DNA from: Eledone cirrhosa
Lineage: Eukaryota
NCBI GenBank assembly: GCA_964016885.1
Contig: OZ024743.1
Span: 49,042,001-49,106,000, forward strand
Length of the DNA stretch: 64,000 nt
Direction: 5' to 3'
In this document: piece after piece, positions 1 through 64,000 of the stretch
How positions within the stretch are numbered: the first letter of the stretch is position 1
Layout: every line of letters begins with the position of its first letter
Translations under genes and position numbers: made by a program
Notes under the pieces: model-generated
Told to the model about the DNA's origin: nothing
The model's database searches: none
The model's input: only the letters and a program-made list of their open reading frames with translations

Positions 1-335
1 GAGTTCAATTCTCAGACTGGGTGATGTGTTGTTTCCTTGAGCAAGACACTTCATTTCACATTGCTCCAGTTTACTCAGCTGTAGAAATGAGATGATAGGA
101 CTGGGGTCCCTATCATTCCACTGAAAAGTGGTCGTGGAGGTGCCACGGCAAAAAACCACCCAGCCCACCACACTGTAAAATGGACGTGTAGGCGCCACAG
201 AAAAAAAGCACCCAGCACTCACTGTAAATGAGGTTGGTGTTAGGAAGGGTATCCAGCTGTAGAAATCAAACCAGAATCAGTTCCTGTCCCACTCTTGCAA
301 ACAGGGAAAAGCGGACGTAAAATGAAATAATGATG
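1..335 (+). mobile_element. CORE-type tRNA-derived SINE (family 'A'), 5' end cut by window edge
   Basis: B-box GAGTTCAATTC, CORE-like CCTTGAGCAAGACACTT...CAGCTGTAGAAATGAG, RTE-like tail ending GCGGACGTAAAATGA; near-identical to copies at 14538, 39110, 53018. Confidence 0.85.
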
Positions 336-402
336 AAACACATAGAGAATAAGTAGTTATACAAATATGTACATTATGATGCTCTACATTTTATTAAACT
401 TA

Positions 403-888
403 CTAGCAGAAAACCACCCTTCTGGTGGTTTTTCTGCTAGCATGTATAGTGTGCATTTGATATTGTACGCAAATAAATATACATATAGATATGATACATC
501 AAATGAAATCGTAATTGACAATATACACAGAAATTGAATGAAGTCTGCGTTACACTCTCTTCTGTAACCAGTAAAGTAATCCATGATATATTAAAAAAGA
601 CGATATTATATATAAACTGCATTAGGATAAAAATTAGTGATGGAAATATATGTGATGTTTTTATAAGCGATCGCTAACCGGAGTGTTGACATTTGAAAAT
701 TTTAAAGAAGTGAATCTTAAAATAAGCAATAAAATTATTTATATTTAATCAAGATTAATGAAATTTAGAAGATAAATTATGTAATATTCATTCATTATTT
801 ATTCAAAGTAATCCAACTTATTTTACAAAGAAAAAAAAATATATATTCTGGACGTAGTCCAGCACTCCTTACTTTATTATAGTTAAGA
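403..888 (-). mobile_element. Non-autonomous Helitron-like element (~486 bp)
   Basis: Minus strand starts A|TCTTAACTATAATAAAG (888) and ends with a hairpin (AAAACCACC-agaag-GGTGGTTTT) followed by CTGCTAG|T (403). Insertion between A and T, no TSD. Confidence 0.6.
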
Positions 889-974
889 TATAGTTTGTTT
901 ACCTCTTAGGCACTATATTTGACTTATCTTTTCATTATCATCATTACTGTTTTATGTCTATTTTTCATGCTTTC

Positions 975-2630
975 ATATTTTAGGTTTACATTGTGTACAC
1001 CATATAGAGTTTCTCTCTACTCCTTTTTTGCATATTGAGCCAGGCCACTTTCCTTAGGGAATCAGGGTCCTGTCTTTTTTCCTGCTTACCACCCCTTAAT
1101 CTTTTCTAAGTTTACCCCATAGTTGGAGCTTATTCTCCAGTTGTTTTTTTTTTATGGATTCAGCTACGTATAGTATGGTTGACTATCCAGGTTACTAGTA
1201 CAGCTATATACAGTATGGTTGACTATCCAGGTTACTAGTACAGTTATATACAGTATGGTTGACTATCCAGGTTACTAGTACAGCTATATATAGTATGGTT
1301 GACTATCCAGGTTACTAGTACAGCTCCTACTTCTGATGCTTTTAGCATTTCAGTGATTGTCCCACAGCTTTACCAATTTTCATCTAATTGATTACTTCTT
1401 TGACCCTAAAACTGTCAATTTCAACAGTTTGTCCCTCTGTTGGGTAAGTTGAGGGTAGTCTCTCTTCCTCCCATTCTCCACATTCATCAATCTTTCATAG
1501 TAACATTTCCAGTAACATTTCTTTCTGTTGAGTATCAGTGGTGCTAAGTGCACTTGTGTCATTTCTAATACACTTTTTCCCAACAACATCCCAATTCACA
1601 CTGACAAACTGTCTTTCAAAGCAGAACACTTCACGTCTCTCATCCTCATGTCTTTCCAAGCTATATATACCTTGTCTAGCTTCTTTCTTAGCTACCTGGT
1701 ACCAGTCTCTGCTACTCCCATTTTTCCAGTTTTCCCATGCCTGTCTCTTGCTTTAATGGCTCCACTGTGCTGTTCCAGCACCAGGTCACCATCTCTCTAG
1801 CTGGTGATTTGCTCCAGCCACAAGTCTCATCAGTAGTTCACAATAGGTTGTCACGTAAGAATTCCTAATTATTCTCTATGTCATATGTATCTAACTTGTC
1901 ATCCCTCTCATCAAATTTATCCCTTAGAGCCTTTCTACACCTATATTTAACCAAAGGGTCCTTCAGCTTGCAGAACCCCTACCTTTATATTTTTCTGCGT
2001 ATTTTGTTCCGTCTTGTGTTTATTTTGATATCACTAATAACTAACTTGTGTTGGGCCACACATTTTTCTCCGGGGAAGGTCATATCATCTGTCAATCTCA
2101 TCTAACAAGTAAGAAATTAACCTGGCTTGTGTGTGTTCATCTGCTTGATATGTGATCAGATGGCTAGCTGGTTTCTTGAAATTAGTGTTGCAAATGGTGT
2201 ATCACAGAATTCCAGGAGCCTCTTCATTTTTTTAACCGTAACCATAGCTGCCATGAATTCCACTGAACCCACCCTAGTACTGTCCATCATGTCCATTGAA
2301 GTCACCTGAAAAGTTTTTCATAGAAATGGCCCTTTTGTTCTTTACTCAGTCTTGTGATGCATTGGTAAATGAAATTGTCACCATTGTATTTCCGACAGTT
2401 ATTCTCACCTTGATAATTCTGTCACTTACTCCAACTACTTCTATAACCTTATTTATCCATTTCTCAGCCAGTAGAATACCTACACCACCTACCCCATCGT
2501 CATTTTTTACCCAGAAAAATTTGTATCTATGCTGTTTGAGCCCTTCCATTGGACCTCATGTAAGCAGCATACATCCACTTGTCTCCTCTCTAACAACTTC
2601 ACAATTTCACCTGATTTACCTTTCAGAGTG
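975..2630 (-). mobile_element. Old, decayed RTE LINE (APE + partial RT)
   Basis: Minus-strand remnants FFWVKNDDGVGGVGILLAEKWINKVIEV, GEKCV/WKCYYERLMNVEN and KVNL; many stops and frameshifts. Confidence 0.8.
1161..1325. repeat. 40-bp minisatellite, 4 copies
   Basis: Unit CAGCTATATACAGTATGGTTGACTATCCAGGTTACTAGTA starting at 1161, 1201, 1241, 1281. Confidence 0.95.
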
Positions 2631-2936
2631 GCAGCTCTGAAAGGTAAACTTGACAGTCGTTAGATCTTTGAGTAGCAGTTCTTTGTACTTTGAAGAGGAA
2701 ATATCTATGTTATTACTTAATGATAGTTGAGTGGTTCTTTCACAGGGCTACTTTAACCACTGCCGCAGAACTAACATGACTAGTGTTATTCCTGTATATA
2801 CAATTAATGTGAATCTTATGTGTTGTGCTTTGCATAATTTTGACAGGGTTTTTCACTCTGGATTATGGAGTCCTTGACTGTCTAGTTATTTTTAATCGGA
2901 GTCACTGCCCTCATACACACACATATATATAAATAT

Positions 2937-3706
2937 CATCATCATCATCATCATTATTTTACGTCCGCTCTTCCCTGCTTGCAAGAGTGGGACGGGTCTT
3001 ATTCAGCACAGCATCTCTCCAATTGTCACGGTCCTTTGTCATCTCCACCGTGAGCTTCAGCGATCTGAGGTCTGTTCTCACCACCTCCGCCCATGTTTTT
3101 CGTGGTCTACCTCTACCACGTTTTCCTTCAACTGGCATTTCCTGGCACTTCTTTACCCATCGGTCATCCTCCATGCGCATCACATGTCCATACCACCTCA
3201 GTCTCCTCTCCCGTACACTACATTCTATCCCTCTCAGACACAGTTTCTCTCTCAACACATTCATGCTGGGTCGTTCAAGCACATTGACACTGCACATCCA
3301 ACGGAGCATACTTGCCTCATTTCTCTCCAGCCGTCGCATATCTTCTGCAGTTGCTGCCCATGTCTCACTACCATACAACATCGCGCTCCTCACACAGGCA
3401 TCATATAACCGGCCTTTCGTATACAGGGAGAAACCCTTCTTCGTCAGCAGAGGAAGCAGCTCCCTAAACTTCTTCCAACCTGTCCTTATTCTAGATACTA
3501 TGGCCTCGGAACACCCCCCTCCCATGCTAATCTGATCTCCTAGGTACCGGAAGCTATCCACCACTTCTATAGCACCCGCCTGCATTTGAAAAATGTGTCT
3601 ATCAATGCGACTTCTACTGTCTAATTTCCCTGTACATCTACTGCATACATATTTCTCCCTACCTTTTAGTTTGCCTGCTATCCCGCTACATCTCTTGTGT
3701 ACCCAT
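2937..3706 (-). mobile_element. RTE LINE family C, 5'-truncated 3' fragment
   Basis: ORF 2959-3768 contains [43 protein letters not shown]; (ATG)n tail. Confidence 0.9.
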
Positions 3707-3713
3707 AATATAA

Positions 3714-3751
<38 letters not shown>

Positions 3752-3783
3752 GTCATTGATTGTTTCACGTTTGTCTTATCCAG

Positions 3784-4031
3784 GGACCATTTCTATCAAT
3801 TTGGAGAAATCCGTTCTATTAATGTCGTCAGTAAACAGCATTGTGCATTTGTACAGTTTACAAGCCGCTCTGCTGCAGAGCTGGCCGCAGAACGCTCTTT
3901 CAATAAACTCATCATCCTTGGTCGTCGTTTAAACATAAAGTGGGGAAGATCTCAGGCTCAACAGACTTTGATGAAGAAAGAAGACATAGAGAATGACAAT
4001 CTTTTGGAACCTGTACCAGGTTTACCTGGGG
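3784..4031 (+). CDS. RBM22: RBM22 (pre-mRNA splicing factor) internal exon: RRM C-terminal half
   Basis: Acceptor TCCAG|G, donor G|GTAAGT; encodes [57 protein letters not shown]...LEPVPGLPG, recognisably RBM22. Confidence 0.95.
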
Positions 4032-4249
4032 GTAAGTTTATTTACAATTTTGTTGCATTTTTTATATGGGTGAGGTGAATTCTTTTGGTAGTTGCTGAGC
4101 CCTATCTGCAGAAAGCTGACAGAAGTGGTAGAGTATTAGCCTAAATGCCCTGTGCTATTCCAGCTTTTTTGTTCTGAGTTCCAAGCCTGCCATGGTTAAC
4201 TTTGCTTTTCATACTTCCAGAGTTGATAAATAAATTAGCAGTTGAGGGC

Positions 4250-4560
4250 AGTAGAGGGACAAAGTTGATAGTGTTAGATATGATGTCTTGTGGTATTTGT
4301 TCTGGCTCTTTCTTTTCTGGATTAAAATCCTATTGTAGCCTTCTTGGATGATAGATTTAATTGGTTGCCCAGTTTAACACCACCACTTGGCCCTTGGGGA
4401 TTCCTTTAACAGAGTCCAATTTGTTGTAAGTATTCAGGCCAGATCTTCAGTTGAAGGATATTTTCCTTCTTCCCACTTGTCTTGAAAGCCCCTGGAAAGG
4501 GGACACTGCTTCTCCACACTGCTCACTAAACTTTGATATACTGTTTGATTGATATTTACT
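4250..4560 (+). mobile_element. Old SINE-like repeat (related copies ~8560-8830 + and ~63260-63520 -)
   Basis: Shared motif GCCCAGTTTAACACCAC...AAGTATTCAGGCCAG, preceded by a decayed tRNA-like head in the first two copies. Confidence 0.5.
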
Positions 4561-4884
4561 GGTACTTTTGTTGTTAACACTTTTCATGTTAGGGTAGTGG
4601 CATAGCTAAGTGTTTTGGGGTAAAGACAGTTTTAGTGCCCACCCCTTACCTTAATTAACAGGCTTGATGATAGGCCAGACGAAATTTTGTACCCCTTCAC
4701 ATGTACACCTAAGGACAGCTGCCCCACACCCCACCTCACTAACTACACTTCTGTGTTAAGGGTTGACTTTGGTCCATCTAACTGATATGTGTCTGAACCA
4801 ACAATGGAGCCTCTATAAGGTCATTTCACCTGCTAGGCATAACAACAAAATCTCCATAAATCTTATGAAATAAAGGATACATTA

Positions 4885-5487
4885 GACCTGTCTTCTCCTG
4901 TGCAAGGGTGGAAACATACATCTAGTATACACCTTCACCTCCCATGTACTAACACCTCACCCATGTCACTAGATCTACCTCCCCAGTCTCCCACCCAAAT
5001 CCCCAGCCCACACTGTAAAGTGATTGTGTTGCTGACACGAGAAAAAGTACCCAGTACACACTGTAAATGTAGTTGGCATTAGGAAAGGCATCCAGACGTA
5101 TAAACCAAGCCAGAACCAGTTCTGGATGTGCAAAATATGGTCACCTGATCTGATTTGTCTCACAATGAGGTCACTTGTCTAATCCATGCTAACAGGGAAA
5201 AATGGACATTAAACAATGATGATATATATCATCATCATTTAACATCCATTTTTCCCTGCTAGCAGTGTGGGCTGGAGACTTGGGTGGAGGAGGTAGATCT
5301 AGGGAAGTGGGTGAGGGGTTGGTTCACATAGAAAGTGAAGGTTGTGCATACTTGATATATGCTTCAACCCGTGCACAGGGAAGGCAGGTGTTTTGTATTA
5401 TTGCATAACTCCAGAGAACACAGTCATGTGTCACCTTTGAGAGGTGCAATTGTGCAAGGTCAGCTTTTATCACTTCATCTCAAGTCA
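4885..5487. mobile_element. Two RTE 3'UTR fragments tail-to-tail (4885-5225 +, 5228-5487 -)
   Basis: Both end in GGACATTAAAC/(ATG)n-type tails; 4890-5015 is the diverged reverse complement of 5262-5390. Confidence 0.7.
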
Positions 5488-6100
5488 TATATATGTATGA
5501 GTGTGTGTGTAAGGAAAACTTGATTACTTTATTCCATAAGTATATCAATTGAAGGATGAATTAGGTGTTGTGATATTCATTGAACATCTAAAATGATGTC
5601 ATTTCGTTTATAGATCCATATATTGTCAATCTCTGAGATCGACTTTAACTGACAGGGTTATCGCCCCTGATACTCTTGTTACAGATCGCCGTTTAGAAAG
5701 ACATGTTCTTGTATATGTGTTCCATCGATCTAGATGTTTAGTTTTTGTGTATTTTTGCTAACAATAATATCCTTAAACATATATAGGTGTTTGTCAACAT
5801 TAGGTAAAGTAAAAAATAACCATAAGAAGCATTTTGCATGCTAAATTTGAAAGTGGAAAACTTAGAGCTTCTCATCACAATTTGAAGACAAAAACTCTCT
5901 ATAGGTGTGTTTATTATATTTGTATATATAGATTTGGCTGTACATGTAGGAGCTAACATTATACATGCAACAAAGTATGCATGCCCTAATTCTTTTTAGC
6001 CATTGCAAGTTTTCTGCAAACAAAAGTTCATGTCATGCTGCTATGTATGATGTATAACAGTTCAAAGACATGCATCATACTGTATAATCTGCTCTTCACT

Positions 6101-7441
6101 CTGGAAGAAATACCAGCTCTCAGTTGTTAGCTGTTGTGACACTGCATCCTTTAAAACCTCCATGGAACAAACTCCCTGTATCATTTGTTAGCTGTCGAGA
6201 CACTGCATCCTTTAAAACCTCCATGGAACAAACTCCCTGCATCAGTTCTTAGCTGTCGAGACACTGCATCCTTTAAAACCTCCATGGAACACACTACCTG
6301 CATCAGTTGTTAGCTGTCGAGACACTGCATCCTTTAAAACCTCCATGGAACAAACTCCCTGTATCAGTTATTAGCTGTCGAGACACTGCATCCTTTAAAA
6401 CCTCCATGGAACACACTCCCTGTATCAGTTATTAGCTGTCGAGACACTGCATCCTTTAAAACCTCCATGGAACACACTCCCTGTATCAGTTGTTAGCTGT
6501 CGAGACACTGCATCCTTTAAAACCTCCATGGAACAAACTACCAGCATCAGTTGTTAGCTGCCGAGACACTGCATCCTTTAAAACCTCCATGGAACAAACT
6601 ACCAGCATCAGTTGTTAGCTGTCAAGACACTGCATCCTTTAAAACCTCCATGGAACAAACTACCTGCATCAGTTGTTAGCTATCAAGACACTGCATCCTT
6701 TAAAACCTCCATGGAACACACTCCCTGTATCAGTTGTTAGCTGTCGAGACATGCATCCTTTAAAACCTCCATGGAACAAACACCCTGTATCAGTTGTTAG
6801 CTGTCGAGACACTGCATCCTTTAAAACCTCCATGGAACACACTCCCTGTATCAGTTGTTAGCTGTCAAGACACTACATTCTTTAAAACCTCCATGGAACA
6901 CACTCCCTGTATCAGTTGTTAGCTGTCAAGACACTGCATCCTTTAAAACCTCCATGGAACAAACTCCCTGTATCAGTTGTTAGCTGTCGAGACACTGCAT
7001 CCTTTAAAACCTCCATGGAACAAACTCCCTGTATCAGTTGTTAGCTGTCAAGACACTGCATCCTTTAAAACCTCCATGGAACACACTACCTGCATCAGTT
7101 GTTAGCTGTCAAGACACTACATCCTTTAAAACCTCCATGGAACAAACTCCCTGTATCAGTTGTTAGCTGTCGAGACACTGCATCCTTTAAAACCTCCATG
7201 GAACACACTACCTGTATCAGTTGTTAGCTGTCAAGACACTACATCCTTTAAAACCTCCATGGAACACACTCCCTGTATCAGTTGTTAGCTGTCAAGACAC
7301 TGCATCCTTTAAAACCTCCATGGAACACACTACCTGTATCAGTTGTTAGCTGTCAAGACACTACATCCTTTAAAACCTCCATGGAACACACTCCCTGTAT
7401 CAGTTGTTAGCTGTCGAGACACTGCATCCTTTAAAACCTCC
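6101..7441 (+). repeat. 61-bp minisatellite, ~22 copies, in an RBM22 intron
   Basis: Unit CAGTTGTTAGCTGTCGAGACACTGCATCCTTTAAAACCTCCATGGAACAAACTCCCTGTAT starting every 61 nt from 6121 to 7401 (one 60-nt unit). Confidence 0.97.
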
Positions 7442-7628
7442 TTGCCTCCTGAAATTCGCCAACACTACACCTGGTATCCCCCCTCCATACACACACACAT
7501 GTATATCATGACTCATACACTGTTCACTTTCCTGATATTTGTACATTTCCCTAAGTACTATACATACACCTTTGATGAGTTGTAGTGCACCTGAGCACTG
7601 TACACAATAATTTCATTATTGTTATTAT
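7441..7628 (+). mobile_element. CR1-type LINE 3' end
   Basis: Continues from the array as ...PEIRQHYT, then ends GTAGTGCACCTGAGCACTGTACACAATAATTTC(ATT)n; the same tail occurs at ~13365-13421. Confidence 0.6.
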
Positions 7629-7980
7629 AAACTTCTTCCACCCTGCTACCTCACTGTTAGTCCACTAGCCACTACTAATATATCTATATGTGTGTGTCTA
7701 TGTCTGTATTTACCTTTTGTATCTGTGTTTATGTTTTGTAACTTAACTTTCAACAAAAAGGAATAATCTATGAAATATGTACCAGACTTGAAAAAAATAA
7801 CTACAGTGATTGATATGATTGACTAAATTCCTTTGGGGTAGTGCTTCAGGAGAGCTACAATCTAATTATTAAAACCAATAAAATATGGTAATGAAAAGGT
7901 TAGATGTAGTGTAGGTGTTGGTTAGGGGAGTTACCATGACTAATGTTTTTCTGTATTACTTTCATTTTATATTTTTGCAG

Positions 7981-8145
7981 CATTACCATTGCCACCTGAA
8001 GAACTGACTAACAATTACTTTAATCTTGGTCAACCACCACCACTGGTGCCTCCACCACCACCACAAGGTGTACCTCCACGTATTCCACCCCCAATGGCAC
8101 CACCATTTAACAATATGTCTCGTGGACCACCACCTCCACCTCCAG
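7981..8145 (+). CDS. RBM22: RBM22 penultimate coding exon (Pro-rich)
   Basis: TTTTTGCAG| acceptor, phase-1 join G+CA=Ala; ALPLPPEELTNNYFNLGQPPP...PPPPPG; donor G|GTAAG. Confidence 0.92.
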
Positions 8146-8968
8146 GTAAGAAGTTCTTCTATGTCTCAGATTGTTAACAAACCTAGCAGATATTAGCCCT
8201 TTAAATACCAGCCTGTTAAAAGCCACAACTATTAATGTGTTTACATTTTAATTCAGATCCTTCAGTGGAATCTTATTATTACATGAGATAATATTAGATT
8301 TCAGTAGTTAAATATTTGTCTGTTGTTATTAAGTTAAAAATTAGTTATTTCACTAAATCTTTCATAGTTATGATTATTTTGATAATTAAAACACAAAGGC
8401 AGTATATTCTTATTAGAAATATGGTCAGAAAAAGGCAAATACATTCAACTGGTGATGTATTTTTTTTTCTTTACTACATACACACCACCCTGTTTTATGT
8501 AGGTGAACTTTGCCTTTTATCCTTTCTTTGTTAATAAAATAAGATACCAGTCCAGAACAGTTGATTGGTGGAATTGTTAGAACATTGGATGAGATGCCTT
8601 GTGGGATTTCTTCTGAGACCCAATCTTTTTTGTGGGATGTATTCTGAGTTCCAATCCTTCTATGGCCTACTTGAGTCGTAGACTTATTCTACTGCCCAGT
8701 TTAACACCACTGCCTGGCATTTGGGTACCTTTAGTAGGGTCCTCCTACTCCAAGTATTCTGGCCAGGTCTCTGTTTTTAGGATACCTTCTTTCATTTTTT
8801 TACTAGTCTCAGGGAACCTAATAATGACCAAAAGCATTGATTATCCCTGTCCGACTAAACAGCAAATAAAAAAAAATATCCTTTTTAACAATGTTTTGAT
8901 CACCTGTAACCCTTAACGATCAATTGTTGACTTTATTTAATTTATCTTCTTATGCTTGCCAATTGCAG

Positions 8969-9120
8969 GTGTGAGACTACCACCACCACCTCCAGGAATA
9001 TTACCTGTGCGACCACCACCACTAATCCCACCGAGAACTACTCAGCTGAACTCTGTCCACTATCCATCACAAGATCCAACACGTATGGGGGCAGTGACTG
9101 TAACTAACCAGAAATCTTAA
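8969..9120 (+). CDS. RBM22: RBM22 last coding exon
   Basis: TTGCAG| acceptor, phase 1; GVRLPPPPPGILPVRPPPLIPPRTTQLNSVHYPSQDPTRMGAVTVTNQKS*, with the conserved HYPSQDPxRMGA; TAA at 9118-9120. Confidence 0.93.
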
Positions 9121-9161
9121 GACCCAATACCTCACAGCCTTCTTCATCAGTCAACTGTCAC

Positions 9162-9167
9162 AATAAA
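9162..9167 (+). promoter_or_regulatory. Candidate proximal polyadenylation signal of RBM22
   Basis: AATAAA about 40 nt after the stop codon; another AATAAA at 10201-10206 could end a longer 3'UTR. Confidence 0.4.
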
Positions 9168-10286
9168 AAGGCATATATATATATTTGTGTGTGTATATAT
9201 AAAACCCATGCCAGCTTGGAGAACAAACATAAGATGGTTATTATAAACATACATATGTATGTATATAATTGGCACCAAGACAGTGTTTAAGCATAACAGA
9301 GGTTTATATGAAAACCTATATATATGTTTATATAAACATATGGGTAGCCTTACTGCTGAAGAAAAATATTTTTTTATAACAAAACAAAATGAAAAATATT
9401 ATTTTTCTCTATTTTCATCTGTGAATATATTACAGAGTTGCCAGTATGTTCTGAGAATGTCAAACACATACTGGCATGACTATAGTCTATATAGAATTTT
9501 GTGTCATGATCTCTTGTTAAAGATGCTCATTTGCATATAGCAAATAGAAAACATCGCCTGGAAATGGTCATTTGCATATAGTGTGAGCTTAGCTGGTTAT
9601 ATTTAATTGGTGGTGGCACTAAGAGAGCGTTTAAAAGATGTATATGAAAACATATATAATATGTTTATATACAATAAACATATGGTAGCCATATGTTTAT
9701 TGTATATAAATGCATTACATATGCTTTCATATACACCTCCATTATGCTTAAACACTCTCTTAGTGTTACTGCCAATCAAATATAACCAGACAAGTTCGCA
9801 CTATATGCAAATGAACATCATGCAAAATTCTGTATAGAATATCTTCTATTTCATGCTAGTACATTTTAGTGAGTGTCACTCTTGAAACAGCACTGTCTGG
9901 CATTCTCAGAACTTACCGGCAGCTCTGTAAAATATTCAGAGGAAATTAGAGAAAAAAAATTTTTTTTTAGTTTTGTTTCAATGCGAAAAAATATTTTTCT
10001 TCAGTCGCGAGGCTACCCATATATTTATTGTATATAAATGTATTATATATGTTTTCACATACACCTCTTTCTATGTATATATATATGTGAGTTTATTGAC
10101 ACTGGAAAGCTTCATAAATTGCTACTCTGAGTTTCATGTTGACTTTAGAGAAGATATTTTGAAGATTGGCAACTTAAAATTTGTGAAGCGTTTCGGTTTC
10201 AATAAAATTAAATTTTCAACTCAAATTTGATATTGAGTACAGTTTACTTCTTATTAACCCTAAAGTGCAGTATGTATGTGTGTGAG

Positions 10287-10322
<36 letters not shown>

Positions 10323-10332
10323 TACATACACA

Positions 10333-10450
10333 CAAGGGTTGGCTGAAAAGTTCATCAGCTGACTATGAAGGCTGATGCTAGAGCCCTGAAATCTTGCATG
10401 CATTAATTTCAACTCTTCTTAATAATAACTGCATTGTTTCTTTCCTGGGA
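10333..10450 (+). mobile_element. Mariner-like terminal fragment
   Basis: CAAGGGTTGGCTGAAAAGTTC resembles Tc1/mariner TIR ends; no partner TIR seen. Confidence 0.35.
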
Positions 10451-11650
10451 CAAGGTAAACTGGTTGCTGGTAGGAAGGGCATCCAGCCATAGAAAGCTTG
10501 CCAAACAAAGGGTTGAGAGGACCCTCAGTTGTGTCAACATCATGACAACCCCTCCTGTGCACTCAGTAGAACGTGAAACCATACATAACCGAGACACAGA
10601 TCCCTGGCCTATCTGGGAGATCAGTAGTCCGCCTTCAGAACTGACTTGGTTTATACAGACGTGTCCAACCTTGCACATCACATGTCCAAACCACTGCAAT
10701 CACCTCTGCTGTATACTACATCTGACCCCTCTTATGCCTAGTTTCTCTTTCAATTCACTGATGCTTTGTTGTTCATGCACACTATTATTACACATTGGAT
10801 GAGAGGCTGGTGAATGTGGAGAAATAATGGGAGGATGAGAGACTATCCTCAGCCAACCCAATAGAAGGATCAGCTATTGAAATTGACAGTTATAGGGTCA
10901 AAGAAGTAATCAAGGAGATGAAGAATGCTAAAGCTGTGGGACATTCTGAGATAGTTGCTTAGATGCTGAAAGCATCAGGGGAAGTAGGAGTTGAACTAGT
11001 CACCTGCATAGTCCATCAGACAATACAGGACAGGGCCATACTGGTGCAGCAGTACCATCATAAATTGCTACAAGGGTAAATATGATGCTCTAAAAACTAC
11101 AGAGGAATAAAACTAATCGATCAAATTATGAATGTGACAGAAAGAGTTCTAGCACAACTAATTAGGGAAAGAATCAAATTAGATGAGATGCAGTTCAGTT
11201 TCACATCACGGGTGCCCTTTTTTTAGTAAGACAACTACCAGAGAAATTCTTAGCTAAGCTTAAGCCTCTATATTTAGATTTTTGTTGATCTAGAGAAAGC
11301 CTTTGACAGCCCCAATTGGTCATCTGGTGGTGCTTAAGGAAACTAGGTGTAGAAGAGTGGCTTGTAAGAGTAGTGAAAGTCATGTACAGAGGAGCTGTAA
11401 GTAAAGTGAGGTTAGTGAGGAATTCAAGGAAGAGGTAGAAGTACATCAGGGTTCAGTTTTTAGCTCACTTTTGTTTATCTTAATCCTCCAGGATGTAAGA
11501 GAGGAGTTTAAGACTGGTTGGCCATGGGAACTTCTGTATGTCAATGATCTGATCACTATTGCTGAATCTGAGGAAGAACTAGAGAATAAATTCCAGCTAT
11601 GTTAACAGAATTTAGAATCAAAAGGGCTTAGAGTAAAGTTTTGGTGAAGA
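10450..11650. mobile_element. Decayed RTE fragments (10450-10800 -, 10800-11650 +)
   Basis: QWFGHVM on minus; AEMLKASG, DLEKAFD, HQGSVFS and PWELLYVND remnants on plus. Confidence 0.75.
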
Positions 11651-13010
11651 TTTTTTTTCAAAAAGTTTGAGGAAAATTTTTAAATCTTAGAAATAATTTT
11701 AATGAAAATTTTTAGAAAATTGTTGGTAAAATATAGAAATTTTCTGTAAATTTTAGAAAAATTATTTTTTCTTTTTTTTAAACCCATTAAAACATTTAAA
11801 AAATAAATTTGAGAAAATATTTGTTGAAATATTTGGAAAAAAACTGATGAATTTTTTGTAACAGTCTGAACCATTACAAATTTTTCTTAAAAACTTTTCA
11901 AAACTTTCCCCAAATTTTCCCTAAAAGTTTTATGTAAAAATTCATCAAATATATCAAACTTTTCCAAAAACTTTCCTCAAATTTTCTTAAAAAATTTTCT
12001 TCAAAACATTTTAAAAAATATTTCCTAAATTTTTTTTGAAAAGTTTTGTGAAAATTTTAAGTGACATTATGTAAAAAAAAAAAAAAATTCAGAAAAAGTT
12101 TTGAGAAAATATTTTGTGAATTTTTTTTTAAATTGATGAAAATATTTGAAAAATTTCGAGGAAAATTAAAAAAATATTTTTGAGAACAAGTTTAAAGAAA
12201 ATTTCAATGTAGATTTTTTGAAAAATTTTGCGAAATTTTTTTTAATGTTATGAAAAATTTTGATGAAGGTTTATGCAAAATTTGGAGAAAAACAAGAAAA
12301 TTGAATGTTTAAAAAAAATTCTTACATGTTTCATGTCCCCTTTACTTCACCGTGGCTGCAACCACAACCTACACCACCATCACCATTACATTCCCATTAT
12401 CTTCACCTGCACTACAATCACTGAAAGAAATTTTAAGTTGTTTTTTCAAACACACATTTGAAAAGTAAATAAAATAAAATAAAATTGATTTAGTGAAAGA
12501 GTGTAACAGAGTAATTAGATGGTTAGATTTATAAGCTAATTTAAAGTGAAGGTGTGTAATGTTTGCAAAAATTTCATCAGAATTTTCCTAGAAGAAATTT
12601 TAACAAAATGTTTTTGAAAAAATTTCCACCTTGTTCTCTTCGAAACTTTTTCTGAATTTTTTATAATTTTCCTGAATATTTTTCTCAAAATGTTCCTACT
12701 ATTATTATTTCAACAAATATAGTAGAAATAATTATTTTAACAAATAAACTCTAAAAATTATTAACAAAATTTTTTCAATAGTTTTAGAAAGGTTTTTTTT
12801 TTTTTTTTTTTTTCAATTTTTCTATACAATTTTTCAAAATTTTACTAAAATATCCCCCCTTCCCAACAAATTAAAAAAACGTTAAAAAAAATGTGAAATG
12901 TGTGTGTATGTGTGGGCAGTTGCTAAGATTTTAGGAAAATATTTTTTCTTATTTTGAGGGACATTTTTGATGAAATTTTCATGAAAAATTTTTATGAAAT
13001 ATTTGAAAAA
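11640..13010. repeat. A/T-tract low-complexity region
   Basis: Dense An/Tn runs with recurring AAAATTTT and almost no G+C except a (CAC)-rich core near 12350-12420. Confidence 0.7.
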
Positions 13011-13018
13011 TATTTAAC

Positions 13019-13213
13019 AATAATTGTTTCTACTTTTGGCACAAGGCCAGCAATTACCCCAGTGTGTTACAGGTACGTTATTTTATCGACCCCCGTAAGG
13101 ATGAAAGGCAAAGTTACCCTCGGCGGGATTTGAACTTAGACCATAAAGGGCCGTAACTCTTTGCTGCAAAGCATGGCGTCAGACCCTCTACCGATACTGC
13201 TAATCCACCGCCA
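13019..13213 (-). mobile_element. Meta-type tRNA SINE (family 'B')
   Basis: Reverse complement of GGCAGTATCGGTAGAGGGTC...GTTCAAATCCCGCCGAGG...GCCTTTCATCCTTACGGGGTCGATAAAA...GTAGAAACAATTA. Confidence 0.85.
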
Positions 13214-13430
13214 TTTAAATAATGCAAACACTAATTATCTGACAAATATTTTTGAACTATTACACTCCTTCAATTTAATGTTGCTTCAGTCTGCTCAGCT
13301 GATAAAAATAAGTTTCTCACACATTGTGTTATGCTATATTTCTCTGATTAAGGACATGTATCTGTTGTAGTGCACCTGACCACTGTACACAATAATTTCA
13401 TTATTATTATTATTATTATTATTTATCTAA

Positions 13431-13620
13431 GGGCAGTGAATTGGCAGTATCGGTAGAGGGTCAGATGCCATGCTTTGACGCATAGAGTTACGGCCCTTGC
13501 TATTCTGAGTTCAAATCCCGCCGAGGTTAACTTGGCCTTTCATCCTTACAAGGTCGATAAAGTACCAGTAATGTTCTGGGTAATTGCTGACCTTGTGTCA
13601 AAAGTAGAAACAGTTATTAT
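13431..13620 (+). mobile_element. Meta-type tRNA SINE (family 'B')
   Basis: A/B boxes, GCCTTTCATCCTTACAAGGTCGATAA core, AAAGTAGAAACAGTTATT tail. Confidence 0.85.
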
Positions 13621-14164
13621 CTATGTAGAATACTCAGCCACATTAATTTCACAAGCTGGTTGTTCAGTCAAACAACTGAAACACTCATCATCAGAACCAA
13701 TGGAGGTCAAACATACACATTCACGCACACATACATATATATGTGTGTGTGTGTGTGTGATTAACTCCAGTAGAAACCAGACATGAACAAATCTAAGAAT
13801 GAATTTTGGAAAATTATGAAGAATATGAAAATTTGAAGATCTACCAAATTTCATTCTTTGGTACGGCCAAGCGTATGACAAAGTCTCTAGTGCTGCTGCC
13901 AGGATAAAATGAGTCCAGTATCTCCTGTAAAATGTCTGTTGGTGCTACAATAAAATGCACCTAATCCATTCTGTAAAATGGTCGTGCTGGTGTCATGAAA
14001 ATTACACCAAGTACAATCTGTAAAGTGGCTAGCATCCAGCCAGAGAAACCATACAAAATATGAAATGTATGAGAAAGATGAGGTCAAACCAATCTGTCTT
14101 GTCTCAAACTCTGCCAACCTATCCAATGCATGCCAGTGTGAAAAGCTGGTGCAAAATTGTATAT

Positions 14165-14878
14165 CATCATCATTTTTTTTTTTTTTACGTCCGCTTTTCC
14201 CTGCTTGCAAGGGTGGGATGGGAACTGATTCTGGCTCGATTTCTACAGCTGGATGCCCTTCCTAACACCAACCTCATTTTACAGTGAGTGCTGGGTGCTT
14301 TTTTGCTGTGGCACCTCCACGACCACTTTGCAGTGGAATGATAAGGACCCCAGTCCCTATCATCTCATTTCTACAGCTGAGTAAACTGGAGCAATGTGAA
14401 ATAAAGTGTCTTGCTCAAGGAAACAACACATCGCCCGGTCTGAGAATTGAACTCACAACCTTTCGATTGCAAGGCCAATGCTCTAACCACTATATATTTA
14501 TATATTGTATATATGTATATATTTATATATATATATATGGAGGCACATGGCTTAGTGGTTAGAGCATTGGCCTTGCAATCGAAAGGTTGTGAATTCAATT
14601 CTCAAACCGGGTGATGTGTTGTTTCCTTGAGAAGACACTTTATTTCACATTGCTCTAGTTTACTCAGCTGTAGAAATGAGATGATAGGACTGGGTTCCCT
14701 ATCATTCCACTGCAAAGTGGTCGTGGAGGTGCCACAGCAAAAAAGCACCCAGCACTCACTGTAAATGAGGTTGGTGTTAGGAAGGGCATCCAGCTGTAGA
14801 AATCAAGCCAGAATCAGTTGCCGTCCCACCCTTGCAAGCAGAGAAAAGCGGACGTAAAATGATGATGATGATGATGAT
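14165..14878. mobile_element. Head-to-head pair of CORE-type SINE A copies (14165-14490 -, 14538-14878 +)
   Basis: Two near-identical ~330-bp copies in opposite orientation separated by a (TA)-rich spacer. Confidence 0.92.
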
Positions 14879-15203
14879 TTGGGGTTATTTCTAGTAGATG
14901 GTAGTAGAAGTTTAGCATATTTAAGAGAGAAATTCCAAAACATTTCGGGGAGTTTCAGTTTGCTTTGGAAAGCATATGGCTTGGAATTTAATCTTAACTT
15001 AATCTTTTTAAATGTTTTGCAAGATTTCTTATCTTTTTATTTATTTGCTTTGAGATCTAAGTAAATTTGGTATATTTGCCTTGAAGTAGTAATTTTTTTG
15101 TAAAAAAGTAGTGTGTAATTTTACATTGGAACTGTAGAAATTTAACCTGTTTGCATTGACTGCGATATAACCTACTTTGGGGAAATTTAGTTTTGTTTAG
15201 AGG

Positions 15204-15407
15204 TAATAATTGTTTCTACTTTAGGCACAAGGCCAGCAATTATCCAGTACATTACTGATACTTTATTTTATCGACCCCGTAAGGATGAAAGGCAAAGTTA
15301 ACCTCGGCGGGATTTGAACTCAGACTGTAAAGGGACGTAACTATGCTAGGAAGCATGGCGTCCAGCCCTCTACCGGACTCTCTACTGATACTGCCAATCT
15401 GCCGCCC
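15204..15407 (-). mobile_element. Meta-type tRNA SINE (family 'B')
   Basis: Same sequence as 13019-13213. Confidence 0.85.
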
Positions 15408-15974
15408 TATTTTATGTAAATACACAGATTTATACCTTTTGGGTCACCTTTTGTTATAGTATTTTCTGATATCATATTTATATTTTTCATCATGGATTCA
15501 TTTCATTTCTTTCTTTAATAGTTTGGTATTTTCTTGATTATTAATTTGGTTTTTATGTTATGGTATGAGAACTAGAGTTCCCTATGCACGGTCTCACGTA
15601 ATCTTAGTGAATAGTTTGAAGGTTTAATATCAAGAGTTTATGGGAGAGGCCTATTATTCTATGGGGTTGTAGCCACTGCAGATAATCATAACTTTGGCTT
15701 TATTATATAGAAACTTTATCTGCAACTTGATAATGTGTCTTCCCCATAGGGTGGTTATTAAGTTCTGGTTGAATAAGCCTTGATATATTTCACAGGTGAG
15801 TATTGTTTGTTTGGCAGGAGTCATGTGTGTAGGTTGGCATTGTGTTTAGAGTATTTGCCGAGGGTGAGTTAACTAATTGGAGCAATAACAGTATTATTTA
15901 CGAATATATATGTATCATCATCATCATCACTGTTTAACGTCCATTTTTCTATTATATATATGTATATAAGCTTT

Positions 15975-16300
15975 ACTGAACAGAAAATGACAATGGGGTA
16001 GGAGGTGTAGGCATCTTACTAACTGAGAAATGGATAAATAAGGTGATAGAGGTATTTAGAGTGACAGAATTATCTGTAGGAAATAAACTGGTGACAATCA
16101 CATATACCTATGCCCCACAGGTAGGACTGGGTAAAAAACAAAAGACATGTTCTATGAGGAACTTTTACAGACAACTTCAGGTATTGACGAAAGAGATCTC
16201 ATCATCCTGGCAGGCAACTTTAATGGACATGTGGGACAGTACCAGGATGGACTCAGCAGAGTTCATGGTGGCTATGGATATGGCTCAAGGAATGAAGATG
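15975..16300 (+). mobile_element. RTE APE-domain fragment
   Basis: YAPQVGL, LIILAGNFNGHVGQ, VHGGYGYGSRNE. Confidence 0.8.
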
Positions 16301-16304
16301 TCCT

Positions 16305-19300
16305 GAGACTCCGGCAGGCCATCGAGCTAGAGGCTGAAGTCCATCCTGTGATCTTGCCTGCCATTGCTTCCGAACAGTTAAGAGAAGTGCTGCTGAAAGG
16401 CCACTCACATCTGCTTGGGATTGAGGAATATGCACCTGCTGTGGTGTGGCAAAGACCAGATTGTAGCTTTGTTGCCATGGTACTTGGTCCCATTGAATGG
16501 CTTTGCCCCATCATGCCAAAGAGCATGCATCCTAGCTTTGACAATGAAGCCTTCATGCTTAGTATTGAAGAATTGGTTGAGGGCCAATCTCGCAATAAGC
16601 ACATCAATTGCGATGCTTTTACTAAGCGCCTCATTTAACTCTCTAACTAGTTTTCACTCTACTCTATTTTTCTCTATTGCTGCAGCCTTACTGAACCTAA
16701 TGGATTCTATTCTAATCACTTTTTCAGAGCAAATCACCATATGTTGTTGATGAGTGCCTCTGTCAACACCTGCTTAACTAATTCATTAATTCAGTCTCTG
16801 CAGGCTTTGCATGCCAGGAGCAATGTGTTCAGCCTCTAGTAGCCGGGTCTCTGTCTATGAAGCCTATCTATATCAGCCACACAGATCACAAATGTGGTCT
16901 GTGTATTCAACTACCTTGAATCGTGTACAGCGTATGCTAGACTTATCTATTTCCCTACAAAATATCCATTCTAGATATGATCTGGGTGACCCAATGTGGT
17001 TTGTCGGTGTCCACATTGGCACATTCAGGAAATCCAGAGTTGGAAACATCTGAGCAGGTTTGTGAAGCTTTTACACCCTCCTCCCCTACCGCTAATCCCA
17101 CACACTCCCAGCGTGCATCTAAGATCCCTTTCCTGTCGCCTACTAACACTAAAGGAAGGTCTCCAGGCGCCAGAAGAAATCAGGCCGCCCTGCTCCTGTT
17201 GGGGCATAGACAGCCACTAACATGAAGGTGTGCCCTTCGCTGCTGGTCATGTCCAGCACCACCAACTTACCTTCTGTGTCCAAGAAAATGGCCCGTGTCA
17301 TGAGATCCAGACCTCTTTGAAACAACACAGTTACTCCGCCTCTAGTTCCTGGATGGCTTAGAGATGTGTACTCATCGTAGGTGCCAAAAATGGGTGTGAA
17401 GGCTCGTACCTCAGAGATTCTCACTGATGGCCACCACATCTATGTTCAGTGACCTGAGCTCATTGAAAGGTGTCCTCAGGTCACATGCATTTATACTCCC
17501 TATTCTGAGAGAGGCCATGTTGAATGAAAGGAGGAAATCAGTGAGAACTTATCCCTGGCTTTCAAAAGGAAGGATGGTTGCTTCATCTGTCGGGCTAGTT
17601 GTGGCCTTCTCCACAAGTGAGAACTTAGCCCTGGCTTACTAGAGGATGGACGGTTGCTTTGTCCATCCACAAGGATGTCTCTCTATATTCTACTGGGGAG
17701 GGTTTCTCCGAAGTGTCCAAATGAATCTTGGAAATTTTTTTTAAAAGCATGCGTTTTTTCGTTTATTTTTATATGTGTGGGTGGTACGAATTTTTGGGGT
17801 GCTGTGTTGTATGTAGTTAAGTAATTTTTTGTTGTCCGTGTTTATTGCTGAGTAATGCATGACAGTTATATTGTTTTATTGGATTTTAGTTTGTCGTTGT
17901 AGATGTGGGTTTATTTTTGTTTGGGTTGCTGTTGGTGTTTGTTGTAGTGTTGATAGTGGTGGCAGTGGGATTGATGATGATGTTGGTGGTGGTGGCATTG
18001 AAATTTTGATTTTTTTTGTTTGTTTATTCTGCCCTCTTTTTTTTTAGGGCAAAGGGAAAGAGTTCTTTCTCTATTCGCGATAAGTATGTGCAGGATGGTT
18101 TCATTGACCTGCATGCACCTCGGAGTGGCTAGTTGATTTTTGTCAATGCCCAGAGTCTCCCCAAGAACATTCTCATTTTCTTTTTTTGCCACTAACCCTC
18201 TATAGAACACCAAGATGGAGTTTTCACTGATCATACTGAGGGCTGTGAGCACTTGAAGACATTCCAGTCTCCAAGTGCTCCCTCTTAGTCTTTGCTTGAC
18301 CCAGGAATGCAGCTCCATTAAGGAGTTGAGCTTGGAAAAAACATGTCTAGTGATCAGTGACCACACTTGTTCACTGGAATAGTTGGAGGTATAGTAGCCT
18401 CAGCGCATATTTGTGTATCATCAGCCACAGCATACCCAATCCTCCATGTATTGGGTGTTGACAGCAGATGGATGACCTGACCAATGGAACCAGACCGCAA
18501 AAGCAAAAGAGTAGACATTCCAGTGCAGTCAGACATGGGCTAGGATAAGGCATGATGGTCAGGTGGTAGTAGATGATGGACACAATGTACATGTTTACCA
18601 CCTCTGAATGACTTTTCAAGGATAGCTCCCTCTCAGCCCATTTCTGGTTGAGAGAGGCCACCTTGCTCGTTACTGCATCCCAGTTTTTGTCCATCTGGAG
18701 GTCTGGTCGAAACCAGAGCCTGAGCAATGAGAGCAGTGCTGATCATGGCAATGTGTTTAGTCTCTGACACTATGGTAACATTATCGCTATATGTAAACAT
18801 GGATTTCCCACATCCTAGTTTGTGCGGGATGCCTCTCAATGCCTCCAATTTGTGTAGTATTTGGCTCAAGTCTTCTCTTCTTCTTCAGGGTCGTGGGGCC
18901 GAGTCCTCAAACACTCCCTCCAGTGGATCTTGTCAGAAGCAACCATCCCCAACAGATCCAGCTGGATCTCCAAGTGTGACCAGCCAAGCTCATGGATGTT
19001 ATCCAACCATCTACCCCTGAGTCTCCTACCTGTTGGTTTCACCCATAAAATCTGTCCAGCAGTTCTTTCCTGGGTCATCCTAACCACATGCCCATACTAT
19101 CGGAGCTGCGATCTCTCAATTCAGAGAAGTAGCGGCTCTACCTGGAGTGACTCTCTGATCTCCGAGCTATGTACTCTATCGAGTAATGTTACTCCAAAGA
19201 CTCTTTGGAGGAACCCTATTTTGGCCGCTTGTATTCACGATCGTATTCTTTTGGTCATTACCCAAGATTTATGACTATAGGTAAGGGTTAGCATGAAAAC

Positions 19301-19890
19301 TGAATTGAAGACAGCAAGTTTGGCTTTTACACCTACTTCTTCTGATTACTGAAAGCTGAAGCTGGCACATTACTGCATCAACCCCAGTAATTCTTGCACT
19401 TAATCCAGCCTCCTGCTTTCCATCACTCGTGAACATGGCCCCAAGATACTTGAATTTCTGTACCTGCTTCAGTGGCCCTCATTCACATGTAGCGTGCACT
19501 GTGCCAGCTTCCTTGAGAGGACGAGTGTCTCAGTTTTCACAGTACTGATTTTTATCCCAGCAATGCAGCACTCGGCATCAAATTTTTCAAGTGCTAGTCA
19601 AAGATCATCTTCTCTCGAGTGTTGAGTAACACCATGTCATCTGCAAATTCCAGGCGACTGATATTACATCTGCCAGTGATGATACCACTTCCAACCCAGC
19701 TACACATATCAATCCTGTTCATGTAAATAATGAAGAGGAGAGGTGACAATACATATAAAAGGGATGAGAGGGGACAACCTTGACAGACCGAGAACATGTT
19801 GAATATTTCCGAAAGGTGATCATTCATTCTAACCACAGAGCAGATGTTGCTGTGCATTGCAACAATCCAGCCCTTCAAAACTGGTCTGAA
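16305..19890 (-). mobile_element. Decayed L1/Tx1-like LINE pieces (APE 16305-17720; RT and C-terminal 18047-18866 and 19747-19890)
   Basis: GGVTVLF...DTEGKLVVLD...LVAVYAP (L1/Tx1 APE); QGCPLSSLLYVL, FTYSDNVT, W-x-ERELSLK, GGLG (L1/Tx1 RT region). Confidence 0.7.
18867..19753 (-). mobile_element. RTE LINE family E, 5'-truncated, nested in the L1/Tx1 relic
   Basis: SPLLFIIYM...FADD, KFKYLG, RRLRGRWLD; (GAA)n tail at 18870-18886. Confidence 0.75.
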
Positions 19891-19898
19891 GATATTTT

Positions 19899-20170
19899 TG
19901 CAGTATCGGTAGAGTGTCAGACACCATGCTTTGCAGCATAGTTATGGCCCTTTACGTTCTGAGTTCAAATCTCACCGAGGTTGACTTTGGCAGTATCGGT
20001 AGAGGGTCGGACGCCATGCTTTCCAGCATAGTTACGTCCCTTTACGATCTGAGTTCAAATCCCGCCGAGGTTGACTTTGCCTTTCATCCTTACGGGGTCG
20101 ATAAAATAAAGTACCAGTAATACACAGGGATAATTTCTGGCCTTGTGCCAAAAGTAGAAACATTATTATT
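19899..20170 (+). mobile_element. Meta-type SINE B with duplicated tRNA head
   Basis: Head GCAGTATCGGTAGAG...GAGGTTGACTTTG occurs twice in tandem (19899, 19989) before the core and tail. Confidence 0.85.
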
Positions 20171-20189
20171 ACTAGCAGAAAACCAGCCT

Positions 20190-22920
20190 TCTGGGATCCT
20201 CATGGATGTCCATAGGTCTGCTAGATATAGCAGCTACATCAGCTAATGGTGGTCCATATGTGTGCTAGAAATAGCAGCTAAATAGGGAGAACCTTATGGA
20301 GTTCCATTGGTGTGCTAGAAATATCAGCTAAATAGGGAGAAGCACATGGTGGTCCAAAGGTGTGCTAGAAATAGCAGCTGAATAATGGGAACCATATTGT
20401 GGTCCTTAGGTGTGCAAGAAACAGCAGCTAAATAGGGGGAAGGTCATGGCGGTCCATAGGTGTTCTAGAAATAGCAGCTAAGTAGGGGGGTACCTTATGG
20501 TAGTCCATAGCAACTAAATAGGAGGAACCTCATGGTGGTTCATTGGTGTGTTAGAAATCCCACATCAGCTAAGTTGGTCCTCATGGTTGTCCATAGTTGT
20601 GCAAGAAATAGCAGCTAAATTGGGGGTAACACTATGGTGGTCGATAAGGTTGCTCGAAATAGCAGCTACATCAACTAAACAGGGGAACCTCATTGTGGTC
20701 CATAGGTGTGCTAGAAATAACAGCCACATCAGTTAAACAATGAGAACCTTATAGTGGTCCGATGGCCCATAGGTGTGCTAGAAATAGTAGCTAAATAGTT
20801 GGAACCTTATGGTTGTCCATAGGTGTGCTAGAAATAGCAGCTACATCAGCTAAACAGGGGTGATTGTCATGGTGGGCCATAGGTGTGCTAGAAATAGCAG
20901 CTACATCAGCTAAACAGGGGTGATTGTCATGGTGGGCCATAGGTGTGCTAGAAATAGCAGCTACATCAGCTAAACGGGGGTGATTGTCATGGTGGGCCAC
21001 AGGTGTGCTAGAAATAGCAGCTATATAGGGGGAACCTAATGGTGGTCCATATCTGTGCTAGATATAGCAGTTACATCAGCTAAACGGGGGTACTCATGGT
21101 TGTCCATAGTTGTGCTAGAAATAGCAGCTAAATAGGGAACCTCATGGTGGTCTATATGTGTACTAGTAATAGCAGTTACTTTAGCTAAACAGGGGAACCT
21201 CATGGTGGTCCATAAGTGTGCTAGAAATAGCAGCTGAATAGGGTGAAGCACATGGTGGTCCAAAGGTGTGCTAGAAATAGCAGCTGAATAGTGGGAAGCA
21301 TGTTGTGGTCCTTAGGTGTGAAAGAAACAGCATGGCGGTGCATAGGTATTCTAGAAATAGCAGCTAAATAGGGGGTAACACTATGGTCCATAGGTGTGCT
21401 AGAAATAGCATCTAAATAGATGGAACCTTATGGTAGTCAATAAGTGTGCTAGAAATAGTAGATAAATAGGTGGAATTTCATGGTTGTCCATGGGTGTGCT
21501 AGAAATAGCAGCTACATCAGCTAAATAAGGAAACGTCATGGTGGCCCATAGGTGCGATAGAAATAGCAGCAAAATATGGGGGGGGGGACCTTCATGAAAT
21601 GCTAGAAATAGCAGCTATATAGGCAGATCCTAATGGTGGTCCATAGGTATGCTAGAAATAGCAGCTACATCTGCTAAACAGGGATGAGTGTCACAGAGGG
21701 CCATATGTGTGCTAGAAATAGCAGCTAAATAGGGGAAAGCTCATGGCAGTACATAGGTGTTCTAGAAATAGCAGTTAAATAGGGGGTACCTTATGGTGGT
21801 CCATTGGTGTGCTAAAAATAGCAGTTACATCAGCTAAACAGGGGGATCCTCATGATGGTCAATAGGTGTGTTAGAAATAACAGTCGCATCAGCTAAACAA
21901 CGAGAAGCTTATAGTGGTCCATAGTTGTACTAGAAACAGCAGTTACATCAGCTAAACAGGGGGATCCTCATGATGGCCCATAGGTGTGCTAGAAATAGCA
22001 GCTAAATAGATGGAACCTTATGGTGGTCAATAAGTGTGCTAGAAATAGTAGCTAAATAGGGAGAACTTCATGGTTGTGCTAGAAATAGCAGCTACATCTG
22101 CTAAACAGGGGTGAGTGTCATGGTGGGCCACAGGTGTGCTAGAAATAGCAGCTAAATAGGAGGAACTTCATGTTGGTCGATAGCTGTGCTAAATATAGCA
22201 GTTACATCAGCTAAACGGGGGTCCTCATGGTTGTCCATAGTTGTGCTAGAAATAGCAGCTAAATAGGGGAACCTTGTGGTGGTCTATATGTGTGCTAGAA
22301 ATAGCAGCTAAATAGGGAGAACACATGGTGGTCCAAAGTTGTGTTAGAAATAGTAGCTGAATAATGGGAACCATGTTGTGGTCCTTAGGTGTGCAAGAGA
22401 CAGCAGCTAAATAGGGGGAAGCTCATGGCGGTGCATAGGTGTTCTAGAAATAGCAGCTAAATAGGGGGTAACACTATGGTGGTCGATAGGGTTGTTCAGC
22501 TAAACAGGGGGAACCTCATTGTGGTCCATAGGTGTGCTTGAAATAACAGTCGCATCAGCTAAACAACAAGAACCTTATGGTGGTCCATAGGTTTGCTGGA
22601 AACAGCAGTTACATTAACTAAACAGGGGGATCCTCATGATGGTCAATAGGTGTGCTAGAAATAGCAGCTAAATAGATGGAACCTTATGGTGGTCAATAAG
22701 TGTGCTAGAAATAGTAGCTAAATATGGGGGGCTTCATGAAATGCTAGAAATAGCAGCTATATAGGCAGATCCTCATGGTGGTCCATAGGTATCCTAGAAA
22801 TAGCGGCTACATCTGCTAAACAGGGGCGAGTGTCATGGTGGGCCATATGTGTGCTAGAAATAGCAGCTAAATAGGAGGAACCTCATGGTGGTCCATAGCT
22901 GTGCTAGATATAGCAGCTGC
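20190..22920. repeat. Complex satellite of ~50- and ~60-bp variant units
   Basis: Recurring GGTGTGCTAGAAATAGCAGCTA(CATCAGCTA)AAYAGGGG-x-CTCATGGTGGTCCATA; near-perfect 60-mers at 20821-21000. Confidence 0.92.
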
Positions 22921-23709
22921 ATTGGGTTTTTCATGAAGACATATATCCTCTAAGCAACCATATATTAATATGCATCTGAGGGGCTTATATACCCTATTAG
23001 TTATTGTAGAATCACTGAAATGGACATACTAATTTGCATATTATTAGCACTTGTTTTATTAGTTGATTTTTAATATATATCAAAATTAACAACTAGCACA
23101 AGTACTAAAAATATGCATACTGCACTGCTATGGACATGTGATGTGTATGAAGAATGACAGTTTTATAAAAAAAAATTGCAGGGCATTCAAAGTTGGTGGT
23201 AACTGAAAAAGGTAGACCCAATAAAACTTGGGATGATGTGGTAAAGCTGACCTCACAAAGGAAATGTTACAGGATCAAGTTGTCTGGAGATATGCCATAC
23301 TACAGAACGCTAATTTTCCAACACAAAATAGGATGAAACGCAGAGAGGTGTAACAATATTTTTAGTACCTCCATCCCCCACTATCTACCACCCACGTGAT
23401 CTTCTCTCCTTTTCACATCTCTGATTCCTCCCAACGCCAGTAAGGAAAGATGGATGCACCTCTGCCAGACATTGCTCATTCCCTCACGTCTGGACTAGCC
23501 CCTCACCCAATATATACTTCCTCTACTCGTATCCTGTATTCCTCCCTTCCATATCCAACTTTGGGATTTGGGGAGGATTTTTGGTAATTTAGCAAACAGT
23601 CCAGTGAAAATATTTGTATAATGTTAATGCTCTGCCACAATAAAATGCACCTAGTACACTCTGTAAAGTGAGTGGTAGGGTTATTTAATGGTTTATGTTA
23701 CAGGATTAA

Positions 23710-24085
23710 CATCATCATCATCGTTTAACGTCTATCTTCCACGTTAGCGTGGGTTAGACGGGAGTTGTCCCACTTGAGGCAAGATTGGTCGGGTGACCGT
23801 GTCTCCCTTGTATAGGACTATCTGGCAGGTTTTCTATGGCTGGATGCCCTTCCTAACACCAATCACATTTACAGTGTGGACTGGGAACTTTTTACCGTGT
23901 TACCTACACGACCACATTACAGCGTGGACTGTGTGTTTTTTGTCGTGACACCTACACGACGTCATTAGTTTCGACTGGATGTTGTGGTACCAACATAACT
24001 TTACAGAGAAAGAGTGGTGTTGGCGGGAGTGGGAGGATGGAGTGGGGTAGTGGCTTGGGTGCGTTTGGTTTGGAGGGGCCTACTG
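23710..24085 (-). mobile_element. RTE family A 3'UTR fragment
   Basis: Reverse complement of the 48720-49112 3'UTR with (ATG)n tail. Confidence 0.8.
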
Positions 24086-25489
24086 ACAATTTATTATAAT
24101 TTTTCTTCAAATTATTTACATTACATTTTCTGGTAAAGCATTCCAAAAATCCAACATATTTTGAGAAAATAATTTATACCTAATATCTGTTCTTTTGTTT
24201 CAATTGTATTTAGCTGGAAAAAACTTGGTGCTATTGATTTGTTCCTTTCCATTAACATTCTTAAAGGTTTCAATTAAATCACATCTAAGTACTTAGTAAT
24301 AGTTTCTTTAATCTTTCTTAGTGAGGTAGTTGCAGTAATTCAGCTACTAGTTTTGTAGTTATTATATGTACGTTTTCAATTTTATTAATGTCCTGTCTTG
24401 GATGTAGCAACTAATTCTTAATACCTTGGGGTGGGGGTGAAACGCAAACAAGTTGCAGTTGTAAGAAAGAATTGAGCAGTTTTTCGTTGTAGACTGGAAG
24501 GTGAGAGTAAAAGGAAGAGGATAGCTGGGTGGTGAGGGCAGCTAGTTGAGGGGAGCAGAGACCAGTGTAGTAAAGACAGGGATAAGAAACGTCATCTCTA
24601 TCAGATGTTGAATGGGAGCTTTTACTTGAATGGCAATATTGAGTATTTTACTTGAATGGGAGCTAATCGGTTGACTAGCAGTTTTATTTTTACTGTTTAG
24701 TCGGGGATAGAATGGTAATGCCAAATAGACATATGCTTGAGAAATCATACTTAAAATTAGTTGATTCGTACTAATAAAAAACAAAACAATATATTGTAAA
24801 ATTATGAAGCAGTAACCATAGATAACAATTATTCGACCTTATTCTGCATTTGAGTGACCTTTACAGAACTCTACGTTCTTTGTATACGACAACTATAACA
24901 ATTAATAAACAGCTAACGTTAACAGGATTAGCAAATCTATTATATAATCAACATAACAATGTACAATGAATAGAGTCATTCTACCAGTAATATAATGTCT
25001 AACATACGTAAGGATGTTATGCTAAAATCGATTAAGTCAAGTGACGTCTAATTTCCTGAGTCTGTAATTGTCACTACACTGTAGGTATGGTACACACATG
25101 CGTTGTGAGAAAAGATCGTAATCCGGATCGTATATAAATATATAATAATCCTTACTATGCTGCGTGCATGGAGAATAGTGTTTACGATGTTACAACTCTG
25201 TCTGGAGTATTCCCGGTGTCGTCAATAGTTTTTCCCGCGAAATGAAGAAGCTTTATTGTTTAACATAAATGTTGTGATGGCGTCATAAACATCAGCTTCT
25301 TTCATTACTCAGCTGATAACTTTATAATGTAGCATCGTTGTAGCTGAGTGTGAATGCTAATTGTTGACGAGATCTAGTAGTCCTCTAAATTAAATCAGAC
25401 CACACTTATGTTTATAATATCCTACAACAGTTAAAATATGTGATTATACACTAAATACGTTATTTCACTTTGTGTATGTATGTATATAT

Positions 25490-25682
25490 ATATTTATTAA
25501 AATAACAGATTAAAGTTTAAGCAAGAAAGATCCCGTTAAGGGTGAAAGCAGTGATTCTTTGCTTAAACTTTAATCTGTTATTTTAATAAATATTTGCTCT
25601 ACGGTTCTTATATATTTGATATATATTTATCCTTATCGAGCCCTCTTTGAATTTTAGTCTTCAAATTTATTATTATTACTAT
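25490..25682 (+). mobile_element. Solo Penelope-like pseudo-LTR 3' fragment with fold-back 5' inversion
   Basis: 25527-25682 matches 52862-53017; 25491-25524 is the perfect reverse complement of 25559-25592; embedded in (TA)n. Confidence 0.8.
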
Positions 25683-25803
25683 ATATATATATTAATAAAA
25701 GGAATTCCAACTTTGTCTGATTTACTCGTTTTATTTACAATCCTTTAAAATTATAATATTATAATGAAATAGTATGGTAGAATATTAAATGTTAGGTGTT
25801 AAT

Positions 25804-25842
25804 TGAACAAGTACGTTCATGCCTTCGCAATCTTCAGGTTCA
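25804..25842 (-). ncRNA. Minimal hammerhead ribozyme motif, probably inactivated (A15.1>C)
   Basis: tgaac-CTGAAGA-t tgc gaag gca t-GAA-C-gtac-T-T-gttca: stem I tgaac/gttca, stem II tgc/gca, stem III one change from palindrome AGTACT. Confidence 0.55.
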
Positions 25843-27139
25843 TACACACCCGTGTATATTTATTTATATATATCTATATATACATATCTCTATATACACA
25901 CACACATATAATACACATGTATGTATGTGTGTACAAGAACAACACATCTAAGGAAACTATTAATAATAAATACATTGTGTGATATATTATGGACAATAAG
26001 ACGACGTTTTCTCTGTATGAGTGTTGTAAACTAGTTTAATTTCATTTCTCTTTTTACTTCTAAGGATGCAAACATGAATGGTGAACAAGATGAGGGGGTG
26101 GGATAACATAGAACTGATTAGTGTTATCTTGACATAGTGAATATCATGGAATATTGATACGGAACCAGGGTGTAGTAATATGAGAAGTTGACATAAAAGG
26201 AAGGAAGAATTAAAGATGTTGACAACGGCTGCCATCATACATGTAGAGAAATGTTCTCTGCGTAAAATGATGACCGGATTTAGTTTAGAAGATCCGCCCG
26301 GATTATTTATCAATTCTTCAGCATTACAGATAAAATAGTTAATATCTTTTATAATTTCATCAACATAAATCATAATAATGGCCGCCTGCTTCTCTCAGGA
26401 AGTCGAAATTTTATCTTAGAGCATTGTATTAGGTACAATTTCCCTTCACAGTCGCCACTGTGTTATTCTACAAAAACAGTCCCAAAATTTTATTTATTTT
26501 CTCTCTGTATTAAATTTTTAAGAATTAACAATAAAACAAATTTTCAAATAATAATTTTTCAAAAAAAGGAAAAATAACGTATTTATATATTTTATAATTG
26601 TTTAAAAACTGGGATTGGCTCTAAATAACGAAACACGGAGTCTAACGAAACCAAATGCATTTTCTAGTCTTTGCAAGAAATTAAACAAAGAAAATTATTG
26701 CATCACAGAATATTGTTTTATTCTAAAATGAAATATACATATATTTTAAAATCTGCATTGAAATATTTCTTTTCCATCGTCTTGGAACTGGAAATATTTT
26801 AATTGTAATTTGTGACATATATATCAGGTACAGGAATATTGAGATAAAGGTATATTTTAATCAATGATATAATTTCCAAATGATCACCATTCATTTTAGT
26901 CAAATAATATATATATATGTAAGGTATATTTTCCATAAATCAAATTGTGAAATATCTATATCAACGAAAGTGAAAAATAAATTAAATATAATGTAAAACT
27001 GCATATATTACACAATATAAAATAGATATATAAACTATATGACATATTTACTAATAATAGTTAAGCCATTCAATGAAGAGTAGGTGACCTTTTAAATAAT
27101 TCGTTTCGTAAATACATGACTAAATTTAGTTGTTGTATC

Positions 27140-27215
27140 ACTTCCGGAATAATAAATCCGGGACATTTTTCTGCGCGGCCATTACTGTATTCAGGACCGA
27201 CGGCGGCCATGGTAG
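27140..27215 (+). promoter_or_regulatory. Candidate core promoter of the GIN-like gene (ETS + YY1-like motifs)
   Basis: Local CpG-rich patch in AT-rich DNA; ACTTCCGG at 27140-27147, GCGGCCAT at 27175 and 27203, just upstream of ATG 27277. Confidence 0.55.
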
Positions 27216-27276
27216 TCGGGGAAGCAATCTCCCGATGAAAGATTTTCCCAGGATTTCTAAATTTCATTTATAAAAC

Positions 27277-27574
27277 ATGAAGATTAAAAAGAAGCATGTC
27301 GATCTGTCGGCAGTCAGTCATTATCTTAGACATGGACAATATCCAGAAGGACTATCCGATTCAGACAAACGATGTGTAAGAAAAAGATCCAAGGATTTCA
27401 GATTGAAAGCTGGCGTGCTATACTTTGTACGAGATCCGAAGAATGACCCGGGCAACTCAAGCGGAGCTGAGAGCGACTCAGAACGGCCTTCCACAGAACA
27501 GGTCTGGAGAGAAGTGCTACATAAAGCTGAAGAAATTCGGAAAGCTTTTCTTGAATGCCACGTGGACAATCAAG
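27277..27574 (+). CDS. GIN1/Ginger-like integrase-derived protein, coding exon 1
   Basis: AAACATG start; MKIKKKHVDLSAVSHYLRHGQYPEGLSDSDKRCVRKRSKDFRLKAGVLYF...EEIRKAFLECHVDNQ(G), paralleling the GIN1 N-terminus; donor G|GTAAAA, phase 1. Confidence 0.8.
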
Positions 27575-28690
27575 GTAAAATTGAATTATTTTGAACTCTA
27601 TTACATACACACACCATCGATCGAAAACAACCTTTTGTTCTATTTATACTTCACCATTTTATAATTGATTCCAATGTTGTTGTTTTTTATATTTTACTTG
27701 AATTTGCCAATCAAAGTGTTTATTTGTTAAGTCAATGCCTGGTTCCAAACGATTGTTATACTTTCGTCATTGCTATCTCTGGCGGTAAAATAAACAATTA
27801 AGACACTTAACTAAACCTTATCTACTTCACTCTTCTGTCCATTTGTTCTTTGATTAACCTCTCTTATGTTCAAGATTATGATGTTTTAGTTTCATTACGA
27901 TACTAATTTAAGTGTTTAACTGGAATATAGCCTTGGATGGCCATCAATAAATTACTATTTTCTTTTCGTTTACATCAATGTTGCTATATTCTAAAACGGT
28001 GTAAACCCATATGAACCTGCACTATACTGAATCTTGACCCGCTTCATTGACCCAGTCGAACAGCAGGGTTATGTATTATACAAATATTAATTAATTGAAA
28101 AAAAAGTTAATATAATTAATCCATAAAATAGCTCACCATTTTCAAAATATATTTTCTATTATTTTCTGGAGCTTGATGTAAAACAAAATTGTGTATATAC
28201 ATACATCCAGAAGATGCTGTGATACTGGGATAATATTTGCGAAAATCCTTAACAATATATAATTCCTGTTAAGTATTTGGTACTGGAAACAAGAAACCTG
28301 CATATCATCTGACGCAAACACTGCTACGAACAAATAATATATATATATATATAAAGTAGTATCACTAACACAGTGTGATTCAGAATAAAGACGTATATGG
28401 AAATGCATGCAATGTGTTTATATATAATGAATATACTTAAATCTCGCTATGGGCATTTAAAACTGTGATCATGTCACAACTACCTCAGTAATCGTGTGAG
28501 AACGCCGAATACTAGTATTTCATGGTCTTCAATTATGTTTACTGTCTCTATACTGAGCTAGATAAGCCAATAGCTTATATTATAGATTTTCTGCAAATGA
28601 TACATTTATGGTGACGCTCATTTATATATAGTGCAGGCTTGATAGGCTGGTATGAATTAGCAATAGCACTGACATTATGTGTAATCTATG

Positions 28691-28736
28691 TATTAGCTGA
28701 AGATGGATAAAGATCCTGAAATACTAGTATCTGGTG
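28691..28736 (+). ncRNA. Minimal hammerhead-like motif (PLE type) with weak stem I
   Basis: CTGAAGA(28697)-t gga taaaga tcc t-GAAA-tactagta-TC; stem III is the perfect palindrome ATACTAGTAT; stem I pairs only via G.U. Decayed inverted relative at ~28498-28535. Confidence 0.5.
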
Positions 28737-29214
28737 TTCTCAAATGGTTACCGATTACAGCTTAAAAGACCCACTGAGACTTATGTGTTTATTTTACGAC
28801 ATAAACATATATATGCTTTCATATATGCCTATTTCTCTTTCTCTCTCTCTCTCTCTCGATATATATATGATAACTGCAATTTGCAAAGAATGTCATATCA
28901 AGCATTGCCTATGCTTTAAGCTTTTTTAAGGAAAGAAAGACTTTGCATGGGGCCAATCCCCCTTTCTGAACATTGAATACATTTGCCCCCAGAAGAACTG
29001 GGCTACATCATTGGATGCAGGTTTTATATCAGTGTGACCTTCTAGAGTGATGTCTTAATGAAGACTAGGAGTCTCTCACTCCACAAAAAAAAAACGTGGA
29101 TGGTCGTTGACTCTCCTGAGTTCCTCCGCCCTTTGACGGGTTCTGATTTTCATCCCGCAGGGTGTCCAAAATAACCCTCCTCAGCAAGCAAGCGTATATA
29201 TATACATATATATT

Positions 29215-30848
29215 TGTATTTTGGGCTCATATTGATAACTATAAGGTCAAAGGAACAATTATAGAGATGAAAAGTGGTAAGGCTGTTGGACTGTCAGTGA
29301 TAGTCGCTGAGATGTTAAAGGCTTCAGGAGAAGTAGGAACTAAACTAGTTACTCGCATAGTCAATCAAGTAATATATGGCGGAGTCATACCCAAAGAGTG
29401 GTGCATCAGTATACTTATTAACTGCTACAAAGGTAAAGGGGATGCTCTGGAGAGGAGCAATTATAAGGGCATAAAACTGATGGATCAGGTTATGAAAGTG
29501 ACAGAAAGAGTGCTGGCACAACTAATTAGAGATAGGGTCGAATTAGATGAGATGCAGTTTGGTTTTGTGTCCAGGAAAAGTACAACAGATGCCCTCTTCT
29601 TAGTAAGACAACAAGAGAGGTTCTTAGAAAAGAATAAGCCACTATATTTAGCTTATATTGACCTAGAGAAGGCCTTTGATAGAGTACCTCTATTAAGCTG
29701 TAATCGGTAACCATTTGAGAACACCAGATACTAGTATTTCAGGATCTTTATCCATCTTCAGCTAATACATAGATTACACATATTGTAAACTCGGTGGAGA
29801 GGAATGGCTTGTGAGGACAGAGGTGCTGTCAGTAAAGTGAGGGTAGGATTGGAGTTTAGTGAGGAATTCCAGATACAAGTAGGTGTTCATCAAGGTTCGG
29901 TCCTCAGCCCACTTTTGTTCATTATAGTTCTCCAAGCCATAACAGAGGAGTTTAAGACTGGCTGGTCATGGGAACTTCTCTATGCTGACGATCTGGTACT
30001 TATAGCAGAATCAGTAGAGGAGTTAGAGAATAAATTCCGGCTGTGGAAACAACAGTTAGCAAAGACTAAAGTATTCATAAGTAGGAAAGTGGACAAAACT
30101 CTGATTCCATCAGGCAAACAGCCATGCTCGATATGTAGAAAATGAGTTGGCATAAAATGTACACAATGCAAATCTTGGGTATACAAGAGGTGTAGTGAGA
30201 TAGCAGGCAAACTAACAGGAAAAGAAAATTTTGTATGTAGATGTTCAGGGAAAATTAATAGAAGTGTCAGTGATTGGCACATTTTTCAAATGCAGGTAGG
30301 ATCTATAGGGGCGGCTGATAGCTTCCGATATCTAGGTGATCAAATTAGCAAGGAAGAAGGATGCTCCGAGGCCATAGTATCTAGAATAAGGACAGGATGG
30401 AAGAAATTTAGGGAGCTGCTTCCTCTATTGACAACGAAGGGTTTCTCCCTGAATGAAAGGTTGGATGCCTGTGTGAGTTGCGCGATGCTGCATGGTAGTG
30501 AGACATGGGCAACAACTGTGGAGGATATGCGAAGTCTGGAGAGAAATGAAACCAGCATGCTCTGATCAATGTGCGTGAATGACCAAACATGAACGAGATG
30601 AGAGAGAAGCTGTGTATAAAAGGAATAAACTGTAGTATGCATGAGAGAAGACTATGTTGGTATGGCCATGTGATGCACATGGTGCCAAGTAATCCCAGTG
30701 GAAAGAAGACCACAGAAAACATGAGCGGAGGAGGTGAGAGCTGAAGCTCACAGGAGATGATGAGGGACCATGCCGAATGGAAAGATGCTGTGCTGAAGAG
30801 GACCCTCCCACCCTTGCAAGCAGGGAAAAGCGGACATAAGATGATGAT
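29215..30848 (+). mobile_element. RTE family C relic (RT to 3' end)
   Basis: NYKGIKLMDQ, DLEKAFDRVP, HQGSVLSP, YADD, FRYLGD; tail CCCTTGCAAGCAGGGAAAAGCGGAC(ATG)n. Confidence 0.9.
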
Positions 30849-31329
30849 ATATATATATATATATATATGCTCCGATAGATGTGTAATAGTAGTATATGTG
30901 AATGGCAAAGCATAAAGGAACTGAGAGAGAAACTAGCCATAAGAGGATGCAGTGTCAGGCAAGGAGATTGTGTTGGTATAGACATGTGATGTGTATGAAA
31001 GACAACAGTTGTATAAAAAGGTGCAGAACACTCAAAGTTGATGGAAGCTATGCAGTAGGAAGACCCAGAAAGATTTGGGATAAACTGATAAACACTACCC
31101 TTTTTGGGAGGTGTTTTTGATGCCCACAGAGTAGGATTGGTCGAGTGCAAGGCCTTTCCCACTTAAAAAACCTTCAAATCACAGGCATTGTTTCTTCAGA
31201 ATATGTTACAGGTTCGTGTGGCTGGCCGTAGCCTAAAAGTGCACCAGTTTCTGTAATCTGACAAGCGATTGCAATACTCTTAGCAGAGTTTGCAGCCATC
31301 ATGTATGTGGATATATATATACATATATA

Positions 31330-34300
31330 TCATCATCACCATTTTACGTCCATTTTTCCACGCTGGCATGGGTTAGACAGATTGTCCTGTTGTGGGTAAT
31401 GTTAAGTCAGTTGACCATGTCTTGCTCATACAGGAACTGATTTTGGCTTGATTTCTACAGCTGGATGCCTTTCTTAACACCAACCTCATTTACAGTGAGT
31501 GCTGGATGTTTTTTTCCGTGGCGCCTATACATCCACTTTACAGTGTGGTCTGGGGGCTTTTTTGTGGTGACACCTCCACGACCACTTTGCAGTGGGAGGG
31601 GAGAGGAGGAATATTGTCTATATGCTTCGGCTTCAGCTTGTTCCCGTGGTTTTCTGTATTATTGCGTGACACCAGAGGTCACGGTCCTTGTCGTCGCCGT
31701 TAAGAGGTGCAATTGCGCAAGGTCCGCTTTTATCACCTTGTCCCAGGTCTTCTTGGGTCTCCCCACTCCATGCTTCCATCAACCTTTAGTGCTCTGCACC
31801 TTTTTATGCAGCTGTCATCCTTCATACGCATCACATGTCCATACCAACGCATCCTCTTTTCCTGCACACAGCATTTGATTCCTCTTATGCTCAGTCTCTT
31901 TCTCAGTTCGTTTATGCTTTGCTGTTCGGGTATATTACTATTACACATCCATTGGAACATGCAAGCTTCTTTTCTTTCTAATCTACGCAAGTCTTCTACA
32001 CACAGCACCCAGGTCTCACTACCATGTAACATTGCTGTTCGTGTACACACATCATACAGTCTGCCTTTCATTTGGAGGGAAAAGCCTTTTGCAGCTAGCA
32101 GTGGTAGTGGCTCCCTGAACTTCTTCCATCCCATTCTTACCCTGGTTACTGTACTTTCAGAACACCCACCTCCGCTGCTAATTTGGTCACTTAGGTAGCA
32201 GAAGCTATCTACTGTTTCTACAGAGCCCTCCCAGATTTTGGTAGTGCTTGTTTCCTGTGGCTGTTTGCTGCTGCTACATGTAAAGGCTACATTCCTAACT
32301 AAGCTTCCTGAGATCCCACTACATCTCTTGTGTACCCATAGTTTGCATTTGGGGCAGAGGATAGAATTCCTACATACTGAGCAAGAATATTTCTCTGAGG
32401 GGATCTGGGTTGTTTTCTCGTCTACTTATGAGGACCTTAGTCTTTGTCAGGTTGACTTTGAGACCTTTTCTTTCTAGTCCTTGCTTTTATGTTTGGAATT
32501 TCTTCTTTAGTTCCTCCATAGATTCAGCTATAAGTGTAAGATCATCTGCATACAGAAGTTCCCATGGGCATCTGGTCTTAAACTCTGTTATAGCCTGCAC
32601 TACGATAATAAACAAGAGAGGGCTAAGAACAGAGCCCTGGTGGACATCGACCTGCATGCTAAATTCCTCGCTATTGTCATTGTTAACCCTAACTTTGCTG
32701 ACTGCTCCCCTATACATGGCTTGCACAGCTTTCACGAGCCATTCATCTACTCCTAGTTTTCTAAGAACCCACCAGATTATAGCACGGGGCACTCTGTCGA
32801 AGGCTTTTTCCAGATCGACAAATGCCAGGTGGAGCGGTTTACTTTTAGCTCGGTTCTTTTCCTGTAACTGCCTCACAAGGAAGAGAGCATCAGTGGTGCT
32901 TTTTCCTGGCACAAACCCAAACTGCATCTCATCTAGTTTTACCCGGTCCCTAATCAACTGTGCTATAACTCTTTCCATTACTTTCATGACCTGGTCCATC
33001 AGCTTTATACTTCTATAGTTTCCTCTATCTAGTGCATCTCCTGACAATGATGCTACTGCACCAATCGTTTGGTATGACACCCTCTTGTATTACCTGGTTA
33101 ACAATACGTGTGGTTACGGTGTGACCTACCGACCCAGATGCCTTCAGCATCTCGGCAGCTATACCCGATGGACCGGTTGCCTTCCCCGTCTTCATATCTT
33201 TAATTGCTTTACTTACTACGCTACTGCTGACTTGTACTGTTGGCCCCACTATAGGGTATACTTGGGGTAGGGTCTCTTTCTCCCATGCATTCTCTTATTT
33301 AGTAATCTTTCATAATGGTTCTTCCATGCTTCCATGCTTTCTTCTCGGCACTTGTGAGGGCAAGCTCACCTTTATCATTCTGGACACACTTCTCTCCAAT
33401 GACATCACAATTTTCTCTAACACACTGCCTCGCAATCCTGAACACCTCCTGTTTCTGGTCCTCACGTTGCAAAACATGCTTGAATTTTCTATCCTCCGCT
33501 TCCCTCCTGGTCTCTATGTAATGTACCCTGCTTCCTCCATTCTTCCATTCTTTCCATACCTGTCTCTTGGCTTTAACTGCTTCATCTACCTTATTGTTCC
33601 ACCACCAAGTCACTCTCCTCCTCCCTGTGGTCTTGCTCAAACCACAAATCTCGTCTGTCGCCTTTAGTAAGTTATTTTTTAGGAACTCCCAGTGCTCTTC
33701 TACATTGAATGTCTCTAACTGTTCTTCTTTACTGTCATAGGCGTTGAGTAAGATACCCTTAAATCTGTTACTGACTGAGGGGTCTTTCAGCTTCCAGATC
33801 TTTCTTCTCCAAGTTGCCTTTTGTTTCCAAGTAACTCTAGTTCTGACAATGAGGTCGCTGACAACTAAGTTGTGTTGGGAGGTACATTCCTCACCAGGGA
33901 AGGCTTTTGTGTTTTCAACCATCGATCTATCTCGTCCTTTGATAAGGATAAAATCTATCTGACTAGAATGCTTCCCTGATCTATAGGTGATCAGAGGGTT
34001 GTCGGGTTTTTTTAAGTTTGTGTTACATATTGACATGTCATTGGCGTTGCAGAATTCTAGGGGTCTGAAGCCTTCTTCATTTCTTGCGCCAAACCCATAG
34101 CCTCCATGGACACTATAGAAGCTGTCACAGTGTTTAGCAACGTGTCCGTTAAAGTCTCCTGCAATGATTAGGTAGTCATTGTCGTTTGTTAGGGCAGTAG
34201 TGTGCATTAGGGACTCGTAAAACCTATGCTGAGGTTCGTCTGACAACCCCAATTGGGATGCATAAGCTGATATGATTGTAGCAATTGTTTTATTCAGGAC

Positions 34301-34590
34301 TAGTCTGAGTTTAATGATTCTTGCGTTCACCCTGCTCACTGAGATTACCTTATCTACACATTTGTCAGCTAATAGTATACCCACACCACCCGGAAACATT
34401 TATAGCACTCATTTTCGCCTACAAACACTCTAGCAGACCTTCCTCTCCGTCTAGTCTCTTGCACACAGCATGCGTCAATTCCCTTTCGCTCTCGCATCTC
34501 TACAATTTCTCCTCTTCCTTTCATCGTGCATACATTCATGGTGCGAACCTGGAGTTTTGGGCATTCGCCATTACTTGTGGGAATGGGTGG
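31330..34590 (-). mobile_element. RTE family B, near-full-length decayed copy (APE-RT-3'UTR)
   Basis: ORFs 33299-34399 (APE: GDFNGHV, QIDFIL), 32487-33080 (RT: YADD) and 31733-32134; frameshifted. Confidence 0.92.
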
Positions 34591-34645
34591 ATATATATAT
34601 GTATACATATATATATGTGTATATATATGTATATCTATATATATA

Positions 34646-35925
34646 CAGGGTGCGGATGATATTTGTTTGCAAGATTACTGTCGAGGAAAAAATAACACAG
34701 TAGTTTTATTTTTTTTAAATATATTTATCAAACTTGGGTCAGTTTGTCTTCATGATTTGTTCTTTCGATCTCATTCGATAAACCCGCCATTGGCTTTGAT
34801 GATGGCCTCGGAACCGGCTAGAGGCCTTCGTCACTGTCCCCCGACTTAGGCCCCTAAAGGCACTTGTGATCCTGGCCTTCAGATCGTCTTTTGTATTGCA
34901 GCTAGATCTGTTGGTGTCTTGTTCCACTGCGCCCCACACAAAGAAGTCGAGGGGGTTGCAGTCAGGCGAGCTGGGAGACCAGATGTCAGGTGAAGTGTGG
35001 TCGACGATGTTCTCTGACATCCAGGCTTGGGTCTTTCGGCTGGTATGGCAGGGCGGTGAATCTTGCTGCCACACGTACGGCCTAGCTGCAGCTATCTGGT
35101 CGATCCAGGGCTTTACTACCTCGCTCAGAACGTGGATGTAGCCATCGGTGTTCAGCTTGAGGCCCTCAGGGAAGAAGTGAGGTGGCATGACGACACCTAA
35201 GACCAATGTTGTCGCTGGAAACTTTGTTTGCATGACTCTGGGCACGTCTTTGGATGAGACAGCGAGCCACCTGTTGTTCTGGGAGTTGATCTTCTGGTCT
35301 TGGCAGAAGGTTTTCTCATCGGAGAAAAACCACAGCATGTCTGGCTCCAGTGGGTGTTTCAACTTGTTGATCAGCTTCTTTGCATGCTTCAGTCACTTTT
35401 CTTGCATTGCCTTTGACAGAAATTGTCCTTTCCTCATCTTGTATGAAACATAGCGAATGTCTTCATGTACCACCAGCCTAATGAGGTTTTCATCCACGCC
35501 TTTCTCCCTTGCAATGGCATGCATCGACTTGCTGGGTTCATTGTTGATGATATCCTGAACTTTAGCGACAAACTCGGGCGTTCTGAAGGCGTCAGATCGT
35601 CGATCATGTGTTTTCCTCTCAGATGTTGCTTCGTAGTCGAATCCTGAATCTTCCAATTCCTTTCTGACCTTTTCCACCATTCTCCAGCTCATGCTGAGAA
35701 AGTCTGACATTTCCTTATTTGTCCTCCCGGTGCGGATTCCAAGAAGAACTCTGTGTCTCTTCCACAAATTTGGAGGTTGAAAATTATTCATAATCATTTA
35801 TTCTGAAAATAAATAATGGAAATATAGTCACTGTTTTTATGAAGACCAGAGTGACAACAGAAGTAAAAAAAAAATTGCATAAAATTAACAGTTGAAAATT
35901 GCAAACAAATATTGTCCACACCCTG
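34646..35925 (-). mobile_element. Tc1/mariner DD37D (maT-type) DNA transposon, defective
   Basis: 27-bp TIRs CAGGGTG(C/T)GGA..ATATTTGTTTGCAA (24/27 match), TA on both sides; transposase 35797-34739 with one in-frame TGA; FSDEK...QQD-x37-D (SPDCNPLD). Confidence 0.92.
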
Positions 35926-35939
35926 TATATATATATATA

Positions 35940-37670
35940 TAACTGTTACAAGGGTAAAGGAGATGCCCTAGATAGGTGTAACTATAGAGGCATTAAATTA
36001 ATCGACCAGGTCATGAAGGTTACGGAAAAAGTAATAGCGCAACTAATCAGAGAAAGAATTGATCTAGATGAAATGCAGTTCGGGTTTGTGTCAGGCAAAA
36101 GTACCACAGGCGCTCTTTTCATTGTACGACAACTACAGGAGAAGTACCTAGCTAAAAGTAAACCCCTATACTTAGCTTTTGTTGACTTGGAGAAAGCCTT
36201 CGACAGAGTACTCCGTTCCATTATCTGGTGGGCTCTTAGAAAACTAGGTGTTGACGAATGGCTTGTGAGAGCTATACAAGCCATGTATAAAGAAACAGTC
36301 AGCAAGGTTAGAATTAACAACGAATATAGTGAAGAGTTTAGCGTAAAAGTTGGTGTCCATCAGGGCTCTGTTCTTAGCCCCCTACTATTTATTATTGCCC
36401 TTCAGGCTATAACAGAGGAGTTCAAGACCGGCTGCCCATGGGAACTCCTATACGCAGATGATCTAACGCTCATAGCTGAATCAATGACCGAGCTAGAGAA
36501 GAAATTCCAAACATGGAAGCACGGCCTAGAATCAAAAGGCCTTAAAATTAACCTGGCTAAGACTAAAGTTCTAGTTTGTAGGAAAGAAAATAAGGCAAAG
36601 TATGGGTGCATAAAAGATGTAGTGGGATCACAGGTAAGCTAACTAAGAACATAGATTTTACATGTGGCCGGTGCTCTGGTGCAATAAGTAGCAACAAGTG
36701 CCCACAAAATACTAGCTCTTTCAATTGCGCAGAGGGTTCTATAGAAATAGTGGACAGCTTCCGTTACCTGGGTGACAAAATCAGCAGTGGGGGGGGGGGT
36801 GCTCTGAAAGTACAGTAGCTAGAGTCAGAAATGAATGGAAAAAGTTCACAGAGCTTATACCACTATTAGCCGCTAAAGGGTTCTCCCTAAAAATGAAAGG
36901 CAGGTTATATGATGCTTGCATACGAACAGCAATGCTGCATGGCAGTGAGACCTGGGCATTGTGTGCAGAGGATATACGCAGACTAGAGAGGAACGAAGCT
37001 TGCATGCTCCGCTGGATGTGTAATAGTAATATACGTGAACGGCTAAGCATAAACGAACTAAGGAAAAAATTAGAAATAAGAGGGATCAGATGTTGGTATG
37101 GTCACGTGATGCGCATGAAAGACGACAGCTGTATAACAAAGTGCAGGGCAATAAAGATAGACGGTAGCCACGGAGTAGGCAGACCCAGAAAAACCTGGGA
37201 TGACATGATAAATTCCGACCTCACACGCTTACAGCTCTCCAAGACAATGTCACTGGACCGAGACCTTTGGCGGTACTCAGTAATAGAGAAGACCCGGCTT
37301 AGCTAAATACATAGTAAAACCTACTATAGTCAGTAGGCATCTCTAACCCCCCCCCCCCATCCACACCGCCCCTTTCAATGTAAAGTTATGTTGGTGCCGC
37401 GCCATCCAGGCCGAAACAAATGAGATCGTGTAGGTGTCACGACAAAAAAACACACAGTCCACGCTGTAATGTGGCCGTGTAGGCAACACGGTAAAAACCT
37501 CCCAGACCCACACTGTAAATGTGGTTGGTGTTAGGAAGGGCATCCAACTGTAGAAAACCTGCCAGACAGTCCTATGCGAGTAAGACAATCACTCTTGCCT
37601 CAAGTGGGACTACCCCCGTCCAAACCCATGCAAGCGTGGAACACGGACGTTAAACGTTGATGATGATGAT
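35940..37670 (+). mobile_element. RTE family A, 5'-truncated with internal deletions
   Basis: RT ORF 35899-36642 (YADD), C-terminal ...IEKTRLS*, full 3'UTR and (ATG)n tail. Confidence 0.93.
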
Positions 37671-37727
37671 ACATATATATATACACATATATATATATAT
37701 ATATACACACATATATATATATATATA

Positions 37728-38568
37728 CAGCTGTGCTGAGACAGCAAGCAGCAAACAGCCAGAGGAAACAAGTACCACCAATCTCTGGGAGGGCCCTGTA
37801 GAAACAGTAGGCAGCTTCTGCTACCTAGGTGACCGAATTAGCAGCGGAGGTGGGTGTTCAGAAAGTACAATAACTAGGGTAAGAACGGGATGGAAGAAGT
37901 TTAGGGAACTACTACCACTGCTAGCTGCAAAAGGCTTCTCCCTCAGAATGAAAGGCAGACTGTAAGATGCGTGTATCCGAACAGCGATGTTGCATGGTAG
38001 TGAGACCTGGGCGCTGAAGGTGGAAGACTTACGTAGATTAGAGAGAAACGAAGCCTGCATGCTCCGATGGATGTGTAACAGTAATATACGTGAACGACAA
38101 AGCATAAATGAATTGAGAGAGAGACTGACCATAAGAGTAATCAAATGCTGTGTGCAGGAGAGGCGGTTGCGCTGGTATGGACATGTGATGCGTATGAAGG
38201 ATGACAGCTGCATAAAAAGGTGCAGAGCACTAGAAGTTGATGGAAACCGCGGAGTGGGGAGACCCAAGATGACCTGGGATGAGGTGATAAAAGCCGACCT
38301 TACCCAATTACACCTCTCAAAGACAATGACACACGACCGTGACTTCTGGCGTCACGCAGTAATACAGAGTACCTGACCTCCCATGGGTACAAGCTGAAGC
38401 ATATAAACAATATGCCCCCACACCCCCCACCGCTGTAGAAATCAAGCCAGATCAGTTCCTGTATGAGCAAGGCATGGTCAGCCGACCAGACACTGCCCAC
38501 AACAGGACAACCCGTCTAACCCATGCTAGCGTGGAAGAACGGACGTAAAACGATGATGATGATGATGA
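37728..38568 (+). mobile_element. RTE family B 3' fragment
   Basis: [19 protein letters not shown], ...RHAVIQST; tail GGACGTAAAAC(GAT)n. Confidence 0.9.
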
Positions 38569-38663
38569 TATATCCAGAGGGTGTAACTAGGAGTTACTGC
38601 AAGTTCACCCGGGAGAGCACTCAATGTTTAGGTTCACTTCTGTGATGAGGTGTAGAGCTATAC

Positions 38664-38710
<47 letters not shown>

Positions 38711-38817
38711 CATACATACATATATATATACATATATATATATACATATATATATACATATATATATGTATACAGATATATATGTATATATATATATATA
38801 TGTGTGTGTATATATAT

Positions 38818-39070
38818 CTCAAAAGTGACACAGAGAAGACTGAGGTTGGCTGGACATGCTCACCAACATCCAGAGTTGACATTGCACTCAGTGCTCCTTT
38901 GGGAGCCCCTACATGGACACACTGGAAGAGGAAGACCAAGGTTAACATATGTTGATGCCCTAAGGACAGACACTCGTCTGTTGGAGATGCAGGATATGGC
39001 AGCGATAATGAGGGACAGAGACCGCTGGAGAGAACTCGTCCATGGATCTCGGGAATTTTACCCGCCTTAG
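38818..39070 (+). mobile_element. RTE-like family D 3' fragment
   Basis: RRLRLAGH...[23 protein letters not shown]; related copy at 59723-59968. Confidence 0.8.
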
Positions 39071-39109
39071 ATAGATAGATATGTATATATATGTGTATAT
39101 ATATATGTA

Positions 39110-39443
39110 TGGAGGCACATGGCTTAGTGGTTAGAGCATTGGCCTTGCAATCAAAAGGTTGTGAGTTCAATTCTCAGACCGGGTGATGTGTTGTTTCCTT
39201 GAGTAAGACACTTTATTCCACATTGCTCCAGTTTACTCAGCTGTAGAAATGAGATGATAGGAACTGGGGTCCATATCACTCCACTGCAAAGTGGTCGTGG
39301 AGGTGCCACGGAAAAAAGCACCCAGCACTCACTGTAAATGAGGTTGGTGTTAGGAAGGGCATCCAGCTGTAGAAATCAAGCCAGAATCAGTTCCCGTCCC
39401 ACCATTGTAAACAGGGAAAAAGCAGACGTAAAATGAAATGATG
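39110..39443 (+). mobile_element. CORE-type SINE A
   Basis: Full copy GGAGGCACATGGCTTAGTGGTTAGAGC...GACGTAAAATGA. Confidence 0.9.
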
Positions 39444-39472
39444 ATATGTGTGTGTGTATATATATATATATA

Positions 39473-40140
39473 CCATATACCTCCGGTTGGTGCGAGCAAC
39501 GGCTAAAAAAAGTCGTTGGGACACGTAAATAAAGGGGACAAAATGGTGAGGCAACAGAAAGTGAGGAAGAAGGAGACAAGTCCCAGATTTCTATGAATTT
39601 AAGTTCGGTGAAATCGTGTTAGCCTCTTCCTCACCTCACCCTTCACTCACTCATTCTCTGTCACTACCTCTCCTCCTCTTCTTTCTTCCCGTTTGACCTG
39701 TGAGTAATTCTTTTCTCTCACATTCTCGGCCAAGCTGGTCGGAATTTTTTTCTCTCTCGTCTACGATTTCACAGAACTTGTGTTTACCGAATTCGCAGAC
39801 CAGACCCCTTCTTCCTCCCGTTAGAAATTCCTTCCTTGCTCACATTTCAACCAGGTTTGATGGTCTTTATTCTCTCGTTCACGATTTCACCGAACTTAAA
39901 TTCATAGAAATCTGGGACTTGTCTCCTTCTTCCTCACTTTCTGTTGCCTCACCATTTTGTTTGTTTACCCTCATGTCCCCTTTATTTACGTGTCCCAACG
40001 ACGTTTTTTAGCCGTTGCTCGCACCAACCGGAGGTATATGGTCTTTAAAGCGATGAAATGCCTATGATAGTCGGAAGATCACTGATGAAGGACAAACTTT
40101 TTTCATATGTAACCCATTTGCAACTCCGCAGCGCCCTTAT
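39473..40140. repeat. Unclassified element with ~150-bp inverted duplication, flanked by (TA)n
   Basis: 39473-39618 is the reverse complement of 39880-40042 apart from a short indel. Confidence 0.75.
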
Positions 40141-40285
40141 TATCATATATATATATATATTTATATGTATATATATATGTGTGTATATATATATATGTAT
40201 ATATATATCTGCATATATATATATATGTATATGTATATATATATATGTATATATATATGTAAATATGTATATGTATATATATATG

Positions 40286-40359
<74 letters not shown>

Positions 40360-40360
<1 letters not shown>

Positions 40361-40698
40361 CATCATCATTTCATTTTACGTCCGCTTTTCCCTGCTTGCA
40401 AGGGTGGGACGGGAACTGATTCTGGCTTGATTTCTACAGCTGGATGCCCTTCCTAACACCAACCTCATTTACAGTGAGTACTGGGTGCTTTTTTGACGTG
40501 GCACCTCCACGACCACTTTGCAGTGGAATGATATGGACCCCAGTCCCTATCATTTCATTTCTACAGCTGAGTAAACTGGAGCAATGTGAAATAAAGTGTC
40601 TTGCTCAAAGAAACAACACATCACCCGGTCTGAGGGTTGAACTCACAACCTTTCGATTGCAAGCCCAATGCTCTAACCACTAAGCCATGTGCCTCCAT
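40360..40698 (-). mobile_element. CORE-type SINE A
   Basis: Full reverse-complement copy between (TA)n tracts. Confidence 0.9.
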
Positions 40699-40701
40699 AT
40701 G

Positions 40702-40734
<33 letters not shown>

Positions 40735-40757
40735 GTATATATGTATATATATATATG

Positions 40758-40788
<31 letters not shown>

Positions 40789-40853
40789 GTATATATATAT
40801 ATGTATATATATATATGTGTATATATATATATGTGTGTATATATATATATGTG

Positions 40854-40934
<81 letters not shown>

Positions 40935-40959
40935 GTATACATATATGTATATATATATG

Positions 40960-41010
<51 letters not shown>

Positions 41011-41035
41011 GTATACATATATGTATATATATATG

Positions 41036-41086
<51 letters not shown>

Positions 41087-41185
41087 GTATACATATATAT
41101 ATATATATATGTATACATATATGTATATATATATGTATATATATATGTGTATATATATATGTATATATATATATGTATATATATA
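40698..41185. repeat. (TA)n/(TATG) microsatellite; similar tracts at 38660-38817, 40145-40359, 42269-42408, 42855-43575, 44566-44710, 46267-46655
   Basis: Pure TA dinucleotide runs interrupted by TG or CA. Confidence 0.97.
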
Positions 41186-42268
41186 TGCTCCGATGGATGT
41201 GTAATAGTAATATACACGAATGACAAAGCATAAATGAATTGAGAGAGAGAGACTGAGCATAAGAGGAATCAAATGCTGTGTGCAGGAGAGGCAGTTGCGT
41301 TGGTATGGACATGTGATGCATATGAAGGATGACAGCTGCATAAAAAGGTGCAGAGCACTAGAAGTCAATGGAAACCGCGAATTGGGGAGACCCAAGAAGA
41401 CTTGGGATGAGGTGATAAAAGCCGACCTTACCCAATTACACCTCTCAAAGGCGATGACACACGACCGTGACCTCTGGCGTCACACAGTAATACAGAGTAC
41501 CCGACCTCCCATGGGTACAAGCTGAAGCATATAGACAATATGCCCCACACCCTCCCACTGCAAGGTGGTCGTGGAGGTGCCACGGCAAAAAAGCACCCAG
41601 CCCACACTGTAAAGTGGACGTGTAGGGGCCACGGAAAAAGCACCCAGCACTCACTGTAAATGAGGTTAGTGTTAGGAAGGGCATCCAGCTGTAGAAATCA
41701 AGCCAAAATCAGTCCCTGTCTGAGCAAGGCATGGTCAGCCGACCAGACACTGCCCACAACAGGACAACCCGTCTAAGCCATGCTAGCATGGAAGAACGGA
41801 CGTAAAACTTACACCTCTCCAAGACAATGTCACTGGACCGAGATCTTTGGCGCTACACAGTAATAGAGAAGACCCGCCTTACCTAAGTACAAAGTGAAAC
41901 CTACTACAGTCAGTAGGCACCTCTAACAAAATACACCCCCGTCCCACTACCCCCACCCCATCCACACCACCCCTTTCAATGTAAAGTTATGTTGGTACCA
42001 CAACATCCAGCCTGAAACAAATGAGGTCATGTAAGTGCCACGACAAGAAAACACACAGTCCACGCTGTAATGTGGCTGTGTAGGTAACACAGTAAAAACC
42101 TCCCAGTTCCACACTGTAAATGTGGTTGGTGTTAGGAAGGGCATCCAGCCGTAGAAAACCCGCCAGACAGTCCTATGCGAGCAAGACAACCACTCTTGCC
42201 TCAAGTGGGAAAACTCCCGTCCAAACCCATGCAAGCATGGAATATGGACGTTAAACGATGATGATGAT
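41186..42268 (+). mobile_element. RTE family B 3' end (41186-41807) abutting RTE family A 3' end (41808-42268)
   Basis: ...QSTRPPMGTS* plus B 3'UTR, joined directly to ...EKTRLT* plus A 3'UTR. Confidence 0.88.
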
Positions 42269-42633
42269 GTATATATATGTATATATATATATGTATATAT
42301 ATTTGTATATATATATATATGTATATATATGTATATATATATATATGTATATATATGAATATATATATATATATGTATATATATGTATATATATATATGT
42401 ATATATATAAACTAATATATATGATGAAACACAGATACCAACACATCTGTATATATATTGCAAAAGAGAATTTAGCCAGATTGAAGTATACTAATTATTA
42501 TACTACAGTTTGTCCATATCGATTTAAAATAATAAATCCACAAAGACGAACTGCATTGCCAAAAGGCTATGATGTTTAGACACATTTAAATTTCAAAATC
42601 AAACCTGTTCCGTAGATAAGTTTAAACTTTAAA

Positions 42634-42695
42634 ATCCAAATATGTTTCGAGATAAATAAGTGTAGGAATATCATGTCCTGCTCTCCTCAGTAAAC
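42634..42695 (-). ncRNA. Decayed hammerhead-like motif
   Basis: gttta-CTGAGGA-gag...ctc-GAAA-cata-TT-tggat; core intact, stems I and III weak. Confidence 0.4.
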
Positions 42696-42891
42696 ATCCA
42701 GGGACAAATTGATATGCTTCACTTCTAAATAATTTAAAAGACTGTGTGACGCACATGGTTTAACAGTTTCTAGCTAGTCTCATAACCGTACTGCTAGAAA
42801 TAACAGTCGTATATATGAGGCGGCTTTCAGCTCAGACTAGGAGCAGTTATATTAATATATATATATGTTTATATATGTATATATATATATG

Positions 42892-42937
<46 letters not shown>

Positions 42938-42955
42938 CATATATATATATATATG

Positions 42956-42992
<37 letters not shown>

Positions 42993-43143
42993 GTATATAT
43001 ATATATATGTGTATATATATATATATGTGTATATATATATGTATATATATGTGTATATATATATATATGTATATATATATATGTATATATATGTGTATAT
43101 ATATATATGTATATATGTATATATATGTATATATATATATGTG

Positions 43144-43203
<60 letters not shown>

Positions 43204-43251
43204 TATATATATATGTATATGTGTATATATATGTGTATATATATATATGTG

Positions 43252-43298
<47 letters not shown>

Positions 43299-43338
43299 AT
43301 ATATATATATGTACATATGTATATATATGTATATATAT

Positions 43339-43370
<32 letters not shown>

Positions 43371-43433
43371 GTGTATATATATATATGTATATGTGTATAT
43401 GTATATGTGTATATATATATATATGTATATGTG

Positions 43434-43464
<31 letters not shown>

Positions 43465-43503
43465 GTATATGTGTATATATATATATATGTATATATATAT
43501 ATG

Positions 43504-43578
<75 letters not shown>

Positions 43579-43647
43579 TATGAAGAGAGAAGAAACATTT
43601 AGATATAATTAGTAATAAAATGTATCATACCTAAACTGTTCCTAAAT

Positions 43648-43735
43648 TCCTCGACTACGTAGTTTCGTGGCATAAACAAAAACAATATATCAAAGATATA
43701 GAGTCCTTGCGAGGTCTGCCGACTTATCAAGAGGA
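43648..43735 (-). ncRNA. Type-I hammerhead ribozyme, U3-A8 covariant core
   Basis: tcctc-TTGATAA-gt(c)ggca...tgccac-GAAA-ctacgtag-TC-gagga; stem I 5 bp, stem II 6 bp, palindromic stem III ACTACGTAGT, GUC triplet. Confidence 0.75.
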
Positions 43736-44121
43736 TACCTCATTTTACTAGTCTCAAGAACGCGTCTACACGACGTGAGAAAGAATCCCAAAAGGCGGAG
43801 GGGGAGATAGTCACGCGATATAACGGTCGAGAAACAGAGCTAAGCCTCCTATAACCACGAAGAAAATACCACGGAGGCGGAGGGGGTATTCATATCGAGG
43901 CCGTAGAAGAGGTAGTGAAGAAGGCGAGAAGTATGAGTAGTGGAAGCTTTCCAGTTGTCCCCACACTTCAAAGATTGCTCGACCAGAGGGAGTTATTAAT
44001 ATATTTGGAAACACACAGATACATGCGGACACACACATATATATATATACATGAATGCATCCGCACCCAACTGTGAGTTAAGGGTGCCAACTTCACCGAT
44101 GTTATATATATATATGTATAT

Positions 44122-44545
44122 CATCATCATCATCATCATCATCAACGTTTAACGTCCGTGTTCCACGCTTGCATGGGTTTGGACGGGGGTAGTGCCACTT
44201 GAGGCAAGAGTGACTGTCTTGCTCGCATAGGACTGTCTGGCAGGTTTTCTACAGTTGGATGCCCTTCCTAACACCAACCTCATTTACAGTGTGGGTCTGG
44301 GAGGTTTTTACCGTGTTGCCTACACGGCCACATTACAGCGTGGACTGTGCGTTTTTTTGTCGTGACACCTACACGATCTCAATTGTTTTGACCTGGATGG
44401 CGCGGCACCAACATAACTTTACATAGAACGGGGTGGTGTGGATGGGGTGGGGGTGGTGGGACGGGGGTGTATTTTGTTAGAGATGCCTACTGGCTGGAGT
44501 AGGTTTTACTATATATTTAGGTAAGGCGGATCTTCTCTGTTACTG
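44122..44545 (-). mobile_element. RTE family A 3' end
   Basis: Reverse complement of 48670-49112. Confidence 0.9.
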
Positions 44546-44565
44546 AGTACCGCCAAAGGCCTCGG

Positions 44566-44642
<77 letters not shown>

Positions 44643-45527
44643 GTATATATATATATGTGTGTATATATATATATGTATGTATATATATATATATATGTAT
44701 ATATATATGTAATATATTAGAAAGATCGAGTATCGAAAAATCGGCGCACGAGTTCACGATAAACGAGATACGATATGAGCGGCAGAGGGCTCAATAATTC
44801 AGATGAATCAGAGCTATAACTATCGTTAAAGTACCGTCACATATAGAACAAGTCTACAATCAACCATACGATTTAAAATCGATAGAGGAAGATTCGGGAC
44901 AAACAGATAAAAAATATCAATAAAACAATACGTCAATAATTTAAATGAATGTAAAATCATACCCGGACCCACTAGACAGGTGTTAAATCTAGCTTCATGG
45001 GTTTCTGTAAATCCTTAGACTGTACTCTATCAGCTCACATATAAATATAAAAGCCTACTAGAGTAAGCGGAACGGAGGTTTACTTTCTCAACGAGTTTTT
45101 TCCTGGCGGCAGAGGAGCCAACTACCAGTGAAAAACGCACATGGCATTAGACAAGGGAGATGACCCCTATATCCGCGAAAACAATTCGAGTGAATGTGGA
45201 AATACACATATCGAATTAGAGTGCTCAATAGACATGTTAAAATAAAACAAAAGCTATTCATCACTCAATAGAATCGACAAAAAATGAGCAATAAAATTAA
45301 CTGAAGAACAAAAGATGGTTAAAAGAGTTCCATGTACCATTCTTATATATTATGTATACTCCAGTCCTACAAACTGTAGAGTGCTTCTTATCCGATATTT
45401 GCATTGCTTTACAATAAAACTCACCTCCTACATATATATGTATATATATATATATATTTATATATGTGTATATATATGTATATATATTTATATATATGTA
45501 TATATATTTATATATATGTATATGTAG

Positions 45528-45745
45528 TGACCTACATTCCGCGGGCTCACATACATTCTCTGTGCGTGATTTGGCTCAGCTCAGCCAATCAGCGCCAGTA
45601 GAGGAGGATGTATCCCTACGCGTCCTGAGGGGGAAATTACCCGCGAAGATTTGAAGAATCTCTCTCTCGCACCAGGGACTTTGAACCAGCAACACGTACA
45701 TGTGACGGTGAGATTTTGCACCTTAACCTGCCGACTTTCCGGCGC
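45528..45745 (-). mobile_element. Third tRNA-derived SINE-like element
   Basis: Minus strand GCGCCGGAAAGTCGGCAGGTTAAGG...GGTTCAAAGTCCCTGGTGC (A- and B-box-like), unique body, ends in (TA)n. Confidence 0.45.
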
Positions 45746-45836
45746 AATGACACATTCCCTTTTGTAACCTCATTTTTATGTGTAACTTTTTATGTGTAAC
45801 TTCAACAAGTTAACCAACATTATTTGTACTACAACA

Positions 45837-46028
45837 GGGCGGTGGATTGGCAGTATCGGTAGAGGGTCGGACGCCATGCTTTCCAGCATAGTTACGTCCC
45901 TTTACGATCTGAGTTCAAATCCCGCCGAGGTTGACTTTGCCTTTCATCCTTACGGGGTCGATAAAATAAAGTACCAGTAATACACTGGATAATTGCTGGC
46001 CTTGTGCCAAAAAGTAGAAACAATTATT
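45837..46028 (+). mobile_element. Meta-type SINE B with target-site duplication
   Basis: Full copy flanked by direct repeat ATTATTTGTACTACAACA (45819-45836 and 46023-46040). Confidence 0.92.
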
Positions 46029-46417
46029 TGTACTACAACAAAAATAAACATACATTTCATCGCTAATTTCTGCTGTTGAAATCGTTATTATGTTACTCGT
46101 GTCTCAATAACATTTAATTTACCATGCTGCTTATTTGGCGAACGGCTCTCGGTTAGTTCACTCACGAGTAAGTTTGTAAACTTTATTATATCTGTATCGA
46201 ATTTAATTAGTGGTTGGCCTGCAGTGGCGTTTACCAAAGTAAATAACCCTGTGACCAATTCCCTAAATATATATATATGTATATATATTTATATATATGT
46301 ATATATATGTATATATATATGTATATATATTTATATATATGTATATATATATGTATATATATATTTATATATATGTATATATATATGTATATATATGTAT
46401 ATATGTATATATATATG

Positions 46418-46450
<33 letters not shown>

Positions 46451-46469
46451 GTATATATGTATATATATA

Positions 46470-46502
<33 letters not shown>

Positions 46503-46519
46503 ATATGTATATATATATG

Positions 46520-46598
<79 letters not shown>

Positions 46599-46599
46599 G

Positions 46600-46655
<56 letters not shown>

Positions 46656-46658
<3 letters not shown>

Positions 46659-49112
46659 TGGTGGAACAGTAAGGTGGAGGGGTCAATTAAGGCCAAAAAG
46701 CAGGCTCGGAAAGTATGGCGGGATGGGGGAAGTAGAGAGGACTATCAAGTGGCCAGGAGGGAAGCTAGGAGACAAGTGTACTTAGCAAGAAGGGAAGCTG
46801 AGGAAAGAAAGTTCAAGCATGTTCTACAACGCGATGACCAAAAACGTGAGGTGTTCAGGATTGCTAGGCAATGCGTCAAGGAAAACCGTGATATTGTCGG
46901 GGAGAAGTGTGTACTAAACGACGATGGCACACTTGCCATCACCGACGCTGATAAGAAGGTAGCTTGGAAGTGTCACTATGAAAGGCTACTAAATGAGGAG
47001 AATAATTGGGAGAAAGGCAGTCTCCCCATATCGACCCAATAGAGGGACCAGCAGTGTTAGTCGAGGGGAGTATAATAAGTAAGGCAATCAAGGATATGAA
47101 GACGGGTAAGGCGGCTGGGCCTTCGGAAATAGTTGCTGAGATGCTGAAGGCATCTGGCACGGTGGGACACACTATGGTCACCCGCATAGTTAACCAAGTC
47201 GTACAGAATGGGGTTGTTCCGAAGGACTGGCATAGCAGCATCATCGTTAACTGTTATAAGGGTAAAGGAGACACCCTAGATAGGAGTAACTATAGAGGCA
47301 TTAAATTAATCGACCAGGTCATGAAGGTCACGGAAAAAGTAATAGCGCAACTAATCAGAGAGAGAATTGACCTAGATGAAATGCAGTTCGGGTTTGTGTC
47401 AGGCAAAAGTACCACAGACGCTCTTTTCATAGTACGACAACTACAGGAGAAGTACCTAGCTAAAGGTAAACCCCTCTACTTAGCTTTTGTCGACTTGGAG
47501 AAAGCCTTCGACAGAGTCCCCCGCTCCATTATCTGGTGGGCTCTTAGAAAACTAGGCGTTGACGAATGGCTTGTGAGGGCTATACAAGCCATGTATAAAG
47601 AAACAGTCAGCAAGGTTAGAATTAACAACGAATATAGTGAAGAGTTTAGCGTAAAAGTTGGCGTCCATCAGGGCTCTGTTCTCAGCCCACTACTATTTAT
47701 TATTGCCCTTCAGGCTATAACAGAGGAGTTCAAGACAGGCTGCCCATGGGAACTCCTATACGCAGACGACCTGACACTCATAGCGGAATCAATGGCCGAG
47801 CTAGAGAAGAAATTCCAAACATGGAAGCACGGCCTAGAGTCAAAAGGACTTAAAATTAACCTGGCTAAGACCAAAGTACTAGTTTGTAGGAAAGAAAACA
47901 AGGCGGCGGTCCCTTCTGGGAAATGGTCGTGCTCGGTGTGTAGGAAAGGCGTAGGTAGAAACTCCATTTTATGTCCTAAATGCAAAGTATGGGTGCATAA
48001 AAGATGTAGTGGGATCACAGGTAAGCTAACTAAGAACATAGATTTTACATGTGGCCGGTGCTCTGGTGCAATAAGTAGCAGCAAGTGCCCACAAACTACT
48101 AGCTCTTTCAATTGCGCAGAGCGTTCTATAGAAATAGTGGACAGCTTCCGTTACCTGGGCGATAAAATCAGCAGTGGGGGAGGGTGCTCTGAAAGTACTG
48201 TAGCTAGAGTCAGAACTGGTTGGAAAAAGTTCAGAGAGCTTATACCACTATTAGCTGCTAAAGGGTTCTCACTAAAAATGAAAGGCAGGTTGTACGATGC
48301 CTGCATACGAACAGCAATGCTGCATGGCAGTGAGACCTGGGCATTGTGTGCAGAGGATATACGCAGACTAGAGAGGAACGAAGCTTGCATGCTCCGCTGG
48401 ATGTGTAACAGTAATATACGTGAACGGCAAAGCATAAACGAACTAAGGAAAAAATTAGAGATAAGAGGGATCAGATGTTGTTTACTCGAGAGAAGGCCAC
48501 GTTGGTATGGACACGTGATGCGCATGAAAGTCGATAGCTGTATAACAAAGTGCAGGGCAATAAAGATAGACGGTAGTCACGGAATAGGCAGACCTAGAAA
48601 AACCTGGGACGAGCTGATAAACTCCGACATCACACACTTACACCTCTCCAAGACAATGTCACTGGACCGAGACCTTTGGCGGTACTCAGTAACAGAGAAG
48701 ACCCGCCTTACCTAAATATATAGTAAAACCTACTCCAGCCAGTAGGCATCTCTAACAAAATACACCCCGTCCCACCACCACCACCCCCACCCGATCCACA
48801 CCACCCCGTTCTATGTAAAGTTATGTTGGTGCCGCGCCATCGAGGCCGAAACAAATGAGATCGTGTAGGTGTCACGACAAAAAAACACACAGTCCACGCT
48901 GTAATGTGGCCGTGTAGGCAACACGGTAAAAACCTCCCAGACCCACACTGTAAATGTGGTTGGTGTTAGGAAGGGCATCCAACTGTAGAAAACCTGCCAG
49001 ACAGTCCTATGCGAGCAAGACAATCACTCTTGCCTCAAGTGGGACTACCCCCGTCCAAACCCATGCAAGCGTGGAACACGGACGTTAAACGTTGATGATG
49101 ATGATGATGATG
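46656..49112 (+). mobile_element. Young RTE family A LINE, 5'-truncated, RT domain open
   Basis: 569-aa ORF 47006-48715 with NYRGIKL, DLEKAFD, HQGSVLSP, YADD, a PHD-like CxxC...CxxC..WVHxxC...CxxC module, FRYLGD; complete 3'UTR and (GAT)n tail. Confidence 0.95.
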
Positions 49113-49193
49113 ATATATATATAATGAAGGTTTAGCAAATAAGGAAAAAGTTTCAAAATAAATTTTAAAAAATTAACTTTACTTACTATAGTT

Positions 49194-49272
49194 ACCTTTA
49201 CCGAATCGGTTTCGAATCTCAAAAATAAGTCCATACGGCCTTCGTTGCAAAGAAAGATTCTCGTCAGAAGGT
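49194..49272 (-). ncRNA. Canonical type-I hammerhead ribozyme
   Basis: acctt-CTGACGA-gaatct...agattc-GAAA-ccg att cgg-TA-aaggt; all core bases canonical, stems of 5/6/4 bp, GUA triplet. Confidence 0.85.
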
Positions 49273-49806
49273 TCTTTCCATTCAAAGAATATAAAATTCT
49301 TGAATTTAAATTACGAACTAGCGCTATCCAAAACTGTTCCCGAGATGAGAGTAAATGAAGTGGAATCAATTTTTTCAAGGGCCGAGTGCAAAGATAGAGG
49401 CAGAGGCAAGGAGGTCAGTCGGCTACCGCTATAACTAGCAGCAGTCAGAACGACCAAGTTTTTTCTCAACATAGAGGAGAATAGTAATAATAGAATATGT
49501 GTTCCTACACGCACAAGGCGCTAAGGGACAGATGTATTGTCCAACCATATGCCAATGTGGTTCAATGGCAGGTTAATAAATTAACGAGCCAGAACATATA
49601 TATATATAGTAATATACTCGTTCAGCCCATCGGTAGGGGTTCTCCTACAAGGATATAAAGTAGTGGCCGTACTCGAAAACGAGTTGGCAGCCACCATATA
49701 TAGTAATAATAATAAATTTGAAGACTAAAATCCAAAGAGGGCTCGATAAGGATAAATATATATCAAATATATAAGAACCGTAGAGCAAATATTTATTAAA
49801 ATAACA

Positions 49807-49876
49807 GATTAAAGTTTAAGCAAAGAATCGCTGCTTTCCCCCTTAATGGGATCTTCTGAAACTAACAAAGTCAATC
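49807..49876 (-). ncRNA. Variant hammerhead (U4>A) in the PLE pseudo-LTR
   Basis: gattga..agttt-CAGAAGA-tccc attaa gggg-GAA-AGCA gcgattctt TGCT-T-aaact ttaatc; the mirror copy at ~52841-52910 (+) has U16.1>G. Confidence 0.6.
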
Positions 49877-50246
49877 TCTGAACGCAGAAGTGAATATTTT
49901 TTAAAAAGTTGCTACCGGAGGAAGACAGGAAGACGATACTTTGGTTCGTGGAAACGTTCTCTGACAAAGAACGGGAAAAAACGAATATAAAACGTCATTA
50001 TTTGGAGCGGTGAAAAACAATTATACGCAAAGACAAAACCACGTTTATGGTATAAAAGAAGTCGTAGACTAATATTCTATTAGGTGGTTCATCGAGACAT
50101 TCTCTGGCAATGAACGGAAAAAACGAAGATAATACGTCATATGTGGGGCGGGGAGAACAATTGCACGCAAATGGTATAACTGAGGTCGTAGACTAAAATT
50201 CTAACTAGGAAACTGAATGATTTTCGGCTTCAGAGTTAAGAATAAA

Positions 50247-52064
50247 GTAGCGAAAAGAATGGGTATGCATGTAAAGACGCTGCTTGAATCTATTGGCGGT
50301 TACCCCTATGTAGGCCCTACGGGATGTGGGTGTTTCAACCTTACATTTGTAGACAATGTTACTAGAGAGGCATTTCCTGGATGGGGGCAGTCAACCCGAT
50401 TCCTACAATTACAGGGTTGCACGTGTTCCTACGGCAAGGTAGTTTAGCTAAATTTGAAGCTGTGATGTTATGTGCAAGGTTAGGAGTCCTAGAGTAAGAA
50501 ATAGTATTTCTATTAAAAATGTTACTATATTTATGTGTAGGGGGAAAATGCTTCATAATAAGGGAGAGAAAGATCTTAGCTAATGGTGTGGCCACCTCCA
50601 TATTATATTGTGGGTTATACCATATAATGCGTCGGGATCTATTTCTTCTAGGTCTATTCTCGTACTCTGTATATGCTACCTTATCGACAAATCCACTCCG
50701 AGCAAGAGCTTCATTGTAATGTGTGGAATGCTCGTTAGTAGATAGACAGGAAAGCCTCAAAGAAACGTTTCTTACCAGGTTCTTGGTTATGCTGTCAGGA
50801 TGGTTAGAATGCTTACTTATGTAATTAAGCGTATCATTCGGCTTTCTATACGGGTAATGCAAGTCATTCGATAAATTGAGGGTAACGTCGAGGTAATTAA
50901 CAACCGAGAGGTTGGCCTCAACCTGTATGGAGAGGTTGAAGCCTTTAAGAAGGCTGTGAGTTCTTTTCTGAACCTGTCGCAAGCATGTGGGTCGCATTTA
51001 GTCATGGTCAAAAGACCATCATCATGGTACAAACCACCGCCCACGTTGGGGAATTCTTCCTTGATGGAGAAAAGAAGGTAAAGGCCGATAAGATCAGTAA
51101 CCTCTGCAGAATCGCTGGCGCCCATACTCCCGTCGAATGGGGTACTATTAGATTTTTTAATCCAAATAGAGTCGTCGAAATTAATCACCAACATACGGGC
51201 ATTGAGGATGACATCAACTTCGAAATCCTTAACCACTGTGAGTGTTTTAGCGAAATTGATAGCTCTAAGGAGAAGTGGTAAAGTGATGGAGGAGTAGTAA
51301 TTATTGATGTCGAATTGGATAAAACGGCAATGTTCCTTGTTGCATATGTCGTTGAACCAATCAATCACCGCGAAAGAATTGTTCCACAGTGCAAGAGGGG
51401 CCAAACTTCTAATTTCAGGTATAATTCTATCAAGAATCCTTTTACTAAGTCTACCTAAATCGGACTTTGTAAGGTTAATAAGCCGAATAGAGGGGTTGTT
51501 CGGAAAATTGGATTTGTGATCCTTCAGGGTAAAGTGGGGAGAAATAGGGTCCAGAGGTTCAGCCCGGTCCAGGATGTTGAGATAGGAGGTGATTTTAAAC
51601 CCAGCATCGTTGATTTCATTAATAATGCTCCGATTAGTTTTAAGGTAATCCTTAGTTACAGCCTTATGTAGCAGTTGATGGTAAGTACTGCGCTCCACTT
51701 GATATAGGTTGCCAGTTTTGTCGGAATGGACGTGCACGGCATTAGAATCCTTTATAGAACAAATTCTATTCTTCAGGTCCTGCTGGAAGGAATTGCTCCT
51801 ATTCCGAAATTTGATACTCCGTATGAGTTCCAAGACATCATTTTCGAAGGGTAGCAATGCTGGGTTACTCGGAGGGTTATTATAGGTTTTAAACCAAAAT
51901 TTATCCTGTTTGTTGTCTGCTTTTCCCTGATTATCGAAATAAAAGGCACGCCAACGCAACCTTTTAATGAACGCGTCTGATTTCTGTATCAGGAGTTTTA
52001 GGTATGTTTTCCTGCTTGGTACGGGTATGTTCTTTGTAGAAATATTCAGATGTTGTTTCTGCAT
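50247..52064 (-). pseudogene. PLE RT + N-half of GIY-YIG ORF, frameshifted
   Basis: ORFs 50817-52064 and 50362-50997 plus shifted frames CNCRNRVDCPHPG / CLSSNIVYKCKV...AYIGVTANRFKQRLYMHTHSFRY. Confidence 0.88.
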
Positions 52065-52229
52065 GATGAATATAAGTTAATAGAGTGCTCAACCGAGGGA
52101 GCCAAATTATTATTATTATTATCATCATTTTACGTCCGCTTTTCCCTGCTTGCAAGGGTGGGACGGAAACTGATTCTGGCTTGATTTCTACAGCTGGATG
52201 CCCTTCCTAACACCAACCTCATTTACAGT

Positions 52230-52421
52230 TTGTTTAAAATGTGGTCTTTGGCATAGAGTATTTCCAGGGCCTCAGCGGCGCAGAGGTCACATGGTCTTTT
52301 ATTTCCGTTATACGATCTAGCCCTAGCTAGGATCTCCCAGTGTAACTTATATTGGGTGTGGTTGTCTTTTAGACTCCATAATATAAGCTGAAAGTGATGT
52401 CATATTCCTTCTTAAAGGGTA
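52230..52421 (-). pseudogene. PLE GIY-YIG C-terminal half located upstream of the ORF start
   Basis: YPLRRNMTSLSAYI/WSLKDNHTQYKLHWEILARARSYNGNKRPCDLCAAEALEILYAKDHILNK; cut at 52229 by a SINE A tail (52108-52229). Confidence 0.8.
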
Positions 52422-53017
52422 TGGATGCGTGTATGTATTTATTTAATTTACCTCTGTATTTTATTTACTTTATTCTTAACTATGAAGCCGAGAATCATTC
52501 GGTTTCCTAGTTAGAATTCAGTTATACCATTTACGTGGTTTTGTCTTTGCGTGCAATTGTTCTCCCCGCTCCACATATGACGTATTATCTTCGCTTTTTC
52601 CGTTCATTGCCAGAGAACGTCTCTATGAACCACCTAATAGAATATTAGTCTTCGACTTCTTTTATACCATAAACATGGTTTTGTCTTTGCGTGTAATTGT
52701 TTTTCACCGCTCCAAATAATGACGTATTATATTCGTTTTTCCCCGTTCTTTGCCAGGGAACGTTTCCACGAACCAAAGTATCGTCTTCCTGTCTTCTTCC
52801 GATTGCAACTTTTTTTGAAATATTCACTTCTGCGTTCACAGATTGACTTTGTTAGTTTCAGAAGATCCCGTTAAGGGTGAAAGCAGCGATTCTTTGCGTA
52901 AACTTTAATCTGTTATTTTAATAAATATTTGCTCTACGGTTCTTATATATTTGATATATATTTATCCTTATCGAGCCCTCTTTGGATTTTAGTCTTCAAA
53001 TTTATTATTATTACTAT

Positions 53018-53365
53018 GGAGGCACATGGCTCAGTGGTTAGAGCATTGGCCTTGCAATCGAAAGGTTGTGAGTTCAATTCTCAGACTGGGTGATGTGTTG
53101 TTTCCTTGAGCAAGACACTTTATTTCACATTGCTCCAGTTTACTCAGCTGTAGAAATGAGATGATAGGGACTGGGGTCCATATCATTCCACTGCAAAGTG
53201 GTCATGGAGGTGCCACGGCAAAAAAGCACCCAGCACTCACTGTAAATGGGGTTGGTGTTAGGAAGGGCATCCAGCTGTAGAAATCAAGCCAGAATCAGTT
53301 CCCGTCCCACCCTTGCAAGCAGGGAAAAGTGGACGTAAAATGAAATGAAAATGAAAATGATGATA
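53018..53365 (+). mobile_element. CORE-type SINE A
   Basis: Full copy directly after the PLE inverted repeat. Confidence 0.9.
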
Positions 53366-53369
53366 TATA

Positions 53370-55092
53370 TATCATCATCAGGTTTAGCGTCCGTGTTCCA
53401 CGCTTGCATGGGTTTGGACGGGGGTTTTCCCACTTGAGGCAAGAGTGGTTGTCTTGCTCGCATAGGACTGTCTGGCGGGTTTTCTACAGTTGGATGCCCT
53501 TCCTAACACCAACCACATTTACAGTGTGGGGCTGGGAGGTTTTTACCGTGTTGCCTACACGGCCACATTACAGCGTGGACTGTCTGGCGGGTTTTCTACA
53601 GCTGGATGCCCTTCCTAACACCAACCACATTTACAGTGTGGGGCTGGGAGGTTTTTACCGTGTTGCCTACACGGCCACATTTACAGCGTGGACTGTGTGT
53701 TTTTTGTCGTGACACCTACACGATCTCATTTGTTTCGGCCTGGATGTTGTGGGACCAACATAACTTTACATTGAAAGGGGCGGTGTGGGTGGGGTGGAGG
53801 GTGGTGGGACGGGGGTGTGTTTTGATAGAGATGCCTACTGACTGTAGTAGGTTTTTACTTTGTATTTAGGTAAGGCGGGTCTTCTCTATTACTGAGTACC
53901 GCCAAAGGTCTCGGTCCAGTGACATTGTCTTGGAGAGGTGTAAGCGTGTGAGGTCGGAATTTATCAGCTCGTCCCATGTTTTTCTGGGTCTGCCTACTCC
54001 GTGGCTACCGTCTATCTTTATTGCCCTGCACTTTGTTATACAGCTGTCGTCTTTCATGCGCATCACGTGACCGTACCAACGTAGCCTTCTCTCGAGTAAA
54101 CAACATCTGATCCCTCTTATTTCTAATTTTTTTCTTAGTTCGTTTATGCTTTGCCGTTCACGTATATTACTATTGCACATCCAGCGGAGCATGCAAGCTT
54201 CGTTCCTCTCTAGTCTGCGTATATCCTCTGCACACAATGCCCAGGTCTCACTGCCATGCAGCATTGCTGTTCGTATGCAGGCATCGTATAACCTGCCTTT
54301 CATTTTTAGGGAGAACCCTCTAGCGGCTAATAGTGGTATAAGCTCTCTGAACTTTTTCCATCCAGTTCTGACTCTAGCTACTGTACTTTCAGAGCACCCT
54401 CCCCCACTGCTGATTTTGTCACCCAGATAACGGAAGCTGTCCACTATTTCTATAGAACCCTCTGCGCAGTTGAAGGAGCTAGTATTTTGTGGGCACTTGC
54501 TGCTACTTATTGCACCAGAGCACCGGCCACATGTAAAATCTATGTTCTTAGTTAGCTTACCTGTGATCCCACTACATCTTTTATGCACCCATACTTTGCA
54601 TTTGGGACATAAAATGGAGTTTCTACCTACGCCTTTCCTACACACTGAGCATGGCCATTTCCCCGATGGGACCGCCGCCTTATTTTCTTTCCTACAAACT
54701 AGAACTTTAGTCTTAGCCAGGTTAATTTTAAGGCCTTTTGATTCTAGGCCGTGCTTCCACGTTTGGAATTTCTTCTCTAGTTCGGTCATTGATTCAGCTA
54801 TGAGCGTTAGATCATCTGCGTATAGGAGTTCCCATGGGCAGCCGGTCTTGAACTCCTCTGTTATAGCCTGAAGGGCAATAATAAATAGTAGGGGGCTAAG
54901 AACAGAGCCCTGATGGACACCAACTTTTACGCTAAACTCTTCACTATATTCGTTGTCAATTCTAACCTTACTGACTGTTTCTTTATACATGGCTTGTATA
55001 GCTCTCACAAGCCATTCGTCAACACCTAGTTTTCTAAGAGACCACCAGATAATGGAACGGGGGACTCTGTCGAAGGCTTTCTCCAAGTCGAC
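53370..55092 (-). mobile_element. Young RTE family A, 5'-truncated; ~110-bp tandem duplication in the 3'UTR
   Basis: 406-aa ORF 53866-55086 almost identical to 47006-48715; 53466-53576 repeated at 53577-53690. Confidence 0.95.
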
Positions 55093-55109
55093 GATATATA
55101 TATACGTAT

Positions 55110-58100
55110 GTGTGCTACATGCATGAGATGGAGAGGTGCCTCTGCAAGACTAATCGCAGGCAAACATCTTGGTTATAAGCTTTTCTGGGTAGGTAAGGAT
55201 GATGGGTTAGGTGGAGTAGGCATTTTACTGGCTGAGAGATGGATCGATAAGACAATGGAGGTAGTTAGAGTTAGTAATAGAATAATTAAGCTTAGATTAG
55301 TTGTAGGGAGGAGACTGCTGACAATCATCTCTGCCTATGCTCCCCAGGCAGGCCTAGGTAAAGAAGTGAAAGACTGCTTTTAGAAGCAACTTTTAGAAAC
55401 AGCCACAATGACAGAGGACGGAGACATCGTTATGCTAGCAGCGGACTTCAATGGTTATGTTGGGCAGCTCCAGGATGGATACACTGGGGTACACGGAGAA
55501 GGAGTGAGGCTTCTTGAATTTTGTGATGCAAGTGCACTAACCATTTGCAACACTAACTTCAAGAAACCTACCAACCACCTAATAACCTACAAATCTGGCG
55601 AGCACATAAATCAAATTGACTTCTTGCTATTTAGGCATCGAGACAAACAGATGGTGGCAAATACTAAGACATACCCCAAGGAAGAATGTACCCCACAGCA
55701 TAAATTAGTCGTTAGTGACATTTCAGTAAGCAAGAGACAAAATGAGACATACAGGAAGTTGTGGAAAAGAAAGGTTTGGAAGCTAAAAGACCTTTCACTA
55801 AAATATAAATTTAGGAAAGCCCTTCAAGATGTGTATGATGAAAAAGAAGACGATTTAGAGTTGTATGACATAGATGATAACTGGAATTTCTTACGTGACA
55901 ACTTACTGTAGGCTACTGATGAAACTTGTGGCTGGAGCAGAGCTCCAACCAGACAGGGATTGACCTGGTGGTGGAACAGCACGGTAGATACGGCTATTAG
56001 AGACAAAAGACTAGCTTGGAAGGCTTGGGAAAATGGTGGGAGTAGAGATGGATATACAGCCGCTAGACTTCAGATGTACTTAGCACGCAGGGAGGCTGAG
56101 AGTAAGAGATTTGCTAATGTTCTGCGACTGGAAGATCAGATATGTGCGGTGTTCCGCATTGCAGGCGGTGTATCAGTGTAAATTAGGATGTTGTTGGAGA
56201 TAAATGTGTCCGGAATGATGCTGGTGTACTTAGTGTCACCAATGATCAGAAAAAGGAGGCCTGGAAATGTCATTATGAGAGACTGATGAATGTGGGGAAC
56301 GAATGGGAGAGAAAGAGAATTTACCTCCAGTAGACCCGAGAGAGGGACCAGCTATTCAGATTGACAAATATAGGGTCCAAGAGGCAATTAAAAAGATGAC
56401 AAATGGTAAGGCCACTGGACCGTCAGGGATAGTTGCTGAGATGCTGAAGGCATCAGGGGATGTAGGCACTAAACTGGTTGCACGCATCATCAATCAAGCT
56501 ATATATGGCAGTGTCATACCCAAAGACTGGTCCAGCACTATTCTCATAAATATCTACAAAAGTAAAGGTGATGCTCTGGAGAGGAGCAATTATAGGGGCA
56601 TAAAGCTGATGGATCAGGTTATGAAAGTGGCAGAGAGAATATTAGCGCAACTCAGACCAGGTGATGTGTTGTTTCCTTGAGCAAGACACTTTATTTCACA
56701 TTGCTCCAGTTTACTCAGCTGTAGAAATGAGATGATAGGGACTGGGGTCCATATCACTCCACTGCAAAGTGGACATGGAGGTGCCACGGCAAAAAAGCAC
56801 CCAGCACTCACTCTAAATGAGGTTGGTGTTAGGAAGGGCATCCAGCTGTAGAAATCAAGCCAGAATCAGTCCCGTCCCACCCTTGCAAGCAGGGAAAAGC
56901 GGACGTAAAATGACGATGATGATGATGAATTAGAGAAAGGGTAAAATTAGATGAGATGCAGTTTGGTTTTGTGCCTAGGAAAAGTACAACAGATGCCCTC
57001 TTCTTAGTGAGACAACTACAAGAGAGGTTCTTAGAGAAGAATAAGCCACTATACTTAGCTTTTGTTGACCTAGAGAAGGCCTTTGATAGAGTACCTCGAT
57101 CTGTCATCTTGTGGTCCCTAAGGAAACTAGATGTAGAGGAATGGCTTGTGAGGACAGTGCAAGCTATGTACAGGGTTCGGTCCTCAGCCTGCTCTTGTTC
57201 ATTATAGTCCTCCAAGCCATAACAGAGGAGTTTAAGACTGGCTGTCCATGGGAACTTCTCTATGCTGACGATCTGGTTCTTATAGCAGAATCAGTAGAGG
57301 AGCTAGAGAAGAAATTCTGGCTATGGAAACAGCAGTTGGCATCAAGAGGACTGAGAGTGAACATAGCTAAGACATAACTCTTGATAAGTAGTAAAGAGTA
57401 CAAAACTCTGACACCATCAGGGAAATGGCCATGTTCGATGTGTAGACTGGCATAAATTCTATAAAATGTTCACAATGCAGATCTTGGGTGCAGAAGGGAT
57501 GTAGTGGGATAGCAGGCAAACTAACATGTAGGGAAATTTGACAGTAGTAATCGCATTGATAGACACATTTTTCAAATGCAGGTGGGTTCTATAGAAGTGG
57601 TTGATAGCTTCCGGCACCTAGGTGATCAGATTAACATGGCGCGGGGGGGCTTCCTAGGCCATAGTATCTAGAATAAGGACGGGTTAGAAGAAGTTTAGGG
57701 AGCTGCTTCTTCTGTTGACAAAGAAGGATTTCTCCCTGTGTACAAAAGGCCAGTTATATGATGCCTGTGTGAGATGCGCGATGCTGCATGGTAGTGAGAC
57801 TTGGGCAATAATTACAAAGGATATACAACGACTGGAGAGAAATGAAGCAAGCTTGCTCCGTTGGATGTGCAATGTCAATGCGTGTGAACGACCAAGTATA
57901 GATGAGTTGAGAGAGAAACTGTGTATAAGAGGGATGAGTTGTGGTGTACGGCAGAGAAGACTGAAATGGTATGAACATGTGATACGCATGGAGGATGACC
58001 GTTGGGTAAAGAAGTGCCAAGAAATCCCAGTAGAAGGAAGATGCAGTAGAAGAAGACCACGCAAAACATGGGCGGAGGTGGTGAGAGCAGACCTCAGATC

Positions 58101-58212
58101 GCTAAGCTCACGAAGGAAATGGCGAAGGACTGTGACAAGTGAAGAGATTCTGTGCTGAATAGGACCCGTCCAACCCTTGCAAGCAGAGAAAAGCGGACGT
58201 AAAATGATGATG
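55110..58212 (+). mobile_element. RTE family C near-full-length relic interrupted by a SINE A (56652-56927)
   Basis: APE (YAPQ, ADFNG, QIDF), RT split at ...LAQL|IRERV, YADD, family-C tail. Confidence 0.9.
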
Positions 58213-58228
58213 ATTATATATATGTATA

Positions 58229-58290
<62 letters not shown>

Positions 58291-58293
<3 letters not shown>

Positions 58294-59968
58294 AGACCTG
58301 CCAACCGCTTTCTCCACACTTATGATCTTCTCTATCAGTGCCTCCTCTCTGGCCTCAGTGTAAGCGGTACAGAGTTCTTCCTTCATCACCTCCACATTCT
58401 CTTTCCTCTCCTTCGTAGGATCAGCATAGAATTGGTCCTTGGCAGCTTTCAGGTGTTCTCTGGCTGCACACACTTTTGGGTCTGCAGAGCTGACGTACTT
58501 CCTTTTGTTCTTTCTCCTCGGCACCAGGGTCTCACTTGCTTCCGCCACTGCATTCGTGAAGTACCCGTATCTCCTCGTCACACTCTCCTTAATCCCTTGA
58601 CACAGAGCACTGAACCTGTTCCTCACTTTTACTGTGAACCTCTCCTGTAGCTGATCACCTTCTTGAAAGCTCCCCAGTCATAGATTCCTCTCCTGGGCTG
58701 AGCCGTGCCTTTTCTCAAGCTCACCCGGACCTCACTCATAACAAGCCGGTGGTCACTGCTCAGTGTACTATTCCGCCACTTTTCCTCACCAGAATGAAAT
58801 CAATCTGGGACTTAGACAGGTGCATATCTGAGATGTAGGTCCACATCTTCCCCTGATTCTTCCTATATCTTAGGTTGGTTACTATCAAGTTCGGTTCCAG
58901 CAGGATCTCTCTCGGTAGTCTTCCATTTCGGTTGGTGTTGTTATGGAAGTACCAGCATCCTTACTCAGATGTGCATTGAAGTCCCCCAGAACAAGCAGGA
59001 TGTTGTGAGCTTGTGTGGTGTTGACAGCTCTACACACCTCCTCATGGAACTCTTCCGCACTCACATCACTGTCTCCCTCGGTTGGACTATAGGCTGAGAT
59101 GACTGTCAGTCTTGGGGTTTCCATTGAAGGTCACCCTCACACTCACGGAGAGACAGGCATTATTTCCTTCACCAATAGACTGGTTTTTGCGCTGAAAACA
59201 AAACCCACTCCTTCTACTGCAGCATTGGTCATGTTCTTCACTGCAGATGTGGTGATGAGCTGGATCCTGTGTTGTTGGAGCGCAAGTATCTGTATACCAC
59301 TCTCCTCAAACAGACGACCCAACTCCTCCCTCTTAACCAGCGTCCGAACAGCCCTCACATTCAAAGTGCCCATTTTGATGACTCTTCTGCAGGACAAAAC
59401 TGTATTCTTTATATTTGTCTCAGAGACAACTGATCCATCATCCACTGGCCCTCCCTGTGGCACTAAGCTAGCAGAGTCATAATAACCAGACTGCTCCTAG
59501 ACAGTGTAATTAGGGACTCTAACCCTAGTGCACTCGAATTAGGTAATTATTTAACCCATAAATGGGGCCCTAACAGGTACTACTACTCCGGGCCAGAGCA
59601 GACCTGGGAGGTATGACAACTAAGGGGTAACTCCACATTCCCCACAGCTCTTGAACTCAAAAACTGGAGCCTTGCCACTGGATATAGTTTAATGTCATAC
59701 CCACGAGCCTCCCAAAAGCCAGCTCAAAAGTGACACAGAGGAGACTGAGATTAGCTGGACATCCAGAGTTGACACTGCACTCAGTGCTCCTGTGGGAGCC
59801 CCTGCATGCATAGACACACTGGAAGAGGAAGACCGAGGTTCACATATGTTGATGCCTTAAGGACAGACACCGGTCTCTTGAAGATGCAGGACATGGCAGC
59901 GATAATGAGGGACAGAGACCGTTGGAGAGAACTTGTCCATGGATCTCGGGAATTTTACCCGCCCTAGA
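58291..59968. mobile_element. RTE-like family D: inverted 5' part (58291-59710 -) joined to 3' end (59715-59968 +)
   Basis: Minus: GTLNVR, ILALQQHR, GVGF, ISAYSPT, LGDFNAHL; plus: RRLRLAG...GRGRP; (TA)n on both sides. Confidence 0.7.
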
Positions 59969-60007
59969 TATATGTATATATATATGTATATGTATATATA
60001 TGTATAT

Positions 60008-61038
60008 ATCATCATCATCACCGTTTTACGTCCGTTCTTCCATGCTAGCATGGGTTAGACGGGCTGTCCTGTTGTGGGCAGTGTCTGGTCGGCTGACCAT
60101 GCCTTGCTCATACAGGAACTGATTTTGGCTTAATTTCTACAGCTGGATGCCCTTCCTAACACCAACCTCATTTACAGTGAGTGCTGGGTGCTTTTTCCGT
60201 GGCCCCTACATGTCCACTTTACAGTGTGGGCTGGGTGCTTTTTTGCCGTGGCACCTCCACGACCACCTTGCAGTGGGAGGGTGTGGGGGCATATTGTCTA
60301 TATGCTTCAGCTTGTACCCATGGGAGGTCGGGTACTCTGTATTACTGCGTGACGCCAGAGGTCACGGTCGTGTGTCATCGCCTTTGAGAGGTGTAATTGG
60401 GTAAGGTCGGCTTTTATCACCTCATCCCAGGTTATCTTGGGTCTCCCCACTCCGCGGTTTCCATTGACTTCTAGTGCTCTGCACCTTTTTATCCAGCTGT
60501 CATCCTTCATACGCATCACATGTCCATACCAACGCAACCGCCTCTCCTGCACACAGCATTTGATTCCTCTTATGCTCAGTCTCTCTCTCAATTCATTTAT
60601 GCTTTGTCGTTCGCGTATATTACTATTACACATCCATCGGAGCATGCAGGCTTCGTTTCTTTCTAATCTACCATGTAACATTGCTGTTCGGATACACGCA
60701 TCATACAGTCTGCCTTTCATTTTGAGGGAGATACACACACATATATATATATGTGTGTGTGTATCATCATACGTCCGCTTTTCCCTGCTTGCAAGGCTTG
60801 ATTTCTACAGCTGGAAGCCCTTCCTAACACCAACCTACAGTGAGTGCTGGGTGCTTTTTTGCCGTGGCACCTCCACGACCACTTTGCAGTGGGGTCCCTA
60901 TCATCTCATTTCTACAGCTGAAGCAATGTGAAATAAAGTGTCTTGCTCAAGGAAACAACACATCACCTGGTCTGAGAATTGAACTCACAACCTTTCGATT
61001 GCAAGGCCAATGCTCTAACCACTAAGCCATGTGTCTCC

Positions 61039-61039
<1 letters not shown>
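60008..61039 (-). mobile_element. RTE family B 3' end (60008-60730) and internally deleted SINE A (60763-61039)
   Basis: ORF 60307-60738 ...QSTRPPMGTS*; SINE A head and core on minus. Confidence 0.88.
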
Positions 61040-61086
<47 letters not shown>

Positions 61087-61090
<4 letters not shown>

Positions 61091-62533
61091 CCTTCGACAG
61101 AGTCCCCCGTGCTGTAATCTGGTGGGCTCTTAGAAAATTAGGAGTAGATAAATGACTTGTGAAAGCAGTACAAACCATGTATAGGGGAGCAGTCAATAAA
61201 GTTAGAGTTAGCAATGACTATAGCGAGGAATTTAGCATACAGGTCGGTGTCTACCAGGGCTCTGTTCTTAGCCCGCTCCTGTTCATTATAGTTTTGCAGG
61301 CAATAACGGAGGAGTTTAAGACCAGATACCCATGGGAACTCCTATATGCAGATGATCTTGCACTTATAGCTGAATCCATGGTGGAACTCGAGAAGAAATT
61401 CCAAACATGGAAGCAGGGACTAGAAAGAAAGGGTCTCAAAGTCAACCTGACAAAGACTAAGGTTCTTGTAAGTAGACGAGAAAACAGAACCCAGATCCCC
61501 TCAGGGAAATGACCTTGCTCAGTAGGTAGGAACTCCATCCTCTGCCCCAAATGCAACAATGGGTACACAAGGGATGTAGTGGGATCTCAGGAAGCTTAAC
61601 TAAGAATGTAGGTTTCACATGTAGCAGCTGTGCTGGGAGGGCTCTGTAGAAACAGTAGACAGCTTCTGCTACCTAGGTGACCGAATTAGCAGCAGAGGTG
61701 GGTGTTCAGAAAGTACAATAACTAGGGTAAGAATGAGATGGAAGAAGTTCAGGGAGCTACTACCACTGCTAGCTGCAAAAGGCTTTTCCCTCAAAATGAA
61801 AGGCAGACTGTATGATGCGTGTATACGAACAGCAATGTTACATGGTAGTGAAACCTGGGCGCTGTCTGTAGAAGACTTGCGTAGATTAGGAAGAAACAAA
61901 GCTTGCATGCTCTGATGGATGTGTAATAATAATATACGCGAACGGCAAAGTATAGACGAATTGAGAGAGAGACTGTGCATAAGAGGAATCAAATGCTGTG
62001 TGCAGGAGAGGAGGTTACGTTGGTATGGACATGTGATGCATATGAAGGATGACAGCTGCATAAAAAGGTGCAGAGCACTAGAAGTCGATGGAAGCCGCGG
62101 AGTGGGAAGACCTGGGATGAGGTGATAAAGGCTGACTTTACCCAATTGCACCTCAAGAGCAATGACACACGACCGTGACCTCTGGCGTCACGCAGTAATA
62201 CAGAAGACCCCCACCCCCACACACCCACCCCCCACAGGAACAAGCCGAAGCTGAAGCATATAGACAATAAGGTCGTGGAGGTGCCACGGCAAAAAAGCAC
62301 CCAGCACTCACTGTAAAAGTGGACGTGTAGGCGCCACGGAAAAAAAGCACCCAGCACTCACTGTAAATGAGGTTGGTTTTAGGAAGGGCATCCAGCTGTA
62401 GAAATCAAACCAGAATCAGTTCCCGTATGAGCAAGACAAGGTCAGCCGACCGGACACTGCCCACAACAGGACAACCCGTCTAACTCATGCTAGCGTGGAA
62501 GAACGGACGTAAAACGGTGATGGTGACGATGAT
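61087..62533 (+). mobile_element. RTE family B, 5'-truncated
   Basis: [29 protein letters not shown]-type 3'UTR and tail. Confidence 0.9.
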
Positions 62534-63029
62534 GTATTTAATATTCTCTCATGTTGTTGGCAAGAAGAGGATGGATTTGGTGGCTGCTTTGTTTGTTTTA
62601 TTTATATGGTACCAGGTGTTTGGTATAGGGTTGGCATAATTGTGCAACTGTCTAAGGAACAGTTGGGTGAGTGGGATGTAATCTGCATATGAAACTGGGT
62701 TTATATTTTGAAGGGGGCTTGTAGGAGCAAAAAGGAATGGGTAGAAAAATGAATCATTTTTTAATTCATTTGAGAAATTATAAGTTGTGTTGCTATTGTG
62801 CATTACATTAGGTTGGAGATTTAAAAGATAGTTTGGTGTCCACTTTTCAAAGTTCTTATTTAAAGTTGCTGTCCTAGGCAGGTAGGAAAACCATGCTTTT
62901 CCCATGTGATCCATTTTTTGCATGGTACCTTTGGCTGGATGCCCCTCCTTACACCCAACCACCTTATAACAGTTTTGTTTCCTGGTTTTCTTCCAATATC
63001 TCCATCATGACAGAATGATTATCATTAAT

Positions 63030-63218
63030 TAGTGGATTGGCAGTATAGGTAGAAGGTCGGACGCCATGCTTTGCACAAAGAGTTACGGCCCTTTATGGTC
63101 TGAGTTCAAATCCCGCCGAGGTTAACTTCACCTTTCATTCTTACGGGATTGATAAAATAAAGTACCAGCAATACACTGGGATAATTGCTGGCCTTGTGCC
63201 AAAAGTAGAAACAATTAA
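63030..63218 (+). mobile_element. Meta-type SINE B
   Basis: Same head, core and tail as 45837-46028. Confidence 0.88.
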
Positions 63219-63624
63219 TTAGTAGAGATAGCTTGAAAGTCATAAGCCTTCGCAATCTCAAAACAGTGACTATCACTGCCTGCCTTACCTTGGTAGGCAG
63301 TCTGAATGTTTTTGTTTGTTTGTTTTTTAAGGCTTAGTCATGGAGTGAAAGGCAGAGCCCATGGCCCTTTTTTTGTTTGTTTTTTTCTGGGTCTCTAAGG
63401 CTGGTGGGAGGATATTATTCCCAAACTTGATGCCTGGCCTGAATGCTTATAACAGAGTGAACTTTGCTAAAGGCATCCAAGGACCAGGTGGTGGTGTTAA
63501 ACTGGGCCACAGATTAAATCTACCACACAATGTATTCGCATTTGTCTTTTATTGTTTTCATCTTCATTATCCAAATTTTTGCACTAATTGATTATTAATG
63601 AAATACTTGTATTTTCTCTGACAG

Positions 63625-63875
63625 GAAGCCACCGAACATATGACAAAACATTGAAGGAATTCAGTGACCGTTACTATTTGGCTAAAACAATTGAAACTGT
63701 TCGCAATTACATAAAAGAATGCCCAGTTTGCCAAGCTTACCGCAGTGGCTACTCAGCCACTTCCACACCTGCTGGCAAGACTCCATTAGAAAGAGAAGAA
63801 CATGTTGCCGAACTTATGGCAGCCTTACCATTTCCAGAGACCTTGGGTGAAGTAATCAATCACTTTTGGCAAAAG
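63625..63875 (+). CDS. GIN1/Ginger-like integrase-derived protein, coding exon 2 (completes the HHCC zinc finger)
   Basis: Branch-like CTAAT (63584), TTTTCTCTGACAG| acceptor, phase-1 G+GA=Gly; GSHRTYDKTLKEFSDRYYLAKTIETVRNYIKECPVCQ...NHFWQK; donor |GTATT. Confidence 0.8.
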
Positions 63876-64000
63876 GTATTTCTCATTGATTGGTCCTCCT
63901 TAATCAACTCTTCTTGAGTAGACAACAATGATATTGAGTCTAGCACAATATTCTTTCTAAGCTGCATCGGAATGTGTCCGTGGAGCCACTTTATTGGTGT

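Follow-up and report, generated by a model that had tools for sequence, protein, structure and literature searches.

A single-copy host gene of Eledone cirrhosa, shared by molluscs and Lingula, combines a domesticated integrase with repeated YPYY+HHCC modules and a C2H2 finger array

We identified the first 2 coding exons of a single-copy, domesticated host gene that is not mobile in a 64,000-nucleotide stretch of the Eledone cirrhosa genome (the whole stretch analyzed, hereafter the window). The complete gene comprised 14 coding exons and 13 GT-AG introns over ~54 kb, with one open frame of 1462 amino acids encoding, in order, a YPYY+HHCC module, an integrase core, 2 further YPYY+HHCC modules, 6 C2H2 fingers, and a conserved tail. 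Exons 1 and 2 supply the first 183 codons, and the gene ends 17 kb beyond the window. The predicted protein was 91% identical to the annotated O. bimaculoides protein LOC106874323; the family proteins are labeled "uncharacterized" in the database. In our preferred reading, the host protein probably regulates transcription in the nucleus as a sequence-specific dimer, analogous to vertebrate ZBTB11 (probability about 0.62).

All features described here lie on the plus strand unless stated; coordinates above 64000 continue the window numbering, and the contig position is the value plus 49042000. Exon 1 (27277..27574, 298 nt) opens with the ATG at 27277, encodes codons 1-99 with the YPYY motif, a Ser/acidic loop insert, and the first His of HHCC module 1, and ends in phase 1 at a GT donor, splitting Gly100. 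Exon 2 (63625..63875, 251 nt), with an AG acceptor upstream and a GT donor downstream, encodes codons 100-183, which complete module 1 with its second His and its CxxC and include the linker to the core, and is followed by intron 2 (804 nt), which starts at 63876 and runs past the window end at 64000. The integrase core, with the second Asp and the Glu lost, was encoded by exons 3-5 (64680-64849, 65278-65408, and 66151-66304), and its end by exon 6 (66427-67243), together with a Thr/Ser spacer and basic clusters. Exons 7-8 (68859-69084 and 69779-69960) harbor module 2, and exons 9-10 (70894-71158 and 72151-72350) module 3, of the form H-H-CC. Exons 11-14 (73752-74610, 76640-76760, 79359-79573, and 80609-81108) encode an acidic linker, the 6 C2H2 fingers, the conserved tail, and the stop, past which an AATAAA was located at 81247. 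Exon joints 10-11 and 11-12 were also present in contigs, and those of exons 2-10 and 12-14 were based on the open frame and identity with annotated and contig-derived proteins. Exon 1 and exons 10-12 were found in contigs that agreed in depth and in length (4858 nt in X1 and 4560 nt in X5), placing the integrase part and the fingers on one transcript contig.

The join between exons 1 and 2 is not a product of chance. The 2 exons, 36,050 nt apart, had been predicted to join in phase at canonical splice sites without stops, and this was confirmed, as both reading frames were open and 1 contig per run passed from exon 1 into the letters of exon 2 at 27575 in 4 of 4 runs (organisms E, A, B, and D; 4 studies). 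The RNA status of these runs was guessed, and their contigs were without intron 1; such assembled contigs support splicing but cannot show tissue or level. The predicted complete HHCC zinc finger across the join was likewise borne out, with exon 2 matching Pfam Integrase_H2C2 (PF17921) above the cut-off (E 3e-8) and the full protein matching it in 3 stretches (E 1e-29). The 6 frames of the window contained 38 H-x(22-40)-C-x2-C patterns, of which a single one, at 63630, had an integrase context by eye. A phase-1 intron interrupts the same glycine codon in all 3 YPYY+HHCC modules (Gly100, Gly683, and Gly832); this shared position marks the giant intron 1 as an ancestral intron site and makes cassette duplication the likely origin of the modules.

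A transcribed leader and promoter patch was assigned to 27113..27276 from contig 5' ends (27113-27185) and a motif and CpG scan. The CpG and ETS components of the promoter described earlier held, with a CpG observed/expected ratio of 1.45-1.51 over 27000-27299 and an ETS-type CCGGAAGT at 27140-27147 (minus strand), its sole occurrence in 64 kb, whereas the YY1 component did not, the motif scan finding only GCCAT cores and no full site (GCCATnTT). The ETS-type site and CpG patch suggest broad expression. Upstream ATGs at 27116, 27209, and 27235 open short frames whose stops precede the main ATG.

Exons 1, 2, 3, and 7 each had 1 match in the 3.0 Gb genome, such copy counts being lower bounds. 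The gene is under purifying selection, with dN/dS values of 0.056, 0.058, and 0.037 over the 99 codons of exon 1 only, computed from differences listed in single contigs. No arm pair of Ginger1-type terminal inverted repeats (TIRs; 40-270 bp, TGTNR start, 4-bp target site duplication) was found between 3 kb upstream and 5 kb downstream, and flank-to-flank blastn recovered dispersed-repeat pieces only. Neither reverse transcriptase (RT) nor RNase H was found in the protein, whose frame begins at YPYY. The original prediction of an immobile host gene lacking RT, RNase H, and TIRs was upheld by the single matches, the low dN/dS, the splicing, and flanks without a TIR pair. The genome itself was rich in Gypsy-type integrase frames, with all 150 candidates that were scored lying above the Pfam cut-off, and a Ginger1-type transposase query retrieved only ~33%-identical integrase frames, none of which matched the Ulp1 part in a strict first look.

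A profile search returned 11 proteins at E<=1e-30, namely 10 named mollusc and Lingula proteins and 1 octopus-like fragment, with the next match at 8e-18. Orthologues with the same layout were present in cephalopods, gastropods, bivalves, and Lingula, so the suggestion of a lineage-specific domestication does not stand. Word-indexed searches had given only 3 clusters, 2 of them cephalopod-named, and the cephalopod-only gene that these pointed to was overturned by the profile search. The 10 named top matches included no protein from annelids, nemerteans, or arthropods; full-length cephalopod proteins were missing from the same list too, so the evidence for absence beyond molluscs and Lingula is weak. 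The family was recovered as a single clade (100/100) in which Lingula branched outside the molluscs, and its tree broadly tracked the hosts.

A clade with GIN1 was not upheld by the phylogeny. Tenrec GIN1 was the best named match outside the family (E 6e-17), but a clade with GIN1, represented by this one row, was rejected (AU p 0.014). At the one GIN1 boundary hinted by tenrec isoforms (after VRQW), the gene has no intron. In free trees the family fell outside the main Gypsy-pol group without a supported sister, and a forced grouping with 15 Gypsy-type integrases was not rejected (p 0.125). The candidate donor is likely a Ginger1-type transposase gene and less likely a YPYY-type Gypsy integrase. 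Such a gene would have been fixed before the mollusc-brachiopod split, probably >500 million years ago, and would then have lost catalysis and its GPY/F end; the intron-bearing YPYY+HHCC cassette may have been duplicated twice downstream and joined by the C2H2 array, with retroelements swelling intron 1 later. A tree built from 61 single modules could neither order the duplications nor tie them to other multi-HHCC proteins, its columns being too few.

The protein aligned with Ginger1-type transposases and GIN1 from the N-terminus on, as anticipated from the GIN1/Ginger layout; the expected stand-alone GIN1-like integrase gave way to a 1462-aa fusion with 3 modules, each with its YPYY, and 6 fingers. 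The inserts noted relative to GIN1 were real, with 43 vs 24 residues before the first His and a CxxC-to-core linker of 48 residues, the linkers of 3 Ginger1-type transposases and of a GIN-like fish protein measuring 24-26. The N-part was ~20% identical to element integrases. The downstream exons sought for the DDE triad were found, and the full triad was retained in 0 of 13 family rows vs 54 of 61 element rows. The second Asp was missing in all 13, the first was retained in cephalopods and Lingula, and the Glu column was poorly aligned within the family. The GPY/F pattern was detected in GIN1 and 3 of 4 elements and in 0 of 9 family proteins. Pfam scans identified no OTU or Ulp1 domain in family proteins and no BTB domain in the 7 scanned for it. 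Base-contacting residues of the last 2 C2H2 fingers (xRSR and REY) were retained in 9 of 10 molluscs, the finger linkers HSGQKPF and HTGEKPY were canonical, and several basic clusters were present. Lingula fingers 3-7 were unlike their molluscan counterparts, so the DNA targets are not fully common to Lingula and molluscs. Atlas searches placed the N-part with integrase clusters and the middle part of the Lingula protein with generic C2H2 clusters, none informative on function.

The core model (pLDDT 86.6) best matched the fold of the foamy-virus integrase core (Z 16.1, rmsd 4.2, 172 aligned), its alignment including 46 element or GIN sequences; a model from 3 family rows alone reached pLDDT 47 with integrase matches of only Z 5.2-5.4, and a sequence search with the 3-row profile retrieved no relative of solved structure. 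The catalytically dead core is predicted to retain the integrase dimer, with a homodimer score of 0.68 against 0.00 for the best control, contacts at least 89% concordant between runs, and pLDDT of at least 83. Among reference cases, 21 of 30 solved pairs (animals 7 of 16) and 0 of 23 single chains attained the dimer mark, and the pass of the core may stem from likeness to solved integrase dimers. Within the family, conservation was higher at predicted interface positions than elsewhere in the core (0.62 vs 0.49, p 0.005), a figure inflated by the buried residues among the former, whereas the catalytic loop had decayed (0.37 vs 0.66 in elements).

As a dimeric transcription regulator, the protein would select its DNA site through the C2H2 array, while the dead core would pair 2 chains via the helices used by integrases, standing in for the BTB of ZBTB proteins, and the HHCC modules and conserved tail might bind cofactors or add DNA contacts. 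In PMC5384227, mutation of any HHCC ligand of ZBTB11 abolished rescue and Cys116 was required for TP53 repression, but rescue survived deletion of the whole N-terminus or of the fingers, so the model is not simple. A role in retroelement control, in which the fingers or HHCC modules would recognize the ends of LTRs or transposons, or integrase multimers of active Gypsy elements would be poisoned by the dead core, seems unlikely, if less so than the other alternatives. It would suit the many Gypsy-type frames in the genome and a core that keeps its fold and predicted dimer face, and the same ZBTB11 paper (PMC5384227) raised the possibility that a cellular HHCC recognizes viral DNA, but a single copy under strong purifying selection with conserved finger residues favors a fixed host target over an arms race, and the low identity of the N-part to element integrases also argues against it. 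Somewhat more doubtful is a chromatin-architecture or insulator-type protein whose dimerizing N-terminus bridges distant finger-bound sites without direct activation or repression. Drosophila ZAD- and BTB-finger architectural proteins share the arrangement of a dimer domain (predicted here), long low-complexity spacers, and a C2H2 array, and the promoter would fit with broad expression; however, the acidic linker and conserved tail motif appear to resemble cofactor-binding parts of a transcription factor, and in everything testable here this alternative has the same expectations as the transcription regulator.

C2H2 arrays are also able to bind RNA or protein, and more improbable still is a scaffold that binds RNA or protein outside the nucleus, the role suggested for Imagin in oocytes. 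Imagin, the nearest dead-core analogue, shares YPYY, H2C2, and a DDE-less core and is located in the oocyte cytosol (PMC12863088), but the 6 tandem fingers, 2 canonical linkers, and basic clusters described here speak against a scaffold, and that paper makes no mention of C2H2. We give practically no weight to a still-mobile Ginger element or active host recombinase: Ginger1 transposase genes may have 1-4 introns and are present in Aplysia (PMC2836005), and the first Asp persists in cephalopods and Lingula, yet one copy, 13 introns over 54 kb, the lack of a TIR pair, second Asp, and GPY/F, and a tree broadly tracking hosts all oppose it. Just as negligible is the joining of 2 unrelated element remnants by chance or assembly error, for which the disproportionate length of intron 1 might be cited; it is refuted by the junction in contigs of 4 organisms, and the junction also occurs in the annotated O. 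bimaculoides protein and shares codon and phase with the introns of modules 2 and 3.

The gene extends a known kind of integrase domestication (GIN1, Imagin, and ZBTB11). Imagin of malacostracan crustaceans (PMC12863088) is similarly a single-copy, multi-exon, old invertebrate domestication under purifying selection with YPYY, H2C2, and a DDE-less core, but it has ~585 aa, one module, no described C2H2 array, a location in an MMUT intron, and a mainly cytosolic distribution in oocytes; our gene has 3 modules, 6 fingers, and a mollusc-brachiopod range, and our tree was without an identified Imagin row. Vertebrate ZBTB11 (PMC5384227, PMC12062965) also combines an N-terminal integrase-type HHCC, a middle interaction domain (a dimer being predicted here), and a C-terminal C2H2 array, and differs in its BTB, single HHCC, 12 fingers, and lack of an integrase core; we regard the resemblance as analogy rather than homology. 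Vertebrate GIN1/GIN2 (PMC2836005, PMC3424704) share introns and the YPYY-HHCC-core order from the start codon, but they keep GPY/F and have no C2H2 array or repeated modules in the 2 examined. Three introns of GIN1/GIN2 are shared with Ginger1-5_HM. Ginger1 DNA transposons (PMC2836005) likewise have introns, H2C2, an integrase core, and a start codon directly before YPYY, whereas our gene is without TIRs, copies, DDE, GPY/F, and an OTU or Ulp1 domain. Mammalian SCAND3 and KRBA2 are also host chimeras of a Ginger-family integrase domain and zinc-finger-gene domains and differ in deriving from Ginger2, which is without YPYY (PMC3575427). In a Gypsy LTR retrotransposon the integrase lies behind RT and RNase H, whereas here the frame opens at YPYY.

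Our literature searches found no description of this gene, and the screen of PMC12062965, which lists 12,803 transposon+host-domain proteins, may include the fusion. Outside vertebrates, descriptions of old transposon domestications are scarce; the simpler crustacean case, Imagin, was published in 2026, and the mollusc-brachiopod gene appears older and spans at least 2 phyla. Its steps are visible, with catalysis lost, the fold and predicted dimer face retained, the cassette copied twice, and fingers added. Two questions can be addressed with it independently in an invertebrate: what the integrase HHCC finger, to date studied in ZBTB11, does in a host regulator, and whether BTB can be replaced by a dead integrase core. 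It also gives a testable identity to "uncharacterized" proteins of model molluscs. Tentatively, and at well below even odds, the 2-exon, phase-symmetric YPYY+HHCC cassette could be an unrecognized transposon-born effector module of animal transcription factors (cf. KRAB and SCAN), having undergone recurrent duplication and fusion with DNA-binding domains, namely C2H2 (this gene, Dreissena, and sea urchins), THAP (a fish), ALS2CR8 (a crayfish), and BTB-C2H2 (ZBTB11). The gene described here would then be a >500-million-year-old case, with the dead core as the dimerization domain replacing BTB.

Intron 1 (27575..63624, 36,050 nt, GT-AG), absent from contigs, was ~14 times the length of the next longest, the remaining 12 introns measuring 122-2598 nt. 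It contained LINE reverse-transcriptase fragments, other repeats, and (TA)n runs, and 64% of it matched repeats elsewhere in 208 kb of compared flanks. RT pieces in introns lay on both strands and outside the spliced exons, and the 36-kb intron per se is an old intron site with an ordinary filling of repeats. In Eledone cirrhosa, the end of an RBM22-like gene lies 18 kb upstream of the gene.

We identified exon 1 (27277-27574, + strand), which opens with an ATG at 27277 and is followed directly after 27574 by GTAAAA, and exon 2 (63625-63875, + strand), preceded by a pyrimidine-rich acceptor with AG and followed by GTATTT. The original prediction of a canonical, in-phase join between them was confirmed, with the two exons meeting in phase 1 across an intron of 36,050 nt and exon 2 alone passing the Pfam Integrase_H2C2 cut-off. 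Exon 1 was compared with 4 of 24 listed public sequencing runs, from four organisms and four studies, and in all 4 a single contig carried exon 1 up to 27575 and continued with exon-2 letters; these contigs lack intron 1, and the RNA status of the runs is a software guess. In one run, exon 1 was 100% identical to the window. The differences listed for contigs over exon 1 (99 codons) comprised 9 synonymous vs 2 nonsynonymous, 19 vs 5, and 18 vs 3 changes in three runs, giving dN/dS values of 0.056, 0.058, and 0.037, none of them near 1. All amino acid changes of exon 1 fall in a loop insert (residues 56-73).

A search with exon 1 returned a 1424-aa Octopus bimaculoides protein, LOC106874323, annotated as "uncharacterized," and its alignment to 200 kb of downstream genome placed 12 further exons, all within 17 kb past the window end. 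The resulting gene model comprises 14 exons joined across 13 GT-AG introns, with a single open frame of 1462 aa that is 91% identical to LOC106874323 and 69% identical to a cuttlefish protein, so the window comes from an octopod. A predicted 1401-nt intron was skipped in contigs, exactly in runs X1 and X22 and with a slightly shifted exon start in X5 and X11, and a 2029-nt intron was skipped in contigs of 3 of the 4 runs. For both X1 and X5, exon 1 and exons 10-12 were carried by contigs of matching length, depth, and strand, which indicates that a single transcript contig holds the integrase part together with the first fingers. Exons 1, 2, 3, and 7 had 1 match each in the 3.0 Gb searched, and no pair of terminal inverted repeats was found flanking the gene, in agreement with the original claim that none is attached. 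The reading of this domesticated locus as a host gene is upheld, with a probability of about 0.98. Exon 6 (66427-67243 in continued window coordinates; L003:3427-4243, beyond the window) contains a Thr-rich tract that adds ~43 codons relative to O. bimaculoides and is missing from 2 contig-derived relatives.

The protein begins with a YPYY motif and HHCC finger (residues 1-135) and an integrase core (residues 180-345), followed by a helix, a Thr/Ser spacer and basic clusters, 2 more YPYY+HHCC modules, an acidic linker, 6 C2H2 fingers, and a C-terminal tail that closes with a motif of the form YEVEC...ADLxAIxxLAQA. A model of the N-terminal part of the O. bimaculoides protein (pLDDT 86.6), built on a 60-row alignment including 46 element or GIN rows, best matched the foamy-virus integrase core (Z 16.1, rmsd 4.2, 172 aligned; Foldseek E 2e-9 against the PFV intasome). 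A model from 3 family rows was poor, yet had the core strands and helices in the same order. The D-D-E triad, whose retention had been in question, is lost: it was present in 0 of 13 family rows vs 54 of 61 element rows, with the first Asp kept in 4 of the 13 and the second in none. In tenrec GIN1 (P0028), the triad columns read D, D, S in the alignment, so this protein also seems to lack the catalytic Glu.

In all 3 modules, a phase-1 intron lies in the glycine five residues past the first His (Gly100, Gly683, and Gly832). Each of modules 2 and 3 is encoded by a pair of exons forming a cassette whose outer boundaries are in phase 0, as is the 3' end of exon 2. Because modules 2 and 3 each span >400 nt, two exact intron-site matches by chance are very unlikely, and we infer that the 3 modules arose inside the gene by duplication of an intron-bearing cassette. 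The 36-kb intron would then be ancient in origin and enlarged by repeats; repeats in the flanking DNA compared match 64% of it, and reverse-transcriptase fragments occur in it in both orientations. Two broken frames inside it (34739-35797 and 50362-52076, both - strand) presumably derive, judging by motifs, from a mariner-type transposase and a Penelope-type retroelement, respectively; Pfam at 1e-4 returned nothing for either. The intron also contains two closely similar LINE copies in opposite orientation (47006-48715, +; 53866-55149, -), and in each a PHD-like Cys/His domain comes after the reverse transcriptase.

A profile of residues 1-380, searched against 1.84 billion representative proteins, gave 1265 matches at E<=0.001 and 11 at E<=1e-30, with the next at 8e-18. 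The top 11 comprised proteins of Haliotis, Patella, Lymnaea, Bulinus, Babylonia, Batillaria, Nucella, Pecten, Sinanodonta, and the brachiopod Lingula, and an octopus-like fragment. The 11 full-length family proteins compared share a layout of 3 modules, the core, 5-7 fingers, and the tail, and all 11 keep H-H-CxxC in modules 1 and 2; module 3 reads H-H-CC in 9 of 10 molluscs, is degenerate in Pecten, and is complete in Lingula. Among the proteins collected, a tail profile matched only family members, including a Bulinus protein outside its building set. In two HHCC+core trees, one built from 79 of 111 usable rows and a later one from 50, the family formed one clade (100/100 in the later tree), with Lingula outside the molluscs, cephalopods as one group, and gastropod/bivalve branching partly unsettled. 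This topology is consistent with vertical inheritance since before molluscs and brachiopods diverged, in the Cambrian or earlier. The suggested lineage-specific domestication is contradicted by orthologues across gastropods, bivalves, and cephalopods and in Lingula. Bulinus truncatus has 2 entries (P0019 and P0167; 789 and 1353 aa) on equal-length contigs, representing either a local or an assembly duplicate.

The family appears old, spans at least 2 phyla, and has a layout without counterpart in the literature found, yet it is a known kind of gene. Imagin, a crustacean gene derived from Ginger1, lacks DDE, and the accessible text of that paper does not mention molluscs, Lingula, or C2H2 (PMC12863088). 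Ginger2 is the source of SCAND3 and KRBA2 (PMC3575427), and Ginger, H2C2, and GIN1 are unmentioned in the accessible part of an animal-wide survey of transposon-derived factors (PMC10027918). The largest set in a transposon-host domain fusion screen is of the ZBTB11 type (PMC12062965); that screen may list these proteins, and no description of the family, including by locus name, was found in literature lying mostly outside subscription journals. Repeated YPYY+HHCC modules without a core were seen in P0045, P0135, P0150, P0032, and P0048, among them proteins of Dreissena (3 modules, C2H2), Lytechinus (4 modules, C2H2 array), Engraulis (3 modules, THAP), and Cherax (2 modules, ALS2CR8). These lack the family tail, and a module tree (61 modules, too few columns) did not link them to the family.

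The donor was probably Ginger1. The gene's start codon lies directly 5' of YPYY, a likeness to Ginger1 transposases (PMC2836005); the same source reports that Aplysia has Ginger1 and that YPYY is lacking in Ginger2 and present in some Gypsy integrases. Grouping of the family with 15 Gypsy-type integrases, 14 of which carry RT or RNase H, was not rejected (p 0.125). Tenrec GIN1 was the best named match outside the family in the profile search, but a clade with it was rejected (p 0.014). GIN proteins are described as retaining HHCC and GPY/F (PMC3424704), whereas the C-terminal GPY/F motif was not found in family proteins.

A core homodimer, predicted from two copies without an alignment, scored 0.68 vs 0.00 for the best of 3 controls, with at least 89% contact agreement between runs and pLDDT of at least 83. 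Of 30 solved pairs, 21 attained the dimer mark (animals, 7 of 16), as did 0 of 23 single chains; resemblance to integrase dimers of known structure may account for the pass. The predicted interface comprises residues 232-244 and 307-317, which we take to be the helices by which integrase cores pair; conservation there exceeds that elsewhere in the core (0.62 vs 0.49, p 0.005, 10 family rows; elements, 0.49), whereas conservation of the catalytic loop is 0.37 in the family vs 0.66 in elements. Base-contacting residues of the last 2 fingers are kept in 9 of 10 molluscs, and those of finger 2 are identical in Lingula and cephalopods. Together, the predicted dimer, interface conservation, and kept finger residues suggest a dimeric DNA-binding regulator, in which the core would pair two chains and the C2H2 fingers would bind DNA; we lean toward such a role in transcription. 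ZBTB11, with HHCC, BTB, and fingers, offers a functional model, its HHCC ligands being required for rescue and repression and deletion of its N-terminus being tolerated (PMC5384227).

Upstream of exon 1, the claimed promoter stood in part: a CpG patch is present with CCGGAAGT, the sole copy in the window, and a motif scan there found no full YY1 site. The leader (27116-27273, +) contains 3 upstream ATGs, opening frames of 40 and 9 codons, which both terminate at the same stop at 27238, and a third frame of 12 codons, in phase with the gene, whose stop lies immediately 5' of the main ATG; positions 27188-27265 have zero differences listed across the 4 runs. An RRM gene, presumably RBM22, has its last exons at 3780-4030, ~8000-8150, and 8970-9117 (+), finishes in a proline-rich tail with YPSQDP, and has the same orientation as the integrase-derived gene, stopping 18 kb upstream of it. 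Tandem arrays occupy 6120-7441 (61-bp unit, 21.7 copies, 95% matches) and 20246-22918 (50/60-bp unit family over 2.7 kb). On another contig of the same genome, G000:C3:346968776-347038011 holds 14 Integrase_H2C2 matches on one strand, spaced ~5.31 kb apart; 11 of them lie within open frames of 1061 aa, and the locus is likely a Gypsy-like element repeated head to tail.
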